DNA from: Candidatus Babeliales bacterium
Lineage (GTDB): Bacteria; Babelota; Babeliae; Babelales; JANWKD01
Direction of reading: 5' to 3'
Length of the DNA stretch: 64,000 nucleotides
NCBI GenBank assembly: GCA_963762115.1
Contig: CAVXJH010000005.1
Location: 64,001 to 128,000, forward strand
The first letter of the stretch is position 1, and the number at the start of each line of letters is the position of its first letter. The notes under the pieces are model-generated. The model ran no database searches. It was not told where the DNA came from and saw nothing but the letters and a program-made list of their open reading frames with translations. Both the position numbers and the translations under genes were made by a program. Positions 1 to 64,000 of this stretch are shown here, one piece after another.

Positions 1-542
1 CAGATTTTGTTGAGCTACCATCTCAAATGCTCGAAGAATGGTTATTTGATAAAGATATTCTTTCTAATCTGAGTAGTCATTATGTAACGGGAGAAAAATT
101 ATCACCCGATACTCTTGATAAAATTCTTATTTTAAAAAATCTTTCCAATGGAAAATGGATAACCACACAAATACTCTATTCTTTTTTTGCCCTCAAATTA
201 TTTGGTCCTGGCACAGAAAAAGATTCACAAAAAATACTGCAAGAATTACAACAAAAACTTGATAAACATATCTTCAGCGGACCCAATGATCATATGCAAG
301 CTGCATTTCACCATTTAACAGGTTATGGAGCACGATATTATAGTTATGTATGGTCAAAAGTATTTGCGCTTGATATTTTTAATGAAATAAAAAAAGCTGG
401 ATTACTTAATCCTGAAATTGGTAAAAAATATAGTGATACTATTTTGAGTAAAGGAGGCAGCAAAGATCCTGAACTTTTATTAATTGACTTCTTAGGACGA
501 AAACCAAATTCAGAAGCTTTTTTTAAAGATCTTGGCTTATAA
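1..542 (+). CDS. M3A (thimet oligopeptidase-like) metallopeptidase, C-terminal part; gene begins before the window
   Basis: Frame is open from the window start (DFVELPSQMLEEW); HLTGYGARYYSY and GGSKDP...FLGR motifs; paralog of the next two ORFs. Confidence 0.9.
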   Translation, partial: DFVELPSQMLEEWLFDKDILSNLSSHYVTGEKLSPDTLDKILILKNLSNGKWITTQILYSFFALKLFGPGTEKDSQKILQELQQKLDKHIFSGPNDHMQAAFHHLTGYGARYYSYVWSKVFALDIFNEIKKAGLLNPEIGKKYSDTILSKGGSKDPELLLIDFLGRKPNSEAFFKDLGL

Positions 543-559
543 TTAATGAAAGAAAAATC

Positions 560-2629
560 ATGAAAAAAAGGCTCATAGTAATAGTATCTTTAATTATCAT
601 TTTTCCCTGTTGTTTAGAAATAGAATCTTCTAAAGCATTACCTGATGTGGTTAAATCGGTTCATGATGTTGTTGCCTATTTTCCAACAACGAGTCAAGAA
701 ATAAGAAACATATCAAATACCACCCAAAAAGAAGTTGAAGAATTAATTTCCACTATAATCAACACTACCCCAAAAGAATATTCATTTAAAACAACTTTTG
801 GTGTTTTAGATAAAGCTTTCGCTCTTATGTCGCGCACAATCAGTCTTTTTGAAATTATTTTTAAACTTAATCCTGATGAAGTTTTACGCAAAATTGCCGA
901 AGATGAAGCCGTGCGATTACAACAACTATTTGTTGATTTAATAGGCCAAAATAAAAATCTTTATAACACCTTATCGGCATATGCAAATACAACATCAAAA
1001 AATGAAGATCTAACTGATTCACAAAAATATTTCATCAAAGAAACCCTTGAAGCATATAGACGTGAGGGATTAGATTTACCTGACGAAAAGCAGGATTTAG
1101 TTAAAAAAATAAAAAAGGAACTTGCAGATCTCTCGTCACTTTTTGATAAAAATATTAATGATGACATAAGAACAATTAAAGTTTCTCGCGAAGCACTCAA
1201 AGGCATTGATGAAGATTTTATTAACGAACTAAAAAAAACGTCTGAAGGTCTCTATATATTAAATATTGATGAGCCGACTTATTATATCATAATGAAACAA
1301 GGTGAAGATGCTCAAACTCGAAAGAAGCTCTTTGAAGCAGTTTTAAGTCTTGCATTTCCTGCAAATATGCACGTTTTAGAAGAGATTATTGCCAAGAGAA
1401 ATGAACTTGCTCAACTCTTGCATTTTCCAAGCTTTGCTCATTTAGATATCGCGGGCCAAATGGCAAAAACACCAGAAACCGTTGAAGCATTTTTAAAAGG
1501 ATTGTTAGAAAAATCAGCAAAAAAAGCTTCTTTAGAATTTGCTGATTTAACAAAGGAATTACCACCCTCAGTAGTGTTAACCCCTGAAGGCAAATTACAA
1601 CCGTGGGATCGCCAATTTCTAGATAATTGGTATATCAAAAAGCATTATGATATTGATCCCTTTAAAATTGCTGAATATTTTCCCATGGAAAAAACTATTG
1701 AAGGGCTTTTTGATATCTACCAACAATTTTTTGATCTTCATTTTGAACAAGTTCCACTCACAGGCTTATGGGATAAAGAATTGAAACTTCTTGAAGTATA
1801 TAAAGATACTCTATTCTTAGGTTATATTATTCTGGATTTACATCCTCGCGATAATAAACGAAAAAATGCTTTTAATACAACATTAATTCCAGCATTGCGA
1901 ACGCATGATCGGAAGATCAATCCTGCACTTACTCTCGTTAATGCAAATTTTCCTAAAGCTACTGCTACAAAACCTTCATTGTTATTACGAATAGATGTAA
2001 GTACCTTTTTTCATGAGTTTGGTCATGCTTTGCACGCCTTACTTGGTGCAACAGAATTAGAATCGCAATCAGGCACCAATGTTAAAACAGATTTTGTTGA
2101 GTTACCCTCGCAAATGCTAGAAGAATGGTTGTTTGATAAAGATATTCTACATAATTTAAGTAGTCATTATAAAACGGACGAAAAATTATCGACTGATGTC
2201 ATTAATACAATAATTTCTTTAAAAAAACTTAATTCTGGCAAATCAACCATTGATCAACTCATTTATTCATATCTTGCTCTCCGTTATTTTGGTTCTGAAA
2301 AACAAAAAGACACGCAAGACATTCTCAAAAATTTACAAGAAACAATTGATGTTCACACACAATATGATCCCAATGATCATTTCCAAACTTCGTTCAATCA
2401 CTTAACCGGCTATGGTGCAAAATATTACAGTTATTTATGGTCACAAGTATTTGCGCTTGATCTCTTTAATGAAATTAAAAAACAGGGCTTACTCAACCCT
2501 ATCATTGGCAAAAAATATAGTGATACTATTTTGAGTAAAGGAGGCAGCAAAGATCCTGAACTGCTCTTAATTGACTTCTTGGGAAGAAAACCAAACTCTG
2601 ATGCATTCTTTAAAGATCTTGGCTTATAG
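560..2629 (+). CDS. M3A oligopeptidase with N-terminal signal peptide
   Basis: FHEFGHALH zinc motif, DFVELPSQMLE, YYSYLWS; hydrophobic N-terminus. Confidence 0.92.
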   Translation: MKKRLIVIVSLIIIFPCCLEIESSKALPDVVKSVHDVVAYFPTTSQEIRNISNTTQKEVEELISTIINTTPKEYSFKTTFGVLDKAFALMSRTISLFEIIFKLNPDEVLRKIAEDEAVRLQQLFVDLIGQNKNLYNTLSAYANTTSKNEDLTDSQKYFIKETLEAYRREGLDLPDEKQDLVKKIKKELADLSSLFDKNINDDIRTIKVSREALKGIDEDFINELKKTSEGLYILNIDEPTYYIIMKQGEDAQTRKKLFEAVLSLAFPANMHVLEEIIAKRNELAQLLHFPSFAHLDIAGQMAKTPETVEAFLKGLLEKSAKKASLEFADLTKELPPSVVLTPEGKLQPWDRQFLDNWYIKKHYDIDPFKIAEYFPMEKTIEGLFDIYQQFFDLHFEQVPLTGLWDKELKLLEVYKDTLFLGYIILDLHPRDNKRKNAFNTTLIPALRTHDRKINPALTLVNANFPKATATKPSLLLRIDVSTFFHEFGHALHALLGATELESQSGTNVKTDFVELPSQMLEEWLFDKDILHNLSSHYKTDEKLSTDVINTIISLKKLNSGKSTIDQLIYSYLALRYFGSEKQKDTQDILKNLQETIDVHTQYDPNDHFQTSFNHLTGYGAKYYSYLWSQVFALDLFNEIKKQGLLNPIIGKKYSDTILSKGGSKDPELLLIDFLGRKPNSDAFFKDLGL

Positions 2630-2666
2630 TAGATGAAAACGTAGACTAATAATGAAAGAAAAAATC

Positions 2667-4739
2667 ATGAAAACTACCATGAAAGTCCTTACAATTATGT
2701 CACTAATTACCCTCAATGCACACTCAAAAAATACTGGTTATCCCCTTGAAATGCCGTTGATTCAATCAACAGCAGATGTTGTCGCTCTATTTCCCAAAAC
2801 ACCTGATGAAATCAAACAACTATCAGAAAATACTCTGGCAAAGGTACAACAACAGATTCAAATGCTTATAGCATTACCCCTACAAGAATTAACCTATGAT
2901 AACACTTTGCGCGCTCTTGATAGGGCAATGGATACTTTTTCCCGCACCACACAAGCCCTAGAGATCATACTACTACTCAGCCCATTCGAACAGCTTCGCA
3001 CGGCAGCGCAAGAAGAAATCATGAAACTACAATCAGCATCTGTTGATTTATTTAATCAAAATAAAGCGTTATATCATATTGTTGCCCACCATGCACAAAC
3101 ACGCGCCATTACTGAAAAATTATCGCCAGAAGAACGATACTTTGAGCAAGAAACATTAAAAGAATTTATGCGTAATGGCCTTGATCAACCAGATGATAAA
3201 CGTGCAATAACAAGTAAATTACAAAAAGAATTAGCCAACCTCTGTACCACTTTTGATAAAAACATTAATGACGACACAACAACTATCACCGTTTCTCCAG
3301 AAGAATTAGATGGCATTGAACAAGATTTTATCAATAATCTCAAAAAAACTGCCGATGGGAATATAATTCTTGGTGTCGATTATCCCACTTACTATAAGAT
3401 TATAGAACAATGCCATAATCAAGAAACTCGTAAAAAGCTCTATCACGCATTCTCCAATCGTGCTTATCCAGCCAATATTGAAATTTTAGAAAAAATAATT
3501 GCTACTCGAGACAAACTAGCACAACAATTGAACATGAAAAGTTATGCCCACCTTAACATAGCAAGTGAAATGGCAAAATCACCCGATACCGTTGAAGAGT
3601 TTCTTCTTGATTTATGGCAAAAAGCGACACAAAAAGAAATGTTAGAAGTTGAGCAACTTAAAGAGGAATTGCCATCTTCTGTCGAACTTTCTCCTGAAGG
3701 GAAAATACAACCCTGGGATAGATTATACCTTGCTGAGATGTATAAAAAAAGAAACTACAACATTGATGAATATGCTATTGCTGAATATTTCCCCATGGAA
3801 AAAACCGTTGAAGGACTACTCAAAATTTATGAAACGTTTTTTAGTATTACTTTTAAACAAGTTTCACTATCAGGGCTATGGCATGAAGACGTAAGAACTC
3901 TGGAAGTGTATCGCGATAAAACTTTATTAGGATATATCCTACTTGACCTTCATCCACGAGATTTTAAATATGGTCATGCTTGTGAAATCACCGTTGTTCC
4001 TGCATTACTTTCAGAACAAAATGAAATCAAGCCTGCTGTCGTCGTTGTTGTTGCAAATTTCCCCAAAGCATCTGCTCATAAACCCTCGCTCTTATCACGA
4101 TCAGATGTAGGAACATTTTTTCATGAATTTGGCCATGCTTTGCATTCTATTTTAGGCGCAACTCGATTAGCATCACAGTCTGGCACCAACACAAAACATG
4201 ATTTTGTAGAAATGCCTTCTCAAATGCTCGAAGAATGGTTATTGGATAAAGATATTTTACGTAACTTAAGCTCTCATTATCAAACAGATGAAAAATTATC
4301 ACCTGACATCATTGAAACATTGCTACAATTGAAAAATTTTAGTTCAGGCACATGGGTTTCTCGACAAATATTTATATCGCTTTTGGCTCTTGAATATTTC
4401 AAAGCAGGCGCACAAAAAGATACGCAAGCAATCATGAAGCAACTACATGAAAAAACACGGTTATACGATCAATATGATCCAAACAATCATTTCCAAGCAT
4501 CATTTGGCCATTTAACCGGTTATGCAGCTCGTTATTATGGTTATTTGTGGTCAAAAGTATTCGCTCTTGATCTTTTTGACACCATAAAACAACATGGTTT
4601 GCTCGATCCAAAAATTGGCGCTCATTATGCGCAAAGTGTTCTGAGTAAAGGTGGCAGTAAAGATCCTAATGAATTGTTGTTTGATTTCTTAGGAAGAAAT
4701 CCTAATAATGAGGCATTTTTACGCGATTTAGGATTATAA
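2667..4739 (+). CDS. M3A oligopeptidase with signal peptide (ORF track start 2652; 2667 preferred by analogy to the previous junction)
   Basis: FHEFGHALH, DLHPRDFKYGHA, DFVEMPSQMLEEW. Confidence 0.92.
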   Translation: MKTTMKVLTIMSLITLNAHSKNTGYPLEMPLIQSTADVVALFPKTPDEIKQLSENTLAKVQQQIQMLIALPLQELTYDNTLRALDRAMDTFSRTTQALEIILLLSPFEQLRTAAQEEIMKLQSASVDLFNQNKALYHIVAHHAQTRAITEKLSPEERYFEQETLKEFMRNGLDQPDDKRAITSKLQKELANLCTTFDKNINDDTTTITVSPEELDGIEQDFINNLKKTADGNIILGVDYPTYYKIIEQCHNQETRKKLYHAFSNRAYPANIEILEKIIATRDKLAQQLNMKSYAHLNIASEMAKSPDTVEEFLLDLWQKATQKEMLEVEQLKEELPSSVELSPEGKIQPWDRLYLAEMYKKRNYNIDEYAIAEYFPMEKTVEGLLKIYETFFSITFKQVSLSGLWHEDVRTLEVYRDKTLLGYILLDLHPRDFKYGHACEITVVPALLSEQNEIKPAVVVVVANFPKASAHKPSLLSRSDVGTFFHEFGHALHSILGATRLASQSGTNTKHDFVEMPSQMLEEWLLDKDILRNLSSHYQTDEKLSPDIIETLLQLKNFSSGTWVSRQIFISLLALEYFKAGAQKDTQAIMKQLHEKTRLYDQYDPNNHFQASFGHLTGYAARYYGYLWSKVFALDLFDTIKQHGLLDPKIGAHYAQSVLSKGGSKDPNELLFDFLGRNPNNEAFLRDLGL

Positions 4740-4758
4740 AAAAAGAATATAAAAGCAG

Positions 4759-4794
4759 TAGAAGATGCCAACGAACAAGCGTTGGCATCTTCTA
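4759..4794. terminator. Intrinsic terminator between convergent genes
   Basis: 15-bp perfect stem tagaagatgccaacg/cgttggcatcttcta. Confidence 0.75.
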
Positions 4795-4813
4795 TTTTGA
4801 AGGGAGAAATTAT

Positions 4814-5179
4814 CTACCATTGTTCTTCTTGAATAACATCATACAATTCTGGATCTTCATCTTCATTGTAATAGTAGCCACCATCATACAATTCATCAGC
4901 CGCAAGACCCAAACCTAAACCAAGGCCTAATCCAGCACCATAACCATAACCATAGCCACGGCCGCCTCTTCTTCCATAGTAATTTCGATTACCAAAGTTT
5001 CGACCACCACCGCGATTCATACCGCCACTACGCATGCCACCACCACGCATACCGCCACCTCGGCTCATACCACCACCACGCATACCGCCTCCGCCGCCAC
5101 CACGACTTTCAAGCGAAGAAACAACACCCACCATCATTATTAAAAACACAAAAATCGCCTTCAAATACCTATTATTCAT
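4814..5179 (-). CDS. Exported glycine-rich RGG/YG low-complexity protein
   Basis: Signal-like N-terminus, (M-x-R-G-G-G) repeats, YG tract, acidic tail. Confidence 0.7.
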   Translation of the reverse strand: MNNRYLKAIFVFLIMMVGVVSSLESRGGGGGGMRGGGMSRGGGMRGGGMRSGGMNRGGGRNFGNRNYYGRRGGRGYGYGYGAGLGLGLGLGLAADELYDGGYYYNEDEDPELYDVIQEEQW

Positions 5180-5454
5180 ACAAAACCTTTCTTTTTTATC
5201 GAATACAATAACATGCTATTTTGTTATCATGCTGTATCACACACTACGCATTATATAAATAATACAATTTGAAAGCATAATAAATCAATAATTTTGTATT
5301 ATTTTCTTTTTTTTGTTTTTGTAGCGCAAAAAAGACTCATGTTACTCACTGAATAAAATAAACTAAAATTTTTCTAGCAACAGAGAGAAATGTGAGTTAG
5401 GATAAGCATTATACGAAGCTAAAATTCACAAAAATTTCATTTTGATTAACTAAT

Positions 5455-6063
5455 ATGCTAAAAAACTGCGGTATTATATTACGTAATTATTATCCTTATA
5501 AACAAAAAATTAGTCTTTTTGATAAGGAACACGGTCGCATTGAAGCGTGCATTAATAACACGCGTTTCAATAATGCCAATCAACTCAATAATGGCACGAT
5601 ACTCCGTTATCAAATAACCTTATACCCATCACCTTGCAAAATAAATGATTTAGAAATACTTTCTATCCCCTTTGCATTAGCAAAACATGACCTGGTATTT
5701 TTTCATCACATATTAGAACTCAGTTACTATTTTTTACCCCTTGGTGCCTCAGCGCCAGAGACTTTTGATCTTATTATGTATTTATTTAACACAGCATCAC
5801 TTAGCTTTAATAAACAACTTATTCTCTTTCGTTTTTTTATTTCTCTTGGCATGTACCCTGAACATATTCCCTTTGAAAAAAGTTATTTTATTTATTTAGC
5901 TTCACAAAAATTAGATATATTCTTTAAAGAAAAACTTGACGAAATACATCACAAAGTGCTTGAATCGTGGTTATTACAGTGCATTGCAATGCACCCCAAT
6001 AAAAATCAATTTAAAACAATTTCACATGAAAAAAATGTAATGGTGTCCAATGAAAAAATATAA
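5455..6063 (+). CDS. recO: DNA repair protein RecO-like
   Basis: N-terminal GIILR...KISLF.KEHGRI pattern typical of the RecO OB-fold; size fits. Confidence 0.6.
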   Translation: MLKNCGIILRNYYPYKQKISLFDKEHGRIEACINNTRFNNANQLNNGTILRYQITLYPSPCKINDLEILSIPFALAKHDLVFFHHILELSYYFLPLGASAPETFDLIMYLFNTASLSFNKQLILFRFFISLGMYPEHIPFEKSYFIYLASQKLDIFFKEKLDEIHHKVLESWLLQCIAMHPNKNQFKTISHEKNVMVSNEKI

Positions 6064-9000
6064 TCAACTCGTTTTGGCAATACTTATACTCATGCAAGCT
6101 ACACATTTGCAAGGCAGTCTTTTTGATTATTTTAAACTTGCTGTAAAAAAAAATGGGCCCACACAAGCAAAAACACGCTTCCCGCTCGGTATTACTGAAA
6201 AAAAAGAGCAGCTTCAACACTTACAAAATGATTTAACGGAACTACAAAACAATCAAAAAGATTTTTCAGAAAAGACTCAAATTAATCTTGATCAAACAAC
6301 AGCACAAATTAATGAGATAAAACAACTTATTAAAGATTCCCCAGCTTCAGAAGCTGGATTTTTAAATAGAATAATATCAATTCTCAATGAGACATATCAA
6401 ACACTCTTTACTCTACAATTTTCCTCAAAAGAATTATTAAAAATTATTGAACAACATATCACCTTACTAGAAGACTTTTTAAAAGATCCAGAATTCAAAT
6501 CATTAGATCTAAAATTACATTCTTTTTATACCTTCGAAGAACTGCAAGAACTTTCAAGAAGAATTGTCGCACAAGAAGACAAGGTTAAACGCCTCATTGA
6601 ACAAAAAAATGAAGCGCTCGTTGATCTTGATAACCGTAAGCGTAAAATAAACATACTCAATAAAGAATATCAAGAACGCAAAAAAAGACAGGAAGAATTC
6701 AGTTCAAAATCTACAGTGCCCATTGCATCAAATGAAAACCCAGAACTTGATTTTAGACAAGAAGGAAAATTATTAGATGTTGAAGAAACATTTTATCGTT
6801 TTGAAAAGCAATTAGCAGAACTAAAGGTACAAGAAGCAACACGCAAAATAGCTTTTTTTGACACTTCCATTGCTCTTGAATCAGAAAAATTAAAATTATT
6901 AAAAGCACACTTTGCACGTGTTAAAGAGTCTTTGAGAATTGAACCAAAAGATATAAAAGTTGCAAAAGAAAAATTAGAATTACAAAAAAAAGAGTCATTG
7001 AATTTACGTGATGGCTTTTATGATGCTATAAAAAAAGTAACAATTTATCGCGATGGCATCATTAAAGAAATAGAAGCATTAAAAAAAAATTATACAAAAA
7101 TCGATAGCAACACTTTAGGATTAACAGATTGGAGCGTGATTCCAAAAACTATTGATGCTTATACAGCACTTGCTGAACTTGGCTTAAAAAGCTCACAAAT
7201 CACGTTACTTGAAAATAAGATTGAAACATTAAAAGCAAATATTGAAAATGAAAAAATAGCTTTTAAACGCAAAGAAATTGAAGTCGACATTCTCACTTCT
7301 TGGTATAAAATAACGCGTCGTCAATTTAAAACTACTGATGAAATCGATCAAGAACTAAAACGCTATCAAGCATTAGTCACTGAATTATCTCGCGATGAAG
7401 CTGCAGCAAGAGAAAAAACAGCAACAATACAAAATGCTCTGGCGGCACAAAATAAAGCCCTCAGTAATATTAAACTTATTATTGCTGATCTAAAAACACA
7501 AAGAACTAAACTTTTCCGCGGCAATCTTCCTATTTATAACGCAAGTATTGCTCGATTTACCTTGGCAGAAAAAACATTAGAAGAACAAATAGAAGAAAGT
7601 AACCGACTCTTAAAAATTTATACGGCAAATTTAACAACAATCCGCAGCACCAGCCAAGAGTTGGTGAGCATTATTTCTACGCTTGAAAGCAAAAGTATTT
7701 GGCAACGATCTGAGTATGCTATTTCATGGAAAGGTATAAAAAATATTGGTAATGATTTTTCATTATTCTTCAAAGATATTGCTACCCTTGGCTCATTGTA
7801 TATAGCAAATTTTGACGCTCAACATGTAACCAAAATCACCGCACATTTTGGTCATCATCTCATCGATCTCTTTTTATTGATTCTCAAGATTTTGGCACTC
7901 ATTTTTATCTATTTTATGGGAAAAAAATATCTGCCTCAAGCAAGCAATTATTTCATGCGTTTCACTCCAACAAAACGATGGTTATTACTTGCATCGCGAA
8001 CAATAGGGGTCATTCTCAGCTTTATTAATGATTATTTCTTATCAATTTTTTGCTGGTTTGCTTTATTCACGCTCATTTATTTTGATGTAATCATTGACCT
8101 ATTCTTGCAAGTAATGTTTTATTTGCTTTCTATTATTTATTTTATCTATCTTATCAATCGCTTTATTGCCTATATCATTGCTTTTAACAAAGAACACAAC
8201 TCATTATTATTTGGACAACAATTCCAAAAAAGATTCTCTTTTGTATTTTCATGGTTTGGCTATTTAACCGTTATATTACTTTTCTTTCGAGAAGCATTTA
8301 TTTTGGCAACATACCATGCATCTGAATTCCCAACGATTTTATTAGCAACCTATTCAATTATTATCAGAACACTCATTATATTTTCAATTGGCAAAGATGA
8401 AATCATCAGTTTTATACCTTCGCGAGGAGCTGTTTGGCAAGCAGTTGCAGACTTCATTAATCGTTATTATTACCCGCTGTTAATTTTTATTATTATTCTC
8501 ATGATAATCAGTGATTCCTATGTCGGCGGTTATGGCAACCTTGTTTCCTATGTTGTGTGGGGCGTTATTGGCACCATGATCCTCATAAAACTCTTATTAG
8601 TTGGCCAAGATCACTTAAAAAAGAAAGCTTCAAAACTATTTTTTGCAACCGATGAAGAAACAATAAAAGAACGTTTTGTCTATGCAAAAACATGGTATGG
8701 TCTTTTTGTTGTTGGCTTATTTGTTGTTTTTAGCATTATTGGTCTTATTCTTAGTTTGCGTATTTGGGGAAAATCAACCTCATGGCAAGAGATTAGTTAT
8801 ATTCTTAACTATCCACTTTACCCATCAAGCTTTGATGTCGTAACCGGACAACATATCTGGCTTACCCCCATGACAATTTTATCTCTTCTTGGTTTTATTT
8901 GCGCTGGTTTTATTCTTGCATTTACTATAAATCGATTCGTTTTAATTCGTATTTTCCAACTTCTCCCTGTTGATATCGGCATCCAAAATACTGTTTTAAG

Positions 9001-9655
9001 TTTGTCGCGTTATCTCATCGTTATCGCAGCAATTTTTCTTGGCTTTCAATGGGCAAATTTAGGCTGGTTACTCATAGGAATTGGTTTAGTAATCGGTAGT
9101 ATCGGTTACATAGTCAAAGAACCAATAAGTGATTTTATCTCTTATTTTATTATTCTTGTACAACGCCCTCTTAAAATAGGCGACTTGGTTATGGTAAAAA
9201 ATAATTTGGGTGTTGTGCGTCACATCACCCCACGATCGGTAATTATTCGTACAAAAAATAGTTATACCGTCATCGTTCCCAATGCGACTATTATTAATGA
9301 AACAGTACATAATTGGAATTATTCACGAGGATTCATTGCTTTTGATGATATATTTATCACTGTTCCTTATAGTGCTGATCCACTTTTTGTTAAATCAATT
9401 ATTGAAAAAGTTCTTGATGCAAATACAGACCTTCTCAAAAGCCCAAAACCCATCATTCGTTTAGAAAATTTTGGAGAAAATGGCTATGAATTCTTGTTAC
9501 GCGGTTTTTTGAGTAGCAATAAAACATTAGAAATTTGGGATATCGCCAGCAATGTTCGTTTGGCATTAGTACAAGCATTACAAAAAGAAAGTATTTATAT
9601 TGCTCTACCAACACGCTTGATTATTAATGAACAACAAAGGACGATAAAAGAATAA
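6050..9655 (+). CDS. Large MscS-family mechanosensitive channel (MscK-like, long periplasmic coiled coil)
   Basis: C-terminal QRPLKIGDLV...GVVRHITPRS..IRT...IVPN...NW MscS signature; multiple TM segments. Confidence 0.88.
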   Translation: MKKYNQLVLAILILMQATHLQGSLFDYFKLAVKKNGPTQAKTRFPLGITEKKEQLQHLQNDLTELQNNQKDFSEKTQINLDQTTAQINEIKQLIKDSPASEAGFLNRIISILNETYQTLFTLQFSSKELLKIIEQHITLLEDFLKDPEFKSLDLKLHSFYTFEELQELSRRIVAQEDKVKRLIEQKNEALVDLDNRKRKINILNKEYQERKKRQEEFSSKSTVPIASNENPELDFRQEGKLLDVEETFYRFEKQLAELKVQEATRKIAFFDTSIALESEKLKLLKAHFARVKESLRIEPKDIKVAKEKLELQKKESLNLRDGFYDAIKKVTIYRDGIIKEIEALKKNYTKIDSNTLGLTDWSVIPKTIDAYTALAELGLKSSQITLLENKIETLKANIENEKIAFKRKEIEVDILTSWYKITRRQFKTTDEIDQELKRYQALVTELSRDEAAAREKTATIQNALAAQNKALSNIKLIIADLKTQRTKLFRGNLPIYNASIARFTLAEKTLEEQIEESNRLLKIYTANLTTIRSTSQELVSIISTLESKSIWQRSEYAISWKGIKNIGNDFSLFFKDIATLGSLYIANFDAQHVTKITAHFGHHLIDLFLLILKILALIFIYFMGKKYLPQASNYFMRFTPTKRWLLLASRTIGVILSFINDYFLSIFCWFALFTLIYFDVIIDLFLQVMFYLLSIIYFIYLINRFIAYIIAFNKEHNSLLFGQQFQKRFSFVFSWFGYLTVILLFFREAFILATYHASEFPTILLATYSIIIRTLIIFSIGKDEIISFIPSRGAVWQAVADFINRYYYPLLIFIIILMIISDSYVGGYGNLVSYVVWGVIGTMILIKLLLVGQDHLKKKASKLFFATDEETIKERFVYAKTWYGLFVVGLFVVFSIIGLILSLRIWGKSTSWQEISYILNYPLYPSSFDVVTGQHIWLTPMTILSLLGFICAGFILAFTINRFVLIRIFQLLPVDIGIQNTVLSLSRYLIVIAAIFLGFQWANLGWLLIGIGLVIGSIGYIVKEPISDFISYFIILVQRPLKIGDLVMVKNNLGVVRHITPRSVIIRTKNSYTVIVPNATIINETVHNWNYSRGFIAFDDIFITVPYSADPLFVKSIIEKVLDANTDLLKSPKPIIRLENFGENGYEFLLRGFLSSNKTLEIWDIASNVRLALVQALQKESIYIALPTRLIINEQQRTIKE

Positions 9656-9874
9656 TTAATGCTTCTTTTTGCCTTCGGTTAATTCTTTAATTTTTTCAAG
9701 CCAACCAAGTTTTATGCAACCGTATAAAATAAGGCACAAGGCACCGCCTATAACAAAAAGATTTAACCATCTTTGAAAAAAATTAAAGGCATATAAAAGA
9801 ATTAAAATACCTGAAACAATACAGATTATACCTTTTTGTGCATCTGATAATGAACGGAAATGAAAAGCCATCAC
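9656..9874 (-). CDS. Small two-TM membrane protein
   Basis: Two hydrophobic helices; aggag RBS upstream. Confidence 0.65.
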   Translation of the reverse strand: MMAFHFRSLSDAQKGIICIVSGILILLYAFNFFQRWLNLFVIGGALCLILYGCIKLGWLEKIKELTEGKKKH

Positions 9875-9957
9875 TCACTCCTTTTTTAATAGTTAATTAA
9901 CTCTTATTTTTTATACTATAAAAGAAGTCAGTAACTATTTTCAATATTCTTACTATG

Positions 9958-11427
9958 TTATTGAAATTTTCTCTTGTTTAAAAAAGTAATAAAAGGCTTT
10001 GCGCCATTGCGCAGAGTGCGTTCTTGTGTGCTGAAATCAACATGATATAAACCAAATCCTTGATTATACCCATCACACCACTCCCAATTATCCATCAACG
10101 TCCAATAATGATAGCCGCGCACATCAAAACCATCTTGAACTGCTTTTGCAACGGCATATAAATGCCTATTGATAAACGATTCTTTTATACCATCAGCTTT
10201 ATCAGCAACACCATTTTCAGTCACATACATCGGTATACCAAGCACTGAACATCGCTCAATTGCTCGATACAATCCTTCAGGATACACAACATTACCCTTT
10301 TCAGTTATGTGCTCATAAGGGTGTATTGCCACGGCAAAAGGTTGTTTAAATCGATAAAATAATTTAAGTGATGTATGAGAATAATAATTTATACCAATAA
10401 AATCTAATGATTGTTGTGCATGTTTATTTATGCCATCAACAAGAGTGTACCCGGGAAATCCCCACACAAATTTTCCTGTTTTAAAATAATTAATCGTAAC
10501 TTGATTCAAAAGAGTATCAAACAAATGCGCAACTATTTTTTCAAGTGGATGCCAAGCATGATAAGGATCCAACGGTTGGATAACATGTGCAAAGCCAATT
10601 TGCAATGCTGCATCTTCAGGAGCACGCTTTTTAAATGCCTGATACACGGCAATATGAGCATCCAAAAAATTGCGCAGCACAACACCAGCTAAAGTTAAAT
10701 CATGTCTTCCTGGAGGATAATGACCACGAAAAAAACCTTCCAAGGCATACCCAGAAGGTTCATTGATCGTCATCCATGTTTTTACGTCATTATGCAAATG
10801 TTCAAAAACATACAAAGCAAAACGCACAAAATAAGCGATGTTTTCTACTTTTTCAAAACCACCTTTTTGCTCAAGCCATTGCGGTGAGGTATGATGCCAT
10901 AACATAATAATTGGCTTGATACCACGCGCACAAAGCGCTTTTACCAAAGCAAGATAGTGCTCCATAACCTTATCATCAAAAACACCTTCTTCTCGTTCTA
11001 ATTTGCTCCAAGAAATTGAAAATCGATAAGCATCAAAACCACCATCTTGAATTAATTGAATATCATCTTCCCACCGATTCCAATGATCACATGCATGCCC
11101 AACCTTTTGACCATCTTTAATATGACCATCTTCGTTTTCCCATGCAACCCACGTATCAGGAGCAATCTGATCATCGTAATAATAAGGCCCTTCAAGCTGA
11201 TATGCTGAGGTTGCAACACCAAACTCAAAATCAAGAGGAAATGCCAACGTAGCAAGAAAATTATCTTGTTCACTCTTAATTACTGACCAATCCCATCGCA
11301 ATGGTGATTTAGAAAGTATTTTCACCTTTGTTTGTTGCTTGCAAGTATGCTTATCAGCGGCTTGAAGAGAGCATGTTTGAAATAAAATAATAGTTAATAA
11401 TAAAATTTTTTTTGCATAGTTCATCAT
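9958..11427 (-). CDS. Glycoside hydrolase family 1 (beta-glucosidase-like) with signal peptide
   Basis: FGVATSAYQLEG, YRFSISW, TINEP (acid/base), VTENG (nucleophile), DNWEW. Confidence 0.93.
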   Translation of the reverse strand: MMNYAKKILLLTIILFQTCSLQAADKHTCKQQTKVKILSKSPLRWDWSVIKSEQDNFLATLAFPLDFEFGVATSAYQLEGPYYYDDQIAPDTWVAWENEDGHIKDGQKVGHACDHWNRWEDDIQLIQDGGFDAYRFSISWSKLEREEGVFDDKVMEHYLALVKALCARGIKPIIMLWHHTSPQWLEQKGGFEKVENIAYFVRFALYVFEHLHNDVKTWMTINEPSGYALEGFFRGHYPPGRHDLTLAGVVLRNFLDAHIAVYQAFKKRAPEDAALQIGFAHVIQPLDPYHAWHPLEKIVAHLFDTLLNQVTINYFKTGKFVWGFPGYTLVDGINKHAQQSLDFIGINYYSHTSLKLFYRFKQPFAVAIHPYEHITEKGNVVYPEGLYRAIERCSVLGIPMYVTENGVADKADGIKESFINRHLYAVAKAVQDGFDVRGYHYWTLMDNWEWCDGYNQGFGLYHVDFSTQERTLRNGAKPFITFLNKRKFQ

Positions 11428-11431
11428 GCTA

Positions 11432-12184
11432 TTATTTTCCTACTGGATCTTCCGAGGGTAAAAATTGTTCTTTTTTTAAATATTCTTCAAATGCTTTGGG
11501 ATCTTTAAAAACAAACCCTTTGATTTTTGGGTCAAATTTTTGAGCTCCTTCAACATTTTCCTTTTTATCATCAACAAAAATAGTTTGCTTATTTTTTATA
11601 CATTCTTCATCATTATTACAAAATTCTTTGTTAACCTTTTTGTGAAGTCTTTTATAAAATTTTTTATCTGGTTTTTTACCATTGCTCTTGCCAGAAACAA
11701 AAAGAATATCAAACAAATCAAAAATTTCTTTCCGCGATTTTTTATGATGCGCCAAAGAGTCTTCGTGCATATTTGATGCCAATACTATTTTAACACGATT
11801 GGCTCGTAATTTTTTTATCAGTGCAATAGTTTCTTGGTTAGGTTTATCACGTATTTCTAAACATTCATATAACCCATCATAATATTTTTTCAAATGTGGA
11901 AGATCACGAGCTAAACTATCAATCGAAACATCTTCTCCTTGTATGCGTTTCCATAAAACTTGCAAACTAGCACTATGCAAATGAATATCAAGAATATTCT
12001 GCCAATACAAATTGGCAAAACAACTATTTGCACTATGTTTATCTTGATCCACGACAACATCATGGTAATCAAAACGAGCTTCCTTAACCGGTTCTGCTTG
12101 ATTTGTTTCATCAGCAAAACAAATTAACGAACTAACTGCCAAAAAATTGAACATCAAACTTTTAAAGCGCTTATTCACTATCAT
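11432..12184 (-). CDS. Exported HAD-superfamily hydrolase-like protein
   Basis: FDYHDV, LASN, KKPD, FVDDK..NV..A motifs. Confidence 0.75.
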   Translation of the reverse strand: MIVNKRFKSLMFNFLAVSSLICFADETNQAEPVKEARFDYHDVVVDQDKHSANSCFANLYWQNILDIHLHSASLQVLWKRIQGEDVSIDSLARDLPHLKKYYDGLYECLEIRDKPNQETIALIKKLRANRVKIVLASNMHEDSLAHHKKSRKEIFDLFDILFVSGKSNGKKPDKKFYKRLHKKVNKEFCNNDEECIKNKQTIFVDDKKENVEGAQKFDPKIKGFVFKDPKAFEEYLKKEQFLPSEDPVGK

Positions 12185-12277
12185 TTTTTTCTTCCATCAT
12201 GTTTTGATCATATTCTTTTTTAAATTCTTCCGGCGTGACAGCACGAATATTAAGCTCTGATTGTTGCACTGCGCTTT

Positions 12278-12895
12278 CTATGATACATAATTCTTGCAAA
12301 GCCGCGCAATTCCTATGGAACCTGCAGCGATAGCAAAAGATACTGGAATTAATGCTGATGTTATATACTGAACCTTCTTGTGCATCTTCTCTTCTTCAAG
12401 ATTCTTCTCAAACTCTTCATCTTCTTCATCAACTACTTTTTTTTCAGAAATATACCCTTGATTTTCATGCCAAATTAACGAATCAGCAAGTTGCTTAGAA
12501 TCTGATTTCTCTAGTGCCATAAACCCTTGCTCTAACTTTGTATATAACATTGTCAACGCACTATGAGCCAAAAGACCTAATCCGCCAATTGCCAGACAAT
12601 TTTTAATTGAAAAATCTAATCTAGATGACTTAGTGCCAATAAGAGCAGCGCCAAAAAAGGGAAGCGATGATAAAGCTCCGCACATAAAATCTTTTTTTAT
12701 AGTCCCATGCCAGTTAGGCAAACCATGTATTTTCTTTAAAAAGCAACTCGATGCTGTAGCCAAACCTGCTGCCATCATTGTAGCTACGGGCGCTACATTA
12801 TGTTTTATAGCCGCACCAGCAGTTTCCATGCCACTTGCCCTATTAAAAACACAAATAGAAACAAATAGCCATACGATCAATTTTTTATTCTTCAC
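12278..12895 (-). CDS. Hypothetical exported membrane protein (SP-ME class)
   Basis: Signal peptide then ASG|METAG; several hydrophobic segments. Confidence 0.65.
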   Translation of the reverse strand: MKNKKLIVWLFVSICVFNRASGMETAGAAIKHNVAPVATMMAAGLATASSCFLKKIHGLPNWHGTIKKDFMCGALSSLPFFGAALIGTKSSRLDFSIKNCLAIGGLGLLAHSALTMLYTKLEQGFMALEKSDSKQLADSLIWHENQGYISEKKVVDEEDEEFEKNLEEEKMHKKVQYITSALIPVSFAIAAGSIGIARLCKNYVS

Positions 12896-12974
12896 GATAA
12901 TAACCCCCTTAAACCATAATTTTGATATAACCTCTATATTCTATTATACCATAAATATTTTTTTTGAAATGCCC

Positions 12975-13679
12975 CTATTTTTTGCGCATTTTTTGCAATT
13001 CAACACAAGATTCTGTATTTCCATGCCTCGTGCACGATCTTTTTTTATTTTGCAAATTCGATCGCCAATATTTTTCAGGAAGAGGAAGATAATAACGAGG
13101 CCCAATGATTTTCTCTAGAATCCAATATTGTTCTATTTTTTTAGGTTCTTCTTTAGGATATTTTTCTTGCAATCGTTTATATTTACTTCTAACTGTTTTT
13201 ACCCGGCATTCCACGTATCGTTTCAAACCATCAACATCTGCCGTTGATTGGCATTCCATTTGTTTTAATTTTTTCATTTCGCGTTCTTTTGCTTTTTGTA
13301 AACGCTTAGTGCGTTCTTGCACAAGATGCTGCTTAATATCATTAGTGATGCCAGGAAAGTATTTATCAAGAAACATTGGTACCTTACCAAACGTTAGTGG
13401 CGTCTTTTCTTTTTTTTCAATCTGCTGCATAGCTTTTTCTATCTCAGAGAAATAACTCAGTTCTCTTTCGATTATTTTTTCTGATATAAAACATGCTTCC
13501 TCTGTACCTTCAATACATTCCCTGTTCAATGCAACGAGCCCGTATTTTTCAAGTTCAGCTTCGAAAGCTTCTAGTGTTGCAAATCTTTTTTTACATTCAT
13601 ACATGTCTTCCCATGTTATGCCAAAAGCATTATAAGCAGCTAAACACATAATACTCATCACTAAACAATATTTTTTCAC
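12975..13679 (-). CDS. Hypothetical exported protein
   Basis: Signal peptide, charged helical body; 4-nt overlap with upstream gene. Confidence 0.65.
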   Translation of the reverse strand: MKKYCLVMSIMCLAAYNAFGITWEDMYECKKRFATLEAFEAELEKYGLVALNRECIEGTEEACFISEKIIERELSYFSEIEKAMQQIEKKEKTPLTFGKVPMFLDKYFPGITNDIKQHLVQERTKRLQKAKEREMKKLKQMECQSTADVDGLKRYVECRVKTVRSKYKRLQEKYPKEEPKKIEQYWILEKIIGPRYYLPLPEKYWRSNLQNKKRSCTRHGNTESCVELQKMRKK

Positions 13680-14464
13680 AGAGAACCTTTCACAGGTAAA
13701 GTAAATTTTTCAACACAATCTTTTTCTAATGCTTCAACAGAACTAAACAACAAACCTTGCATCTTTATTTCAGGTTGCTGCGCAGCACTGACATTTGTAT
13801 CAATAAGTATTAATTCAGGTGCATCACTAGGTTTATATTTTTCATTAATCATAGAGCGCAGTTCATGATAATACTCTTTCTGGAGTTTATGCATTTTTAT
13901 ACCCGAAACAAAAAGCACGTCATCAAACAAATCAAAAATATCTTTATGAATTTGCTTGTTGTAATCACAGCTTTCTTTCATCATTGAAGTGGTAAAAACA
14001 AGCTTTATACCCTGCAGTTTCAATTTTTTTAATACCTCAATAAGTTCCTCATCAGGTTCTTCTAAAGTAATAAAATTATAAATTTCATCCTTATATTTTT
14101 GTAGTTCTCGAAACTCTTTCAACACAATGCCTACCGATAATTTCTGTCCACGCAATTTTTTATAAGCAAGCACAAGTGCCACCCGTAACAACATGGGAAA
14201 TTCACGTTGATGTTTCACCAAAAACACAAATGCTTCACGCGGCTTTTTCCATCGTTTGTTATGAAAAACAAGAGCCTCATCAATAACAACAATCTTTGCA
14301 TGATCCAACTCTTGCACACAAAAAATTGTTTGCGCAACAAACAAAAAAAATAAGAAAAATCTAACACATTCTTTTTTTATCATCATACAATAATCCCTTT
14401 TCTCATTAGAAAAGCCCTGGAGGTTATCCAGGGCTTCAATTACTTTTTTATTTTTTACAATCAC
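13676..14464 (-). CDS. Degenerate HAD-like exported protein
   Basis: ELIEVLKKLK..GIKLV.TTS, IFDLFD, LIDT; paralogous to 11432 and 14470 ORFs; true start may be internal. Confidence 0.6.
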   Translation of the reverse strand: MIVKNKKVIEALDNLQGFSNEKRDYCMMIKKECVRFFLFFLFVAQTIFCVQELDHAKIVVIDEALVFHNKRWKKPREAFVFLVKHQREFPMLLRVALVLAYKKLRGQKLSVGIVLKEFRELQKYKDEIYNFITLEEPDEELIEVLKKLKLQGIKLVFTTSMMKESCDYNKQIHKDIFDLFDDVLFVSGIKMHKLQKEYYHELRSMINEKYKPSDAPELILIDTNVSAAQQPEIKMQGLLFSSVEALEKDCVEKFTLPVKGSL

Positions 14465-14469
14465 TACGT

Positions 14470-15225
14470 TTATGCAGCATGCTCAGGCAAGTAACCCAAC
14501 GCAATAAGATTTTTTTCTAACTTTTCAGCTGAAAGAAACCAAATCGGCCGCACATTATAATCAGCAAACTGCGCAGCATCGCAATGTCTTTTATGAGCAT
14601 CAACATACACATATTCTTGTTTGATAGTAAGATGAGCAAGATCATTCACTACATTGCGCAAACCCACAAAAAATTCATTGGAAGGCTTATACCCATGTTC
14701 TTCAGAACCATAATAATAAGCATCAAACAAAGCAAATAATTCTGGATACATTTTTTGTAAAAGTCCCATAACTTCTTCTGATTTATTCGTTGCCAATACT
14801 AAGATAACGCCTTCTTGTTTTAATTTTTTTAGAAGATCGATCATTGCTTGATTTGGCTGATCAAGAGTCACCAATTCATAAATTTCTTGTTCATATTGAG
14901 CTAAATGAGGATACTGTGCAAACATTCCTTTGAGAGAAACTTTATCAGTCATGTGCTTATACAAACAAACAGCTAAAACTTGCAATCCGCGAGGTATTTC
15001 ACGCCATGGTTGCTTTGAGAATAATTGACTTATTTTCTTGAGCATTTCAGTTTTCTGTTGTTCAGCCATAACATGTTGAAATGACATGACAACAGCTCGC
15101 TTGCTTGCTTGCACAACACTTGAATGCATCGTCAAAACTGAAAAAAATAATAAAACTGCTGCAATTTTTTTACTGTTAATCATAACATTCTCCGCAAAAA
15201 TAGAAGGGTAAAATTTTTTGCTCAT
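14470..15225 (-). CDS. Degenerate HAD-like exported protein
   Basis: LATN, YKPS..FF, YVDA; motif I Asp absent. Confidence 0.65.
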   Translation of the reverse strand: MSKKFYPSIFAENVMINSKKIAAVLLFFSVLTMHSSVVQASKRAVVMSFQHVMAEQQKTEMLKKISQLFSKQPWREIPRGLQVLAVCLYKHMTDKVSLKGMFAQYPHLAQYEQEIYELVTLDQPNQAMIDLLKKLKQEGVILVLATNKSEEVMGLLQKMYPELFALFDAYYYGSEEHGYKPSNEFFVGLRNVVNDLAHLTIKQEYVYVDAHKRHCDAAQFADYNVRPIWFLSAEKLEKNLIALGYLPEHAA

Positions 15226-15260
15226 TATGGCATTTTATGAAAAAAAAGTCGAACTGAAAG

Positions 15261-15300
15261 TCTCTTATTTCAAAATAGAGCAAGTTATTGAAATAAGAGA
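15261..15300. terminator. Hairpin, probable terminator
   Basis: tctcttatttcaa/ttgaaataagaga inverted repeat. Confidence 0.5.
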
Positions 15301-15351
15301 CTATTATTTACGGCGTTATTTCATTTTCTACTGATTTTTTGAAATAACAAA

Positions 15352-15855
15352 TTAAACTACTGATTCATCTTGGCTTACTTGAAAATGCATTGATTGCCTT
15401 TGTTTTTCTGCTTGTCGCCCGCGAACCCAATTTGTTATGGCCGCACCACAGCCATAGGTGCAAACCCCTAACGCACAAATGCCAAGTCCAACGGTTGTTC
15501 CTGCCATTATTGGCGTTGCATGATCATTATCATCAGTTTTATAATCATCAACAAGAAGTACTGTTGCCCATTCTCCTAGACCAGCTGCTATTGTTGTGCC
15601 AACACATAAGCCTGTCGTACAAAGACCAGAAAAAATTTTGCAACCCAATGACATTGACGGCAATTCTTGCTTAGGTTTTTTAACCTTTTTTAAATAAATA
15701 TGGGCGCCATGTTCTAACCCACTGTTAAGCTTATATTGATCATCAATAACTACTTCAAAAAGTTGACCTTTTTCCCCATCATCTTCTTGCATAGCAAAAG
15801 TTGTTGTTATAGAGAAAAATGCACACATCAAGCCACCAAAAAATACCATTTTCAT
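15352..15855 (-). CDS. Hypothetical exported protein with hydrophobic hairpin (SP-MQ class)
   Basis: MKMVFF...TFA|MQEDD; two Gly/Cys-rich TM segments; start moved from 15897. Confidence 0.65.
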   Translation of the reverse strand: MKMVFFGGLMCAFFSITTTFAMQEDDGEKGQLFEVVIDDQYKLNSGLEHGAHIYLKKVKKPKQELPSMSLGCKIFSGLCTTGLCVGTTIAAGLGEWATVLLVDDYKTDDNDHATPIMAGTTVGLGICALGVCTYGCGAAITNWVRGRQAEKQRQSMHFQVSQDESVV

Positions 15856-15935
15856 AAAATTCACTCTTTTTGTTATGAGAAAATAAAAGACAAGCACACC
15901 TTACTATTTTGAACAAATCTATGCAATGGTTTTTT

Positions 15936-17645
15936 TTACTGTTCTTCAGTTCCGAACGTAAATGCATAAGCTGAAACTCCTGAAGGCATAAGAAGACTCA
16001 ATGTATGTCGCCCGTTATCACCACGCAAATCAAGAATATCATACATGCGCGCTTCGTGAACAAGGATTTCTCCCTGCTCATTCATATCAACAGAATGATA
16101 GTTGTGTGCTACTTCTTCATTATCAAACATCACATGAACAGCACGAGGCTCATCAGATTGCATCACAAGATACACACGATTAGCAATAAAATTAAGATCC
16201 ATTCTGCTCATGTCACCCTCAGATTTAATATATTCAGGAGTAACATACCATGCTCCCTTAAGACCAATATAATCATTGGCAAGAGGCTCTTGATAGGAAT
16301 AATCGATCTTTTGATTTTGCTGAATTGCTGGTGATGTTTGATACTGCTGAGCTCGCGCAAAGCCAAGATATAATTCCGGCGTTTGTGCTTTTCTGAGTTG
16401 TATTGGTGTTTCTACCATACCTTTTGCACCAAGTCCTAATAAGGCACGGATTGCATTTTCAGTTTCTTGATAACCACCTTCGCCAAAATGGCGTTCTTTA
16501 ATAGCACCTTGTTGATCAATTAAATAATGAGCCGGCCAATAGCGATTATTATAAGCGCGCCACGTTTCATAATTACTATCAAGAGCAACAGGATATTCTA
16601 TGCCAAATCTCTTTACGGCATCTTGCACATTTTTTATATTTTTTTCAAAAGCAAATTCTGGCGTGTGAACACCCACTAAAACAAAACCTTTATCTTTATA
16701 ATCTGCATACCATTGTTTTAAAACGGGCAAAGTACGCACACAGTTAATACAACTATAGGTCCAAAAATCAACTAAAATGACTTTGCCACGCAATGTTGTC
16801 AGCGACAGCGGCTCGGTATTAATCCAATCCGCAATACCAACAAAATCAGGTGCTTGAGATTCAAGAATCCCTCCCAAAGGGTTATTCACCTCTTTTATTA
16901 CCACTTTCTCTAACTCCTTTTTAATTAAACTAGTATCTTCAAACGTAATCATAGGAAAATAGTTAAGAGTAAATTGTTGCAAAATAACATCCACATGAAA
17001 GGCAATGGCAAGTGCAGCAAAGATCATCAATAAGCCAAAACATTTTCGAATAATTTCTGCATAGGTACTCACCATCCTTGCTGAAGAGACAATTTTACTG
17101 CCGCCATAAGCAATTAAAAACATAGGCAATGCAGCGCCTAAACTATACATCAGCGTAATCAAAACAGCAGCACTGGTTATAGCACGTGTTGCCGCCAACG
17201 TAGAAATTGCTGCTAAAATTGGCCCTGCACATGGCGTCCAGATCAAACCAAGCGCAATACCCAATACAATACCACTCAAAAATCCAGAACCGACTAACGA
17301 TGATTTGCCTTGTATAACATTGCCAATCCGCGCAATTCCTGAAAAATAGCGCACGAGCATTTGTTCAAATCGAGGAAAAAAAAGTGTACAGCCAAAAAAA
17401 ATCATGATAACAATAGCCGCATACCGTAAAAAATCTGGGGAAATGCCAAATGCATGTGCAAGACTTGTCAAAGTAAGCGTAAAAAATGCAAAGCTCACCG
17501 TAAATCCAAGAATTACACCAATTGGTCTAAAACGCCCTGAACCAACACCACTTGCCAATAACAAGGGCAAAATGGGCAAAATGCATGGCGAAAGCACGGT
17601 AACTAACCCAGCAAGAAAAGAAAAAAATAATAAAATGATCATCAT
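15936..17645 (-). CDS. dipZ: DipZ (CcdA/DsbD TM domain + thioredoxin + C-terminal domain)
   Basis: SPCILP, WTPCAGPIL, DFWTYSCINC, HTPEF. Confidence 0.9.
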   Translation of the reverse strand: MMIILLFFSFLAGLVTVLSPCILPILPLLLASGVGSGRFRPIGVILGFTVSFAFFTLTLTSLAHAFGISPDFLRYAAIVIMIFFGCTLFFPRFEQMLVRYFSGIARIGNVIQGKSSLVGSGFLSGIVLGIALGLIWTPCAGPILAAISTLAATRAITSAAVLITLMYSLGAALPMFLIAYGGSKIVSSARMVSTYAEIIRKCFGLLMIFAALAIAFHVDVILQQFTLNYFPMITFEDTSLIKKELEKVVIKEVNNPLGGILESQAPDFVGIADWINTEPLSLTTLRGKVILVDFWTYSCINCVRTLPVLKQWYADYKDKGFVLVGVHTPEFAFEKNIKNVQDAVKRFGIEYPVALDSNYETWRAYNNRYWPAHYLIDQQGAIKERHFGEGGYQETENAIRALLGLGAKGMVETPIQLRKAQTPELYLGFARAQQYQTSPAIQQNQKIDYSYQEPLANDYIGLKGAWYVTPEYIKSEGDMSRMDLNFIANRVYLVMQSDEPRAVHVMFDNEEVAHNYHSVDMNEQGEILVHEARMYDILDLRGDNGRHTLSLLMPSGVSAYAFTFGTEEQ

Positions 17646-17831
17646 ATACCCCTTATCATAGATTATACATTCTTATCAATTCTCCATCATTTTCAAATAA
17701 ATAATCAATATTTATCTGCAGCATTTATCTGCAGCGCAAAAAACATTTCTATTTTGATTAACGGGTTGAATATTCTTTATAAATATGGTATATATAAAAA
17801 CAATATATATGTTTTTAATGGCAGGTTTTTT

Positions 17832-18989
17832 ATGAGAAATATACTTTATTTCGTTCTCTTGTGCTCGTTTATAACATTCTCTTTTTCAATACAAGAAAAC
17901 AATGATCCTTTTTATCATATTTTACAAAAAGTGAAAAAAATCGATCCCCAAGCATCTCCAGAAGAATATCAAATTCTTTTTCAAGAGTTGCAAAAAAACA
18001 ATCTTTCGGTGAACAAATGCGTTGAATTACTTTTAGAAAGAAAAAAAGAAAAAGGCTTTAAAAGCACGCGATATTTTAATGATGAAAATAAAGCAATCAT
18101 CAAAAAAATTCACGCTAAGCAACAAGCTGAAGACGCACATAAAAAAATCAAATTAGTCGTACATCTCTCACCCGACATTAATCTCAGCCAGGAAGAAAAA
18201 AAAGAAATTTCAGCAACATTCTCAGATCGTTATAGCGTAACGTTAAAAAATGCAGAAGAAATATATGATCGAAACAGATTATATAAAAATAGCGATTTAA
18301 GCGCTCTAGAAGGAACATGTTGCCGCAGAAGAATACAAAATCTGCACAGTAATGACCTTACAGCAATTATTCCAGGATCTTATCATGTTTATATAGGAAT
18401 AGATTTTGTACAAGCAACACCCAATAAACGTAAGGCTATGCTTTTGCATGAAAAAAAACATATGGAAAATAATCATCAAGTCTTACTCGAGTGTCTGGAA
18501 AAAATGATCGAAAAAAACATCAAAGTTCACGATCCGCATAAACCATATTTTTTACCAGGAAACACACAATCAAAAGCTTTTTCTCGAGCATTAGAAGCAG
18601 AGGCCGATCGATTAGCAATTATCTCCAGTGATCTTGCCACTGCTGCCTGTTTTAATGATTATATAACTGACGATGAAATTGAAAGTGAAATTGAAGATGA
18701 AGAAATAGCAAAATTCAAAGCACATCAACGATTTAGAAAGCGAGCTGAATGGTTTTTACGCTTATACAACCTTAAAAAAGCCGAAGAAATTGCACAGCAA
18801 AATGGTTCAAGTTCTTGCATTCAAGGCGCGCATGATTCCCATAACCTCAGAAATCTTAATACGCGACTTGCTGAGCAAAACATACGTGGATTGCATTTCG
18901 GGATGAAACTTCTTCCAATACCGTTGGCGATCCTCAAGTCTAAAAAATTTTTTTGCAACCTTAAAAACATTGCGCGCAAACCATTGTGA
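17832..18989 (+). CDS. Exported putative zinc metalloprotease (M48-like)
   Basis: Signal peptide from MRNILYF; LLHEKKH (HExxH) and downstream EAEAD. Confidence 0.6.
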   Translation: MRNILYFVLLCSFITFSFSIQENNDPFYHILQKVKKIDPQASPEEYQILFQELQKNNLSVNKCVELLLERKKEKGFKSTRYFNDENKAIIKKIHAKQQAEDAHKKIKLVVHLSPDINLSQEEKKEISATFSDRYSVTLKNAEEIYDRNRLYKNSDLSALEGTCCRRRIQNLHSNDLTAIIPGSYHVYIGIDFVQATPNKRKAMLLHEKKHMENNHQVLLECLEKMIEKNIKVHDPHKPYFLPGNTQSKAFSRALEAEADRLAIISSDLATAACFNDYITDDEIESEIEDEEIAKFKAHQRFRKRAEWFLRLYNLKKAEEIAQQNGSSSCIQGAHDSHNLRNLNTRLAEQNIRGLHFGMKLLPIPLAILKSKKFFCNLKNIARKPL

Positions 18990-19826
18990 AAAAAATCCTA
19001 ATCCTTGCATCTGCCCCAATTGAGCTCTAGGCACGGTACCAATTGAAAAAAAAGCACAGCCTTCTGCTCGCAATACAGTAAGTGCTGATAACATTAAAAA
19101 TTCTGAAGTGACCGTTGGCGCCTCAGGAATAACCATTGATATATTCAAAACCCATCCATGAAAAGCGTCAATACGATTCAACATCAAAACGCCTATAACT
19201 CGCCCATTATGCTCAGCATAAAACCATCGTTTATGTATTCGATCAGCAAACACATTGACCTGCAAATAATAAATTTGTGGCCCTTTTCGATTCTGCAACC
19301 AACTATCACGAACTTCTTGCATCGCTTCTTCTAATTGCTCATCGTAATCACAATATTCTTTAACCTGAATACCATCACGAATAGATTGATTATATTTATT
19401 ACGCAATAATGAAGCTTTTTTTCCTTTTTTATGTGTTGGATCTATTGTGGGATTAAGAATAACTTCAACACCACATTCAATAGCAGAACTGCAATACCGA
19501 TTCATAGACCATTTCATGAATTGCTCAGAAGTTGCAATATAAATAACATTCTTATCCTGCGCAGAACAAAATGTATGAAATTCTCTCATCAATCCTTCAA
19601 GACTATCATGCGGACAAACTGGATCACCAATAACAACAACATATTTTGATGCCATGCGATAGCCAATAACGCCATCAATTGATTCAGCGCTAAAAACTTT
19701 ACACGCAGGATCAAGCAAAGCAATAGAGGCAGAATTTCCCCAGCGATATACACACTCCGCTACGCTCTGATCTTGTTGAGACAAATAAATGTTTTTTTCT
19801 TTTATACTTGTTATATAGTTTTTCAT
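18807..19826 (-). CDS. Aminoacyl-phosphatidylglycerol synthase C-terminal domain protein (DUF2156/MprF-like, stand-alone)
   Basis: VVIGDPV, LRN..N...R.G, final R.YWKKFHP...Y pattern; start moved from 19907. Confidence 0.75.
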   Translation of the reverse strand: MKNYITSIKEKNIYLSQQDQSVAECVYRWGNSASIALLDPACKVFSAESIDGVIGYRMASKYVVVIGDPVCPHDSLEGLMREFHTFCSAQDKNVIYIATSEQFMKWSMNRYCSSAIECGVEVILNPTIDPTHKKGKKASLLRNKYNQSIRDGIQVKEYCDYDEQLEEAMQEVRDSWLQNRKGPQIYYLQVNVFADRIHKRWFYAEHNGRVIGVLMLNRIDAFHGWVLNISMVIPEAPTVTSEFLMLSALTVLRAEGCAFFSIGTVPRAQLGQMQGLGFFSQWFARNVFKVAKKFFRLEDRQRYWKKFHPEMQSTYVLLSKSRIKISEVMGIMRALNART

Positions 19827-20074
19827 CTTATTTTTAGTTTGTCTCGAGCTAATAACAAAAAGCAACCTTTTTTTATTTTTTAAAAATTTATGTCCCAAGC
19901 TCCCCATAAAGTGACGATTCGTTTTAAGCCAAATAATTTTGGCCTATGATCAAAACCATAAGAAATTGCCACAGCAAAACCGGCCGGATGATCTCGTAAT
20001 AAAAAATAATGTTGCATGAATATACAACAGATAAGGCTTACTTTTTTTACTACGTTCCTTTTCATACCATTACT

Positions 20075-21010
20075 TCATAATTTTCTGGCGATCACCATAA
20101 TTGTTTGGGGACGATTTTTTTTGGGAGCATATTTACCAAGGCCATACCGTAGAAAATATAAAAAATAATAATAACTATTTTTTAAACACTTTTTTAGCAA
20201 AGCAATAAAAGCATTTTGAGCGGATACTGCGTTTTGATCGAAATACTTTGTTGAATCTACCATTTCAGGAGTATTTTTGAGCGATTTTAACCATCGCATA
20301 AACGAAAGCTGAGGAACAATTGAATACCGATAGAAACCAACAAGCTTGAAACCCGTCTTTTCTAAAAGCAAAGATATCGTTTGTTCACTAAAAAAAAAGA
20401 GATGATCTGGATATTGAAAACTAGAAAACAGCGGATAATAAGCAGCATCAACATCGCCTATATTGCCCGTTTCAAACATAAGATAACCATTTTCACCCAA
20501 CAAAGCATGCATCGTGCCAAACTCTTTAATGGGATCATGAAAGTGACTAATCACATCACTATGACAAATAACATCGAAAGTAGTACCAGAAAATGAATTA
20601 ATGGCGAGCGGTTTTTGCTCACAGGGAATATGCAATGTTTTTTGCATAAATTCAGCTTGATCAGGATTAAGTTCCAAACCAAAAGGCTCAAATCCAAGGC
20701 GACGCGCTTCATCCAAAAAATATCCTGCACCAGAGCCAATTTCGAGTATTTTACCTTTTTTGATATATTTTTTGAGAATAGCCAGATGATGTCGGGCATA
20801 TAAGCGCTTTAAAAAGCTACCAGCAATATGTGATTGTGCCGTTATGTGTGCATTACCGTGACCATAAATATCAAGCACTTCATCAATCATTGGCCGCGGG
20901 GAAATATAAATTAATGAACAATCAGAACATTTTTTGCCCTGATATCCATCTTCTTCAATGGCCACATAATTACTTTTTTTTGCACAAAAAATGCAGGCTA
21001 TATCTTCCAT
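20075..21010 (-). CDS. Class I SAM-dependent methyltransferase
   Basis: N-terminal CxxC...CxxC, ILEIGSGAG, DVISHFHDP, PDHLFFFS. Confidence 0.85.
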   Translation of the reverse strand: MEDIACIFCAKKSNYVAIEEDGYQGKKCSDCSLIYISPRPMIDEVLDIYGHGNAHITAQSHIAGSFLKRLYARHHLAILKKYIKKGKILEIGSGAGYFLDEARRLGFEPFGLELNPDQAEFMQKTLHIPCEQKPLAINSFSGTTFDVICHSDVISHFHDPIKEFGTMHALLGENGYLMFETGNIGDVDAAYYPLFSSFQYPDHLFFFSEQTISLLLEKTGFKLVGFYRYSIVPQLSFMRWLKSLKNTPEMVDSTKYFDQNAVSAQNAFIALLKKCLKNSYYYFLYFLRYGLGKYAPKKNRPQTIMVIARKL

Positions 21011-21140
21011 AAAACTCTCTCCTTGCCTAAATATATAAGTGCTTAAAAGATATAATTTGCTTAATGAAAAGTCTAGTTCGCATAACTTAAAATGAGATGT
21101 ATAATTTTTTGCAAGACTTAGAAGAGAGGAATGTCATTGC

Positions 21141-22319
21141 TGTATGTGTTCAGAGTTTCGGTGAATAATTTTTTACACAAAGTGGCAATCAAAGTTGAAT
21201 TGTAAGTTTTTTAATTCCTTAAACGGGTATGCCGGTTTCTTTCAACAATTCGGATGGTACTTTGCCATTCAAACCTTGATGCGGCCGATGTTCATTGTGA
21301 TAGAAATTATATCCAAGAACAGCATCTTTTAATTCATCGATTGTGTTAAAGATGGATCCTTCAATAACTTCATCATCAAAAGAACGCCAAAATCTTTCAA
21401 TTTTTCCATTTGTTTGTGGTCTATAAGGCAAAGTTCTTCGATGTTTAATCGCAAAATGAAGTAGCAATCGTTCAAAAGGATGATTTTTTAATTTTTCTGG
21501 CGTTGAACAAAACTCAGCACCATTATCTGTCAGAGCTTCATCAAAGGTGATATTATATCGTTGGTTCATATGTAAAATAATATCCATCATAGCAAAGGCA
21601 ACATCAATTGCCTTTAAAGATTCAATTACTTCGACCCAAACTATTCTCGAAAAATCATCAATTACACCCAATACAAAATATTTCTTTTTAGGTTCAGATT
21701 GTACAATTCCCTTAGGTAGGTAATGGCAATCTATATGAGCTAATGATCCTGCAAATGTTCTCACAATCTTTCTTTTTTCCTCTTGCACTAATTTAGTTAA
21801 TTTAGAAACACCATATTTTCGTAAAGTTCGATACACTGAACTTGCAGAAAAACCCTTTTTAATCAAAGGATTTTTTTTGAGGGCCGCAGCGATAACATAC
21901 CTATTTAAACCTGATTTTCGGTATTCCAAAATTTTTTTTACAAGGCTATCATCTGCAAGTGGAAGTTCCTCAAATTTAGGTTTAGGACCACGCCTTATAG
22001 GCAGTAGAAGTTCGGGAATTCCCTGGGCCGCTTTATAGCGCCCATAAAGTTTATAAAAATTCTGGAAACAGAGCTCCCTGGCTTCAAAAAATTCTCGAAC
22101 AAACCTAAATTGTGGATGCTTTTTTGCCTTAACAAGCTCATATTCTTCTACATATTTTAGCATGTACTTTATTGAATTACTAACCAAAGTAGGATACGAT
22201 GTATTTATACTCACAAAAGAACTCCTGTGTTAAAATTGTTAATATTTGCGTATTCTAATTCTAACTCTGATTTACTTTTGTGGGTATTTTTTTATTCACC
22301 GAAATTATGAACTTTTACA
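21141..22319 (-). mobile_element. IS481-family insertion sequence
   Basis: TGT...ACA ends; imperfect 28-bp TIRs tgtatgtgttcagagtttcggtgaataa (21141-21168) and 22292-22319; single transposase ORF. Confidence 0.85.
21219..22214 (-). CDS. IS481-family DDE transposase (rve integrase core)
   Basis: HID, IDDFSR, LTDNGAEF, PYRPQTNGKIERF, YNEHRPHQGL. Confidence 0.92.
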   Translation of the reverse strand: MSINTSYPTLVSNSIKYMLKYVEEYELVKAKKHPQFRFVREFFEARELCFQNFYKLYGRYKAAQGIPELLLPIRRGPKPKFEELPLADDSLVKKILEYRKSGLNRYVIAAALKKNPLIKKGFSASSVYRTLRKYGVSKLTKLVQEEKRKIVRTFAGSLAHIDCHYLPKGIVQSEPKKKYFVLGVIDDFSRIVWVEVIESLKAIDVAFAMMDIILHMNQRYNITFDEALTDNGAEFCSTPEKLKNHPFERLLLHFAIKHRRTLPYRPQTNGKIERFWRSFDDEVIEGSIFNTIDELKDAVLGYNFYHNEHRPHQGLNGKVPSELLKETGIPV

Positions 22320-22400
22320 GCAATGACATTTCTGATTATTCCGTCACCCACACATATTACATAGTATTTTTATTATATTGTTTATATTTATACAAAAAAA

Positions 22401-22436
22401 AGGCGGATGCTTTTTTTAATAAAAAAGCATCCGCCT
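22401..22436 (-). terminator. Intrinsic terminator of deaD
   Basis: aggcggatgctttttt/aaaaaagcatccgcct stem followed by a U-tract on the minus strand. Confidence 0.75.
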
Positions 22437-22444
22437 GAAAGAAT

Positions 22445-24205
22445 TTATCGACCAAAAGATGCATATTCAGAATAGCTGCTTGATCTGCTTCTGCTACCGC
22501 CTCTACCGCCAAAGCGACTACCGCCTCTTTGTGGCTTTCTGCTCGAAGAACGATCTTGGCTATCACCGCCATTATTGCCACCACCATTGCCTGAACTATA
22601 AGCATTAATGTCAACACGAATACGTCTTCCACCTAAAATTGATCCCTTCAAGCGATCTGCAATTTCTTGCGCGATTTCTTGTGGAACAACAACGAAGGTT
22701 CGACGTTTAATAACTTTTACTTTTTCTAATTGTTGCTCACTAATTGAAGCAACTTCTTTTAAGCAATCAATAATGTCAGATTTGGTAACACCATCATCTG
22801 ATCCAACACTGAGACACAGTTCTTTGACTGAGCTATTTACTTCACCAGAGTCAGCAGCGTTATTAAGCTGCGTTGTTGGCGCAAACTTAATTGCTTGATC
22901 GCTGGCAAGATGTTTAAAGAATTTCTCATCAAGCAACGTAACAAGCGCCTGTGATAAATCTTGCTGAGAAAAAGAGCTTACCAATTGGTTCAAACCAGCT
23001 GCATATGAACTTTGTCGACTTGACGGAGCAATGATACTTTTTACATATTCATCAGCTTCCTGCATGCGAACTTGCGCAATAACATCAGATGAAGGAACAG
23101 CAATCGGATTAATAACTACTTTAAATTTGCGTTGCAAACCACCAACATACCGTGTTTCACTTTGGCTAACAAAGGTAATCGCAATACCATCTTTACCAGC
23201 TCGGCCTGTTCTACCAATACGGTGAACATAACTTTCCTGATCATCTGGTAATGAATAGTTAATTACGTGGGTTAAATCTGAAACGTCAATACCACGTGCA
23301 GCAACATCAGTTGCAACTAAAATAGTAAAATCACGTTGTTTAAACATTTTAATAACACGATTACGTTGCACTTGGCTCATATCACCATGCAATGCATTCG
23401 CTGTATAACCGCGGCGAGAAAGATGTTCTGCAACTTCAGCAGTTAATAATTTTGTCTGACAGAAAACAAAACCGTAGAACTCTGGAACACTGTCAATAAA
23501 TCTGCTAAGCGCAGCAATACGATCACGCATTGGCACTACACAATAAAATTGTTGTGTTTTTGATGTTCCAACATTTTGTTGGCTCACGCGAACAGAAACA
23601 GGATTCTTCATATGCGCACGCATAATATCATTGATTCCTTGTTTTACCGTTGCTGAAAAAAGCCAAATCTGTCTATTTGCAGGTGCACACTTCAAAATTT
23701 CATCAACTTCTTCTTTAAAGCCCATATCAAGCATAATATCTGCTTCATCAAGCACTAAGGTTGTTAATGATTTTAAGTTAAGTATTTTGCGACGCAAATG
23801 ATCATTAAGACGTCCTGGCGTTCCCACGACAATATGAACACCACGTTTTAAAAGACGGATTTGTTCTTCCATTGAAACACCACCATAAATAGGAGCAATT
23901 TCAATATTCATTTCTTGAGCAACACTGCGCAAACTTTGACAAATTTGAACAACTAATTCACGCGTTGGAGCAACAATCAAGCCTTGAACGGTACGATTAT
24001 TAACATCAATGTTTTGAATTAAGGGAATACCAAAAGCAAGGGTTTTACCCGTTCCTGTTTGAGCTTGGCCATGAATATCAATATTCTTGGCATCAAGCAA
24101 TAAGGGAATAGCTTTTGCTTGGATTTCTGTAGGCGTTTCAAAGCCTAATTTTTGTAATGCATTAGCGATTTGTGGCGCTAAAGCAAGTTCTTTAAAAGAT
24201 TTCAT
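22445..24205 (-). CDS. deaD: DEAD-box RNA helicase (DeaD/CsdA type, DbpA RNA-binding domain)
   Basis: Q motif, AQTGTGKT, PTREL, DEAD, SAT, HRIGRTGR; RG-rich tail. Confidence 0.92.
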   Translation of the reverse strand: MKSFKELALAPQIANALQKLGFETPTEIQAKAIPLLLDAKNIDIHGQAQTGTGKTLAFGIPLIQNIDVNNRTVQGLIVAPTRELVVQICQSLRSVAQEMNIEIAPIYGGVSMEEQIRLLKRGVHIVVGTPGRLNDHLRRKILNLKSLTTLVLDEADIMLDMGFKEEVDEILKCAPANRQIWLFSATVKQGINDIMRAHMKNPVSVRVSQQNVGTSKTQQFYCVVPMRDRIAALSRFIDSVPEFYGFVFCQTKLLTAEVAEHLSRRGYTANALHGDMSQVQRNRVIKMFKQRDFTILVATDVAARGIDVSDLTHVINYSLPDDQESYVHRIGRTGRAGKDGIAITFVSQSETRYVGGLQRKFKVVINPIAVPSSDVIAQVRMQEADEYVKSIIAPSSRQSSYAAGLNQLVSSFSQQDLSQALVTLLDEKFFKHLASDQAIKFAPTTQLNNAADSGEVNSSVKELCLSVGSDDGVTKSDIIDCLKEVASISEQQLEKVKVIKRRTFVVVPQEIAQEIADRLKGSILGGRRIRVDINAYSSGNGGGNNGGDSQDRSSSRKPQRGGSRFGGRGGSRSRSSSYSEYASFGR

Positions 24206-24484
24206 TTGGAATGGTTCCTATCGAAGGTTTGTGATGCTTACCTCACACAAGCAAAAAGAGGTAGAAAATACCTTTTTTGAAGTAAATATTGGCTTCCAGT
24301 TAAGACGGCGCTCTTTAAATCGAGCAAAATTGGGTATCACAAACAGTATAAATTCGCTTTTTCAATTCAACCCCGAAGGGCTCACCGCCTCTTTGGCCCT
24401 CTTAGGATACCTTTAATCCTAAGACAAATTGTCAATTTTGTCAAATAGTTACTACCGTTACGCTTAGTTTGAGTTTACCCTGGG

Positions 24485-24518
24485 TTGACAAAAAACCTCT
24501 TTTTTATATCCTAGATAT
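24485..24518 (+). promoter_or_regulatory. Candidate sigma70 promoter for the 24571 gene
   Basis: Perfect TTGACA at 24486 followed by a tatcct-like -10 at plausible spacing. Confidence 0.4.
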
Positions 24519-24570
24519 AGAGGTTTTATATAGTAATTAATCGTAATTACTCTTAAATGGAGGAATTTTC

Positions 24571-25149
24571 ATGAATTTCAAACGCACTATCACTATTGTA
24601 TTATTAGGCATTTTAGCCTTATTAATGATCCGTTCTGTTCAAGCTGCCGATGTTGTTGCACAAGGCGCAAAAGCCGTTACTGAAACAGCGGTTACAGAAC
24701 CAGGATTTTTTGCATCATTGGCAAGCACCTTGGGCGGTTATGCAACATCAGTAGTAGATTATGCTGAAGGCAAATCAAGCATTACCATTAATCCTGTTAC
24801 CGTTACCAGAAGAACGCTTTCCTTTGTAAAAGATCATCCTTGGATAATTATAGGTACAACTATTGCAAGCGTGTATGGTTATAGTAAATATGCAACTTGG
24901 TATAATCGTCATGCATCATTACTTTCCCAACTAAACAAATTAATTGCACAAGACCTCGGACACCAAGGAACTCGCAATCAAAAACAGGTCACAAACATTG
25001 CAAACGAGTATAGAACTCCTTACGGATTTAAACACGCAAGATTGATAACAAATGTTAACAGTTTTTATAATGGCAATACTAAATTTTCAAACGATGTTTA
25101 CACTACAATAAAAAACATCTGTGAAAATAAAATAGAAAGCTTGCTATAA
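24571..25149 (+). CDS. Hypothetical exported protein
   Basis: ggagg RBS; signal peptide ending VQA; internal TM. Confidence 0.7.
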   Translation: MNFKRTITIVLLGILALLMIRSVQAADVVAQGAKAVTETAVTEPGFFASLASTLGGYATSVVDYAEGKSSITINPVTVTRRTLSFVKDHPWIIIGTTIASVYGYSKYATWYNRHASLLSQLNKLIAQDLGHQGTRNQKQVTNIANEYRTPYGFKHARLITNVNSFYNGNTKFSNDVYTTIKNICENKIESLL

Positions 25150-25211
25150 CAACAGATCTGATCAACAATAGGCATAATCAACTTGCAATACAATTTTTAA
25201 TAATAAAAAAC

Positions 25212-26207
25212 ATGAAAAAAAAGTGTATATTTCTCTTTCTTATCAGTTTTATGCACTTTTTTATTATGACCCAACATTGGACCAAAGAAGCAACGTATCT
25301 CTTTGCCCCCGGCTTGTGGTCATCTGAACATCAAGTGGCCAAATATTGCTCAGAATATCGTGCTTCAACCGGTGAATTTGTTACCAGCAACCACAATTTT
25401 GAAGTAATACAGGAAAAAACGACCGTTTCCTGCAATTTCCCCGAAATTAGACTGCGTAAAATATATACTACACAAGAAGTCTCTTTGTTCATGATTCCAG
25501 GCATTGTCCTAAGTTCATTGCTCGAAAAGCTGGGAAAACATATCCTGGAAACCAGTAATAATCGCTATCAAATCACCATTTCTGGCAAGCCAAAACATGG
25601 GTTAAGCATAAATCCCTACTTTCTCAATCTGCTCAAACTCAATTTTGGTCAAAATCTAGATACGCAAATTCTCAAAAATACCTATGAAAAAGCTACTCAA
25701 GACCCTGAATTACCACAAGATATCATCTTATATGGTGTTTCTCGTGGTGCGGTTGCAGCCTTCAATTTTGTAGCAACAGAGTATGCAACCATGCCAAAGA
25801 AAAATATCAAAGCGATCATTCTTGAATCATGCTTTGACTCACTACACAATATGACCTCGTTTAGTTACTTTCTCTCATTGGTCTTACCGCATTATGATCA
25901 CAATGGCATCGCACCAATTCAGCCAAACATGATTCAAAGCTTTGTTGATATCTGTAATGAATATGCCATTCCGGTACTCTTTATAAGCTCTCTTGCTGAT
26001 AATCGCGTTCCCTATAATAATTCTTATAACCTCTATGAACAAACAAAAAAAGCAGGCCTCAACAACGTTCATTTTGTAACCTTGCATAACTCAATTCATT
26101 CAGGGTATAGCCATGATGATCCACAAGACACAAAATTATATTTAAACGCCGTGCATCAATTTTTTAAAATGTATGGCTTGCCTTACCTTGAAACGTTTTT
26201 AGATTAA
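25212..26207 (+). CDS. Exported alpha/beta-fold hydrolase
   Basis: YGVSRG nucleophile elbow, ILES.FD, D.RVP, late His. Confidence 0.8.
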   Translation: MKKKCIFLFLISFMHFFIMTQHWTKEATYLFAPGLWSSEHQVAKYCSEYRASTGEFVTSNHNFEVIQEKTTVSCNFPEIRLRKIYTTQEVSLFMIPGIVLSSLLEKLGKHILETSNNRYQITISGKPKHGLSINPYFLNLLKLNFGQNLDTQILKNTYEKATQDPELPQDIILYGVSRGAVAAFNFVATEYATMPKKNIKAIILESCFDSLHNMTSFSYFLSLVLPHYDHNGIAPIQPNMIQSFVDICNEYAIPVLFISSLADNRVPYNNSYNLYEQTKKAGLNNVHFVTLHNSIHSGYSHDDPQDTKLYLNAVHQFFKMYGLPYLETFLD

Positions 26208-26266
26208 CACACATTCAATACGTTAAAACGCCTAAAATCAAAAGCATTGAGCCTAACAAAAAATCT

Positions 26267-26459
26267 TAAAAACCAAAAATGTCATTCCGAGGCACATTGT
26301 GCCGTGGGAACCCAGATTATGATGTTCTATTAAATAAAATCCCTAAAATCAAAAACTTATTGGATCAACAAATACAACTTAATTGGGAGGAATATATAGA
26401 ATTTTATATGCTGGGTTCCCACGGCACAATGTGCCTCGGAATGACATTTTTGGTTTTTA
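26267..26459. repeat. REPIN-like element: perfect 49-bp inverted repeat around a 95-bp AT-rich spacer
   Basis: 26267-26315 is the exact reverse complement of 26411-26459; core AATGTCATTCCGAG...CCCAG. Confidence 0.9.
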
Positions 26460-26507
26460 CGGTATTTTTCTAGATCAATGGTTCTTTATACTAAAATACT
26501 TTTGCCT

Positions 26508-26590
26508 AATAAACATCCCCGCAGCAAGCTGCGGAGTATTTTTCTAGGAAACGAAGTAAGCTTCGGGGAATTAACCCGCAAGTGATTAAA
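26508..26590. mobile_element. Short double-hairpin element resembling IS200/IS605-type ends (non-autonomous remnant)
   Basis: ccgcagcaagctgcgg and cgaagtaagcttcg hairpins followed by ggggaattaacccg...gattaaa. Confidence 0.45.
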
Positions 26591-26760
26591 CCAATTAAGA
26601 AAAAACAAACGACTCGCCAAGAATCAATTGATTATAATCATCTTCTGGCAAGCACCCGTCCACTCAATCCTTTATACCGTAATACATAGCAATTTTTTAT
26701 ATACCATTTTATGATGTAGGCGATCTCTTACCTTGCAACATCCTAAAAAAAGGAAAAACT

Positions 26761-27375
26761 ATGTATCTACTTTTTTTACTGTTACTCGTCTTGTGCAATC
26801 AAACGCTTTCATCAATCTCACCGGAAGTTGTTGTCGACGAAATAATTACCTTATTACAATCTGGTGCCAACAAAGATTATATCGGTGAAGACATTTCTCA
26901 ATTAGAACATGCATTACAATGTGCACAATTGGCAAAAAATGCCAATGCCGATGAAGAAAGAATTGTTGCTGCATTATTACACGACCTTGGTCACTTAGTT
27001 AATGAAAATGAAGCAACAAGTATGAATGGGTATGGCACAACACATCATGAAAAAATTGGCGCACAGTATGTTCTTGCGCGAGGATTTTCATCCAAAATTG
27101 CTGAACTCATTAAAGGTCACGTTGATGCAAAGCGATACCTTACGTATGCCGATCAACAGTATTATGAAAAATTATCAGATGCCAGCAAAGAAACACTCAA
27201 ACTACAAGGGGGTCCAATGTCGGCACAAGAAGCACATGCTTTTGAACAAGATCCTTTATTTGAACAAAAAATCATGATGCGCTCTTGGGACGAACAAGCA
27301 AAGGTCGTTGATTGGATTGTTCTACCGCTTGCAAGCTACAAAGAAATGTTATTGAATGCTGTGCAAAAAAAATAA
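26761..27375 (+). CDS. HD-domain protein, PhnZ/TmpB-like oxygenase group
   Basis: SQLEHALQ.A, ALLHDLGH, HE..GA, HV.AKRYL, QGGPM, R.WD..AK. Confidence 0.8.
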   Translation: MYLLFLLLLVLCNQTLSSISPEVVVDEIITLLQSGANKDYIGEDISQLEHALQCAQLAKNANADEERIVAALLHDLGHLVNENEATSMNGYGTTHHEKIGAQYVLARGFSSKIAELIKGHVDAKRYLTYADQQYYEKLSDASKETLKLQGGPMSAQEAHAFEQDPLFEQKIMMRSWDEQAKVVDWIVLPLASYKEMLLNAVQKK

Positions 27376-27471
27376 TCAAAAAATAAATACATGAAACTAT
27401 TTATTTTTTTTAAAAAATCGTGTTAAGAATAAACGAGAAATATTCTCAACATCTAAAAAAAAGGATTTCTT

Positions 27472-27735
27472 ATGATGAAAAAAAGCCTTCTTTCGCTCAC
27501 CGTGCTCAGTGCATTGTTGTTAGTTGCCTCTGTTGACGCAAAATCGCGTTGCTGCGGAGGAGGAGTAGCTCGTCCTACAACAAATACTGCTACACCTGCG
27601 CCAAAACCAGTTCCACCACAAGAAACAAAATCACGTTGTGGCTGTCGTCCTTCAGCACCTGCTGCGACCCCTGCACCAAAACCAGTTCCACCACAACAAT
27701 CAAAACAAGCTCAAGCACCAAGACCTCGTCGATAA
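27472..27735 (+). CDS. Small exported Cys/Pro-rich repeat protein
   Basis: Signal peptide ending VDA; two KSRC..-PAPKPVPPQ units. Confidence 0.7.
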   Translation: MMKKSLLSLTVLSALLLVASVDAKSRCCGGGVARPTTNTATPAPKPVPPQETKSRCGCRPSAPAATPAPKPVPPQQSKQAQAPRPRR

Positions 27736-27943
27736 AAATCATCAATAGAGGCCTGTTAACAAAACAGGCCTTCTTTCATACTATTTTTGCCACAATAGAA
27801 CAGTAAAAAAACTTCAACATCTTATCAAAATTAATACAATAAAACCATTGAAAATAAAGGCTTTTTCCTGATATAATTACAAATATAATAGTATATTTTA
27901 ATATATATTCGATTTAAAATCGGAAATTACCGGAGAAAAAGCA

Positions 27944-28711
27944 ATGAAAACAGCAAAAAAACTCTTAAGCCTATTTTTTTTATTGACCACTTTACCTCTT
28001 GCAGCAATGGAGGAGACCAGATCTTTAAAACAAAGATTTGATAGCAATATTAACTGGAATCCAAGCACTGAAAGCATGTATAGCTCAGCAGAAGCAACGC
28101 TTCGTGATAAATTACTTGAAATATATCAACTCATCGAAGATATTTTAACTAAAAAAGCCATGGGTGATAACTCTTTCAGCTGGGATCAAATAAACAACCT
28201 GAAGAGAAACCGCAATAAAATTCGAGAAGCATATGAAGATGAAAAAGGAAAGAGACAAGAAAAAGAAAAAAAAGCAGCTCAACCAAGAATAGAAGCCGAA
28301 CGTAAAAAACAACAAGAAGGAGCCGCAAAACAACGGCGTGAATTCGAAGAACGAGCGAGAGCACCACGAACAACTCCTCTTGATCAACAATCTATGCAAA
28401 ATGTCATGAACGAATATTTTAAAACTAATGGCGATAATCCTACCATCAACGAAGCTCTAGCAATGAAACAAGAAAATATTAAAGGAAGTTTAAACTATTT
28501 CTTACCGTTTAAAAGAAGAAACGATCATTCTTATTATAAAACAAATATAACAACAAACCAGCTCAAGCAATTAATTAATGATATACAAGTTGCTCAAATA
28601 AATGGCTTATTGTCTGAGATTACCCAAAATGACATTAATGATTTACAATCTATGCTAAAAGACTCAGAGGAAGAAGATATATTTTTTGCTTCACGAACTC
28701 GTCGAAAATAA
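27944..28711 (+). CDS. Hypothetical exported coiled-coil protein (SP-ME class)
   Basis: ggag RBS; PLAA|MEETR. Confidence 0.7.
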   Translation: MKTAKKLLSLFFLLTTLPLAAMEETRSLKQRFDSNINWNPSTESMYSSAEATLRDKLLEIYQLIEDILTKKAMGDNSFSWDQINNLKRNRNKIREAYEDEKGKRQEKEKKAAQPRIEAERKKQQEGAAKQRREFEERARAPRTTPLDQQSMQNVMNEYFKTNGDNPTINEALAMKQENIKGSLNYFLPFKRRNDHSYYKTNITTNQLKQLINDIQVAQINGLLSEITQNDINDLQSMLKDSEEEDIFFASRTRRK

Positions 28712-28730
28712 ATCGCTTTAACTATATTTT

Positions 28731-28761
28731 ATTGGAGAAAGATCACTGATCTTTCTCCAAT
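28731..28761. terminator. Terminator hairpin between convergent genes
   Basis: attggagaaagatc/gatctttctccaat. Confidence 0.7.
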
Positions 28762-28770
28762 ATCTTTTCT

Positions 28771-30210
28771 TTAACAAACAACCGTTCTTGTATCAACAGC
28801 CTTTTTGCAGGTTTTACCCAAATACAAGGCAATAAAGAACCAAACAATGACAAAAGCAAAACCAAAATACGCGGTCATCAAAATATGATACATCTGCCCT
28901 GCATGAGCACCCATACTGAGCTGCAAAGGTTTAAGCAGCATATTATAAAAACCGCCCCCTTGCCGCGCAGATCGCGAGCCAAATGTCTCAATCCATGCCT
29001 GTGCTTTAAAACGCACATCATGTGTTGTGGGAATATAGAGCTGCTTCACCGCGGGAACATTGAGTGCATAATTAAATGCCTTTGAACCAACCATTAACCA
29101 GAAAAGGAAGGTAAGATGATGAACGGTTACAAAACCAAAAATAGCACAACCAAGAATAATGGGCATAAGTGCTAATGAAACACCAAGCCCAAAAAATCTG
29201 GTAATCCGATTAATACCAAGCACCAAACAAAGCAAGGTTATTAAACTAACCATGCTACTATAGGTGCCGATATATTCAACTAATGCCAATCCGCAAAATT
29301 TTTCAGCCGCCATACATTTGAAATGAAAATCAAAAATCTGCGTTAACATCTCAAAGAAAAACATCATAGTGAAAATACATAATAAATAACGATGTTGCAC
29401 CAAAAGTTTCAGACCTTCAAAAAAACCTGGTTCTTGTTTTTCAGCAACTTGTTCCTCATTAACGCCATGGAAAGATTGCAAGAAATGTTTTGGTGTAGTC
29501 GCTAAGAAATAACGTAATAAAAATAAAGCACTCATTAAAAGAAAAGCACAACTCATGACCGAAAGACCACACGTCTGAAAACCAAAATAACGAGGAATTT
29601 TACTAATTAAAATAGGACTTACAATGCCACCCAATTGTCCAAGGGCCACAACTAATGAAAAACCTTTTTTTGCTGATTCGGGTTGCGTTGTATCAACAGC
29701 AATTGACCAGAATAATGCCACCATTAACGAGCCATAACTTTCCACAACCGCATAATAGGCATACCCAAGAAACTGTGTCCCCCAAGCAGCCCACCCTGTT
29801 CTTGCTGCAATAATAGCAGAATCAGCTTCTCCAATAACACCATTCATGATAAGAAGAGCAAAAAGAAAGGTAACAACGGTATACCCTATAGAAAGCATAT
29901 AAAAAAGCCTCTCTCGTGAAAGATAATCAAGAAGGCGGGAATATATCATAAGCATAGGAACAAGGCATATTAGCGAGGTTGCCTTTGCATAGGGAAGCAT
30001 TGCCGAGCCTACCAAAGTACTAATAAGAGCTTCTTTCACCGTGCCCAAGGTCCAATATGAACCAATAATAGCACTGAAAACAGCACCCATTTTAAGGAAT
30101 TTTTTGAATTCTTCGCGCTCGAATGAGCCAAAAAGAGGAGAAAAAACATTTTGGAAAAAAGTAATTATCATTGAATCTTTCTTTACAAGAAATTGAGGTG
30201 GAAGAATCAT
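28771..30210 (-). CDS. NTT/TLC-family nucleotide (ATP/ADP) transporter
   Basis: FEREEFKKFL N-terminus, ESYGSL..ALFW, K...Y.LN.P..QLYIPT..D.RFKAQAWI; ~12 TM. Confidence 0.88.
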   Translation of the reverse strand: MILPPQFLVKKDSMIITFFQNVFSPLFGSFEREEFKKFLKMGAVFSAIIGSYWTLGTVKEALISTLVGSAMLPYAKATSLICLVPMLMIYSRLLDYLSRERLFYMLSIGYTVVTFLFALLIMNGVIGEADSAIIAARTGWAAWGTQFLGYAYYAVVESYGSLMVALFWSIAVDTTQPESAKKGFSLVVALGQLGGIVSPILISKIPRYFGFQTCGLSVMSCAFLLMSALFLLRYFLATTPKHFLQSFHGVNEEQVAEKQEPGFFEGLKLLVQHRYLLCIFTMMFFFEMLTQIFDFHFKCMAAEKFCGLALVEYIGTYSSMVSLITLLCLVLGINRITRFFGLGVSLALMPIILGCAIFGFVTVHHLTFLFWLMVGSKAFNYALNVPAVKQLYIPTTHDVRFKAQAWIETFGSRSARQGGGFYNMLLKPLQLSMGAHAGQMYHILMTAYFGFAFVIVWFFIALYLGKTCKKAVDTRTVVC

Positions 30211-30388
30211 CGCTTACTTATTTTAAAGTATTTTATGTTAAAATACTAAAAAAGCTTTTATATACGCATAATTTATCATAAAAAATTCATATAGTCAAAA
30301 ATTTAATCTCTATAAAAAATAAGGTGGCTGTTGTTAAAATTACTCATAATAACAGCCAACCTTTATCTTTTAATTATTTCTTACTTAT

Positions 30389-31825
30389 TTATACATTTTC
30401 AGGGTCTTGATCAAACTTAACTTGACCGGGTATAAACTGATGCTGTGCAACAATCATTCTAGAATACCCCATCCCTAATTCTAGGCCACCCCAAAATGCT
30501 GTAAATCCTAAACAAGCAAATCGAGGAGTAGCACCACTGCTTAACGTATTCAATGCTTTATAGGCAAGGTCATAAAAAGAAATTTCTGGATCCATGTATT
30601 TATTCCAAAGCACTGCTGCAAAACCACCTATTCCTAATCCGAGACTAAAGGTTCCTATTCCCTCACCTAATCCTTTTAAACCCTGCATTAAAGTATATTT
30701 ATTCATCAAGGCCTTTATCCGATGTCGTTGACCTTCTAATAGTGTTGGCAATGTTGCACGTAATGCAATCTGTTTTGATTCTGTAGAAAGTGGATTATTG
30801 GTTAAATCAACATAGGAGTGCTCACCAGCTTTAAATGAAGGCAAATCTTTTATTTGGTTATTGTTAAGAAATAACCAAAACTCATATTCTAATTCTCTTG
30901 GCAATACAAGACTTTCAATAACATTCTCACTTGCAAAAAATTTTCTCAAAAAAGGAAAATGTTCGCGCAATTGAGCAACGTCGAGATTTTTTAGTTTATT
31001 TTTATTCAAATTAAGACTAACAACACAAACATTTTCATATTCTTTAGCGAGTAATGCAATGCCATCTAACATATCAATTTTTTGATCATGTATCACAAGA
31101 TCGGCATAGTCAATATCATTATCATTGTTATGACGTACATGACAAAGCACTTTTAAAGCGCCGCTGTTATATAAGCTGCGTATTGAATTTAAATAATGAC
31201 TACATTGCACCAATTCAGGTTGCTCATCATGCGATAAGATATTTTGTGCATGCAATGTTAATTTACGCATTATCTTTTGTGGCGCACCTAAATAATGCCC
31301 TACTTCAAAAACACGAATCAACGATTCTTTATCAAGTTTTTTTATTTCTCTCTTATGAGCAATACAGTTAAAAACTGTTTTTAAGGTTTCAGCACTAAGA
31401 TCAAGGTCAGCTTTACCAGCATTTCCACCATCTTCACAAAATTGCCCTAAAGTAAAATCAAATGTTTTACCCTCAGATGTTTTATCCACAGAAGAATATT
31501 CTTTTTCACCCTCAGGAGCACTTTCTTCTTGAGCATAGTGTAAATAACCTTCAATCAGGACTGATTGCCTGGCAATATACTCTGGAACACCAATTACATT
31601 GCCATCAGTGCCACGAATTGCAATTGTTTGCCCTGGCTTTTGAAATTGACCCTGGCTTGGCATCTGAATTTCTTTTATACTTTGATTATCAATATCACTA
31701 ACTGCACGAATTTGCCTCAAATATGGAAATGATTCAAGCAACCTAGTAACTTCTGGCTGTTCCATTGCCATTAAACCTGAAGAAATCAGGGCAAGAGTTA
31801 AGAATAAATATCTTTTTTTGAACAT
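30389..31825 (-). CDS. Exported Skp1/BTB-like + LRR protein with C-terminal TM hairpin
   Basis: IAIRGTDGNV..V...IARQS.LI, L..VF.C, L.RVFE..HYLG; LxLxxNxL repeats. Confidence 0.75.
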   Translation of the reverse strand: MFKKRYLFLTLALISSGLMAMEQPEVTRLLESFPYLRQIRAVSDIDNQSIKEIQMPSQGQFQKPGQTIAIRGTDGNVIGVPEYIARQSVLIEGYLHYAQEESAPEGEKEYSSVDKTSEGKTFDFTLGQFCEDGGNAGKADLDLSAETLKTVFNCIAHKREIKKLDKESLIRVFEVGHYLGAPQKIMRKLTLHAQNILSHDEQPELVQCSHYLNSIRSLYNSGALKVLCHVRHNNDNDIDYADLVIHDQKIDMLDGIALLAKEYENVCVVSLNLNKNKLKNLDVAQLREHFPFLRKFFASENVIESLVLPRELEYEFWLFLNNNQIKDLPSFKAGEHSYVDLTNNPLSTESKQIALRATLPTLLEGQRHRIKALMNKYTLMQGLKGLGEGIGTFSLGLGIGGFAAVLWNKYMDPEISFYDLAYKALNTLSSGATPRFACLGFTAFWGGLELGMGYSRMIVAQHQFIPGQVKFDQDPENV

Positions 31826-31922
31826 AAAGTCCCCTTTGTTTTAAATATTAAAAATAGAATGATAATATATGATTAATTTTATAGTAAATATACTATTTGT
31901 CAATATTAGACAGGGGGAATTT

Positions 31923-33242
31923 CTAGAAATTTTCCTGTTGCTGATTATCAATCAAAACCTGACCAGGTTTATATTGATGCACGAGATTATTAGGATAACT
32001 GCTTTTATACCCATAATAAATACCCCAAATGCCAAACCCCATACTTAAAGCAACCACTAACCTATGCGTATTTTTATACTCATAAGCAATACATGCGCAT
32101 GCAAGGTCACTTAAAGGATATTCTGAATGCAAAAATTTTTCTCTCATAATATCTATACAAACACCTAAGGACGATCCAAAAACACAAGCCCCCAAACCAA
32201 TACCCAAAAACCTAGACCCATTTAATAATGTATTCCCATCGAAGAATGTCTTTATTCGATGCCGATTCTTCTCTAAAAAACTTGGCATTACAGCAGATAA
32301 AGCAATATTGATTGCCTGACCGGAAAGAGGATTATTGCGTAAATCAACAAGGCCATTTTCGCCAACTTTAAAATGCGGCAACTCTTTTATTTTATTATCA
32401 TTCAAAAGCACAACAGCACCATCAGGTAGCCTTCTTGGCAAAAATAGTTTTTTTCCATGATTGCCGCTCATATGAATTTCATTCACCCCAGGAAAAGTGC
32501 TAAACAAATGCGTAACATCAAGAATTTTTAAATTATTCTTATCAAAAGAAATGCCCTTAATCGTTGCACGCCCATATTCTTCTGCTACCAATTCAATGCC
32601 TTTTAGTGTATCAAGATCTTGACCCTCAATAAAAAGAACACAAGAATCATTATCATCTAAATCAGTTCCTAAGCGATGTATTTTTAAAGCGCCTTCATGG
32701 CGCAAACTACGTAGTGAATTCAAAAACCATCCGGATTTTACGTATTCAGGTTGCTCATGAGAAAGTAAAACTCTTTGTGCTTGATAGGTTAATTTTCGCA
32801 TAACATTTTTTGGAGCACCCAAAAAATCAGTCGCATCAAAAACACGAACTAATGCTTCTTTTGTGTCAATTTTTTTTATTTCTTTGAGATCTGCAATACA
32901 ACTAAAAACTGCTTTTAACGTATCAGCACTCAGATCAAGCGGTTCAAGTTCATCATCTGCACCAACATCATGAAAAATACCGTCATAATTCCCAAATGGT
33001 GGAGTGAAATCTACTATGTGCCCATCAAATGAACATTCCTTTTCACCTGCAGGAGCTGCATCTTCGTGAGCATCACCAAAACAATTGCGAATTGTGCTTG
33101 CTTGCATTGCAACATACCGAGGAACGCCTATCACATTTCCATCAGTACAACGAATTGCAATTGTTGACTTTGGCTTTTCCATTGCATGAGAAAAAAATAC
33201 ACTCAACATACAAACAAAAAATAATTGCTTTTTTAAAAACAT
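31923..33242 (-). CDS. Exported Skp1/BTB-like + LRR protein, paralog 2
   Basis: Same architecture; SHA|MEK; ATG at 33242. Confidence 0.75.
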   Translation of the reverse strand: MFLKKQLFFVCMLSVFFSHAMEKPKSTIAIRCTDGNVIGVPRYVAMQASTIRNCFGDAHEDAAPAGEKECSFDGHIVDFTPPFGNYDGIFHDVGADDELEPLDLSADTLKAVFSCIADLKEIKKIDTKEALVRVFDATDFLGAPKNVMRKLTYQAQRVLLSHEQPEYVKSGWFLNSLRSLRHEGALKIHRLGTDLDDNDSCVLFIEGQDLDTLKGIELVAEEYGRATIKGISFDKNNLKILDVTHLFSTFPGVNEIHMSGNHGKKLFLPRRLPDGAVVLLNDNKIKELPHFKVGENGLVDLRNNPLSGQAINIALSAVMPSFLEKNRHRIKTFFDGNTLLNGSRFLGIGLGACVFGSSLGVCIDIMREKFLHSEYPLSDLACACIAYEYKNTHRLVVALSMGFGIWGIYYGYKSSYPNNLVHQYKPGQVLIDNQQQENF

Positions 33243-33274
33243 ACTCAAAACCCAATCACTATAATAAAAAAATT

Positions 33275-34588
33275 TTAATTAGTTGCTTCTTTTTCGCCAT
33301 CTTCATCTTGATCAACAACAGCCTGACCAGACCTGAATTGATACTGCATATTATGATTCAGGGCTTGTGGAAAAACATGCCCAATATAAAACGCCACCGT
33401 TGTAGTAAGAGGCCAAGAAAATAATACTGCTACAAACAAAGGATTTCTACAATGGTCATACAACATGGGTAGAAGTGGTTCAGAGCGAAAAATTTTAAAT
33501 GCACCAAGGGGAAGGCCAACAAATATTCCTGAATAAATTACAAAACCTGCTCCCGTACGCAACATTACATAAGGATCAACGAGTGTTTTAAACACGGGAC
33601 GATGTTTTTGAAAAATAGTAGGCTTCTTAATGATTACATCAGGATTAATTTTTAGCTTATTATGCTTAAGACTTACCACGGCTTGCTCAGGAATAAAAAA
33701 AGTTTCTTCATCAAGACAATTATGATTTAATCGCACACTCACAAAATGCGGCAATGAGGATGGCCAAATTACTTTAGTTGTACCATTATTATTTGCCTTA
33801 ATTTTTTGCAACCCAGGCCAACAAGCAAATAATAATCTAATATTCAGCGTTTTAAGATTATTATCGCTAAGATTTAAACGTGTCACTGAGGGACATGCTA
33901 GAGCAACCTCTTCAATACCTGCCAATGTATCAATTTGACGTGATTGCAACGGTAAAGAATTGATTATTTTCGCACAATGAATCGAACTTGCTAGACGATT
34001 GCTTTTAAACAATTGTTTTATGGTAGTGAAATAATGCCCTTCATCTAACATTGCATAAAGCGGATTTTCGCTGTTATCTCTAAATTCTTTTTTAGAAATG
34101 AGAGAAGATGCACGTTGCGACAATTGCTGCATTATATTTTCTGAAACGCCCAAACAATGTGCCACTTCAAAAACATACATCACGTCTTCTTTATCAAGTT
34201 GTTCTATATTTTTTTCATCGGCGATACAATCAAAAAGTATCTTTAATGTTGCGGTGTTAAGATCAAGAGCTTCCACTTCTTCACGAGTACTAAAAACCCG
34301 ATTGAAAACATGTTGAGTGAAATCTACGGTGCGCACATCAAATGAACATTCTTTTTCTCCTGCAGGGGCTGCATCTTCATGAGCATCATCAAAATAATTC
34401 CGAATTGTGCTTGCTTGCATTGCAACATCTTGAGTAACGCCAAATATTCTTCCATCAGTGCCGCGAATAGCAATTGTTTGCATTGGTTTCTGCACTTCTT
34501 GTTGTTCCATACCATATACAACACATTGCGCCATTAAAAGTATGTATAAAAAAATATATCGATTACGTATTATAGAACCAACTTTCAT
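33275..34588 (-). CDS. Exported Skp1/BTB-like + LRR protein, paralog 3
   Basis: Same architecture; VYG|MEQ; LNLSDNNL. Confidence 0.75.
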   Translation of the reverse strand: MKVGSIIRNRYIFLYILLMAQCVVYGMEQQEVQKPMQTIAIRGTDGRIFGVTQDVAMQASTIRNYFDDAHEDAAPAGEKECSFDVRTVDFTQHVFNRVFSTREEVEALDLNTATLKILFDCIADEKNIEQLDKEDVMYVFEVAHCLGVSENIMQQLSQRASSLISKKEFRDNSENPLYAMLDEGHYFTTIKQLFKSNRLASSIHCAKIINSLPLQSRQIDTLAGIEEVALACPSVTRLNLSDNNLKTLNIRLLFACWPGLQKIKANNNGTTKVIWPSSLPHFVSVRLNHNCLDEETFFIPEQAVVSLKHNKLKINPDVIIKKPTIFQKHRPVFKTLVDPYVMLRTGAGFVIYSGIFVGLPLGAFKIFRSEPLLPMLYDHCRNPLFVAVLFSWPLTTTVAFYIGHVFPQALNHNMQYQFRSGQAVVDQDEDGEKEATN

Positions 34589-34599
34589 AAGTATTAAGA

Positions 34600-35787
34600 T
34601 TATTCTGGTATACCTTCTTGATCATCGGTCAAAATCTGACCTGGCTGAAAAATATCTTCTTCTGACCGATCAAAAATGCATCCTGCTCCAAGCGTCAAAA
34701 AAGTACCAACAACAGATTCAAATAAAAAAAGTTTTTGAAAAAATGCATCATCAATAAAGCCTTTATCTAAATAACGGAGTACAAGGACTGCCTCAGCATG
34801 TGCTGGAAAAGTGGCTAAAAAAAGCGGCTCCGCCAACATTCTTTTACAAGGTTGTGTATAAGGTCTATAACGTTCCAACAATGTTGGTTGCACTGCATAC
34901 TGACAAACTTGCAATGATTGCTCAGAAAACTTTCTGTATATATATTTCCATCCTCTCCGCAAATCAACAATCCCTTTTTCACCAATTTTAAACCTCGGCA
35001 GTTCTTGGATAGGATTGCAAATAAGATCAAGTCGAAAATTATCCGGCAATCTGTTGGGCATAATAAGACGTTCAATACGATTATTAGAGGCAATAAGCAC
35101 TTGCAAATTTGGCAATAATTCCAATAACTGCATAACATTAAGCACTTTTATTCTATTTGCTACTAAACTGAGAGAAATAATATTCTTATTGTTAAGATGC
35201 TGCTTTGCTATTGCATCAATCCCTATCAATGAATCAATTTTTTGTTTTTCAATTTTGAGTCTGTGTTCAGATTGATCTAATTCAATTTTTAAACAATTCT
35301 TACCGTGTAAATATCGTATTGAACGCACATAATAATCATTTTGTACCAATTCAGGCTGTTCATCAAATAGTACTAATTCCTGAATATAACAACTTAATAA
35401 ACGCATGAATTTTTTAGAAGCACCGAGAACCTCCCCTGCATCAAATACAGAAATTAATGATTTATTTTCAAGATTTTTTATTTTCTTTTTTGAATCTACA
35501 CAGGCAAATAATGCTGACAAGATATTACTGCCTAAATCAGTGTATTCAGCTCCATCATCACTTTCCATAAGCTCGACTACAACGTTAGCTTCATCAGATT
35601 GTTGAGATACATCAAAATATTCATGAAATCTACTTAACTTTGTCTCCACACCATTCGGAACTTCTACCATTTTTCCATCAGAACATTGAATTGCGATAGT
35701 CTTTTGTGGCATTTCTTCCATACCATGCATACACAAAAAAATTATAAAAAAGCTACAACAAAAAAGGCCATGTTTTATGTATGACAT
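34600..35787 (-). CDS. Exported Skp1/BTB-like + LRR protein, paralog 4
   Basis: TIAIQCSDGKMVEV; LSLVANRI, LIASNNRI; weaker C-terminal hydrophobic segments. Confidence 0.75.
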   Translation of the reverse strand: MSYIKHGLFCCSFFIIFLCMHGMEEMPQKTIAIQCSDGKMVEVPNGVETKLSRFHEYFDVSQQSDEANVVVELMESDDGAEYTDLGSNILSALFACVDSKKKIKNLENKSLISVFDAGEVLGASKKFMRLLSCYIQELVLFDEQPELVQNDYYVRSIRYLHGKNCLKIELDQSEHRLKIEKQKIDSLIGIDAIAKQHLNNKNIISLSLVANRIKVLNVMQLLELLPNLQVLIASNNRIERLIMPNRLPDNFRLDLICNPIQELPRFKIGEKGIVDLRRGWKYIYRKFSEQSLQVCQYAVQPTLLERYRPYTQPCKRMLAEPLFLATFPAHAEAVLVLRYLDKGFIDDAFFQKLFLFESVVGTFLTLGAGCIFDRSEEDIFQPGQILTDDQEGIPE

Positions 35788-35901
35788 AAAAAAACTCGCT
35801 CATTAAAAGTTTATACAATAAAAATAATGCAAGACAATATGTATATTTTATATACTATATTTCTTATTGCAAACTATTGATTGCTTTAAAAATATCTTTA
35901 G

Positions 35902-36250
35902 TAAGGTATTTTGCTTCTCCAAAATACCTTAACTAAAAGGAGCCCAATGTTCCCTTGGATTCCCTTCCCGCGCGAATATGCACCACTCCATTATTGATGC
36001 CTTCAGCATCAAAATTCCAGGTACATGTCGCACTACCGGACTAACTTATTTATAAATTTTTTATTGCGTGACATCTATAAATATTCCCTGGGAGCTCAAC
36101 CGTTGAAGGATCTGCAGCATATCATTTTAGATATGCGAGGATCGGCCTTTTGGGCGACGGGGAGATCAATAAGAGGCACAGCCTCTTATTTGCCCTTGTA
36201 TCAAAGGTATTGGGCAAACAATACTTTTGTGCCTGGCCCGCATAGGGCCG
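35902..36250. repeat. Back-to-back pair of multi-hairpin non-coding units (locus A); candidate structured RNA or ssDNA element
   Basis: 35902-36085 aligns with 46768-46920 and with the reverse complement of 47011-47118/48589+; 36192-36250 matches 48620-48676. Confidence 0.8.
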
Positions 36251-36311
36251 TTTAATAAAAGTTATTTTACTTTTATAATATTATTTTATGCCTAACCGGC
36301 ATAAGACCATT

Positions 36312-37469
36312 TTATTTTTTTGGCAAAGCCATTAAAATTAAAGCACCAAAAATACTCAGAAGAGCACCATAGAAAAATCCACAAAATGGTGAACAAAAGA
36401 CCCACAAACAACCAACAGCAGTACTCGAAAAAAAATCTCCAATGCCAGCAACGGCACCTAATAATCCATAACCAGTTCCACGATTGTTTGGCGATAAAAA
36501 ATCAGCTGCCAGCGCACTTTCCAATGAATCGGTGATTGCAGCAGAAATGCCCATTAAAGAAAATAAAAGGCCCAAATACCACACACTACTTATTTCGAAC
36601 ATGAGTCCCAATGAAACACAAGCAAATAAAAAATAACCAATCACAAGCATTATTTTTTTACCAATCTTATCAGCAAGGAATCCTAACGGGAATGAACATA
36701 AAGAACAAAAAATAGTATAAAAAGTGTATAAAAAAATTGCTAAACTATTTGCTAACACCGTTCCGCTCATGGGCGTTAAGAGTTGCATCGTACGAAATAC
36801 TAATAATGATGGTGCAAAATTACCAAGACCAAAAATGCCAACGGCAAACATAAAAAGAAAAAAATCTTTTGGCAATTGATGTATATTTTCTAAAATCAAT
36901 GTTTTTTTTGGATCACATGGTATATCGCTAACAAAAAAAACGATAACAACAAGAGCAAGAACACTCAGCAAGCATGCTGTTAAAAACACCAATGAAAAAG
37001 TATAACGAACAATAAGGTAACTGGCACATAAAGGTCCTGCAATTGCACCAAACATGGTGATCGCACGATAAAAACCAAATACAGCTCCGTATGCAAATGG
37101 TTTTGTGGAACTTGCTAGTAAGGCATCACGAGCAGGACCACGTATGCCTCTGCCAAACCATGCAAAAATCAACTGATACCAATTAAAAAAAAAGATAAAT
37201 GACCCTAAGCCAAGGGCAGTAAAAAAATAGCCAACGGTAAGAAATATTTTTCGCTTACCCGTATAATCGCTTAACCAACCAGCAAAAATTTTAATAAAAC
37301 TAATCAATGAATCAATTATGCCTTCAATTAAACCTAATAACGCTGCTGAAGCACCTAACGATGCTAAAAATGCCGGAAATATTGCCAATGCCATAAAATG
37401 ACCAAATTCTGAAAAAAAACTGGCGAGCGCAAGCATAAGAGTATTTTTATTTAACCATGATTTATCCAT
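36312..37469 (-). CDS. MFS transporter
   Basis: GWLSD..GKRK and G.LADKIG.K loop motifs; ~12 TM. Confidence 0.88.
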   Translation of the reverse strand: MDKSWLNKNTLMLALASFFSEFGHFMALAIFPAFLASLGASAALLGLIEGIIDSLISFIKIFAGWLSDYTGKRKIFLTVGYFFTALGLGSFIFFFNWYQLIFAWFGRGIRGPARDALLASSTKPFAYGAVFGFYRAITMFGAIAGPLCASYLIVRYTFSLVFLTACLLSVLALVVIVFFVSDIPCDPKKTLILENIHQLPKDFFLFMFAVGIFGLGNFAPSLLVFRTMQLLTPMSGTVLANSLAIFLYTFYTIFCSLCSFPLGFLADKIGKKIMLVIGYFLFACVSLGLMFEISSVWYLGLLFSLMGISAAITDSLESALAADFLSPNNRGTGYGLLGAVAGIGDFFSSTAVGCLWVFCSPFCGFFYGALLSIFGALILMALPKK

Positions 37470-37608
37470 TCCATTCCCCCTTATTATTGTTACTTTTTTT
37501 TAAGCTTACCTCATGTAAAAACCAACAAAATAGATTTTTGTAGTATTTTGGAAAAAAAAGTTAGTATCGTAATCAATAATGCACAGATAACAAAAGGGTG
37601 ATCCGCAC

Positions 37609-38451
37609 ATGTCAAAATTCTTACTTGTTTTAACGCTATTTTTCTCATGCACTACTACAAAGACTATGGAAGAAGATGAAATAACCAGCGAACATAAAGA
37701 AACAATAGTTGAACATGAACTATTAGCGACCCGCATGGCTAACTTTGTTGAGAATATTTATAATCTGCGCGACACGATCGTGGCAAGACCCTTGCGCGTG
37801 GAAGATTTTATTTATGCACAGAACAATGCTGAATGGAGCGACCTGCGAGAGCTCAACAAAAAAGTGAAAAAAAGATGCTCATGCAAAATGCCAAAATTAC
37901 TCAGAAAATATCAAGAACAAACAAAAGTACAAATCGACTTATTCAAACGAGGCGTTTCATTATTAGATAATGAAGAATTCAGAACCACCATACAAGACAA
38001 AATTACAAAAAAACCAGTGCAAACTTTTTTCATTGAAAAAGTTTGTCGACAAAAAAAAATGACTCCAACCAAATGGTTAGGATTACGAACAATTGCTTTA
38101 AGTAGCCTACGAGAAAAACTCAAAGAAAAAACCACAAAAGAACAAATCTTCAGTTGTGTTGATCAAGCACCGCCCTATGTTAGCGGTTTGGGATGCGGCG
38201 TTGGCCTCATGGCACTTTTCACCCCTTTATGGCCTTATGGCGCCACTATTATTGGCGTTAGTTCTTGTATTTGTTTGACATGCCAACATGAGATATACGA
38301 TACTTGCAAGTCTCATTCTCTCTATTGCAGCAATCATGATATTGATAATAAATTGCAAAGAACCATACAGCTCTTACAATTTAATGAAGAAAAAATACAG
38401 CCCAATACATCAGGTAAAAACATCGAAAAAGAACACTTGCTACAAAATTAA
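37609..38451 (+). CDS. Hypothetical exported protein with late hydrophobic hairpin (SP-ME class)
   Basis: TTKT|MEEDE; GLGCGVGLMALFTPLWPYGATIIGV segment. Confidence 0.65.
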   Translation: MSKFLLVLTLFFSCTTTKTMEEDEITSEHKETIVEHELLATRMANFVENIYNLRDTIVARPLRVEDFIYAQNNAEWSDLRELNKKVKKRCSCKMPKLLRKYQEQTKVQIDLFKRGVSLLDNEEFRTTIQDKITKKPVQTFFIEKVCRQKKMTPTKWLGLRTIALSSLREKLKEKTTKEQIFSCVDQAPPYVSGLGCGVGLMALFTPLWPYGATIIGVSSCICLTCQHEIYDTCKSHSLYCSNHDIDNKLQRTIQLLQFNEEKIQPNTSGKNIEKEHLLQN

Positions 38452-38572
38452 GGTAAACCAAGAGCGTTTAGCTTCAAATAAAGAAACATTAATAACATTT
38501 TGATTTTGATATTTTTGATTTTTAACGTAAATGCTTATCGCTTAAAATGTTTTTTTACTCATCGAATCCAAA

Positions 38573-39169
38573 TTACTCTATCAAAAACCCTTCAATTGGC
38601 CATGCATTTGAAAAATCCAAATGAGTATCAATCAATGGTTGGTGATGAACAAGAAAACGAATAGCTTGAATTTTAATACCACTTTCGCGGATTGACTTCA
38701 TCAATCCTTCAATCCACATTATTTTTTCAAAAGTAGATTGTTGCTTGCTAAAAGGATTACGATCAAATGAACAAAAGACTTCTTGCTTGGTTGCTGAAAT
38801 AGCAATTGATTGCAAAGAAATCTTTTTTATATTTATTTTTTCTTCATCAAGAATGGTTAACCAACTCGTAATAAGAGATGAGAGCGCATGAACCTTTTCA
38901 TCTGACCATAAAATTTCAGCAATTTCTTGTCGCCATGCATCATGATGCCAAAAAAAATGTTTTATGCTTTTTTTTTGCGTCATGACGCGCTCAATGGTAC
39001 GCTTTTCATAACAAGAATAAAAAGGATTCTTAAAAATAATCCACTGATGATTATAAGCAAAATAGAATACTGAACAAAAGATTGTCAGAAGTGATGCGAA
39101 TATAAGTAGAGAATTACCACGAAACATAACGACTCTTGCGAATATCTTCAATAATTGTCGAAAGAGCAT
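38573..39169 (-). CDS. Membrane-anchored protein, possibly GerMN-like; true start probably near 39127
   Basis: N-terminal TM; follows the amidase; C-terminal IQAIRFLV..QP. Confidence 0.5.
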   Translation of the reverse strand: MLFRQLLKIFARVVMFRGNSLLIFASLLTIFCSVFYFAYNHQWIIFKNPFYSCYEKRTIERVMTQKKSIKHFFWHHDAWRQEIAEILWSDEKVHALSSLITSWLTILDEEKINIKKISLQSIAISATKQEVFCSFDRNPFSKQQSTFEKIMWIEGLMKSIRESGIKIQAIRFLVHHQPLIDTHLDFSNAWPIEGFLIE

Positions 39170-39971
39170 GCGCTAAAGGTTGTACATACGCAACCCAATC
39201 ATCTTTTGTTTTTAAACTTGCCTCTATACAAAATGCCGGTGCAATAATACCCACTAATGATTTATGCGGAATGCCCAATAACCCCTTGCAATCAAATTGC
39301 TGTACGTACGGCATATTTTCAAATACTTGCACCATCAAATTTCCCCATGTTTTTGTAATACTAAGATTTTTCCTATGTGCCTGATCATAGGGAATGAAAA
39401 CAAATTCATCACTCTGTTGCTTCCAGCCATCAGTAAGAGCATTGTTCAAATAATGATAGAGAAAAAGATGTGGCTTAGCTTCTGTCTCTTTATAAAAATG
39501 AATAGTTATATAAAAATCAACACTCAAACGATTTGCAAAATTTGCATTCTGTAAAGGCTCTAACGATTCTCCAGGAAAACGCGTGAGAATGACACGAATA
39601 TCTGCATGTTCTTTTTCAAGTTTTTTTTGTAATGCTTCTGCACACTTTAAGGTCAAACCACGTTCATAGACATCATCAATTTCACGTAATGCATGGTTAA
39701 CATCACCAGCAGGATCTATCATAAGGGTGATTGGTTGAGCAAATACTAAATTGTTTGCTAGAAATAACATAAAGAATAAACAAGAATGTCTTCCCGAGGA
39801 GCGAAGCAACGTGGGGATCCAGAACTTTAATAAGTTCCCTATTAACGGAACTAATTTTATTATCTGGGTTGCCACGCTCACGCTCGCAATGACATTTTGA
39901 GGTAGTTTATTTATGGTACAATTTTGAATCAAGTTAAATAAGACATCTTGAGAAAAAAAAATTAACGACAT
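39114..39971 (-). CDS. N-acetylmuramoyl-L-alanine amidase (Amidase_3)-like; start uncertain
   Basis: LMIDPAG, E..LTL..A..L, VILTR, AN...DFYITIH, PAFCIE; the His expected in IDPGH is not evident. Confidence 0.7.
   Translation of the reverse strand: MSLIFFSQDVLFNLIQNCTINKLPQNVIASVSVATQIIKLVPLIGNLLKFWIPTLLRSSGRHSCLFFMLFLANNLVFAQPITLMIDPAGDVNHALREIDDVYERGLTLKCAEALQKKLEKEHADIRVILTRFPGESLEPLQNANFANRLSVDFYITIHFYKETEAKPHLFLYHYLNNALTDGWKQQSDEFVFIPYDQAHRKNLSITKTWGNLMVQVFENMPYVQQFDCKGLLGIPHKSLVGIIAPAFCIEASLKTKDDWVAYVQPLAHALSTIIEDIRKSRYVSW
39785..39896. repeat. REPIN-like element, copy 2 (inside the amidase ORF 5' region)
   Basis: aatgtcttcccgag...ggatccag-spacer-ctgggttgcc...gcaatgacatt. Confidence 0.8.
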
Positions 39972-42148
39972 GTAAGATCGCTCGTTAAAAACTGTTGCAA
40001 TAATGTTTTACGAACAATTGCTTTGTTATTCTTAACAGCCATAGCAATTGCTTTTGTTTGTCCTATTAAAATACACAATTTTTTAGCCCGCGTCAGCGCA
40101 GTATATAATAAATTACGCTGCAACAACATAAAATGTTGCATAAAAATTGGAATAATAATTGCTTGATATTCAGAGCCCTGACTTTTGTGAATAGAAAGCG
40201 CATAAGCAAGCACCAATTCATTTAATTCATCATACTCATACAACACCTTACGCTCAAAATAGGAAACAGTCATTGTTTTATCTTCTAGATGAATCTCTTC
40301 TATAGTGCCCGTATCACCGTTGAATACTAATTTATCATAATTGTTGCGAATCTGCATGACACGATCACCAAGCTTGAATAAAGCACCGTGATAAGTCAAT
40401 TGCACCGATGCATCGGCATTAAGAAACTGTTGCAAATGTTGATTCAAAATTTGCGTTCCGACAACACCACGATTCATAGGCACTAATATCGTTGCATCGT
40501 CAGGAGCAATGCCATACGTTGGCAATGTTGTTGTATACAACGATTTAATGTGCTTCAAAACATTATCTGGATCTTCTTCTTTGATAAAAATAAAATCTTT
40601 TCGTGAATCGGCTAAAAAGGAAGTGGGAAATTCTCCCTTATTAACGCGGTGAGCATTCACCACAATCAAACTATTTTGTGCTTGGCGAAAGATATGCGTC
40701 AATTCTATAGTGGGAATACAACCACTGGCAATGAGATCTCGTAAAAAATTGCCAGCACCAACAGAGGGCAATTGATCAATATCACCAATGAAAATAAGAT
40801 GGGTCCTTAAAGAGACTGCTTTGAGAAGCGCATGAGCCAAAAAGATATCAATCATTGATGCTTCATCAACAATCAAAAAATCTACTTTTAAGGCATTGCC
40901 TTCATTATGCACAAATTGCATAGTACTTACATCAAATTCCAACAAACGATGTAGGGTAACGGCATGCCGATTCGTGCTCTCAAGCATGCGCTTAGCTGCT
41001 CTGCCAGTTGGCGCAGCAAGCTGGTAAGAAAGTTTATTTTCTTCTAATAATGACAATAAATTTTTTATAACCGTTGTTTTTCCCGTGCCAGGGCCACCAG
41101 TAATGATGGCAACTTTTTCTTGCAAGCAAGTCATGATACCTTGTTGTTGATGTTCGTGTAATTCAACACCATTATTTACGTTGCCAATTCTTAATTTTTT
41201 ATAAATCTCTTCAAAATCAAAAGTATGCTGTTTGGGATGAGCAAGCAAATCTTTAATTTTTTTTGCAACCGCTTTTTCAACGCCATAATGTGCAGCCAAT
41301 GATAACCAATGCTCATCGTTAAGAGTAACCAATTTAATTTTTTCAGCTGCATGCAGTTCATGCAATGCCGCTCTAATAGTGACTTCATGTTCAGTATAAT
41401 CAAGTTCTAGAAGTTCAATGACCTTGACTTTAAGATCATTCAGTTCTGCATAAAGGTGACCTTGACTTGCGATATCGGTTAAGAAAAAAAGCATGCCAGC
41501 TTTTATACGCTTGAGCGAATGCTTTTCAAAGCCAAGATTTTGTGCAATCTTATCGGCCGTTTTAAAGCCTATACCCCAAATTTCTTCAGCCAATCGATAG
41601 GGATTTTCTTGTAACAAAGCGAGCGATTCATGACCCCATTTCTTATAAATTTTCACGGCATAAGCAGTTGAAACACCTTTCTCTTGCAAAAAAACCATGA
41701 CTGAAGCTATTTGCTTTTGATCTTGCCATGCAGTAATAATTTGTTCGCGACGCTTTTGACCAATACCGGCGACTTCTTGTAATCGTTGTGGCTGCTGATC
41801 AATAACTTCTAATACCGTCACACCAAAATGATTCACTAATTTTTCGGCATATACAGGACCAATGCCCTTAATTAAGCCTGAGCCAAGATATTTTTTAAGC
41901 CCAACTATCGTTTCAGGAACTTTTGCCGTACAGCTTTTTGCTTCAAATTGTCGACCAAATTTTGCATGACTAACCCAGGCGCCTTGCAAAGAAACATGCT
42001 CACCTGGGTTTATTGCGCTCAAATACCCTTTTACTATTGCCGTGGTATTACTTTTTAATTGCAATACAAATACAGAAAAGCCGTTGTCAGCGCTTTTGAA
42101 AAGTAATCGCTCAACAACTCCCTGTAATTCTTCTTGAAAGGGTTCCAT
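39962..42148 (-). CDS. recD2: ATP-dependent RecD-like helicase RecD2
   Basis: YLGSGLIKGIG HhH, TGGPGTGKT, VDEASM, GDIDQLPSVG, HKSQGSE. Confidence 0.93.
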   Translation of the reverse strand: MEPFQEELQGVVERLLFKSADNGFSVFVLQLKSNTTAIVKGYLSAINPGEHVSLQGAWVSHAKFGRQFEAKSCTAKVPETIVGLKKYLGSGLIKGIGPVYAEKLVNHFGVTVLEVIDQQPQRLQEVAGIGQKRREQIITAWQDQKQIASVMVFLQEKGVSTAYAVKIYKKWGHESLALLQENPYRLAEEIWGIGFKTADKIAQNLGFEKHSLKRIKAGMLFFLTDIASQGHLYAELNDLKVKVIELLELDYTEHEVTIRAALHELHAAEKIKLVTLNDEHWLSLAAHYGVEKAVAKKIKDLLAHPKQHTFDFEEIYKKLRIGNVNNGVELHEHQQQGIMTCLQEKVAIITGGPGTGKTTVIKNLLSLLEENKLSYQLAAPTGRAAKRMLESTNRHAVTLHRLLEFDVSTMQFVHNEGNALKVDFLIVDEASMIDIFLAHALLKAVSLRTHLIFIGDIDQLPSVGAGNFLRDLIASGCIPTIELTHIFRQAQNSLIVVNAHRVNKGEFPTSFLADSRKDFIFIKEEDPDNVLKHIKSLYTTTLPTYGIAPDDATILVPMNRGVVGTQILNQHLQQFLNADASVQLTYHGALFKLGDRVMQIRNNYDKLVFNGDTGTIEEIHLEDKTMTVSYFERKVLYEYDELNELVLAYALSIHKSQGSEYQAIIIPIFMQHFMLLQRNLLYTALTRAKKLCILIGQTKAIAMAVKNNKAIVRKTLLQQFLTSDLTCR

Positions 42149-42232
42149 ATAATGCTCATATTTTTTTCAATTAATCTAACTCACTTTGATCACACCGACA
42201 TTTCATTTAAAGCAAATTAGATACACTACAAC

Positions 42233-42365
42233 GTCATTATGAGGAAATTTACTTAAGTAAATTTCCGTAGTAATCCAGAACTAATTATATTTCCTAATTT
42301 ATTTTAGGAATAATTTTTTATAGACTGGATTCCTACGCCATGCTGCGCAAGGCTCAGAATGACAT
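42233..42365. repeat. REPIN-like element, copy 3
   Basis: gtcattatgagg...taatccag-spacer-ctggattcctacg...ctcagaatgac. Confidence 0.75.
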
Positions 42366-42433
42366 GTATATCTTTTAATGCTTTTGCTTTGCATAAAGTT
42401 ATTTACTTTACAAATTAATGTACATTCATTTAA

Positions 42434-43396
42434 TCATTTTTTTGGTTTTGATAATTCAAGAAATTGCTGCCAACCTCTAGGACAACTATCAATAACATCT
42501 TTTAAAAAATGAGTAAGATCGGTTGAAAATTCATCTAAAACTTTACAACTTGTCATCGTCTTATTAAAGATAACAAATTCCTGGCCATCTGCAATAGTTG
42601 ACCACTGCAATAAAAAGCTTTTTGGCCGATTTCTTTTTTGACAAAATTCTTCAACTAATTTAAAAAGAAACTTTTTTGCACCGGTCATTTTTTTACTAAA
42701 CGGTTGTAATATTTTTAAAACATCTTCTTTAACGATGATAAACACTGGCGCAAGATCTTCTCGATAGATCGCATGTTCTTTTTGCAGACTCGTATATGCT
42801 TCTTCATACCCCTCGATATCTTGAATATAAGCACGCTTCAACATTTCTTCCTGCTCTACTACCGCATTTTGATAGCTTTCATACAAAGCTTCTTCCATTG
42901 AAATTTGCTCTCGAACAACATGTTCATCTTCCAAAGTACGCTCAACAACCTCTTGTCGTTCACAACACTCTTCTTCAAATTTTTTTTCTAATACCGCCAA
43001 AGCTTCGGCAAGCTCCTCTTGATACTGCTCATATGCCATTTTATCTATATAGCGACATTCAAGTTCGTATTTTTTTGCATAATATGCTGCATCGTTCATT
43101 CGCTCATATTCAGCCAATGTATGCAAGGTATACCGCTTTCCTTGAAAAACATATTTTCCTTCATAGATGTTTTTTTCAGGATTTAACATACCAAACTGAA
43201 CCTTTTTAATGCCATGCCTAATACGCATCATATCCCAAATAGTTGCGCCATCAAGCGCAAATGGTATGCCATCAAGCAATTTTAAAACAGCGTTGGTAAG
43301 CGGTGGTGGCCCCAAGATGACAGCGGCAAAAATAACAGCCGATGAAAAATACAAGACTAAATATGCCAAACCTTTTTTTCTTGAACAAACTTTCAT
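42434..43396 (-). CDS. Hypothetical protein with N-terminal hydrophobic segment and acidic coiled coil
   Basis: aggagga RBS; long ORF. Confidence 0.7.
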   Translation of the reverse strand: MKVCSRKKGLAYLVLYFSSAVIFAAVILGPPPLTNAVLKLLDGIPFALDGATIWDMMRIRHGIKKVQFGMLNPEKNIYEGKYVFQGKRYTLHTLAEYERMNDAAYYAKKYELECRYIDKMAYEQYQEELAEALAVLEKKFEEECCERQEVVERTLEDEHVVREQISMEEALYESYQNAVVEQEEMLKRAYIQDIEGYEEAYTSLQKEHAIYREDLAPVFIIVKEDVLKILQPFSKKMTGAKKFLFKLVEEFCQKRNRPKSFLLQWSTIADGQEFVIFNKTMTSCKVLDEFSTDLTHFLKDVIDSCPRGWQQFLELSKPKK

Positions 43397-43424
43397 ACTA
43401 ACTCCTCCTTTGCATTATTATTTT

Positions 43425-45029
43425 TTATACCTCTGCTGCAAAGCGTAGTGTTACGTTAAAATCTTTCCCAATACCACTACTCAGAAAGGTATAATCCCCA
43501 TATAACGTCAAACACCAATCAAATTTCTCCCCCCTTCCCTCATAATTAGTCGAAATAAAAATTTTATTCTGATAGGCACCAGGCTTCACGGCAATATCAG
43601 TTCTAATTTCAGCAACTTGCCATGGTGTTGCATAAATAGTCCCTAAGCGCTCTCTATCTTGCCACCACAAATCAAATCCTAATCCAAGCTTCCATCTTTT
43701 TCTTTTGCCCAAAACAGAATCTATACATGAGGTAAATTTAAAAATAAATCCTGGATAAATCATCGTCTGATATACTTTTGGTATTAAGGTATTGATTAAT
43801 TGTTGATTTAAAAATGCTAATTTAAACGGAGCATCTGCTGGATTAGCGGGTGGAACTTGAGATGTTGTATAAGGCTCCAATGCGTTAAATTCCTGACTAA
43901 ATTTTTTGGTGATATAAAACCGCGTATCAAGCGCAGGACATAAATACTCTAACGCGCTTCTGGTTGTCATGCTAAAACGATCATTAAATTGTAAAAATTT
44001 TTCTGCAAAAATCATAAGACCCAAATGGCCATTATTACCTAACGAAGTTTGTAATAAATTTGCCGATAGTTTGTCAAAAGCAGAAAGTAAAAAATTCACT
44101 GAAATTGCTTCAATTTGCATAGGATCATTCACTTCACAGAAAACCAACTGAAATAATTCTAAAATATTGAATATTGGATGATTAGAATTTTTTTTGAAAT
44201 GAGAACCAAGCAGCCCCTTTTTAAAAGAGATCTGTGTTGGAATTGTTGCTTCAACGCCAACATTAAGCTGCAAGCTCTCATGCTCAACGACAAAATAACC
44301 AAGAGTCAACCGCGTATCGCCAAAGCCAATTCGATCACTAATAAAATGTTTTTGTTGCTCTGGATCACTTGGACCAAAAAATGCTTCTAAGAGTTTTTGT
44401 TCTTCAGGAGTCACAAAAAAATTGCGCTCAAGATAATATAATGGCGTTTTGAATTCTAGATTAAAACGACCATTTGCATGCGCAACACCAAACATAAATC
44501 CCCCCCGTCGCTCTTGCATCTTCAAAAGGCCAAATAATTCAATCGCCGTTGGAATATTAATACCCAAATCAAGCTGATCAATATTTTGTATAAAATTAGC
44601 ATTTTCAAGGTCCCAATAAGAAGTAATATTTATTCCTTCATCAGTAAAATTTGCTCGTGTTGTTTCATTATAAAAAAACCAACTATTAATTTGCCAGCGT
44701 TGAGGCAAACAATATTCATGAATTAAAAATTGAGGCATATCAAGCAGGGATCTTTGATTAACATTATAAGTATGTAAATATAAATTCTGCTGTAATTTAC
44801 TTTGCGCATCAATAGTTGCCGGATCTGCAATAAAATCTAAAACACCTTGTGCATCAATACAAGCAGTCGCTCGTAATCCTTCATGATCTTCCAGCATAGT
44901 TGCATAATTATCAAGCTCATCAACTATATATTCATCATAAGCTTCATCTATTGAATATACCGAGGCACAAGCAAAAAAAACAACAAAAACACACCCTACT
45001 ATTCTCTTTTTCATATAAACTGCTTTCAT
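43425..45029 (-). CDS. Putative outer-membrane beta-barrel protein
   Basis: Signal peptide; amphipathic aromatic strands; G.GDT.L.LG and LGNNGHLG motifs. Confidence 0.55.
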   Translation of the reverse strand: MKAVYMKKRIVGCVFVVFFACASVYSIDEAYDEYIVDELDNYATMLEDHEGLRATACIDAQGVLDFIADPATIDAQSKLQQNLYLHTYNVNQRSLLDMPQFLIHEYCLPQRWQINSWFFYNETTRANFTDEGINITSYWDLENANFIQNIDQLDLGINIPTAIELFGLLKMQERRGGFMFGVAHANGRFNLEFKTPLYYLERNFFVTPEEQKLLEAFFGPSDPEQQKHFISDRIGFGDTRLTLGYFVVEHESLQLNVGVEATIPTQISFKKGLLGSHFKKNSNHPIFNILELFQLVFCEVNDPMQIEAISVNFLLSAFDKLSANLLQTSLGNNGHLGLMIFAEKFLQFNDRFSMTTRSALEYLCPALDTRFYITKKFSQEFNALEPYTTSQVPPANPADAPFKLAFLNQQLINTLIPKVYQTMIYPGFIFKFTSCIDSVLGKRKRWKLGLGFDLWWQDRERLGTIYATPWQVAEIRTDIAVKPGAYQNKIFISTNYEGRGEKFDWCLTLYGDYTFLSSGIGKDFNVTLRFAAEV

Positions 45030-45224
45030 TCTACAAAGGGATTATTTTTTACCAGATAAGATTAGGCTTATCTTAACTAATTTTTGAGATCATGACAAAA
45101 ACGATACTAACAAATCAGTCAAAAAACTATCATTGAAATTATCCTTTTTACCATGCTATAGTTGTGCTACTGTCAACAGAGCAATGTAATAAAAAAAATA
45201 ATCTTCTCTTAACAAGAAACAGGA

Positions 45225-46625
45225 ATGATTATGATCAAAAAGATACCATTTTTCTCACTCTTTATTCTCCTTTTTTTAGGCACAATCTATACCCAACGAC
45301 ACACAAACAAATCATTAATCCCGCAAGTTAAAAAAACCACTTTTTTCAAAGCTCAAAATCTTAAAGATCAACGCCTCTTTAAAAAAATAATGAGTGATGT
45401 AGGAAAAAAATATAAAAATGATAAAAAAGCATATTATACTTTTATAACAAAAAAAAATGATGATGGCATGACGCCGCTCATGATTGCTTCAGTAACCTTT
45501 GACACAGAACAAGTTATTTTCTTACTTGATGAAATAGCAAAATATTATGGCAATAAAAAAACAAGCGAAGACAAAAAACAAATTTTTAATTATCTCGATT
45601 CACGTGGTCCAGAAGGTAATTCTGCATTTTTTTTCGCAACACAAAATGGTGATTATAAAACTATTAAGGCAATGATTAAACGCGTGCCAAAAATGTTAGA
45701 TGATAAACAATTATTTCTTAAATTTTTGACGGCAACGACCTATTCAGATAAATGGACTCCCTTACATTGGTTGGTTTACGACGGTGCAACCCAGACATTA
45801 GAATATCTAGTCACTTCAGCTGAAAAAATTCTTGGAAAACATTCACCAGAATTTGATGCATTCATAAATCCAATAAACGAAGATGGCGGAACACCGCTTA
45901 ATTATGCACTCAAAGGCAATAATAGAAAATTCCTTTTAGAACAAGGCGCAAACACTATTCATCCATTCAATCAAGATATTCAAGATGCACGTGCATTGTC
46001 GACACAATTCTTAGAAGCTCTTCATGATGCTGCATTTGGCAAAATGCAAAAAATCATGTATCAAGCTCAAGAAAAATTTCAATCAAATCCAAATCTATTT
46101 TACGAATTCATCACCGCAAAAGATGATGCTGGATGGGACCTTTTAATGCATGCCGTCACCCAAGGACGTTATGAATATGTCGCTTTCATACTCTATGCGA
46201 CAGAAAAATATTTTCATAATAAATCACAATATATTTATGATGTATTAAGCAGTGTTGCAATAGATGGCAATAGCCCTTTACTGCTTGCAATATTACGCAG
46301 AAATTTTGAAATCGCTAAACTGCTTATCGAAAAAATAAAAAAATATTCAAAAAATAAATATTTTTTTTACATGATCATGAATACAACAAATTATCCAAAG
46401 GGATTAACACCACTCTTTGCAACGGTTTTCTTTGGATCTGATAAAGATGAATTTTATGATACAAGCAAATTAATATTAGAATCTATTGCAGAGCGATTCG
46501 GCAAAGTTTCCCATGTCATGGATCTTTTTGTCAATAAAAGAAACTTGGATGGGTTTACGGCACTTTCCTATGCTTCTTCGGATAAATTAAAAAAATTATT
46601 GCGAGAGTATGGTGGGCATGAATGA
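45225..46625 (+). CDS. Exported ankyrin-repeat protein
   Basis: GMTPLMIA, WTPLHW, GGTPLNYA, GNSPLLLA, GLTPLF, GFTALSYA. Confidence 0.88.
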   Translation: MIMIKKIPFFSLFILLFLGTIYTQRHTNKSLIPQVKKTTFFKAQNLKDQRLFKKIMSDVGKKYKNDKKAYYTFITKKNDDGMTPLMIASVTFDTEQVIFLLDEIAKYYGNKKTSEDKKQIFNYLDSRGPEGNSAFFFATQNGDYKTIKAMIKRVPKMLDDKQLFLKFLTATTYSDKWTPLHWLVYDGATQTLEYLVTSAEKILGKHSPEFDAFINPINEDGGTPLNYALKGNNRKFLLEQGANTIHPFNQDIQDARALSTQFLEALHDAAFGKMQKIMYQAQEKFQSNPNLFYEFITAKDDAGWDLLMHAVTQGRYEYVAFILYATEKYFHNKSQYIYDVLSSVAIDGNSPLLLAILRRNFEIAKLLIEKIKKYSKNKYFFYMIMNTTNYPKGLTPLFATVFFGSDKDEFYDTSKLILESIAERFGKVSHVMDLFVNKRNLDGFTALSYASSDKLKKLLREYGGHE

Positions 46626-47118
46626 GTTATATTAAGGTATTTTGCTTGCCAAAAATACCTTAAACAAAAGCATAATATTCTGTTTGATAATTTTAAGCTT
46701 TTCATATTTTTGTTTCTTATTTTAAATCAATTTTTCTTTTTTTATTTGGCCTCATGTCGGCCAGACACAAAGGTATTGTTTGCCCAATACCTTTGATACA
46801 AGGGCACCAACGTTCCGTTGGATCTCTCTCCCACGCTCACATGAACCACTCACTCATTGATGCCTTCAGCATCAACGATTTCAGATTCATGGCGCGCTAC
46901 CGGAGTTACATTTTAAATTTTCCGTTGAGCAAAACTGTTGAATGATTTGCAAAATTTTTGTGAAGATGCACCTATCTGTCAAAACCTCGTTCGAAGACTA
47001 AAGAACTTGAAATATTATAGATATTGCATGGTGAAATTTTTATAAATAAGTTAGTCCGGTAGCGCGTCGTGCACCCGAAAGAATGATGCGAAGCATCATG
47101 ATGTGTGGTGCATATACG

Positions 47119-48580
47119 CTACTCTTTACCCACATTTTTACTATAATTAACGAGATACAGAGTTAATATATCAAAAAAAGAAAAGTAAAAAATGATTAAA
47201 GAATTGTGGGCAGCAAATGAGACTAATCGTATGTCATTAAAAGATAAACGCAGAAATGAAAGAGTTAGAATACTTCTAGAGGCCGTTGCCGATAGCCCAT
47301 CAGCAAGCATTTTACAAGCTTGCAACGGAGAAAATGCACAAGCAAAAGGTGCTTATCGTTTTCTTGCCACAACAGAAATTGATGAACAAGATATTCTCGA
47401 AGGACATTATCAAGCAACCGTCGAAAGAGCTGAAAATGCTGATGGAAAAGTCATTATTGTTAGCGATGGCATGGATGCATCTTTTAAAAATCTTAAAAAA
47501 ACTTCAGGGTTAGGAACTCTATCTAATACAAAAAGTTCACTTGGAATAAAAGTTCAAAATACGTATGTATTTAGTGAAAATTTTATTCCATTAGGGCTAA
47601 TAAATCAAAAGTATTGGATACGCAATAAAGAAGATTTTGGCAAAAAAAAACATAAGCTAAGGTTGCCTACAAAGGAAAAAGAATCTTATAATTGGATTGA
47701 ATCAATTTATCAAATAGAAAAAAAGCTTCCTATAAATAAAAGCTATTTATTTATAGGTGATGGTGGTGCCGATATTTATGATTTATTAACAGCAGAAAGG
47801 CGTGTAAATAGCGATTTACTCATTCATCTTGTGCAAAATAGAAATATACAGAACGAAGAAGAGCGTCTCTTTGAATTGCTGGAAAAACAATCAGTATTAG
47901 GCGTTATAACGAAAGAATTAGAACGTACAAAAACTCATTCTAAGAGAACTGCAAAGTTAGCGATTAGAGTCAAAGAAGTCGAAATTTGTTCTCCTTTAAA
48001 TCGAAAAAATGAAAAATTACCAACCATACATTTAACAGCGATTTATGTGCAAGAAATAGAATATGACAACTCAGTAAATGATCCAATAGTATGGCGACTT
48101 ATTACTACGATTAAAGTTCAATCATTGGAAGAAGCTGAAAAGCTTATTGCCCTTTACTCAAAACGTTGGCTCATTGAACGCTATCATTATATTTTAAAAG
48201 AAGGTTGTCGCATAGAAAAATTTCAAATGGAATCGGTTGATAACCTAAAAAGAACCTTGGCTGTTTACTCAATTGCTGCCTGGCGTTTAATTTATATCAC
48301 TTATCTTGCAAGAATTAAACCTGATGCCCCATGTAATTTAATTCTTACAACCGATGAAGCTGATGCGTTATATTGCACGCATCATAAAACTCTTACATTG
48401 CCCCCCAAATCTTTTTCTGTTAAAGAAGCAACTCAAATGATAGCAAAATTAGGAGGTTTTCTTGGCAGGAAAAACGATAAAGATCCTGGTGCAAAAGTTT
48501 TGTGGCAGGGATTATTTCGGCTAGAAGCCATTACACAAGCTTATCTTTTATTTAAAGAACTAAATGTGGGTAAAGAGTAG
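47119..48580 (+). mobile_element. IS4-family (IS50/Tn5-like) insertion sequence
   Basis: Perfect 19-bp TIRs ctactctttacccacattt (47119-47137, 48562-48580); 8-bp target duplication catatacg (47111-47118, 48581-48588). Confidence 0.95.
47192..48580 (+). CDS. IS4-family transposase
   Basis: D.RRN.R, AYRFL, KES..W, Y..RW.IE.YH..LK.GC..E, LGGFLGRK.D..PG; stop codon lies in the right TIR. Confidence 0.95.
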   Translation: MIKELWAANETNRMSLKDKRRNERVRILLEAVADSPSASILQACNGENAQAKGAYRFLATTEIDEQDILEGHYQATVERAENADGKVIIVSDGMDASFKNLKKTSGLGTLSNTKSSLGIKVQNTYVFSENFIPLGLINQKYWIRNKEDFGKKKHKLRLPTKEKESYNWIESIYQIEKKLPINKSYLFIGDGGADIYDLLTAERRVNSDLLIHLVQNRNIQNEEERLFELLEKQSVLGVITKELERTKTHSKRTAKLAIRVKEVEICSPLNRKNEKLPTIHLTAIYVQEIEYDNSVNDPIVWRLITTIKVQSLEEAEKLIALYSKRWLIERYHYILKEGCRIEKFQMESVDNLKRTLAVYSIAAWRLIYITYLARIKPDAPCNLILTTDEADALYCTHHKTLTLPPKSFSVKEATQMIAKLGGFLGRKNDKDPGAKVLWQGLFRLEAITQAYLLFKELNVGKE

Positions 48581-48728
48581 CATATACGCGCGGAAGATTT
48601 GATCCAACAGAATGTTGGGGCCCTTGTATCCAATGTATTGGGCAAACAATACATTGGTGCTGCCCGCATAGGGCCGATAGATTTTATTTAAAAAAATTAT
48701 GAAAAAAATAAAAATTCAAAATAAGTAT

Positions 48729-49394
48729 TTAATTTTGGCCCTCTAACGCAACATCATACAAATTTTTAAGCGCAGCAATCTGATCAGCTTTTGAAAAAAT
48801 CGCCGAAGCAACGGCAAACGAAGTGGCACCATGTTGCACAAGCTCATGAATATTAGTTTCATTAATACCACCATCCATGCCAATTTCAAATTTCAAACCT
48901 TGTTGCAGCTTATAAGCATGCAATGCTTTGAGCCTCTCAATCGACTCTTTCAAAAACGATTGTCCAGAAAAGCCTGGTTGCACAGACATCAACAAGACTT
49001 GATCAATGGATATCAAATGAGAAAAAATTTGTCTCAGCTCAGTTTTGGGGCTTATTGCAAGACAAGTTATTGCTTTTTTTTCTTTTATGATTTTATTTAT
49101 GCTTTCGATATCTGCATTTGATTCAATGTGAAATGATACAATATCACCAGCTCGTAACGCCAATTGTTTGATAATTTTTTCAGGATTTTCTGCCATTATA
49201 TGAACAAAGAGTGTTTTTTTTGAAAATTTAGCAATTGCATTAACCATCAGGGGCCCCCAGGTTAAATTTGGCACAAAATGATTATCCATAATATCAAGAT
49301 GAAATCCATCGCAATAGAATTCTAATGCCATAATAATTTTTGCAAGGTGTAATTGATCTGCCGCAATTAATGAAGGGAAAATTTTAATACTCAT
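48729..49394 (-). CDS. rpe: Ribulose-phosphate 3-epimerase
   Basis: PSL.AAD, HLDIMD.HFVPN, MSVQPGFSGQ, DGGI; start moved to 49394. Confidence 0.93.
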   Translation of the reverse strand: MSIKIFPSLIAADQLHLAKIIMALEFYCDGFHLDIMDNHFVPNLTWGPLMVNAIAKFSKKTLFVHIMAENPEKIIKQLALRAGDIVSFHIESNADIESINKIIKEKKAITCLAISPKTELRQIFSHLISIDQVLLMSVQPGFSGQSFLKESIERLKALHAYKLQQGLKFEIGMDGGINETNIHELVQHGATSFAVASAIFSKADQIAALKNLYDVALEGQN

Positions 49395-49475
49395 ATTTTT
49401 CTCGTTTTGTACTATATTAATGTAAAATAACCTCAAATTCACAAAAATAACTTAAATGAGATAAAAAAAATCGCA

Positions 49476-49577
49476 AATGTCATCCTGAGGCGTAGCCGTA
49501 GGGATCCAGTCTATAAAATTATTTCATAATAAATTCTGGATTCCTACGCTCTCGCTTTGCTCGAGCTCAGAATGACA
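49476..49577. repeat. REPIN-like element, copy 4
   Basis: aatgtcatcctgag...gggatccag-spacer-ctggattcctacg...ctcagaatgaca. Confidence 0.8.
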
Positions 49578-49702
49578 GTCGTATGCAAATTTCTCATGTC
49601 ATTTTTCCTGATAATCATCCAATCTTATACATAAACAATATTACTAAAATACTGTATACTATAAAGGGACACAAATCATAGATTTATAATGAAAGTATCA
49701 GA

Positions 49703-50155
49703 ATGGCCAATCAACAAATCTCAGTTAATATGTTTATTTTAATGGAAAATGATATCTCAAAGGCAGTTGCCTTTTATCAAGATTTAGGCTTAAAACTCAA
49801 TTTTCATAGCTCAAATCGATGGGCTGAATTTGATATCAATGGTGTCAAAATGGGATTAGCTCAAACAACCCAAGAATTACCTGAGCGCCGCACAGGCATA
49901 GTGCTAGAAGTTGAAGATATTCAAAAATTTTATGATGAGCATAAGGATTCTGGTATTTCATTTTTAAGTGAGCCCGTTGAAGCGGTCCACGGTCTTATTT
50001 TAAGCTTCAGGGACCCAGGTAATAACATTTTAGATCTCTATCAACCAACACCTGAAAAATTAAAAGAAGCCATTAAAAAAGCAGCGGAAGAAGCTGAAAA
50101 AAAGGGCGGTTGTTGCCAATCAGAAAAAGCAGATGATAAAGGCTGTTGTAAGTAA
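49703..50155 (+). CDS. VOC/glyoxalase-family protein with Cys-rich tail
   Basis: A..FYQ.LGL, LEVEDI, FRDPGNN; ends GGCC...GCCK. Confidence 0.8.
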   Translation: MANQQISVNMFILMENDISKAVAFYQDLGLKLNFHSSNRWAEFDINGVKMGLAQTTQELPERRTGIVLEVEDIQKFYDEHKDSGISFLSEPVEAVHGLILSFRDPGNNILDLYQPTPEKLKEAIKKAAEEAEKKGGCCQSEKADDKGCCK

Positions 50156-50355
50156 AAATGTATAAAAACAAGCATATAAAATCTTCATAGATTTACTCTG
50201 TTTTCTTATATTTTTATTACAAAAAATATGAGTCACTTACTGTAAATCTTGAATTACTTATTTTTTATTGTATACTATTTTTTATCAGTGAAATACCCTT
50301 ATTTCGCTCTCTGTTTTTGTATAATTTTTTATTCCTTTTTAAATAGGAGAAAAAC

Positions 50356-50652
50356 ATGTCAGAATTTGAAAACATGCAACCATTAAGCGATAAGGCTTTG
50401 GTAAAACGTCTTGAAAATGAAGCAATGACACCAGGCGGACTCTTTATTCCTGATGCAGCCAAAGAAAAAGGCCAAAAAGGCACCGTTCTTGCTGTTGGTC
50501 CCGGTCGGACTACCCCAGAAGGAAAAACTATTCCTCTTGCTATTAAAGCAGGTGATATTGTTTATTTTGGCAAATATGCCGGCACTGAAGCTGGCAGTGA
50601 TTATCTCATTATCCGTGAAGATGAGATTTTAGGTGTCGTTAAAACAGCATAA
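50356..50652 (+). CDS. groES: Co-chaperonin GroES
   Basis: PL.D...VKR, T.GGL.IPD.AKEK, AVGPG, KYAGTE. Confidence 0.96.
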
Positions 50653-50677
50653 TATAAAAAACAGATTAGGAGTTATT

Positions 50678-52327
50678 ATGGCAGGAAAACGTATCGTTTT
50701 TGGCGTGGAAGCCCGCGGAAAAATTCGTGATGGTGTTGACATATTGGCTGATGCCGTAAAAGTCACCCTCGGACCTCGGGGTCGCAATGTTGCTTTTGAA
50801 AAAGCATTTGGCTCACCAACAATCACCAAAGATGGTGTTACTGTTGCAAAAGAAATTGAACTTCCCAATAAACTTGAAAACATGGGCGCACAAATGGTGC
50901 GTGAAGTTGCTAGCAAAACTGCTGAAGTAGCTGGTGATGGCACCACAACAGCAACAGTTTTAGCGCAAGCAATTTTCCGCGAAGGTAACAAATATGTTAC
51001 TGCAGGCGCAAATCCAATGGAATTAAAACGCGGCATCGACAAAGCTGTGCATGCTGTTGTTGAATTCATTAAAAATAATGCAAAAAAAGTAAGTTCAAAA
51101 AAAGAAATTGAACAAGTTGCAACGATTTCTGCAAATTCTGATACCATTATTGGTCAACAAATTGCTGAAGCAATGGACCGTGTAGGCCGCGATGGCGTTA
51201 TCACCGTTGAAGAAGCAAAAGGCATGGAAGATTCATTAGAAGTTGTTGAAGGTATGCAATTTGATCGTGGTTATCTTTCACCTTATTTCATCACTGATGC
51301 AGAAAAAATGGAAACGGTGTTACATGATGCAATGATTCTTCTTTATGAAAAGAAGATCAGCAGCATGAAGAGCTTGTTACCTCTTCTTGAACAAGTTGCA
51401 CGTTCTGGTCGTCCACTTTTGATTATTGCTGAAGATGTTGAAGGCGAAGCTCTTGCAACGCTTGTAGTGAACAAAATTCGCGGCACTCTTAATGTTGCTG
51501 CGGTAAAAGCTCCTGGCTTTGGTGATCGTCGCAAAGCGATGTTAGAAGATATCGCCATGTTAACCGGCGGTAAATTAATTACTGAAGATATCGGCATCAA
51601 GCTTGAGAACGTTACCTTGGATGATCTTGGTCATGCAAAAAAAATAGTAATCACCAAAGATACCTGCACCATTATTGAAGGCCAAGGAAGCTCTGAGAGC
51701 ATTAAAGGACGTATTGCATTAATCAAAGCGCAAATCGAAGCAACAGCTTCTGATTACGACAAAGAAAAATTGCAAGAACGCCTTGCCAAACTTGCTGGCG
51801 GTGTTGCTGTCATCAAAGTTGGTGCTGCAACTGAAACAGAAATGAAAGAAAAAAAAGATCGCATCGACGATGCATTGAATGCAACCAGAGCTGCTGTTGA
51901 AGAAGGTGTTGTTGCTGGTGGCGGTGTTCTTTATATCAGAGCACAAGAATCTGTAAACGCACTTAAACTTGAAGGCGATGAGAAATTTGGTGCACAAATT
52001 GTTGCACGTGCTTTAGAAGAACCTTTGCGAGTAATCGTATCTAATGCGGGCGACGAAGCATCAGTTATTGTCAATCGCATAAAAAACGAAAAAGGCACTA
52101 TTGGTTATGATGCAAAAAACAGCAAATTCGTTGATATGTTCGAAGCTGGCATCATCGATCCAGCCAAGGTTGAGCGCACTGCATTGCAAAATGCTGCATC
52201 AATCGCTGGTCTTTTGTTAACAACAGAAGTTACCATTTCTGATTTGCCCGATGACAAAAAAGAATCGCAAGGTCACGCTGGCATGCCTCCAATGGGTGGT
52301 ATGGGCGGCATGGGTGGCATGTATTAA
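50678..52327 (+). CDS. groEL: Chaperonin GroEL
   Basis: [29 protein letters not shown] tail; aggag RBS before ATG 50678. Confidence 0.98.
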
Positions 52328-52356
52328 TTTTTAAATTAATTCTTTCCGCGTACAAA

Positions 52357-52396
52357 AAAAAGAAGGCTCGCAACGTTATGTGCGAGCCTTCTTTTT
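52357..52396 (+). terminator. groEL terminator
   Basis: aaaaagaaggctcgca/tgcgagccttcttttt. Confidence 0.85.
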
Positions 52397-52423
52397 AAAA
52401 TTATATTTTAATAAAGACATATT

Positions 52424-53077
52424 ATGAATTTTAAAACCATTTTTTTATCACTTTCATTATTCAGCTTAATTGCGTCAATTTACGCTGGCAAAATTAGAAA
52501 AATTACAGAGACAAATAATACAGAAGAACCCGTCCCTCAATTTCTAGAAACAGAAAGTGCAATAACTGCTAAAGAGTTAATACGTGCACATATATCTTGT
52601 TTTGGTGCTGAGTGTAATGACAAGAATACATTACTAAAAAATGCAACTGTATACAGCATTCACAACCTCATATGCTGGACATTCGAAGATGAAGGGTTAG
52701 CTGAACAGGAGCGTAAAAAAATTATCGAATTACTACAAAATATTCAACAAGAGCGGCCCGATTTAATACAAGAAGCACTTGATAAAAGCATTTGTGGTTG
52801 TTCCAGGATTGATGGCTGTTCCAGGATTTGTAGATGCTATCCAGGATCTTTAGATTTTGAATATATTACAGCTCTTATTAACCTTGGAGCAAACCCTCAC
52901 AAAACCTTCAAAGATAAAAATTACAGTGCAATAGAAAAATTAGAAGCACGGTTTGGATCAATAAAAATAAAAAATGTAGAATCATTAGATTGCGATCATT
53001 GGTCTTTTGGACAAGATAAATCCGAAAATTACGAATGTAAAGAAATTGAAAAACTCATTAACTTTATAAAAAAATAA
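52424..53077 (+). CDS. Hypothetical exported Cys-rich protein with one ankyrin-like remnant
   Basis: Signal peptide; ALINLGANP. Confidence 0.65.
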   Translation: MNFKTIFLSLSLFSLIASIYAGKIRKITETNNTEEPVPQFLETESAITAKELIRAHISCFGAECNDKNTLLKNATVYSIHNLICWTFEDEGLAEQERKKIIELLQNIQQERPDLIQEALDKSICGCSRIDGCSRICRCYPGSLDFEYITALINLGANPHKTFKDKNYSAIEKLEARFGSIKIKNVESLDCDHWSFGQDKSENYECKEIEKLINFIKK

Positions 53078-53151
53078 GAGAAATAAGCTAAAAGTATCAT
53101 AGTAAAAGCGAGCTCTCTTTTTTGAAATATATTTTAACATAAGGACATATT

Positions 53152-53811
53152 ATGGATCTTAAGAAACTATTTTTATCATTAGTATTAACATGCTCAATCG
53201 TATCACTCAGAGCTGAAGAAACAAAACAACAATCAGAAACTAAAGCACCATTTGTTTTCAAAGTTTTCAATAACGAAGAAGAATGTAAAAATTTTACTAG
53301 AGGATTCTGGAGCCTTGGAACGCTTATCCTTATAAGCAACTTTGGCAAGGAACAAGCTGCAGAACGTAACATTAAAAATTTACCAGAAAATTTCAGAGAA
53401 AAATGTAATGAGGCTATCAATTATTTAGCACATACAAGACCTCTTAACGGTGATGCCCTCAAAAATGAATGGCGCACATTATTTTTTACCCTTAATGGCC
53501 AAAAAATAGAATCTCCCGAAAAATATAAAGATTCTCATTTATTAAATCCTGATGCTGCTATTTTACTTCTAACAAAAGGCGCTGATCCATTAAATGTTAA
53601 TGGTAGCACAGAATATGATGTTGTTTTTTATGTTGCTAAAGAAATCACCGGATTAAATTTCGAACAATCGCTTGATAAACTTCACGCAAAATTTGAATGT
53701 TACAAAAAAGAAAATGTATCAACCCAAGATTGCAAAGATCTTGTAAAAGTACAAACAGCGATCAAACGATTAAAAAAAGAACAAGAAAAAACGGCATCAA
53801 CAGCTTCTTAA
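53152..53811 (+). CDS. Hypothetical exported protein with one ankyrin-like remnant
   Basis: aagga RBS; signal peptide; LLLTKGADP. Confidence 0.65.
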   Translation: MDLKKLFLSLVLTCSIVSLRAEETKQQSETKAPFVFKVFNNEEECKNFTRGFWSLGTLILISNFGKEQAAERNIKNLPENFREKCNEAINYLAHTRPLNGDALKNEWRTLFFTLNGQKIESPEKYKDSHLLNPDAAILLLTKGADPLNVNGSTEYDVVFYVAKEITGLNFEQSLDKLHAKFECYKKENVSTQDCKDLVKVQTAIKRLKKEQEKTASTAS

Positions 53812-53817
53812 AAAGAT

Positions 53818-53854
53818 GAAGGCCCTGCATATATTGCACAGGGCCTTCTTTTTT
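53818..53854 (+). terminator. Intrinsic terminator
   Basis: gaaggccctg/cagggccttc stem plus T-tract. Confidence 0.75.
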
Positions 53855-53880
53855 GAAAATAAATTATATTACTTATTTGA

Positions 53881-54651
53881 TCATTTCATATAATAATGCA
53901 TAAGCGCTGCATTAACTTCTTCTGCTTCATTATAATTTTTTGCATCAAGCAATTTTTGTGAAAAATCAAAATAAAATTCCACGATCCTTCGTTTAAAATG
54001 GTGGTTATCTTCAGGTTTATCCAAATAACTCAATGCCTTTATAAGGTATGGCTGTCTTTCAAAAAGTTCCTGTTTAACGCTCTTATAGCTTTCTTCATAT
54101 AACTGCTGAAGTAAAAAATTCAGATTTATATCAATATTCATTTTTGCATTCAAAGCACATTGCCTTAAAAAAGTTTCACTTTTATCAACTGAAAGCTTCC
54201 TTGTTGGTTCCAGTTCCCCGTTACATAACACGCTTATAGGCGATTCATTATTATTTGAAAAACCTGTATTACTCAATTGCTGCAGAGAATTCTTACCTAA
54301 ATTTTCTCTATTACTTTCACTTAGCTTAGATTTTTGTTCTTTACGAAATTTTACTACTGCATCTAAGCCTGCAGTATCATACATATATCTCTCAAATGGA
54401 TCTTCCAGTATTTCATACGCCTCTTTCAATTGCGCATGTTGCTCTTCAGCTTCTTCATAAACAGTAAAGGGCAATCTCATGGTAATTCGAAGATACTCTT
54501 GAGTATAAATACGAAAACTCTTTACTACTGCTTCATGATTTGCATCTTTGTTAAGTCCCAAACGAACATATAAATCATCATTATGGTGTTCCATAGCGTT
54601 TAAGATTTTGAAAAAGATTAAAACAAAAATAAAAATTATTTTTCTGCTCAT
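53881..54651 (-). CDS. Exported J-domain-like protein lacking HPD
   Basis: DLY..LGL..DA...., L.EAYEIL.DP..R..YD..G. Confidence 0.75.
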   Translation of the reverse strand: MSRKIIFIFVLIFFKILNAMEHHNDDLYVRLGLNKDANHEAVVKSFRIYTQEYLRITMRLPFTVYEEAEEQHAQLKEAYEILEDPFERYMYDTAGLDAVVKFRKEQKSKLSESNRENLGKNSLQQLSNTGFSNNNESPISVLCNGELEPTRKLSVDKSETFLRQCALNAKMNIDINLNFLLQQLYEESYKSVKQELFERQPYLIKALSYLDKPEDNHHFKRRIVEFYFDFSQKLLDAKNYNEAEEVNAALMHYYMK

Positions 54652-54774
54652 ATTAAAAACAACCTAGAAAAATTATTAATACGACAATATGATGTTGTAG
54701 TATATAATGTTTAATAATATTGCAATAGATTTACACAAAAGATGCTTCTCGTAATGATAAAAATATTTTTTTTA

Positions 54775-55317
54775 TTATGTATTCTTTAAAAATTCTGGTA
54801 AATCAGAAAGACCTTCATTCAAAAAATCTATATTTTCTTCCATTTCTGTTATATCGATTATTTCTTTATCAAATGTATCATGATGAATATTTTCAGTTGT
54901 TTGATTTTGTTGCAATGCATCTAATGGCATCATTGGTATCAACTTCACGCTAGGATTCAATAACTGTGCAACATATGACATATGTTCATAAAATTCATTT
55001 GGCTCTTTCACTTCAGAAGTAGTCAATCCCATCTTCTCATCATAGGCTTTCCTCTTTTGCCGATCTGATAGAATATTGTATGCCATTCTAATAGTATCAA
55101 ATTTTTCCTCGACTTTTTCATCTATTACATTTAAAGATTGCATCGTTTTATGCAAAAAATATTTTGTTAACCTAAGGTAACGTTTCTCTATTGCATAAGG
55201 AGTTGCATTACGAGCAACCCCCAAAATTTTATATAAATTAATTTCCTTTTGCTGCTCCATAGCTATCAAGCCTATAGAACAAGTCAAAAAAGCTAAAAAT
55301 AACATTATTTTCTTCAT
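54775..55317 (-). CDS. Exported J-domain-like protein lacking HPD
   Basis: NLYKILGV.RNA...I...Y, F..I..AY.ILSD..KR..YD. Confidence 0.78.
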   Translation of the reverse strand: MKKIMLFLAFLTCSIGLIAMEQQKEINLYKILGVARNATPYAIEKRYLRLTKYFLHKTMQSLNVIDEKVEEKFDTIRMAYNILSDRQKRKAYDEKMGLTTSEVKEPNEFYEHMSYVAQLLNPSVKLIPMMPLDALQQNQTTENIHHDTFDKEIIDITEMEENIDFLNEGLSDLPEFLKNT

Positions 55318-55387
55318 AAGAGTCCCTATTAAAAACTATACTTCAATATAAAATGAACAAAAAAATGATGTACAACAAACATATCAA

Positions 55388-57673
55388 TTACAATGATAAA
55401 TCAATGACGTCTCCCAATATATCTTGCGTATCTTGCTCAGAAAGACCTTCTTGATTAGACAAATCTTGCGCTAATTGGGCTTGTACTTTTATTGCATTTA
55501 ATTTTTCGGTCAAAATACCTGTTTGATAAGTGGTTAGTGCAGCATCAATAACTTGAATTGCATTGTCATAACGATTTTCTTGAAGCAATTCCCTGGCAAA
55601 ATTAAGATAAAAACCAATAATTTCTTGTTCTAATCCATTTCTATAATGAGGTTCTAGATTAGATATTAATCGTATAAAATGTTGTTGTTCTGCTAAAAGA
55701 GCTGATTGAACATAAGAAATGGTTTTATTACTGCATCTCATTACATGCACACTAGTTTGTAATACTTCCAATTTCTTTAAAACTTCATTAGCAGTAGAAC
55801 TAACAAAACGATAAAGATGAACCGCTTCTATTCTTTGTAAGGCAGAAGGCTCACTCCATTTGACACCACAAACATATTCCAAAAGATCATGCGCTCCATT
55901 GATGATACCGTTATTGTATAAAGTAGTAAAAAATTTAAAACAATTATCAAACGCCTCATATTGTAAATCTAAAGGAATTTCTAAAAAATTCTTCATCGTA
56001 TCAACGAATTTTATCGATGGGTTAAAACGATATTGATCTATTAATGCTTTAATTCGGTTATGATAGTTATCTATTTTCTGAGAATAAAATCCCTTTTCCT
56101 TATCCATTGATAATGCTATTTGAAGTGTTATTAGACAACTGTTAGCATTCTTGATCCTATCTTGAACATCAACATAATTTCTATTTTTGGTATCGATATC
56201 ATTTTTTCCTTCAAGACGAATAATATTTTGTAATTGAAAACATTTTTTTTTAAATTCATCATTACTCGCTGCATAAGAACTCCGACAAAGATTCTGAATA
56301 ATTCTCATAGCTTCATTAAATTTTTTATTTTTAGCCAATCGTTCAGCAAGTAAATAACTAAATTTAAAAACATAATCATTAAGATAAGTAAGCTTGAATT
56401 CCATTACATGCTTACAAAAAAGAAGTAACCCTTTATGCACAAAATCAAGTGGCATTGTTGAATTAGCAAAAGAAAAATTCAAATACCCCAAATCATTATA
56501 CCAACCCATTAAAATGTTTTTTATGTTTCCTTGAGCTTTTTCCACTTCCAATTGCCATACCTTGTCTTCTTCACTCTGAAAAGATGAAACATGTTTTAAA
56601 ACTTCACCACATAATTCATAGGCACTCTGAACAAAAAATAAAAAATCTGGTTGATTTTCATGCTTCTGATAAAGCATTTCAGCAGCATTAAAAGCAAGTC
56701 TAAGAAATTCTTTTTTTGCTTCTAAAAAGTTAGGATTGACTCTCAGCTCAGAAGATCTTTCAGAAATATAATATTTATTTGCAACATTTTTAAATTTTTC
56801 ATGAAAAAACAATGGATCAATTTTTTGAGTTTTAGCGAGCTCTGTTTCCCGGCGTAAATCAGCATTAGCCTCTTGCACTGCTTCAATAGTTGCTTTAACA
56901 TTTTTTGGATCTACAATTTTTCTTTTTTTCACAGGAGGAGCATGTTTTTTCATTGCTTCTTCAATCAACCGTTTTTCACGTGATTGAGCATAAGTAGCAT
57001 GAACTGCTGGTGTATTATTTTTTTGCACATATAATGCATACAAATTTTTTAATCTATCAGCAAAGTCTGTTTCTGAACCCACATACCGTAGCCCATTGGC
57101 AATATAACACTTTGCCTCATCAATACAATCTCTTTCATATAACAATTGAGCAAATTGAAGACAATTTTCTAAAAAATTCACCCTAAGTGCTTTGCAACAA
57201 TCATCATCATTATTATTCATTATATATTGTCTATATAATTCATTGGCAGCATCAATCTCAGGTTTCAATACATTAATATCGGGTTGCATAGAAAAAATAC
57301 TTCTAATTTTTGTTTGATACGCATCTCTTTTATGCAGAATATCTTCAAACGCAACCTTTTGGGCAACATTATCACGATTATGTAAGTCGTAATACCTTTT
57401 CCAATGATCACCATATTTATCATAAAAGTTTCTTTTTTCAGGATCACGCAAAACATCATGAGCATTATTTATCTCTTTAAATATCTCTCCCCCATAAAGA
57501 TTTTTACTAGGATGATATTGTTTTGCTAAAGCACGGTATTTTTCCTTAATGCTTTCTTGATTTGCAGTTCTTTCAACACCTAAAATAGTATAATAATCTC
57601 TCGGTTGCCCCTCCATGCCTTGTAACCCTTTAAAACAGGCTAAAAAGAGTAAAAAAACTATTGTTTTTTTCAT
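55388..57673 (-). CDS. Exported J-domain (HPS variant) protein with helical repeats and NLS-like motif
   Basis: DYYTILGV...YRALAKQYHPSKN...FKEINNAHDVL.DPEKR.FYDKYG; PPVKKRKI; start moved to 57673. Confidence 0.82.
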   Translation of the reverse strand: MKKTIVFLLFLACFKGLQGMEGQPRDYYTILGVERTANQESIKEKYRALAKQYHPSKNLYGGEIFKEINNAHDVLRDPEKRNFYDKYGDHWKRYYDLHNRDNVAQKVAFEDILHKRDAYQTKIRSIFSMQPDINVLKPEIDAANELYRQYIMNNNDDDCCKALRVNFLENCLQFAQLLYERDCIDEAKCYIANGLRYVGSETDFADRLKNLYALYVQKNNTPAVHATYAQSREKRLIEEAMKKHAPPVKKRKIVDPKNVKATIEAVQEANADLRRETELAKTQKIDPLFFHEKFKNVANKYYISERSSELRVNPNFLEAKKEFLRLAFNAAEMLYQKHENQPDFLFFVQSAYELCGEVLKHVSSFQSEEDKVWQLEVEKAQGNIKNILMGWYNDLGYLNFSFANSTMPLDFVHKGLLLFCKHVMEFKLTYLNDYVFKFSYLLAERLAKNKKFNEAMRIIQNLCRSSYAASNDEFKKKCFQLQNIIRLEGKNDIDTKNRNYVDVQDRIKNANSCLITLQIALSMDKEKGFYSQKIDNYHNRIKALIDQYRFNPSIKFVDTMKNFLEIPLDLQYEAFDNCFKFFTTLYNNGIINGAHDLLEYVCGVKWSEPSALQRIEAVHLYRFVSSTANEVLKKLEVLQTSVHVMRCSNKTISYVQSALLAEQQHFIRLISNLEPHYRNGLEQEIIGFYLNFARELLQENRYDNAIQVIDAALTTYQTGILTEKLNAIKVQAQLAQDLSNQEGLSEQDTQDILGDVIDLSL

Positions 57674-57936
57674 AAAACCCCTAAAAATCATATTTTTTAT
57701 AGTAGTATAATCAAATTTACATAATTTCATTATAGCTATTTATTTATATTTGTCAATTTTAAAAAAAATAAATAAAAAAATTAACCAATAAGTAAGCCAT
57801 AATCATTATGGAAACCAAAGCTCGATTTAATTGACAAATAACGGCTGATCATTATATTGTGACTAAGATTCCTAAAAAGAGTCTTCTAGAGCTGCTACCT
57901 TAAGCAAAGCAACTTTTATCTTGACTAGGAGAATCT

Positions 57937-58326
57937 ATGAAAAAAGTAACATTACTCTGTTTATCATTATTATCAGCAAATGCTTTGCTTGCAGATGTAA
58001 AACTTATGATGGATGTTTGTGTTGGCGAAATGTGCATGAAAGGCGAATTCGTTCTTGATGCAAATAACCCAGTTGCAACACTTTCAGACGATGCAGCAAA
58101 CATTGTTGTAGCAGTACAACAAGTTGAAGCAACCGAACAAGCTACAACCGAAGAAAAACAAGAAGTCGTTGTTGATGCTTCAACAGAAGTTGCTCCTGCA
58201 CCAGAATTTGAAGTAACCATCCAAAATGATGGCGTAACAACAACCCACATGGTACAAGGCCAATGGGGATGCACAATGCAATGCAACAATGAAATGGTTA
58301 TGGTAACCATGATGGCAAATCAATAA
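57937..58326 (+). CDS. Small acidic exported protein
   Basis: aggag RBS; signal peptide ending LLA; upstream TTGACA and tatatt; downstream hairpin 58383-58421. Confidence 0.7.
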   Translation: MKKVTLLCLSLLSANALLADVKLMMDVCVGEMCMKGEFVLDANNPVATLSDDAANIVVAVQQVEATEQATTEEKQEVVVDASTEVAPAPEFEVTIQNDGVTTTHMVQGQWGCTMQCNNEMVMVTMMANQ

Positions 58327-58486
58327 AATAATCTTAATTTTTTAGCTTTGTTGCTTAAGGTACATAAAAAAAGCTCTTGTAATTTGTATTGTCAGGTCAT
58401 AATTAGATCTGACAATACAAACAAATACCTCACCTCTTGCATATAAAAATTCTTTTTTGTTATCGTAAAAATAAAAAGGAAATTTT

Positions 58487-58651
58487 ATGACCAACAAAAA
58501 AAATCAAAAACCATTCTCACCTAAAAAAGAAGAAAAATCTCAAAAAGAGCAAGCACCTTCTCAAGAAAAAAAGAAACAAAATACACCACATGATATATAT
58601 GAAGATGATGAAAATACTCATGGTGTTTATGAAAGTGAAAGCGATTATTGA
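58487..58651 (+). CDS. 54-aa charged peptide not in the ORF track
   Basis: aaagga RBS then ATG; MTNKKNQKPFSPKKEE...HDIYEDDENTHGVYESESDY*. Confidence 0.55.
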   Translation: MTNKKNQKPFSPKKEEKSQKEQAPSQEKKKQNTPHDIYEDDENTHGVYESESDY

Positions 58652-58654
58652 TAA

Positions 58655-60184
58655 CTAAAAGCCACAACCAATTTTTGCCCATACTCCATACCGCTTAAAA
58701 TCAGTATTATAATGAGGAATTTCAATAAAGCCACCAAAGCCTAAAAAGAATAATGCATGTGGGCCATATAAGGTATAACCTCCCGCTACATGAAATCTAA
58801 AGTTGATAGCACCACGTGCTGCTGCTGAATTAAGTTCTATATCATTATCAGTAATTGGAACAAAGATTTGCTGACGCGTTATCAGGTCAACATCATTTGG
58901 CTCAAGCACACCAATCGTACTCAAACTTGCTGTTGCCGGTACCCCAGTACCATCAATAAAACCGACACCCTGTATCCCATAATCACAAGGAAAGCAATCT
59001 TTTAAACGAACATCTTCACGTCCGCGTGCCCATAAATCAAATCCTGCTTCAACTTCAAATCCACCCATTTGAGAACGTAACCCCGTTGCCATATCAACTT
59101 TATTATAAGGTCTCACGCGCACAGGACGAGTCAAAATATTTACTGCAGGAATATTAGTCCTACCATCCCTATTAACCAATAATAAATAACGTGACCAAGT
59201 CTTTGATTTAAGATCTAATGTTCTTAGCTGTGAATCTTTGAAAAAATAAATATTTTCTATTTCCAAAAACAACGCAATAAAACAACAATCACTATCTCTG
59301 GTTAATGGTAATTGCATCAAAAAACCCGAACCATACCCAAAATGCCTGTTCGTACCCAACGATGGGCTAAAAACAAATTCAGGATCTGAGTAACCATGTA
59401 AAGGAGCAACAAACGTTGAATAAAGACCAAGTTGAAAACCATCACGATCTAAAAAATTACTTCCTATTTTTATATCAAGTTCTGCAACACTAAAAATCTT
59501 TTTTGATGGACCAAATTTTGCAAAATTCCAAGCAGGATTGGATAAGGCTTCAACGATATTAGTTGGGGCAATTGGCCTCATTGCCGGTTCAGTGTGCGAT
59601 AGATATTCCACCAAGTTAATACTATTTTTTACATATTGAACAGGTAAACCCACACCAATCCAAAAGCCCTTTAAAAACTCCGTCTCAAAGAAGTCCCTCA
59701 AACTACAATACCCTTCTAACCAGAGGCCAAATTGTTCTTGTTTTGGCTTAACGGTAAAACTACCCGTAAAATTACTTGGTAGATTAATCCATTCAGCACG
59801 AATATCGCGACTATATTGATTATTGGCGATTGCAGCATCACCTTTTACTACCAGAAAATTTTTATCATCTTCGCCACAAGGAGCCTCATCAAATAAAAAG
59901 TAGCGAGCAACACCGCGCGAGCTCATAGATCTTTGATAAAGGGGTAATGCCTGAAATGCAACATTATGGGGCTCACAAGCATTAAAAATCATATCATGCC
60001 ATAGTGATTGCTGTGCTGCAATATTGCGATAGACGGGACGCGTAGAGATGAAAGTACGCGCAACGCCACAACAAGGCGGGCAATATGCTAAGTTTTCTGA
60101 GCAACAAGTTGTTAAATTAGTATTATAAGAAAGAGTTGTTTGTAACCAAGTACAAAACACAATACATAAAAGAATTTTTTTCAT
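58655..60184 (-). CDS. Putative Cys-rich outer-membrane beta-barrel protein
   Basis: Signal peptide; CC/CPPCC clusters; LGTNRHFG.G; C-terminal W.K.G..F (BAM-type terminal Phe). Confidence 0.6.
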   Translation of the reverse strand: MKKILLCIVFCTWLQTTLSYNTNLTTCCSENLAYCPPCCGVARTFISTRPVYRNIAAQQSLWHDMIFNACEPHNVAFQALPLYQRSMSSRGVARYFLFDEAPCGEDDKNFLVVKGDAAIANNQYSRDIRAEWINLPSNFTGSFTVKPKQEQFGLWLEGYCSLRDFFETEFLKGFWIGVGLPVQYVKNSINLVEYLSHTEPAMRPIAPTNIVEALSNPAWNFAKFGPSKKIFSVAELDIKIGSNFLDRDGFQLGLYSTFVAPLHGYSDPEFVFSPSLGTNRHFGYGSGFLMQLPLTRDSDCCFIALFLEIENIYFFKDSQLRTLDLKSKTWSRYLLLVNRDGRTNIPAVNILTRPVRVRPYNKVDMATGLRSQMGGFEVEAGFDLWARGREDVRLKDCFPCDYGIQGVGFIDGTGVPATASLSTIGVLEPNDVDLITRQQIFVPITDNDIELNSAAARGAINFRFHVAGGYTLYGPHALFFLGFGGFIEIPHYNTDFKRYGVWAKIGCGF

Positions 60185-60261
60185 TCTTGTTTTCCTTTTT
60201 TAAGCAAATGCTGTTCATTAGCTTAGGATAGGTTGTTAAGAAAAACAAGGTCTAAAATACT

Positions 60262-61194
60262 CTAGGTAATAGCTTTAGGTAATAGCTTTATTGCATCATC
60301 AAGAGAACTCTTTGAAAAAACTATAGCAGAAATTGCTTTTGTCATAGCAATTGCTTGCGCTAAAGATCTTTGATGAATATTGCGACCAGTTGCATTACCC
60401 ATCGTGCCAGCGCTATAAATTTGTTCATGCAATTCTTGTAGAAATTCTCGTGGATCTTGTGCTAAACCGCCTGCCATAATAACTTTGGTTCTGCCCGCCG
60501 CCTGCACAGCGATTTTTAGTGCATCAATATTCGATTGTTCTTTGGTTGCATGAGGCATATTTAATTTTACAAAATCAGCACCTAATGATGCTGCAAGCCC
60601 TGCTGCACCGGCAATAATCTCAGGTGCTGTTTCATCATTCACTGCTTTACCACGAGGATATACCCATATAATTGCTACCAATCCATGTTGATGCGCCTGA
60701 TAAATAAGTTGAGAAACTTCTTGCAACATTAACGATTCAAATTCACTGCCAGGATACAACGTATAACCAACACCACAAATCGATAATCCGGTATTTTTTT
60801 TGAATGAAACAACCTGCTCAACTGTCCATAATTGTCGGCTCAACGGATCTTTTTGCTGCGTTTTAACAAGATCAGTTTTTCCGTTCATCTTAACAATATA
60901 ATTACTATTCTGATAAGAATTACCATAGTGTGCAATAAGACCTAAATGAGTGGCAAAAGCGCCAATATCACCTTCTGATGCAATTCTAAAAAGATGTTCT
61001 GGATCATTATCTTCAAGATCAATTCCTTGACCATAAAAATCTCTATTTAAATGTTCAATTTTTTGATCACAGGCAAAAAGCATAAGCTTTCCTGTTCCCC
61101 GAGTAATTTTCGTATAGTTTTGAATAAAAACATCTCGCTGCTGCTCTGGCACATCAGCAGGAACTATCAGTATATTTTTTTTTTGACTATTCAC
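60262..61194 (-). CDS. Class I fructose-bisphosphate aldolase (DhnA/FbaB type)
   Basis: FACDQKIEH, W.YPRG, LGADFVK (Schiff-base Lys), AGG, GRNIHQ; GTG start with aagga RBS. Confidence 0.88.
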   Translation of the reverse strand: MNSQKKNILIVPADVPEQQRDVFIQNYTKITRGTGKLMLFACDQKIEHLNRDFYGQGIDLEDNDPEHLFRIASEGDIGAFATHLGLIAHYGNSYQNSNYIVKMNGKTDLVKTQQKDPLSRQLWTVEQVVSFKKNTGLSICGVGYTLYPGSEFESLMLQEVSQLIYQAHQHGLVAIIWVYPRGKAVNDETAPEIIAGAAGLAASLGADFVKLNMPHATKEQSNIDALKIAVQAAGRTKVIMAGGLAQDPREFLQELHEQIYSAGTMGNATGRNIHQRSLAQAIAMTKAISAIVFSKSSLDDAIKLLPKAIT

Positions 61195-62839
61195 TTGTTT
61201 CCTTAGTAATAAGAGTATCATGAAGTAACACATCATAAGCAATACGCTCAAAAAGCGGGACGGCAACGGTTGATGCATACACATTACGAGCAACCTGTGC
61301 ATCATTTATAAAAGTAACAATCACTCGCTTATAATCACCTTTTTCAATAATGCCTGCAAAGGTATAGATACAATGAAGAGGGTCATATTCACCATTAATC
61401 ACCTTAATTGCCGTACCTGTTTTACCCATTACTCGATACCCTTCTAATTGAGCTTTATGCGCCGTTCCTTGCGTTACGGTATTTTCTAAAATTGTTCGTA
61501 ATTGTTCAATCGCCACGGTACTGTATAATGGACAACCTTCTTTTTGCACCAAAGCATCTTTAAATAATGTTGGTTTAATAAAAATGCCATGATTTGCAAT
61601 CATTGAAAAAAATTGCGCCAATTGTAAAAGCGTTGCTCTACTTTCATAACCAAATGATAAGGAGATGAGCGATGATCGAGACCAATGTTCAGGCGGATTA
61701 ACAAATCCAGCTTGCTCACCAGGCCAACCCAATGCCGTTTTATACCCAAAACCCATTCTGCGGTAATGATCATATAATTTTGAACCAAGTCGCAACGACA
61801 CTTTTGCAGAACCAATATTATTTGAACGCTGCACTACCTCCGCAAATGGCAATAATCCATGCGCTTTCCATGTTGAAAAAGTTACTCCATTAACTGTACC
61901 CTTTTTTGTATTTTCACAATCAATAAGTTCATTAAGGTCAACAAGCCCTTCCTCCAATAATGCTAAAGTACCAACAATTTTCATAACTGAACCTAATTCA
62001 TATGCCTCAGTCACCATTTTATTTTTTGTTGTTGCAAGATCAAGCTCTTGACGCACATTCGAATCAAAACAAGGATAACTCACCATAGCAAGTATATGAC
62101 CATTACTTGGATCCATTACCAAAACAGCACCATCAAGAGCATGCAACGAAGTAACACTTTTTTTTAATTCTTCATAAGCCAGATGTTGAATATCTGCATC
62201 AAGGGTCAAATAAACAGGAGCACCTTCATTGCCTTCAACTTTAGTTTCTTTTGCAAAATAAAAATGACCCGAACGAGCATCTTTTTGCAGCGAAACGGTT
62301 GTCGGCTCGCCTGCTAACTGTTTGTTGTATAACAATTCAACACCAAACAACCCATTATTATCACTATCAGTAAGACCAATCACTGGTGAAGCTGACTGAA
62401 AAGGATAAAAACGACTCGGCTCTTTCAAAATTTTAATATCGGGAAGATTATATTTTTCAAATAATGCTCTTTGTTCAGGCGTTAAACGGCGTTTTACATA
62501 CATGAAATTTGCTTGGGGGTTTGCATGCAAACGCTCTAAAGCTTTGGGAAAATATTTTTCTAGAAATTGCTCAATTTTTTCGAGCGCAATAAGTTCATGT
62601 GGGGTAATAAATGCTGCATAACTATCTTCATTTATGGCTAAATACTGCCCATTTCGATCATAAATAGAAGCTCGTGCAGGCATTGTTTTTAACGTTATCG
62701 TATATTGTTGCTTACCCAGTTGAATAAAAAAATCACGTTGATGAACTTGTAAAATATATAAATTACCAATAATTATGAAATACATTACGACAAATACAAA
62801 AAAAATAACGGCGCTTCGCAGTTTATAATATTTAATCAT
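61187..62839 (-). CDS. ftsI: Class B penicillin-binding protein (FtsI-like)
   Basis: R..IYDRNG, R.YP, G..GVE, SVMK, SNN, KTG. Confidence 0.85.
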   Translation of the reverse strand: MIKYYKLRSAVIFFVFVVMYFIIIGNLYILQVHQRDFFIQLGKQQYTITLKTMPARASIYDRNGQYLAINEDSYAAFITPHELIALEKIEQFLEKYFPKALERLHANPQANFMYVKRRLTPEQRALFEKYNLPDIKILKEPSRFYPFQSASPVIGLTDSDNNGLFGVELLYNKQLAGEPTTVSLQKDARSGHFYFAKETKVEGNEGAPVYLTLDADIQHLAYEELKKSVTSLHALDGAVLVMDPSNGHILAMVSYPCFDSNVRQELDLATTKNKMVTEAYELGSVMKIVGTLALLEEGLVDLNELIDCENTKKGTVNGVTFSTWKAHGLLPFAEVVQRSNNIGSAKVSLRLGSKLYDHYRRMGFGYKTALGWPGEQAGFVNPPEHWSRSSLISLSFGYESRATLLQLAQFFSMIANHGIFIKPTLFKDALVQKEGCPLYSTVAIEQLRTILENTVTQGTAHKAQLEGYRVMGKTGTAIKVINGEYDPLHCIYTFAGIIEKGDYKRVIVTFINDAQVARNVYASTVAVPLFERIAYDVLLHDTLITKETSE

Positions 62840-63111
62840 AATGATTGCATAGGTAAAATTTTAATCTGCTTTCTGTCCAATTTTTGCATCTTTAATTCAC
62901 CCTGGGCATATTCTTGAATATGCGCACGATTTTGCAATAAACATAGTTGTGCGCGTATATGTTCTTTGTTTTTTATAAGAGCAACTTTTTGTTTTTCATA
63001 TGTTTGTTTTTGAAAAGAAAGTTGTATCATTACACTATTTTTATACACTAAAAAAAATATAAAAAATAGATTAGTACCCAAAAAAAGTGTTATGAAATAT
63101 GCTTTTTTCAT
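62836..63111 (-). CDS. ftsL: FtsL-like cell-division protein
   Basis: TM + coiled coil + I..YA..ELKM; 4-nt overlap with ftsI. Confidence 0.6.
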   Translation of the reverse strand: MKKAYFITLFLGTNLFFIFFLVYKNSVMIQLSFQKQTYEKQKVALIKNKEHIRAQLCLLQNRAHIQEYAQGELKMQKLDRKQIKILPMQSL

Positions 63112-63282
63112 GCGAAGGTAATCCTTTTTTATTGTTTTTTTTCTTTTTAAGTCTAAAATACTCCATTCATTTTTTTAAAGAGATTTTTTACACATCCCTC
63201 CATTTTCATAAGCAACATAAAGACTTCACTTGAATTTTAATGCATAAAAATGCTACAAATAACTCAAGAGAACTAGGGGAAA

Positions 63283-64000
63283 ATGCTCTTGGGGGGCAAG
63301 AAAATGATCTTTATTTTCTTTTATAAAAAAAACATCATTCTGCTCATTTTTTTCCTGACGGGAAATAGCGTAATGCTTTTAAGTATGCAAAATGATGATG
63401 AACTGTTATTAAGAAATTTAGCAATAACTCCTCCAATAGAAAAAAGTATCTTAACAAACTCACAAGCTCGCGGTGCTCTCATAAAAAAAAATCAAAAAAA
63501 AAGAAAAAAACGCAGAACCAGAAAAGAATATCAATTAAAAGAAAAAAAGACCTCAAGCGGTGAAAGCAGTTTTGAATTCACTGAAGAGGATATTCATCCT
63601 GATGCTTTTGATCCAACCAAAAAAATTCAGGATTATACCGCCTTCATAAAAGATCTTGAATCCCTTATTCAAAAAAATAATATTTTGGAATATTGCAATC
63701 AAATGAATCATCTGGCCAATCAAATTGCAGATCTTGAGCCACAACAACAGCTTGAAAAATATTTTACTCTTTTATTAAATAATCTAAATTCTGAAGCAGA
63801 AATAATACATTATTTTTGCCTTACTATCATAAAAATATACTCAAGTCATTTCAAGGAACATGACAAAAAAAAACTACTCAAAACCCGTATTAGTGACCTT
63901 TTTGAAACTTTTGTTTTACCCCTTACGCACCCCAAAGCTCAAAAAAAATTAGAGCAAGTCATGCAAAAATTTATGTCATTACATCAAAGTAATATTCATG
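63283..64000 (+). CDS. Partial ORF running off the window: exported protein with polybasic tract (SP-MQ class)
   Basis: Frame open 63283-64000; ...SVMLLS|MQNDD...KKNQKKRKKRRTRK. Confidence 0.7.
   Translation, partial: MLLGGKKMIFIFFYKKNIILLIFFLTGNSVMLLSMQNDDELLLRNLAITPPIEKSILTNSQARGALIKKNQKKRKKRRTRKEYQLKEKKTSSGESSFEFTEEDIHPDAFDPTKKIQDYTAFIKDLESLIQKNNILEYCNQMNHLANQIADLEPQQQLEKYFTLLLNNLNSEAEIIHYFCLTIIKIYSSHFKEHDKKKLLKTRISDLFETFVLPLTHPKAQKKLEQVMQKFMSLHQSNIH

Follow-up and report, generated by a model that had tools for sequence, protein, structure and literature searches.

In Bacteroidetes, the Q-rule designates a phylum-specific residue that was recognised by genome-wide counting right after the Sec/signal peptidase I site and that, in the available text of the two reports (PMC5837995, PMC10653852), was shown to stabilise exported proteins. 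In Plasmodium, hundreds of unrelated host-directed PEXEL proteins have E, Q or D at position 2 of the mature chain, whose end is N-acetylated (PMC10653839, in excerpt). Phytoplasmas are intracellular bacteria with Sec-exported effectors; their phyllogens need to cross only one bacterial membrane, by Sec, to enter host cells and, in 21 entries of one supplement, bear Met-Asn or Met-Asp right after the leader (PMC8026896, in excerpt).

A very large share of Babelota genes encodes exported proteins without assigned function (44% of Chromulinavorax CDS have published signal sequences), only Sec and type II secretion have been reported, and so far no criterion tells effectors bound for the host apart from proteins of the envelope. 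In the Babeliales genome studied here, 253 of 745 signal-like ORFs place a small residue, then Met, then mostly E, Q, D, N or H at a signal peptidase site that, like the leaders, was predicted by a heuristic of our own rather than by SignalP; 22 more candidate ORFs missed by the heuristic, most of them plausible, lie outside these counts. The 253 proteins make up 173 cargo clusters and 198 signal-peptide clusters. Their leaders combine a basic n-region, a hydrophobic h-region and small residues at -3 and -1, as befits Sec/signal peptidase I substrates under this heuristic, and the predicted cuts fall directly before the Met. No earlier account of a Met-Glu junction rule was found in the literature searched, and the portions of published work on other endosymbionts that were checked contain no similar motif.

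An initial annotation of the window, the 64-kb stretch of DNA analysed here, had listed twelve such junctions. All are present in the sequence as written, in 12 of the 40 signal-like ORFs of the window, but the positions attached to them mark the low ends of the ORFs: nine genes lie on the minus strand and have the junction at the other end. Four are tandem minus-strand paralogs (slashes mark the predicted cut; the ATG is that of the junction Met). The first, 30389..31825 (478 aa, LMA/MEQ, ATG 31765), has a predicted Skp1-like domain, LRR and C-terminal helices; the others are 31923..33242 (439 aa, SHA/MEK, ATG 33182), 33275..34588 (437 aa, VYG/MEQ, ATG 34510) and 34600..35787 (395 aa, MHG/MEE, ATG 35721, the second Met, computed by hand, with an alternative cut, C/MH, two residues earlier). 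The Skp1-LRR label holds weakly, the best Foldseek E being 3.5e-3, with Skp1 chains filling most top ranks, and the LRR Pfam E about 0.01. The J-domain label was borne out in three minus-strand genes with this domain at the N-terminus: 53881..54651 (256 aa, LNA/MEH, ATG 54594), 54775..55317 (180 aa, LIA/MEQ, ATG 55260) and 55388..57673 (761 aa, LQG/MEG, ATG 57616). A WD40 propeller protein of 547 aa starts at 63304 on the plus strand (63304..64000, LLS/MQN, ATG 63385) and runs past the window end to G000:C5:128947, G000 being this genome.

The remaining four have no significant family match. Two on the minus strand, 12278..12895 (205 aa, ASG/MET, ATG 12829) and 15352..15855 (167 aa from its ATG start, TFA/MQE, ATG 15792), each have a later hydrophobic stretch, a single one in the second; two are on the plus strand, 27944..28711 (255 aa, LAA/MEE, ATG 28007) and 37609..38451 (280 aa, TKT/MEE, ATG 37666), the latter with Thr at -1, the rarest form (18/290). 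As had been claimed, two M3 peptidases (560..4739, plus), a GH1 glycosidase (9958..11427, minus) and barrel-like proteins lack the motif, the peptidases and the glycosidase despite signal-like starts. A counter-example had been overlooked: an ankyrin-repeat protein (45225..46625, plus) whose start is signal-like but whose junction lacks Met. The window also holds groEL (50678..52327, plus), by which the genome was assigned to Babeliales. An NTP/NDP exchange transporter-like gene (28771..30210, minus; TIGR00769, with a score under the cut-off) would fit a parasite that draws energy from inside its host cell.

The enrichment predicted for the motif was found genome-wide. Met-Glu follows a small residue in 150 of 674 proteins as against 9.8 in composition-preserving shuffles, about 15-fold. 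In the same 674, Met-Gln (35 observed, 6.7 shuffled), Met-Asp (25, 4.7), Met-His (17, 2.7) and Met-Asn (18, 6.4) are also enriched, whereas Met-Lys (9, 7.6), Met-Ser (10, 9.5) and Met-Ala (4, 7.3) are not. Glu preceded by L, I, V, F, A, S or T stays at shuffle level, so that among the residues compared only Met is enriched at +1; a general aliphatic preference was rejected, L, I and V not being enriched. With a scorer that saw only positions -14 to -1, and was thus blind to Met, Met stands at +1 in 159 of 551 sites (29%; background Met frequency 1.8%), followed by D, E, N or Q in 131 of the 159 and by His in nine. Counting one protein per cluster, +2 is E in 97, Q in 21, D in 19, N in 16, H in 12 and K in 8. 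Lys is scarce at +2 and common at +3 (15%); as it also lies one transition from Glu, its lack at +2 would not be a simple charge effect. In a tandem family, +2 switches among Q, E, N and H, +3 is free to vary and both synonymous codons are in use. Upstream, -1 is A (42%), G (24%), S (17%), C (10%) or T (6%), partly fixed by the class definition, and -3 is L (34%), S (15%), A (12%), I (11%), T (8%) or V (8%).

The proposed split between eukaryote-like and housekeeping cargo holds beyond the window. The motif occurs in 42 of 54 ankyrin, WD40, J-domain and RING proteins and in 3 of 64 envelope proteins and hydrolases, in groups drawn by hand after the Pfam results were seen, with paralogs that are not independent; many of the envelope proteins, as lipoproteins or uncleaved anchors, had no way of displaying it. 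Motif proteins were scanned with Pfam as their first 600 residues and 420 of 424 non-motif proteins as their first 520; the Pfam scan of contigs excluded C2, C4 and the last part of C5. Of the 253 motif proteins, 201 have no Pfam match at 1e-6. C-terminal CaaX prenylation sites are found in 14 of the 253 (0.4 expected) versus 3 of 424 non-motif proteins (by cluster, 9/173 versus 2/346, p=0.001), which independently supports a destination in the host cytosol. NLS-like stretches number 35 in motif proteins (21.6 shuffled), with no excess in non-motif proteins. Host-type cargo does not require the motif: signal-like starts that lack it occur in eleven ankyrin and three CaaX proteins, a ubiquitin hydrolase, an HDAC-like protein and a MavL-like one, several of them with apparent E, N, Q, K, Y or H ends. 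BamA of this genome has Met-Gln at its junction, as have two relatives near theirs; a conserved BamA motif was rejected, the count being 3 of the 28 N-termini read.

Within Babelota the motif recurs in a large number of lineages, though some lack it. It was absent from 139 signal-like proteins of other phyla, and sampled genomes of four Babelota families rich in signal-like proteins show it in 1/38 (f5), 1/43 (f6), 0/29 (f12) and 1/20 (f13); the clade-2 sample is small. Scanning 185,579 genomes with one strict pattern, which variants in Holosporales, Chlamydiae or others would escape, gave 74 loci, 16 of them, from 12 genomes, with two or more motif ORFs. Five of the 12 genomes are named Babeliales or Dependentiae and seven are placed there by GroEL (75-83% identity, 68% for one of them, genome G032). 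Within the reach of this pattern, convergence in a second phylum was rejected, as the genomes labelled Pseudomonadota fall in Babeliales by GroEL. An internal GGGD(T/S)AMEE stretch, which we take to be thioredoxin-reductase-like, accounts for about one DNA-pattern match in each genome.

We favour, with confidence about evenly balanced, the reading that the mature N-terminus was selected to escape host N-degron pathways, possibly with acetylation by NatB, and that the proteins act in the cytosol of the protist host. Translation begins upstream, at the basic, hydrophobic and small-residue leader. The product would be exported by Sec, be cut by signal peptidase I just before the Met (two lepB genes are present), cross the outer membrane through a two-secretin type II system or in vesicles, and pass any vacuole membrane by a further route. 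In the host, ends starting with R/K/H, F/W/Y/L/I or D/E/N/Q/C would enter the Arg/N-degron pathway and unacetylated G/A/S/T/C ends the GASTC pathway; Met before a small residue would be clipped by MetAP, and Met before a hydrophobic or basic residue would be a UBR target. With the other end types thus exposed to degradation or clipping, Met-D/E/N/Q would be left as the safest end, NatB acetylation being a possible extra and not required. Cleavage before Met would in this way yield a mature end resembling that of a typical cytosolic protein of eukaryotes, and the Met-Asn and Met-Asp ends of phytoplasma phyllogens count in favour of this reading. NatB substrates start with Met followed by D, E, N or Q, which the junctions match, with His in addition.

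The available part of one review of the N-degron rules (PMC11735805) notes that signal peptidases generate Arg/N-degron targets and names Met-Gln as a NatB substrate. It describes NatB as co-translational, so that imported proteins would need post-translational action. It also groups Met-His with NatC-type ends, recognised by UBR proteins when unacetylated, and states that, in fly and mouse, UBR1/UBR4 may also bind NatB-type ends that lack the acetyl group. The six-fold enrichment of Met-His, not a NatB-type end, speaks against the N-degron reading. So does the published growth of Babela massiliensis inside a vacuole, from which arrival in the cytosol needs an extra step. Host-type cargo without the motif, the BamA junction and the low-motif families f5, f6, f12 and f13 were counted on the same side. 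Host mimicry or a second export step, proposed in the initial annotation, withstood all three refuting conditions set there (cuts away from the Met, no enrichment, the Met as true start) and is partly supported: it gains from the enrichment, the cargo split and CaaX and loses by the motif not being obligatory, by Met-His and by BamA. Motif proteins are likely candidate effectors.

The main rival, which is compatible with N-degron escape and which we regard as possible though doubtful, is that the bacterium itself reads the Met-E/Q/D/N/H end as a sorting code for a second step, the reader being perhaps a periplasmic chaperone, one of two type II secretins or a vacuole translocon. The sharp two-residue specificity, His included, would suit a polar binding pocket better than NatB, and residues +3 to +12 are richer in E, K and Q (30% versus 22%). 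One locus of the genome combines GspC- and PilM-like genes with two GspD-like secretins, and a GspE-like ATPase and prepilin-type genes lie elsewhere; type II is the only secretion system reported in Babela, and two gspD copies occur across the phylum (published). Type II systems are, however, believed to recognise their cargo by folded surfaces rather than by linear ends. In the excerpt of PMC10653839, mature ends made by signal peptidase suffice for export in Plasmodium, though two reporters could do without the E/Q/D residue. Non-motif CaaX and ankyrin proteins presumably leave the cell too, motif and non-motif paralogs are mixed in 18 of 173 clusters, BamA bears the motif and the low-motif lineages belong to the same order, all of which argue against such a code.

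A tentative combination, which we rate as rather unlikely, would have the end serve twice: as a linear sorting code that takes Sec-exported effectors through the two-secretin type II system and on across the vacuole, with a cap added by an N-acetyltransferase of the host or by a membrane-anchored one of the bacterium, and as N-degron camouflage, a counterpart of PEXEL reached independently by Babelota, phytoplasma phyllogens and malaria parasites.

It is improbable that the Met-X end is instead, much as in the Q-rule, acetylated outside the cytoplasm by a bacterial N-acetyltransferase and so shielded from aminopeptidases. The candidate enzyme, encoded at G000:C6:47313-47894, is a GNAT present in one copy and predicted to be anchored in the membrane by its N-terminus; basic residues ahead of its hydrophobic helix predict an outward-facing domain, and its nearest matches include RimI and Nat catalytic subunits; these matches are 12-21% identical and equally include small-molecule acetyltransferases, and Atlas and Foldseek comparisons did not narrow its substrate. 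Of 151 Babelota genomes, 124 encode the anchored GNAT, among them all those sampled from 11 families. DNA-pattern counts, which leave out the forward strand, where overlapping starts repeat, average 3.07 against 0.66 for the control in 123 relatives with GNAT and 1.33 against 1.07 in 27 without; since each group is a clade of its own, the correlation amounts to one event. Families f5, f6 and f13 have GNAT and little motif. A required partnership was rejected on genome G032, where 15 of 142 signal-like proteins carry the motif and the GNAT profile finds no match at 1e-8 (its GroEL, at 68% identity, has Babeliales as nearest named matches). We know of no acetyl-CoA in the periplasm, and a capping rule should not spare periplasmic residents.

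Equally improbable is a purely historical or enzymatic origin with no role after export: a shuffled Met-Glu leader cassette, a leader placed before the old start of a captured gene, or a LepB paralog preferring Met at P1'. Motif genes do cluster (87 adjacent pairs, 44 shuffled), some tandem genes share leaders, a threonine-aldolase-like protein has its junction Met about at the start of the enzyme domain, and the two lepB genes are in tandem. Old start codons, though, would yield Met-Lys, -Ile, -Asn or -Ser (cytosolic starts are K 25, I 17, N 14, S 11 and E 5 of 151), and the leaders have diverged into 198 clusters with Met-Glu kept. A dedicated second signal peptidase was rejected, since lepB copy number does not track the motif: G049, G050, G103, G146 and G156 have one match and high motif counts. 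The co-occurrence with CaaX is also left unaccounted for.

That the Met is the real start and the leader merely AT-rich upstream DNA in frame is hardly credible, even though, at 34% GC, the genome does yield some false leaders under the heuristic (for example on PolA and LigD-like genes): Shine-Dalgarno-like sites precede the upstream start in 186 of 253 cases and the junction ATG in 5 of 253 (random internal ATGs, 76/1077), on which ground the junction Met was rejected as the start, leaders vary synonymously among paralogs, and several Babela massiliensis proteins with the same junction carry published SignalP calls (sums of 1-3 in 6 of 7 rows seen, which bear on leader presence, not cut site).

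The two-residue rule supplies a list of candidates, about 250 here, and a marker for comparing lineages and hosts. It also opens to testing the general question of how proteins that a bacterial signal peptidase has set free escape the N-degron surveillance of eukaryotes. Were it a true sorting code, it would provide a linear signal for a type II-based route, of which we know none.

Set beside the known systems, the junction resembles the Q-rule in its place after the Sec/signal peptidase I site and its discovery by counting. As far as the available text goes (PMC5837995, PMC10653852), the Q-rule has Gln at +1 with no +2 preference, covers more than half of signal peptidase I substrates in every compartment and has a dedicated glutaminyl cyclase; here +1 is Met and +2 follows a strict rule, roughly one substrate in three is covered with a bias to host-type cargo, and there is a candidate GNAT only. 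Gln at +1 accounts for about 4% of the Met-blind sites and the compartments are unequal (42/54 versus 3/64), which places the junction outside the Q-rule. The PEXEL-type E, Q or D at mature position 2 is found in 122 of the 159 Met-blind sites with Met at +1. PEXEL, as excerpted from PMC10653839, belongs to a eukaryotic parasite, is cut by plasmepsin V after RxL, leaves position 1 free and leads to export by PTEX, whereas Babeliales are bacteria with position 1 fixed as Met, no RxL (Arg is not among the top -3 residues, and -1 is small) and no known translocon. Phytoplasma SVM leaders (PF12113) form one homologous family, unlike the diverse leaders of Babelota, and the SAP11 entries have Ser or Ala at the junction place (PMC8026896, in excerpt); membership of PF12113 was rejected, with 0 matches at E<=1 in this genome. 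Legionella AnkB, in the accessible parts of PMC2916131 and PMC5506055, is likewise a bacterial ankyrin protein that borrows host prenylation through a C-terminal CaaX; effectors of its type reach the host through type IV secretion and have no cleaved leader, whereas here a leader is joined to an N-terminal rule. The CaaX comparison supports the destination of the motif proteins rather than the N-terminal rule itself.

The twelve junctions that the initial annotation had noted in the window, each a small residue followed by Met and Glu or Gln at the predicted signal peptidase I site, are all present in the sequence; the positions given for them are the low ends of the ORFs and not the junction sites. 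Using our own ORF caller and a heuristic, which makes signal-like status a prediction, 745 of 1467 ORFs in the genome containing the window were called signal-like. A small residue, Met and E, D, Q or N end the hydrophobic region in 229 ORFs (253 when His and Lys are also allowed). In signal-like ORFs Met-[EDQN] is strongly concentrated at residues 19-25, and its distribution in the other 722 is flat. A scorer blind to position +1 found Met at that position in 159/551 sites (background frequency 1.8%), and the residues following these 159 Mets were E (92), Q (19), D (11), N (9), H (9), K (5) and 14 others. Enrichment of M[E/Q/D] over background, suggested originally as a check, was evident against shuffles within the same 15-residue window (n = 674; observed/shuffled): ME 150/9.8, MQ 35/6.7, MD 25/4.7, MH 17/2.7 and MN 18/6.4. 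No such excess was seen for MK (9/7.6), MS (10/9.5) or MA (4/7.3), nor for other +1 residues with Glu (LE 15/15.7, IE 11/10.7, VE 6/8.0). The rule is real and genome-wide, and almost certainly the junction motif is a selected feature.

The initial annotation had allowed that the junction Met might be the true translation start, but it is not. A Shine-Dalgarno-like site precedes the upstream start in 186 of the 253 motif genes (start choice favoured such sites) and the junction ATG in only 5; proportionally more internal ATGs have one (76/1077). True cytosolic starts read Met-Glu in 5 of 151 cases. Paralogy was likewise rejected as an explanation, the 253 proteins forming 173 cargo clusters (138 singletons) and 198 leader clusters. 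The +2 residue is encoded by varying synonymous codons and, in one tandem family, alternates between Q, E, N and H with +3 unconstrained. These sequence patterns point to selection acting on the protein end.

Pfam searches (1e-6) covered all 253 motif proteins and 420 of the 424 non-motif signal-like proteins. The former comprise 23 ankyrin, 14 WD40-type, 4 J-domain, 1 RING and 1 Sel1/TPR proteins, 6 normally cytosolic enzymes, 3 envelope proteins and 201 without a match; the latter include 11 ankyrin proteins, 1 WD40-type (with Met-Ser), 34 envelope proteins and 27 hydrolases or beta-helix proteins. The proposed split between host-type and envelope cargo thus extends genome-wide: the motif is carried by 42/54 ankyrin/WD40/J/RING proteins versus 3/64 envelope and hydrolase proteins, in groups that are hand-drawn, contain non-independent kin and include many envelope lipoproteins or anchors. 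A BatC-like TPR protein with Thr-Met-Gln is a possible fourth envelope case. Independently of Pfam, a C-terminal CaaX box ends 14 of 253 motif proteins (0.4 expected), 3/424 non-motif signal-like and 2/618 cytosolic proteins; by cluster, the figures are 9/173 motif versus 2/346 non-motif. Smaller samples from relatives gave 2/82 motif and 2/557 non-motif proteins with a CaaX box. Many of the nineteen CaaX proteins of this genome, 14 with the motif, have basic residues just before the box (examples at C3:515706, C5:50552, C6:42247, C6:400668 and C7:108966). The consulted portions of work on Legionella AnkB describe prenylation of CaaX effectors by the host (PMC2916131, PMC5506055). Since the motif is missing from some host-type proteins (three with CaaX boxes and others of ankyrin, ubiquitin-hydrolase, HDAC-like and MavL-like type), 18 clusters contain members with and without it, and BamA has Met-Gln here and, near the junction, in 2 of 27 relatives read, the motif is a strong marker and not a requirement. 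It very probably marks mainly host-directed proteins.

Several loci merit description. The four paralogs at window 30389-35787 gave a model of pLDDT 72 whose best structural matches, all weak, are Skp1 chains and LRR proteins; with L093:5466-7028 and L097:13850-16899 they belong to a seven-member family with a predicted Skp1-like domain, LRR and C-terminal hydrophobic helices. A Skp1 mimic in place of an F-box protein, if true, would be an unusual way of engaging cullin ligases. Immediately behind groES-groEL come three J-domain genes of the exported type and two signal-bearing unknowns (window 52424-57730). Window 6050-9655 encodes an MscS-type channel of 1201 aa whose start is signal-like and whose N-terminal region is very long. 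Window 21219-22214, with a shorter same-start copy at C6:255136-255801, and 47192-48580 are presumably transposase genes. Signal-like starts, some possibly miscalled, also occur on normally cytosolic or eukaryote-type enzymes: threonine aldolase-like (L112:6976), thymidylate synthase-like (L130:9955), CPT kinase (L128:14178), glucokinase (L125:10458), glutamine synthetase (L123:11106), HDAC (L107:6003), DOT1-like (L088:16436), ubiquitin hydrolase (L131:11774), MavL-like (L108:13819) and NCA2 (L084:12629). Signal-bearing DXD glycosyltransferases (L138:4519-5871, L153:9291-10124; best match Gly_transf_sug, TcdA/TcdB-domain weaker) sit in clusters with methyl- and sulfotransferases. At C6:348543-361607 (L132, L133), ~15 paralogs stand in a tandem array; their leaders are almost the same, and they match no Pfam family. 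Two contig ends, C3:586002 and C6:584669, have identical gene starts, a possible overlap or recent duplication.

The genome (1.53 Mb, 34% GC) belongs to the Babelota (Dependentiae, TM6), a group of protist intracellular parasites. As far as the portions consulted go, Chromulinavorax has signal sequences on 44% of CDS and 78% of ankyrin proteins (PMC6561590), type II is the sole secretion system reported for Babela (PMC4378268), and the phylum has two gspD copies and a degenerate outer membrane (PMC4776705). Here, C6:205033-213982 carries two GspD-like secretins with GspC- and PilM-like genes, and a GspE-like ATPase and prepilin-type genes are also encoded, all matches scoring below NCBIfam cut-offs. 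Two signal peptidase I genes (lepB) lie in tandem at C3:457976-459744 (L099, L100); in the sample of the phylum each genome has 1-4 lepB matches, frequently in tandem.

Among relatives, 80-kb samples gave motif/signal-like counts of 6/29 (G003), 5/36 (G004), 7/29 (G020), 6/40 (G022), 7/30 (G113), 4/41 (G014), 2/33 (G021), 1/20 (G016), 1/43 (G009) and 1/38 (G008); G032 gave 15/142 (400 kb), and G075 and G099 0/29 (100 kb). Six richer genomes, grouped after the counts were known, pooled to ME 17/2.1, MD 7/1.0, MN 6/1.5 and MQ 5/1.6 (observed/shuffled), and the deep branch to ME 6/1.0, MQ 5/1.3 and MD 5/1.0. A DNA pattern for the motif matched in 149/151 genomes, ~1 match per genome being background, with at least 4 on one strand in 39/150 relatives. 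In cultured Babela massiliensis, at least five ankyrin proteins, at least one Fic protein and at least one unknown share the junction among the supplement rows listed. In other phyla, flanks of 58 loci with matched ORFs removed gave 0/139. Four loci labelled "uncultured Pseudomonadota" (L031, L040, L068, L071) are Babelota by GroEL.

We infer the cleavage, export route, acetylation and stability of the motif proteins. In the consulted portions of PMC11735805, Arg/N-degrons are basic and bulky hydrophobic ends, to which D/E/N/Q/C ends are convertible; GASTC degrons are unacetylated G/A/S/T/C ends; N-terminal Met is clipped only ahead of small residues; unacetylated Met-hydrophobic or Met-basic ends are UBR targets; and signal peptidases are named among the sources of degron ends. 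Elimination of the other ends by these rules leaves Met-D/E/N/Q as the least exposed. This is the NatB class. Because the observed +2 residues fit this set, His excepted, we rank first, at about even chances, the reading that cleavage before Met would leave an N-terminus camouflaged from host-cytosol N-degron surveillance.

A PEXEL-like sorting code, ranked second, is possible though doubtful: PEXEL proteins also have E/Q/D at position 2, and their ends are acetylated, yet two reporters could do without the E/Q/D residue, in the portions consulted (PMC10653839). Ranked third, and unlikely, is bacterial capping resembling the Q-rule. The candidate enzyme for this is a RimI/Nat-like GNAT, predicted to carry an N-in membrane anchor; in its position it is comparable to the Q-rule's anchored glutaminyl cyclase. 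It occurs in 124/151 Babelota genomes, throughout the sampled members of 11 families and in no member of 7 others, and is a core gene of one clade; this profile did not find it in 27 genomes of the other. Here it is single-copy (C6:47313-47894; L245:1414-1995), its domain predicted to face outward. However, G032 has the motif without the GNAT, three families have the GNAT and little motif, and the fold gives no indication of substrate. History or peptidase preference, fourth, is improbable.

No account of this rule was found in a literature search that included Babelota papers but reached few subscription papers or preprint supplements; an earlier mention may exist. The Q-rule, a phylum-specific Gln after signal peptidase I with a role in stabilisation, is a precedent in the portions consulted (PMC5837995, PMC10653852); it differs in using Gln, being compartment-blind and being enzyme-backed. 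Phytoplasma phyllogens have Met-Asn/Asp after the leader (21 supplement entries, one family only), and SAP11 entries do not (PMC8026896; 12/26 supplements searched). The Babelota motif fails a defining test of membership in each of the Q-rule, PEXEL and phytoplasma systems.

Follow-up and report, generated by a model that had tools for sequence, protein, structure and literature searches.

The four paralogues and their common plan

Within the window, the whole 64,000-nucleotide stretch of a Candidatus Babeliales genome analysed here, ORF calling fills positions 30389-35787 with four minus-strand reading frames that form one tandem cluster (Table 1). The other three are 42, 33 and 36% identical to the first gene, a range (33-42%) that marks them as true paralogues, and all four follow one layout, in which a start resembling a signal peptide leads into a domain derived from Skp1, a short LRR and a helical insert of moderate hydrophobicity. 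In each, a small residue and Met-Glu come after the hydrophobic N-terminus. The four also share the opening TIAI(R/Q)xxDG, the linker P(T/S)xx(E/Q)xxR, a set of hydrophobic segments and, at the end, (F/Y)x(P/S)GQxxxD. These reading frames, identities and motifs confirm the four tandem paralogues with a common plan described in the initial annotation. The consensus proposed there holds in its overall pattern for all four proteins but is slightly idealised in places: 34600-35787 lacks its (Q)(S/A)xxI and LKxxFxC letters, VFD replaces VFE in two genes, and the linker has Q instead of E in one. Paralogue A, in which the cullin face is eroded furthest and the insert is shortest among the four, is the probable counterpart of the first gene in a two-gene locus of genome G001. 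Rfam gave no matches within the window.

Table 1. Coordinates of the four genes and their features in the window
Feature	Position	Strand	Length	Remarks or basis
Paralogue A	34600..35787	-	395 aa	First transcribed
A, signal-like start	35722-35787	-		
A, Skp1-like domain	35362-35712	-		
Paralogue B	33275..34588	-	437 aa	LRR and two uncharged segments
B, signal-like start	34511-34588	-		
B, Skp1-like domain	34079-34489	-		
Paralogue C	31923..33248	-	441 aa	Protein used for the structure model
C, signal-like start	33183-33248	-		
C, Skp1-derived POZ core	32757..33176	-		Model, Foldseek, VIA, PDB profile searches
C, LRR, short and irregular	32283..32657	-		Predicted structure and Foldseek
C, Gly-rich helical insert, moderate hydrophobicity, likely membrane hairpin	31977..32237	-		Model and hydropathy
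C, terminal (F/Y)x(P/S)GQ motif, predicted last LRR strand	31941..31976	-		Model
Paralogue D	30389..31825	-	478 aa	Last transcribed; additional N-terminal segment
D, signal-like start	31766-31825	-		
D, Skp1-like domain	31226-31639	-		

Skp1 ancestry, LRR and hydrophobic insert

Pfam scans of the single proteins gave no match above the cut-off, with Skp1_POZ appearing at E 0.15 in one of the four (paralogue B), and Skp1 homology rests instead on the family profile. Searched against the PDB, this profile returned Skp1 in all of the top 33 of 42 rows (best E 6.5e-10), the first non-Skp1 row following at E 1.4e-3. With a profile built from Skp1 domains found elsewhere in Babelota, the four proteins scored 22.6, 22.0, 11.8 and 11.4 bits, against a best of 7.5 bits among 1000 shuffles, and the LRR-family Skp1 profile matched the Skp1-WD40 profile with a probability of 98.4%. 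In the model of paralogue C, the POZ core consists of three strands, five helices and long acidic loops (pLDDT 82.8). All 50 rows listed by VIA for this domain are BTB-fold, including 1ldk_D (Z 10.2, rmsd 3.0, 99 aligned), and the structure scores nearly tie between Skp1 (Z 10.2) and BTB domains (Z 9.6); Foldseek against the PDB gave no E below 0.001 with either the whole model or the domain. The N-terminal domain is thus predicted to have the SKP1/BTB/POZ core fold, as had been proposed, and profile and predicted fold together indicate that it descends from Skp1, not from a generic BTB domain or Elongin C. Of the Skp1/Elongin-C pattern originally read in these sequences, the Skp1 part stands. 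Elongin C ancestry was rejected, as no Elongin C row appeared at E up to 10 in the PDB profile searches; the model also has helix A5 (residues 123-139), unlike the Elongin C core. In VIA, both the lowest rmsd (1.8, 77 aligned) and the highest identity (21%) nevertheless belong to Elongin C. The profile match to Skp1 stops just past the A4-A5 turn, and the two C-terminal F-box-binding helices of Skp1 are missing from the model, in which two short helices connect A5 to the LRR.

For the LRR itself, single-sequence Pfam matches lie below the cut-off (E 0.008-0.04 in three of the four, with LRR_8 at E 0.008 in paralogue B). The paralogue C model contains about five short LRR strands and a sixth formed by the terminal motif (residues 408-410), and in 49 of 50 rows the structural LRR alignments reach residue 410-419. 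The best structural matches are of the Slit, LRRTM, Nogo-receptor and SDS22 types. An LRR is therefore fused to the adaptor domain, as the initial annotation held, but its assignment to the FBXL type is not borne out, the FBXL2 entry coming only at rank 40 of 50. No Pfam F-box match precedes the LRR at E up to 1 in any of the four proteins. The LRR proteins of genome G050 contain an SLQxLA stretch that we liken to the BC-box motif, without Pfam support.

The insert of paralogue C is modelled as helices (residues 316-402, pLDDT 50-86). A hydropathy of at least 1.5 is reached in the C-terminal third of 20 of 26 members and in the rest of the protein in one of 26; the same value is also reached by 46% of 376 signal-less proteins and in 22 of 55 non-LRR Skp1 fusions. 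The family median is 1.74, compared with 1.97 for segments of polytopic proteins. Membrane anchoring by the insert is plausible, a reading based on this moderate hydropathy only. Signal peptides were assigned by a home-made rule. A Sec signal alone delivers only to the periplasm; the genome carries two secretins and two T2SSE-family ATPases.

The cullin-facing surface across the family

Skp1 domains occur in 45 of the 251 genomes of the phylum. The strongest matches are fused to WD40 propellers, the layout of an SCF receptor, and mostly have the cullin-face motifs of Skp1, whereas in the LRR branch, including the four window genes, these motifs are replaced. The Skp1 domain is kept in at least 93 LRR-family clusters (50% identity); some relatives (L024:6865, L031:3754, L169:1414 and L179) have the LRR and insert without it. 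A domain tree built by a quick method (107 rows, 127 columns) groups 26 of 29 LRR domains with support 80 and leaves the donor unplaced. Scanning 185,579 genomes with a single protein, a method that detects close relatives only, returned three loci, all in Babeliales; a word-index homologue search recovered only two of the window's own proteins. The cullin family PF00888 matched in none of 261 genomes, but the control gave no match either, so this count carries no weight. A pattern search for Skp1 fusions in viral contigs confirmed none, and our literature search found no viral Skp1 homologue.

We take the NYLD turn between A4 and A5 to be a Cul1 contact of Skp1; it is homologous to region iii of KLHL3, and our literature search found no residue-level Cul1 contacts for it. 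Skp1 is described as contacting Cul1 through PxPN (PMC1257465), and KLHL3 as contacting Cul3 through three segments, A2, B3 and the A4-A5 turn (PMC3616122). The initial annotation had held that an unconserved cullin surface would speak against its adaptor reading, and this is partly what we find. PxPN, on strand B3, is lost in all four proteins: PxP is kept in none of them, in one of 29 and (each Pro) six of 93 LRR-family domains, and in all six eukaryotic Skp1 sequences of the comparison set. NYLD is changed in all four, with neither the N nor a terminal D/N in any, and the turns (DFLG, HYLG, HCLG and EVLG) are more eroded than the LRR-family consensus ADYL(G/E/Q). The K/R..D pair of A2 is also lost in two of the four. 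Because PxPN is gone and NYLD changed throughout, a canonical Cul1 adaptor role appears doubtful from the sequences.

The cullin-side segments are nevertheless conserved in a new form among 93 LRR-family domains, with K/R in 60 and D in 42 on helix A2, I-D-F as the commonest letters of strand B3 (37, 34, 57) and A-D-Y-L at the A4-A5 turn (77, 54, 56, 71). Near-canonical motifs survive in a few LRR members (P0180, P0146). Strand B3 is flanked by large insertions. Most of the conserved positions carry hydrophobic residues and may serve the structure. With dS near saturation, dN/dS is 0.29-0.62 for the Skp1 part and 0.20-0.68 for the LRR. As for Cul3, the phi-x-E motif of its adaptors, in the A2-B3 loop, is represented by KE in about seven of 17 aligned members, the first residue being variable; three window genes have KE, all with a non-hydrophobic first residue. 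The N-terminal long-form dimer extension is not present in the paralogue C model, and Pfam BACK has no match in the four proteins.

Proposed role and comparison with known systems

The four proteins would probably engage the host protein-destruction machinery. The best reading, to which we give about an even chance, is that they are one-chain adaptors whose face has been retuned to some cullin. They would be exported by Sec and released by a secretin or vesicles into a protist host, where they would insert into the vacuolar membrane or that of a host organelle and expose the Skp1 domain and LRR to the cytosol; the C-terminus is predicted to fold back into the LRR, which would leave the two ends on the same side of the hairpin. 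The LRR would capture a nearby host protein while the Skp1 domain docks on the cullin N-terminus, replacing Skp1 and F-box through a retuned, non-canonical face. By ancestry the default partner would be Cul1, with Cul3 as the main alternative, the two not being separable here, and the four copies would differ by target or membrane. The sister fusions keep the cullin-face motifs and so would reach the host cytosol via the same kind of signal. A wider reading, possible but on balance doubtful, is that Babelota took a eukaryotic Skp1 and developed from it, across the phylum, a set of one-chain SCF mimics that do without the host's own Skp1. The Cul1 face would be kept by a soluble branch built of Skp1 core, F-box-like helix and WD40, a membrane-anchored LRR branch would have rebuilt it for another or diverged cullin, and the Sec signal leaving a Met-Glu end would be a host-cytosol signature common to well over a hundred proteins in the genome.

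Much of the altered face would also fit a loss of cullin binding in the LRR branch, the Skp1 domain serving as a folding cap or new protein-binding module. The proteins would then be LRR binders tethered to a membrane, recruiting or blocking host proteins independently of ubiquitin. The missing PxPN and NYLD, the insertions around B3, the variable turn and the relatives that have the LRR and insert yet lack a Skp1 domain point that way, whereas purifying selection on the domain and family-wide letters on the cullin-side segments across so many clusters argue against it, and we consider such a loss unlikely, though a serious contender. A decoy function seems improbable: a cullin would be bound but held at the membrane, or Skp1 displaced, shielding the vacuole or stabilising host substrates without ubiquitination of targets. 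A sink of this kind would suit the membrane insert and several copies, the same genome encodes a stand-alone Skp1-like protein (191 aa, predicted exported, C3:33816-34391), and viral proteins are described that occupy the Cul3 BTB site without host adaptors (PMC13769053). It would not need a variable LRR, yet the LRR persists and has diversified (29-48% identity).

We regard as very unlikely a purely bacterial location, in which the proteins remain in the envelope, held in the inner membrane by the insert or carried in vesicles, and do not encounter a cullin. Sec-type is the only evident signal, a Sec-type signal is reported for 44% of Chromulinavorax proteins (PMC6561590), and neither the type III export gate (FHIPEP) nor VirB10, the type IVA marker, was found in the genome (95% complete). 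Set against this, the motifs retained by the sister fusions imply arrival in the host cytosol, and typical inner-membrane segments exceed the insert in hydrophobicity. Moreover, we know of no Skp1 partner in bacteria, and PF03931 occurs in none of 14 control genomes.

The retuned-adaptor reading can be set beside several known systems. To our knowledge, known bacterial SCF hijackers are F-box users that depend on host Skp1. Legionella AnkB, Neochlamydia NEX1 and a Babela F-box protein are, like the window genes, bacterial repeat proteins coupling targets to host SCF, but they need host Skp1, which the window proteins would replace; Skp1-fused effectors, if true, would substitute the adaptor itself. 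Chlamydial Inc proteins, which are type III substrates, carry a variable hydrophobic segment of two lobes whose ends both face one side; the window proteins would resemble them in this segment, a likeness of layout rather than demonstrated homology. Eukaryotic Skp1 (1ldk, 7t1z, 6v88; PMC1257465) shares the homologous core fold and N-terminal strands and has no long-form dimerisation extension, which is absent from the paralogue C model as well, whereas the window proteins lack its F-box-binding C-terminal helices in the model, are fused to an LRR, have PxPN/NYLD replaced and bear a predicted signal peptide. The Cul3 adaptors KLHL3 and SPOP, as described in PMC3616122, also combine a cullin-binding fold and a substrate repeat in one chain; by comparison, the window genes have no Pfam BACK match and no clear phi-x-E, and are closer in sequence to Skp1.

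The novelty argued in the initial annotation overlooked PEX1, a 73-member BTB-LRR family of Protochlamydia (PMC4209131); the domain architecture is not new, because BTB-LRR effectors were already known there. As that paper describes them, PEX1 genes are also expanded in tandem in an amoeba-associated bacterium, with an N-terminal BTB fold and C-terminal LRRs, and recruitment of host cullin ligases was proposed, a precedent for the reading given here; Pfam calls their domain BTB, and the expanded chlamydial families have type III signals. By description, the window genes differ in being Skp1-derived, in their Sec-like signal and hydrophobic insert, and in phylum; our literature search found no Skp1 origin, Sec-type signal or membrane insert for such effectors. 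An atlas match to a eukaryotic BTB-LRR scored 0.84, all atlas matches being below 0.9 and leads only.

A 2014 survey reports BTB-type domains among bacteria in Chlamydiae alone. Babelota, a phylum of protist parasites, now adds a second parasite phylum with such domains, from a different donor family. The family would be the first named, testable effector class of Babelota, offering a handle on how proteins are delivered where no type III or IVA system is evident, and the cullin faces, grading from intact to rebuilt, would be a natural series for how cullin specificity shifts. Giant-virus SKP1/BTB proteins (BFVD) provide Skp1/BTB folds in other protist parasites, a fold-level match to viral proteins whose best E is 7.3e-4 (Pandoravirus BTB).

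A Skp1-derived domain joined to an LRR and a likely membrane insert

The four tandem minus-strand genes at 30389-35787 encode an N-terminal domain that profile comparison identifies as Skp1-derived. The initial annotation had read a Skp1/Elongin-C pattern from motifs shared by all four; these motifs are present, with small departures from its consensus. The Skp1 half of that reading was borne out: a 29-domain family profile, containing no member of the WD40-type group, reached E 6.5e-10 against the PDB, where Skp1 filled the top 33 of 42 rows. Elongin C appeared in none of these 42 rows, and this alternative was dropped. An earlier 17-domain profile also placed Skp1 in the top 33 rows, out of 44 (best E 4.7e-4). 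The family profile gave 237 matches at E <=0.001 among 1.84 billion representatives. Among the best 150 of these, 95 carry the family LRR (signal-like start in 66/95, hydrophobic C-terminal segment in 71/95), and 38 have neither signal nor LRR, most of them scoring high against a eukaryotic Skp1 profile.

Mature paralogue C was modelled with AlphaFold2 (alignment of 17 sequences, mean pLDDT 79.9): a POZ-like domain, as the initial annotation had anticipated, leads into a short LRR, which is followed by four lower-confidence helices (316-402) and a last strand at 408-410. With the domain modelled alone (pLDDT 82.8), Skp1 ranked first both in Foldseek (E 2.3e-3, TM 0.55) and in VIA (1ldk_D, Z 10.2, rmsd 3.0, 99 aligned). 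Because BTB domains fall within 1 Z unit of Skp1 and Elongin C reaches Z 8.8, the predicted structure assigns the domain to the superfamily only. The LRR alignment extends to model residue 410-419 in 49 of 50 VIA rows. On this basis the chain is predicted to return after the insert, with the terminal GQ motif completing the LRR, which would place both ends on the same side of a hairpin.

The insert is Gly-rich and likely enters a membrane. Between copies it is 11-25% identical, while identity ranges over 24-54% in the Skp1 part and 29-48% in the LRR. Peak hydropathy is at least 1.5 in 20/26 C-terminal thirds and 1/26 remainders (one truncated member dropped), a value also reached by 22/55 non-LRR Skp1 fusions and 46% of 376 signal-less proteins. 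Such modest hydropathy would be fitting for a protein that has to cross the bacterial membrane first.

The cullin-contact face and possible functions

The NYLD turn of Skp1 touches Cul1. Contact is also made through PxPN in strand B3 (PMC1257465). In KLHL3, the parts described as contacting Cul3 (PMC3616122) correspond to A2 and B3, each with its loop, and to the turn between A4 and A5. All six eukaryotic Skp1 sequences keep PxP, the turn N and the turn D/N. The corresponding counts are 28, 33 and 46 among 53 non-LRR domains from relatives, which were selected with PF03931, a model spanning PxPN and not the NYLD turn; 3, 7 and 11 among 19 non-LRR domains from the genome carrying the window; and 1, 6 and 0 among 29 LRR-family domains. 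Across 93 LRR-family domains (the 95 LRR carriers minus two with short envelopes), the most frequent residues spell I-D-F in B3 and A-D-Y-L-G-A in the turn. On these alignments the cullin face is altered consistently across the LRR family and is more eroded in the four.

The proposal of a Skp1-like cullin adaptor stands for the origin of the domain and falters at its contact face, where PxP, the turn N and the turn D/N are each found in 0/4 window genes; these changes argue against a canonical Skp1-Cul1 contact. Motif replacement and the further erosion in the four leave two readings: the contact has been retuned, or binding has been lost. We put the chance that the four are working adaptors for a cullin at about even. 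A scaffold serving something other than a cullin is doubtful, a decoy role is unlikely, and a place among the bacterial envelope proteins is unlikelier still. The wider Skp1-WD40 group is a stronger case for true Cul1 hijacking than the four, its diverged and likely membrane-anchored branch.

Array history, relatives and precedent

The genome carrying the array (1.53 Mb, 7 contigs, GC ~34%) encodes three clear and two weak further paralogues of the four-gene type, and 18 other proteins with Skp1-like domains were gathered from it. In transcription order the intergenic gaps are 11, 26 and 97 bases, with a TLC ATP/ADP transporter gene downstream and an MFS gene upstream; the other three paralogues are 33-42% identical to the 478-aa one. 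The array probably grew through duplication of one gene, because the syntenic site in a same-genus genome (G001) has two genes. B, C and D cluster with one G001 gene (support 85, domain tree); in their Skp1 parts the three are 66-71% identical at the DNA level. Interrupted or truncated members occur at loci L029 (G004:C2), L023 and L025, with a transposase-like ORF between the Skp1 and LRR parts of L029; this damage is in line with birth-and-death turnover of the family.

PF03931 matched 45/251 genomes of the phylum and 0/14 control genomes; the full-length LRR-family profile matched 60/261 genomes, in many of which the LRR was the sole matching part. Of 10 loci examined, 7 combine a signal peptide with a Skp1 core and WD40 repeats (6 confirmed by Pfam, one partial). 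Against Dictyostelium Skp1A the Skp1-WD40-type profile reached E 6.5e-29, and it aligned to the LRR-family profile with a probability of 98.4%. In 20/72 non-LRR domains the core is succeeded by a loose LPxE-type F-box-like helix (one match spurious; no control set). Signal peptide, Skp1 core, F-box-like helix and WD40 occur together at L036, L037, L038, L041, L043-L045 and L194-L213, often in tandem arrays and with cullin-face motifs mostly intact; L041 and L198 have two Skp1 domains each.

The three of ten checked family members that carry taxon names are all Babeliales or Dependentiae, a phylum whose known hosts are described as protists (PMC12172432). The four-gene feature is real and of Skp1 descent, and the BTB-LRR layout itself is known in Protochlamydia, where a 73-member family was described in a paper whose text reports BTB among bacteria in Chlamydiae only (PMC4209131). 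The main texts on Babela and TM6 mention F-box, RING, WD40 and LRR proteins; BTB/POZ was not found in them, and a single reference title is the one place where Skp1 appears (PMC4378268, PMC4776705). Skp1, BTB, POZ and cullin are absent from the main text of a Legionella effector atlas (PMC11696984), a literature search on Skp1/BTB/POZ in Babelota (main texts, largely open-access) returned nothing relevant, and no Skp1-fused effector stood among 20 of the 269 matches in the general mimicry literature. SKP1-annotated proteins occur in giant viruses.

Export and the Met-Glu signature

The genome holds two secretins and two T2SSE-family ATPases; a profile search found neither FHIPEP nor TrbI. By a home-made rule, 646/1410 ORFs have signal-like starts. 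A small residue and Met just past the hydrophobic stretch occur in 296 ORFs versus 67 expected, followed by E, D, N or Q in 187/296 (63% versus 20% background; Met-Glu in 118); all four window genes have Met-Glu there. Such ends fit eukaryotic NatB specificity. Nat specificity is described as set by the first two residues (PMC12700197). For Chromulinavorax, Sec use, signals on 78% of ankyrin proteins and vesicle shedding were reported (PMC6561590). Met-Glu-type ends are possibly an export signature or a host N-acetylation tag, a lead, short of proof, towards cytosolic delivery.

Features in the window and at related loci (unprefixed coordinates, window; G000, genome carrying the window; G050, related genome; C, contig)
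Position	Strand	Feature
560-4739		Two tandem signal-bearing proteins, ~690 aa; first is an M3 peptidase
27944-28711		Signal-like start, then Met-Glu/Asp/Asn/Gln
30211-30388		After last gene of array: terminator-like inverted repeat and T run
30389-31825	-	Paralogue D, 478 aa
31826-31922		C-rich stretch; could pair with G-rich ribosome site before D
31923-33248	-	Paralogue C, 441 aa
33275-34588	-	Paralogue B, 437 aa
34600-35787	-	Paralogue A, 395 aa
47192-48580		Tn5/IS4-type transposase; copy with same start and length at G000:C3:422848
50356-52327		Chaperonin gene pair
53881-57730	-	Three DnaJ-domain proteins in tandem, each with signal and Met-Glu, near the chaperonin pair; candidate exported co-chaperones
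G000:C3:33816-34391		Stand-alone 191-aa Skp1-like protein with signal, above Pfam cut-off; candidate Skp1 decoy
G000:C3:57474-62256		Two paralogues, Skp1-like domain then second BTB-like domain
G050:C4:1-1900 (L035)		Two LRR proteins, SLQxLA stretch after signal

We take the SLQxLA stretch at L035 to resemble a BC-box; Pfam gave no support for one in these LRR proteins. In one of the two paralogues with a second BTB-like domain, a loop reads MQES, resembling a phi-x-E motif.

Follow-up and report, generated by a model that had tools for sequence, protein, structure and literature searches.

Four units of one dispersed repeat

What are the four structured, non-coding units that lie in two back-to-back pairs within a 64,000-nucleotide stretch of a Babeliales genome (the window), and what placed them there? 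The units, named A1, A2, B1 and B2, were reported in a preliminary description of the window, and all four are present at the positions reported. They are copies of a dispersed non-coding repeat. The source genome (G000, of Babeliales type) holds 19 modules of it; the units are 145–165 nt long and encode no protein. The observed and predicted features are listed below.

35902-36043 (-): unit A1, type 1; stem C missing
36033-36040 (-): A1 foot, TCCGGTAG
35995-36011 (-): inner hairpin of the A1 long hairpin
35944-35958 (-): A1 stem A
35940-35943 (-): A1 pseudoknot strand; 3/4 pairs with loop 35914-35919
35935-35938 (-): A1 T-run of 4, facing an A-run of 4
36049-36079 (-): promoter-like spacing, A1 side; common to a subfamily of G000 copies
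36086-36249 (+): unit A2, type 2; a different long 5′ hairpin, then stem A
36191-36194 (+): A2 pseudoknot strand, TGCC
36196-36197 (+): A2 T-run
36213-36218 (+): A2 stem B loop
36235-36249 (+): A2 stem C
46632-46669 (-): extra partial stem B with its T-run, downstream of B1; 3′-end duplication
46748-46904 (-): unit B1, type 1, complete
46897-46904 (-): B1 foot
46858-46874 (-): B1 inner hairpin
46807-46821 (-): B1 stem A
46803-46806 (-): B1 pseudoknot strand, TGCC
46800-46801 (-): B1 T-run
46779-46784 (-): B1 loop
46748-46762 (-): B1 stem C
46920-46955 (+): decayed head of a type-2 unit in the B1-B2 spacer (by eye, against A2 and locus L014)
47011-47119 (+): unit B2, 5′ half, type 1
47016-47046 (+): B2 promoter-like spacing
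47055-47062 (+): B2 foot
47084-47098 (+): B2 inner GAA hairpin
47110-47119 (+): B2 target duplication, first copy, at the end of the 5′ half
47120-48579 (+): IS4-family (IS50/Tn5-like) insertion sequence, 1460 bp, 18-bp terminal inverted repeats
47192-48580 (+): transposase, 462 aa (PF14706, PF02281, PF01609)
48580-48676 (+): unit B2, 3′ half
48580-48589 (+): B2 target duplication, second copy
48604-48618 (+): B2 stem A
48619-48622 (+): B2 pseudoknot strand; 3/4 pairs
48624-48625 (+): B2 T-run
48641-48646 (+): B2 loop
48662-48674 (+): B2 stem C

B2 had been described as two pieces, which is correct; what splits it, left unnamed at the time, is the IS4-family element with its 10-bp duplication. 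All four copies of this element in G000 sit at this same spot, and they occupy 4 of the 6 repeat copies that bear the target. The repeat serves the IS as a landing site.

Fold of the repeat

On the strand proposed in the preliminary description, each unit folded well beyond its shuffles (z −4.4 to −6.6 against 60 shuffles, with RNA and with DNA parameters). For the reverse strands z was likewise low, −2.9 to −7.2 (60 shuffles); the proposed strand had the lower energy in 8/8 comparisons, and G·T wobbles favour one strand. The four quoted sets of compensatory changes, in the outer stem of A1/B2, the middle stem of A1/B2/B1 and the GAA hairpin of B1/B2, were read as written. In 17 type-1 units, 86.9% of the cells were paired and 25 of the 41 pairs had changed on both sides; these counts, like those that follow, overstate independence since the copies are mutually related. 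No shuffle among 500 reached the observed level, and slid controls gave 34–42%.

The consensus order ascribed to all the units did not extend to A2, and in A1 its last hairpin, stem C, is absent. The 5′ hairpin comes in two types, type 1 (A1, B1 and B2) and type 2 (A2). Common to both is only a 3′ module, which the preliminary description had overlooked. The 4-bp pseudoknot of this module was paired in 98.3% of cells across 92 sequences, with 4/4 pairs changed on both sides, and 0/500 shuffles matched the whole structure. Covariation was seen both in the stems and in the 4-bp knot. The stretch 'GCCCTTGTATC' is no linker; its pairing partner is the GGCAAA loop. Few positions of the repeat are invariant, and the knot bases vary freely provided that pairing is kept.

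In 72 of 91 parsed matches the T-run was exactly as long as the A-run in the stem that follows, and it was never longer. (The parser left 55 of 155 matches unparsed; 9 of the 100 parsed lacked the full 4-bp partner, A1 and B2 among them.) Counted by distinct context, the two runs were equal in 32/47, against a shuffle mean of 9.8 and a maximum of 22. Such tracking is characteristic of a T·A-T triple helix. In a wider bacterial module the linker mirrors the pyrimidine tract of the stem (mirror pattern in 33 loci, direct-repeat pattern in 0). The 3′ end is predicted to keep a pseudoknot together with a T·A-T triple helix. Pseudoknots with U·A-U triplexes are best known from RNA; in the telomerase-type H-pseudoknot, the opening U's of loop 1 lie opposite the opening A's of the 3′ strand of stem 2. 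The likeness to telomerase is one of fold only, the repeat having no sign of a template, a reverse transcriptase (RT) or an RNP.

Two further pairings, one closing the GTAG foot on a 3′ GTGC stretch and one forming a knot with a downstream TGCC, were discarded because neither covaried. A candidate short helix, pairing the GAT ahead of stem A with the linker end, fits many copies, not all.

Distribution and arrangement

A search of the phylum found the repeat in 37 of 150 genomes, the carriers spanning 9 families and having 1 to at least 27 modules each; the other 113 gave no match, and the distribution is patchy. Near-identical copies sit far apart within one genome. The carriers have small genomes of about 1–1.7 Mb, without CsrA in those searched. 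Viral contigs searched with the Babeliales pattern yielded 0 loci, and a plasmid collection queried with B1 gave no match. No RNA sequencing run was listed as containing the repeat, and in sequencing runs neither the IS nor locus B was spanned by a joint. Orientation relative to replication showed no clear bias, and single units in G000 had no clear lagging-strand preference by eye. The repeat is missing from half of G000, a gap with no clear recurrence in five other genomes.

In five near-complete genomes 19/19 doublets were divergent, with 201–733 bp between module starts. Of two-unit sites, counted separately, 26/27 were divergent. The 3′ modules lie at the doublet ends as imperfect inverted repeats, in the style of MITE terminal inverted repeats. 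Candidate empty sites, a check proposed earlier, were seen at site A: two contigs from relatives skip about 410 bp there, one of them retaining only the 19-nt stem-C hairpin, but each joint is a single low-depth contig of 80% likeness and may be a deletion. At these joints no target duplication was read and no sharp element end could be defined. The ends of the IS4, IS110 and IS200 elements of G000 are all unlike the repeat. Spacers carrying the repeat also held other hairpin repeats in 10/19 cases, compared with 40/474 spacers without it (Fisher p 2e-6), and one such co-resident type flanks Ssn-like GIY-YIG genes in G000.

We consider it somewhat probable (about 55%) that the repeat is a mobile but non-autonomous element, folding as single-stranded DNA (ssDNA) and copied by an enzyme encoded elsewhere, its predicted pseudoknot being braced by a T·A-T triple helix. 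The fold would form on DNA made transiently single-stranded by replication or repair. In a back-to-back pair each strand would carry one foldable unit, and the element would end on both sides in an outward-pointing knot and last hairpin. The knot-triplex may be recognised in trans by an ssDNA nuclease or strand transferase, for which a small Ssn-type GIY-YIG protein is the likeliest candidate and an HUH/Y1 enzyme a less likely one. Such an enzyme would seed copies in intergenic DNA, frequently within other hairpin repeats, with the long 5′ hairpin as exchangeable cargo.

Search for a mobilising gene

The GTAG foot and GAA loops had suggested a link to REP sequences and their RAYT transposases, and a search for linked RAYT/HUH, RT or nuclease genes had been advised. 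The REP/RAYT link is not supported: in the genomes tested none of these genes was tied to the repeat, and no RAYT gene was flanked by it. Y1 transposases showed no association with carriage, occurring in 10/21 carriers and 11/27 comparison genomes (two of the 27 later proved to be carriers). Small GIY-YIG genes showed no specific association either (20/24 carriers, 12/20 non-carriers), and one genome with at least 27 modules (G230) has no such gene. At Y1 or GIY-YIG genes, modules were present in 2 of 41 loci and lay on both sides in 0; a module was found in 0/30 GIY-YIG loci, and 0/6 GIY-YIG loci in G000 were flanked by the repeat.

RT genes (3/45 genomes) and TnpB (5/45) were both absent from G000, and CsrA (PF02599) was found in 0/45 genomes, the control being positive in 3/14. 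The RRXRR and Y2_Tnp profiles gave no match, their own controls being equally silent, and are uninformative. When 503 flanking ORFs were clustered, the recurring families were two IS families and one host gene only. No recurring mobiliser appeared among 130 of 155 listed ORF pieces neighbouring metagenome loci, or among 28 of 80 cluster representatives neighbouring viral loci. In G229, the 2 kb that separate two opposed modules contain two ORFs of ordinary appearance and no recognised mobiliser (not Pfam-scanned).

Such results in every test are what would be expected if no dedicated enzyme existed and the knot-triplex stalled DNA polymerase, with host repair (template switching, gene conversion, slippage) giving rise to inverted doublets, to 3′ copies in tandem and to new sites. 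In keeping with this, the 3′ end is repeated as 110-bp tandem copies at loci L147/L189 and a collapsed palindromic junction lies at G000 C6:147026-147091, and intrastrand triplex motifs are tied to polymerase arrest and instability in passages of PMC4666352. We nevertheless regard repair by the host alone as improbable, given the near-identical copies far apart within one genome and the precise tertiary fold maintained from family to family, suggesting that some factor recognises it.

DNA or RNA

GNA occurred in 32/80 triloops of the repeat against 4 on the opposite strand, with all four GNA types seen; 8 of 11 G..A tetraloops were not GNRA, and no UNCG was found in the repeat's loops. Of the controls, rRNA gave 0/3 GNA and 3 UNCG, random genome 2/59, and an ssDNA-repeat set 1/9 GNA triloops; this last control was uninformative. 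GNA/GNNA mini-hairpins are described as far more stable as DNA than as RNA in part of PMC13037366. The promoter-like spacing pointed out earlier is present in A1 and B2, but it was uncalled by the consensus scan and unseen upstream of 12 feet from other genomes (by eye; the scan gave no positive control). The upstream scan, read by eye since it also drew false feet, and the consensus scan showed neither a conserved promoter nor a terminator at stem C. The GNA/GNYA loops, the lack of UNCG and the lack of a conserved promoter or terminator point to ssDNA rather than RNA. The earlier option of an ssDNA-folded mobile repeat is supported by these GNA loops and by the patchy multi-copy spread.

The units might instead be transcribed structured RNAs, a CsrA-free sister of extended TwoAYGGAY, whose 3′ knot-triplex guards the transcript end or binds a protein and which are carried along by MITE-like doublets as these spread. 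Most stem-C pentaloops are GNRNA, a form that also suits RNA; the strand favoured by G·T wobbles and the spacing at A1 and B2 agree with this; Rfam-positive TwoAYGGAY precedes the same 3′ topology in locus L238 and 7/20 hand-picked loci; and in the relevant part of preprint 10.64898/2026.09.22.753630 its elements are treated as RNAs. Against these stand the dominant GNA and GNYA loops, the unconserved promoter and terminator, the lack of CsrA and the many phylum genomes without a match, and we hold transcribed RNAs to be unlikely, if a serious contender. Self-cleaving ribozymes and guide-RNA scaffolds are typically compact pseudoknots with triples, so the units could also be imagined as a ribozyme or an orphan TnpB/IscB-like guide scaffold with many leftover copies. 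This is very improbable: the Rfam scan of the window gave no gathering match, its permissive matches all being far under the cut-off, and no known ribozyme or riboswitch model matched at either level; TnpB occurs in 4/25 carriers and RT in 3/25; and the knot bases are free to vary if paired. The proposal of a new structured, covarying non-coding family was borne out, and we retain an ssDNA-folding element as the preferred reading.

Relation to known repeats

The preliminary description had called the repeat unrecognised, which is true within this lineage only. Its 3′ architecture and divergent doublets match extended TwoAYGGAY of Pseudomonadota (RF01731 core), recently described and mechanistically unexplained mobile repeats with which it belongs in kind, as a new Babeliales variant, on the sections of 10.64898/2026.09.22.753630 that describe them. 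Both have a long basal hairpin, further hairpins and a 3′ pseudoknot, highly variable copy number (0 to at least 27 here), divergent doublets spaced by a few hundred bp, recurring 3′ flanks, other palindromic repeats nearby and no known mobiliser. Unlike them, the Babeliales repeat lacks AYGGAY loops and an RF01731 match, lives in hosts searched without finding CsrA, and has two alternative 5′ hairpin types, with no 5–6-nt upstream array noticed. Section 8 of the preprint mentions neither a triple helix nor an ssDNA reading. RF01731 matched nothing in the window or in G000 at E<=1 (14 controls silent; model positive on L238 and 7 other loci). Our repeat model R2 matched 7/83 wider-module loci at E<0.01, none Rfam-positive for TwoAYGGAY, so common descent is not demonstrated. 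The 3′ pseudoknot topology also ends many other bacterial repeats.

REP/REPIN/BIME sequences with RAYT (PMC3733652) share a GTAG at the hairpin foot (in type-1 units, not type 2), inverted doublets, an intergenic location and targeting by IS elements; ISRm22, of the IS4 family, targets REPs (PMC1525189). REPs, however, are 20–40-nt palindromes without the tertiary fold, and the repeat neither flanks RAYT genes nor is tracked by Y1. The Ssn GIY-YIG proteins with SRM/NTS, as treated in passages of PMC11893778, likewise involve a hairpin repeat that a small protein would read as ssDNA. SRM-like repeats and Ssn-like genes exist in G000, often sharing spacers with the repeat, but the genes are flanked by their own short repeat and not by the knotted one. 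BoxC/TM of E. coli, in the relevant part of PMC4666352, are also dispersed, intergenic, intrastrand triplex repeats. The order third strand–pyrimidine–purine found here is class IV in that scheme; BoxC is a class II triplex of the purine motif, G/C-rich and with no pseudoknot, whereas the Babeliales repeat would have a short pyrimidine-motif triplex bracing an H-type knot inside a multi-hairpin unit.

Significance

How small structured repeats spread without a cognate transposase is left open in the corresponding part of 10.64898/2026.09.22.753630. The Babeliales family separates the chassis (knot, triplex and outward-facing doublet) from the AYGGAY cargo, which leaves fewer places to look for the mobiliser and allows DNA and RNA to be told apart with oligonucleotides of 60 nt. 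More tentatively, and with more doubt than belief, we suggest a pan-bacterial superfamily of selfish non-coding elements built on a selected ssDNA pseudoknot-triplex, the recognition end for some enzyme; the TwoAYGGAY 'RNAs' would be a branch with Csr-binding cargo, and the family of the CsrA-less Babeliales a bare chassis with interchangeable 5′ hairpins. If true, a selected DNA pseudoknot-triplex would be unusual, a rare natural tertiary structure of DNA.

Units and structure of the element

The four units lie in a genome of 1.53 Mb (7 contigs, GC about 34%), in a window whose genes include a TLC ATP/ADP translocase and an ankyrin protein. They form two divergent pairs, flanked as follows:

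Pair A (A1, - strand; A2, + strand): start of an unannotated secreted-type gene / end of an MFS gene
Pair B (B1, - strand; B2, + strand): ends of the ankyrin gene / a ribulose-phosphate epimerase gene

The units, the order of their parts and the compensatory pairs quoted in the preliminary description were all present in the sequence. The common consensus proposed there holds for A1, B1 and B2 (type 1), except that the last hairpin is missing from A1. Unit A2 represents a second type, in which a different long 5' hairpin is joined to the same 3' module. When the full type-1 structure was scored over 17 units, 86.9% of cells were paired and 25 of the 41 pairs had changes on both sides. None of 500 shuffles scored equally high, and slid controls gave 34–42%. 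In the type-2 5' hairpin, 13/52 predicted pairs covary across 5 copies. The strand originally proposed had the lower folding energy in 8/8 comparisons, with z-scores of -4.4 to -6.6; the reverse strands fold too (z -2.9 to -7.2). At gathering level, the window had no Rfam match, and the two loci gave sub-threshold noise only. The element is a real, strongly structured feature, and its description as a covarying non-coding family stands.

As for the surroundings, four tandem paralogous secreted-type genes occupy window 30389-35787; they have a leucine-rich-repeat look by eye, and one tested member had no match in Pfam. A non-coding stretch with short palindromes (window 26515-26590) recurs beside a unit at another locus (L002) and is possibly a remnant IS end.

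A predicted pseudoknot and triple helix in the 3' module

Stem A comes first in the 3' module. It is followed by a 4-nt strand, a single spacer base and a T-run; then come stem B, which has a 6-nt loop, and stem C. Positions 1–4 of the stem-B loop pair with the 4-nt strand. Across 92 modules, aligned by fitting to the nested stems and not to the knot, 98.3% of knot cells pair, and 4/4 pairs show changes on both sides. The knot types include TGCC:GGCA (49), CGCC:GGCG (9), TGTA:TACA (8), TGTC:GACA (8), CACC:GGTG (4) and TACC:GGTA (3). From 155 distinct module matches, 100 were parsed and 55 were not; the full knot partner was present in 91 of the 100, while A1 and B2 pair at 3/4 positions. The 4-nt strand and the stem-B loop are predicted to form an H-type pseudoknot.

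In 72 of these 91 matches the T-run is as long as the A-run at the start of stem B's 3' arm (runs of 1–4), and it is never the longer. Counted by distinct contexts, the two are equal in 32/47 (shuffle mean 9.8, maximum 22, 20,000 shuffles), and an earlier match set gave 59/62; since related copies are not independent, such counts are not probabilities. Equal runs are what major-groove triples of the T·A-T (or U·A-U) type would give. It may be noted that in many modules, e.g., window 46796-46801 (- strand), the linker after the T-run often has a G opposite a T that interrupts the A-run, and then a T opposite A. G·T-A is a triplet tolerated in DNA triplexes.

Tandem or partial copies of the 3' end also occur downstream of units, at L147:1061-1498 (four 110-bp copies), at loci L035, L037 and L169, and at window 46632-46669.

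Spread, doublets and empty sites

Further copies were sought with R2, a covariance model built from 40 sequences of the 3' module and a hand-drawn structure. It found 19 modules in this genome, and matched 37 of 150 phylum genomes, all at least 90% complete, in 9 families, with 1 to at least 27 modules per genome. BLAST with B1 found the element in 24/261. Among 58 GTDB loci with the element pattern, 48 are titled Babeliales/Dependentiae, 6 'bacterium' and 4 'uncultured Pseudomonadota'; like the genes of the window, these loci indicate Babeliales. Five near-complete genomes hold 77 modules (81 minus 4 tandem partial matches), comprising 39 singles and 19 doublets within 1 kb, all 19 divergent; in an earlier locus set, 26/27 two-unit sites were divergent. 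Among 503 clustered flanking ORFs, two IS families and one host gene recurred, and no other partner did.

Site A was found without the element in contigs of two environmental runs (one low-depth contig each, 80% likeness). One skips 35901-36309 and has only a 19-nt stem-C hairpin there; the other skips 413 bp and carries 43 other letters instead. Other hairpin repeats are present in 10/19 carrier spacers vs 40/474 other spacers of the genome. Several units are themselves interrupted by such repeats. The element probably works like a non-autonomous mobile repeat.

GC skew flips at about 243 kb of contig C3, with dnaA near the switch, and at about 180 kb of C6. Element sites are absent from C3 1-420 kb, C7 and the end of C6, i.e., about half of the genome; five other genomes gave no clear rule for this absence.

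Insertion sequences landing in repeats

An IS4-family insertion sequence of 1460 bp, bounded by 18-bp inverted repeats and encoding a 462-aa IS50/Tn5-like transposase, interrupts B2 and has duplicated 10 bp. The genome has 4 copies of the transposase, all at this one position of the element. The insertions were separate, as their duplications differ in length (10, 10, 12 and 12 bp) and one copy is reversed relative to the others. Six copies of the element have the target and 4 of these are occupied, while a single similar site outside the element has no insertion. Targeting of palindromic repeats by the IS4 family is known from ISRm22 (PMC1525189).

Copies of an IS110 (313 aa) were seen at C3:514097, C5:37250, C6:169496, C6:303570 and C6:254014. 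Four of the five lie at one position within a second hairpin repeat family, and the fifth breaks an IS481-like gene. IS110 is a second case of repeat-targeted insertion beside IS4.

Search for a mobilising enzyme

The genome holds IS200 (5 copies), IS110 (5), IS4, a further family that we take to be IS481-like, and five small GIY-YIG genes; neither RT nor TnpB was found in it, and these occur in 3/45 and 5/45 genomes, respectively. Y1 is present in 10/21 carriers vs 11/27 others, and small GIY-YIG in 20/24 vs 12/20, with one carrier of at least 27 modules (G230) having none. The module was absent from 30 GIY-YIG loci; in a set of Y1/GIY-YIG loci it appeared in 2/41, neither flanked on both sides. 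The suggested REP/RAYT link was not borne out by these counts. The mobilising enzyme of the favoured explanation is thus an inferred one, and spread by host repair alone is a less likely rival explanation.

Two GIY-YIG genes (C3:532988, C3:558439) are flanked by a short inverted hairpin repeat. This is the arrangement given for Ssn/SRM-type systems (PMC11893778), and the flanking repeat is of the same kind; none of the GIY-YIG genes here is flanked by the element. An inverted pair of the same hairpin repeat, with no gene between, was seen at window 26253-26473. Small GIY-YIG genes of a second kind directly follow hairpin repeats at C5:10613, C5:148358 and C5:155858. At two of these sites the repeats resemble the IS110-targeted family, of which this kind of gene is possibly the partner; at one site the gene adjoins tRNA-like sequence.

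DNA or RNA

Whether the element acts as single-stranded DNA or as RNA was approached by counting the hairpin loops of 155 units without use of a model. GNA was found in 32/80 triloops (GAA 12, GCA 10, GTA 6, GGA 4) and in 4 on the other strand; 8/11 G..A tetraloops were not GNRA, and UNCG loops were absent. In the wider module, GNA reached 28/78 vs 10, again with no UNCG. Among the controls, rRNA of the genome gave GNA 0/3 with 3 UNCG, and random DNA 2/59; the SRM-type control (1/9) is too small a sample to help. GNA/GNNA mini-hairpins are much less stable as RNA than as DNA (PMC13037366), and for the STAXI motif loop type has been used likewise in the opposite direction (PMC2864571). Pentaloops are G..A in 46/99, mostly GNRNA, which suits RNA as well. 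The promoter-like spacing noted at A1 and B2 is indeed present, but only a subfamily of this genome's copies has it, and stem C is not followed by a terminator, both of which speak against RNA. We favour single-stranded DNA over RNA by about 2 to 1.

Relation to TwoAYGGAY and the wider module

Extended TwoAYGGAY (RF01731 core) has a 3' pseudoknot, variable copy number, repeated 3' flanks and 68.4% divergent doublets, and its authors leave the mobility mechanism unresolved (10.64898/2026.09.22.753630). One short-pattern match (L238) is an Rfam-positive TwoAYGGAY (52.8 bits) followed by the same 3' topology as the element. In metagenomes, 40/71 distinct modules (80 loci) have a knot of at least 4 bp (shuffle mean 7.6, maximum 16); only 21 of the 71 have AYGGAY <=150 nt upstream, and 7/20 hand-picked loci passed the Rfam TwoAYGGAY cut-off. 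For mixed purine tracts in viral contigs, the linker mirrors the stem pyrimidine tract at 33 loci (24 distinct contexts), and the direct pattern occurs at 0; locus L230 shows eight matching triples by eye. These patterns speak for a parallel triplex and not for strand swapping. In one group of related phage contigs (L367-L398), this module recurs at intervals of about 570-610 bp between paralogous ORFs that have no match in Pfam, where it could be a recombination site between variable cassettes.

Common descent of extended TwoAYGGAY and the Babeliales family found no clear support with R2, which gave 7 matches at E<0.01 among 83 wider-module loci, 0 of them in the TwoAYGGAY-positive ones. Membership of TwoAYGGAY failed, with no match to its Rfam model in window or genome, and by the tests run the element belongs neither to REP-RAYT nor to Ssn-SRM. 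CsrA was found in 0/45 genomes with a working control. The literature search, covering few subscription journals, gave no account of the Babeliales family, nor of a triplex in such repeats. The Babeliales family is a new lineage-specific variant of pseudoknot-ended divergent-doublet repeats, of which extended TwoAYGGAY is the only described branch found.
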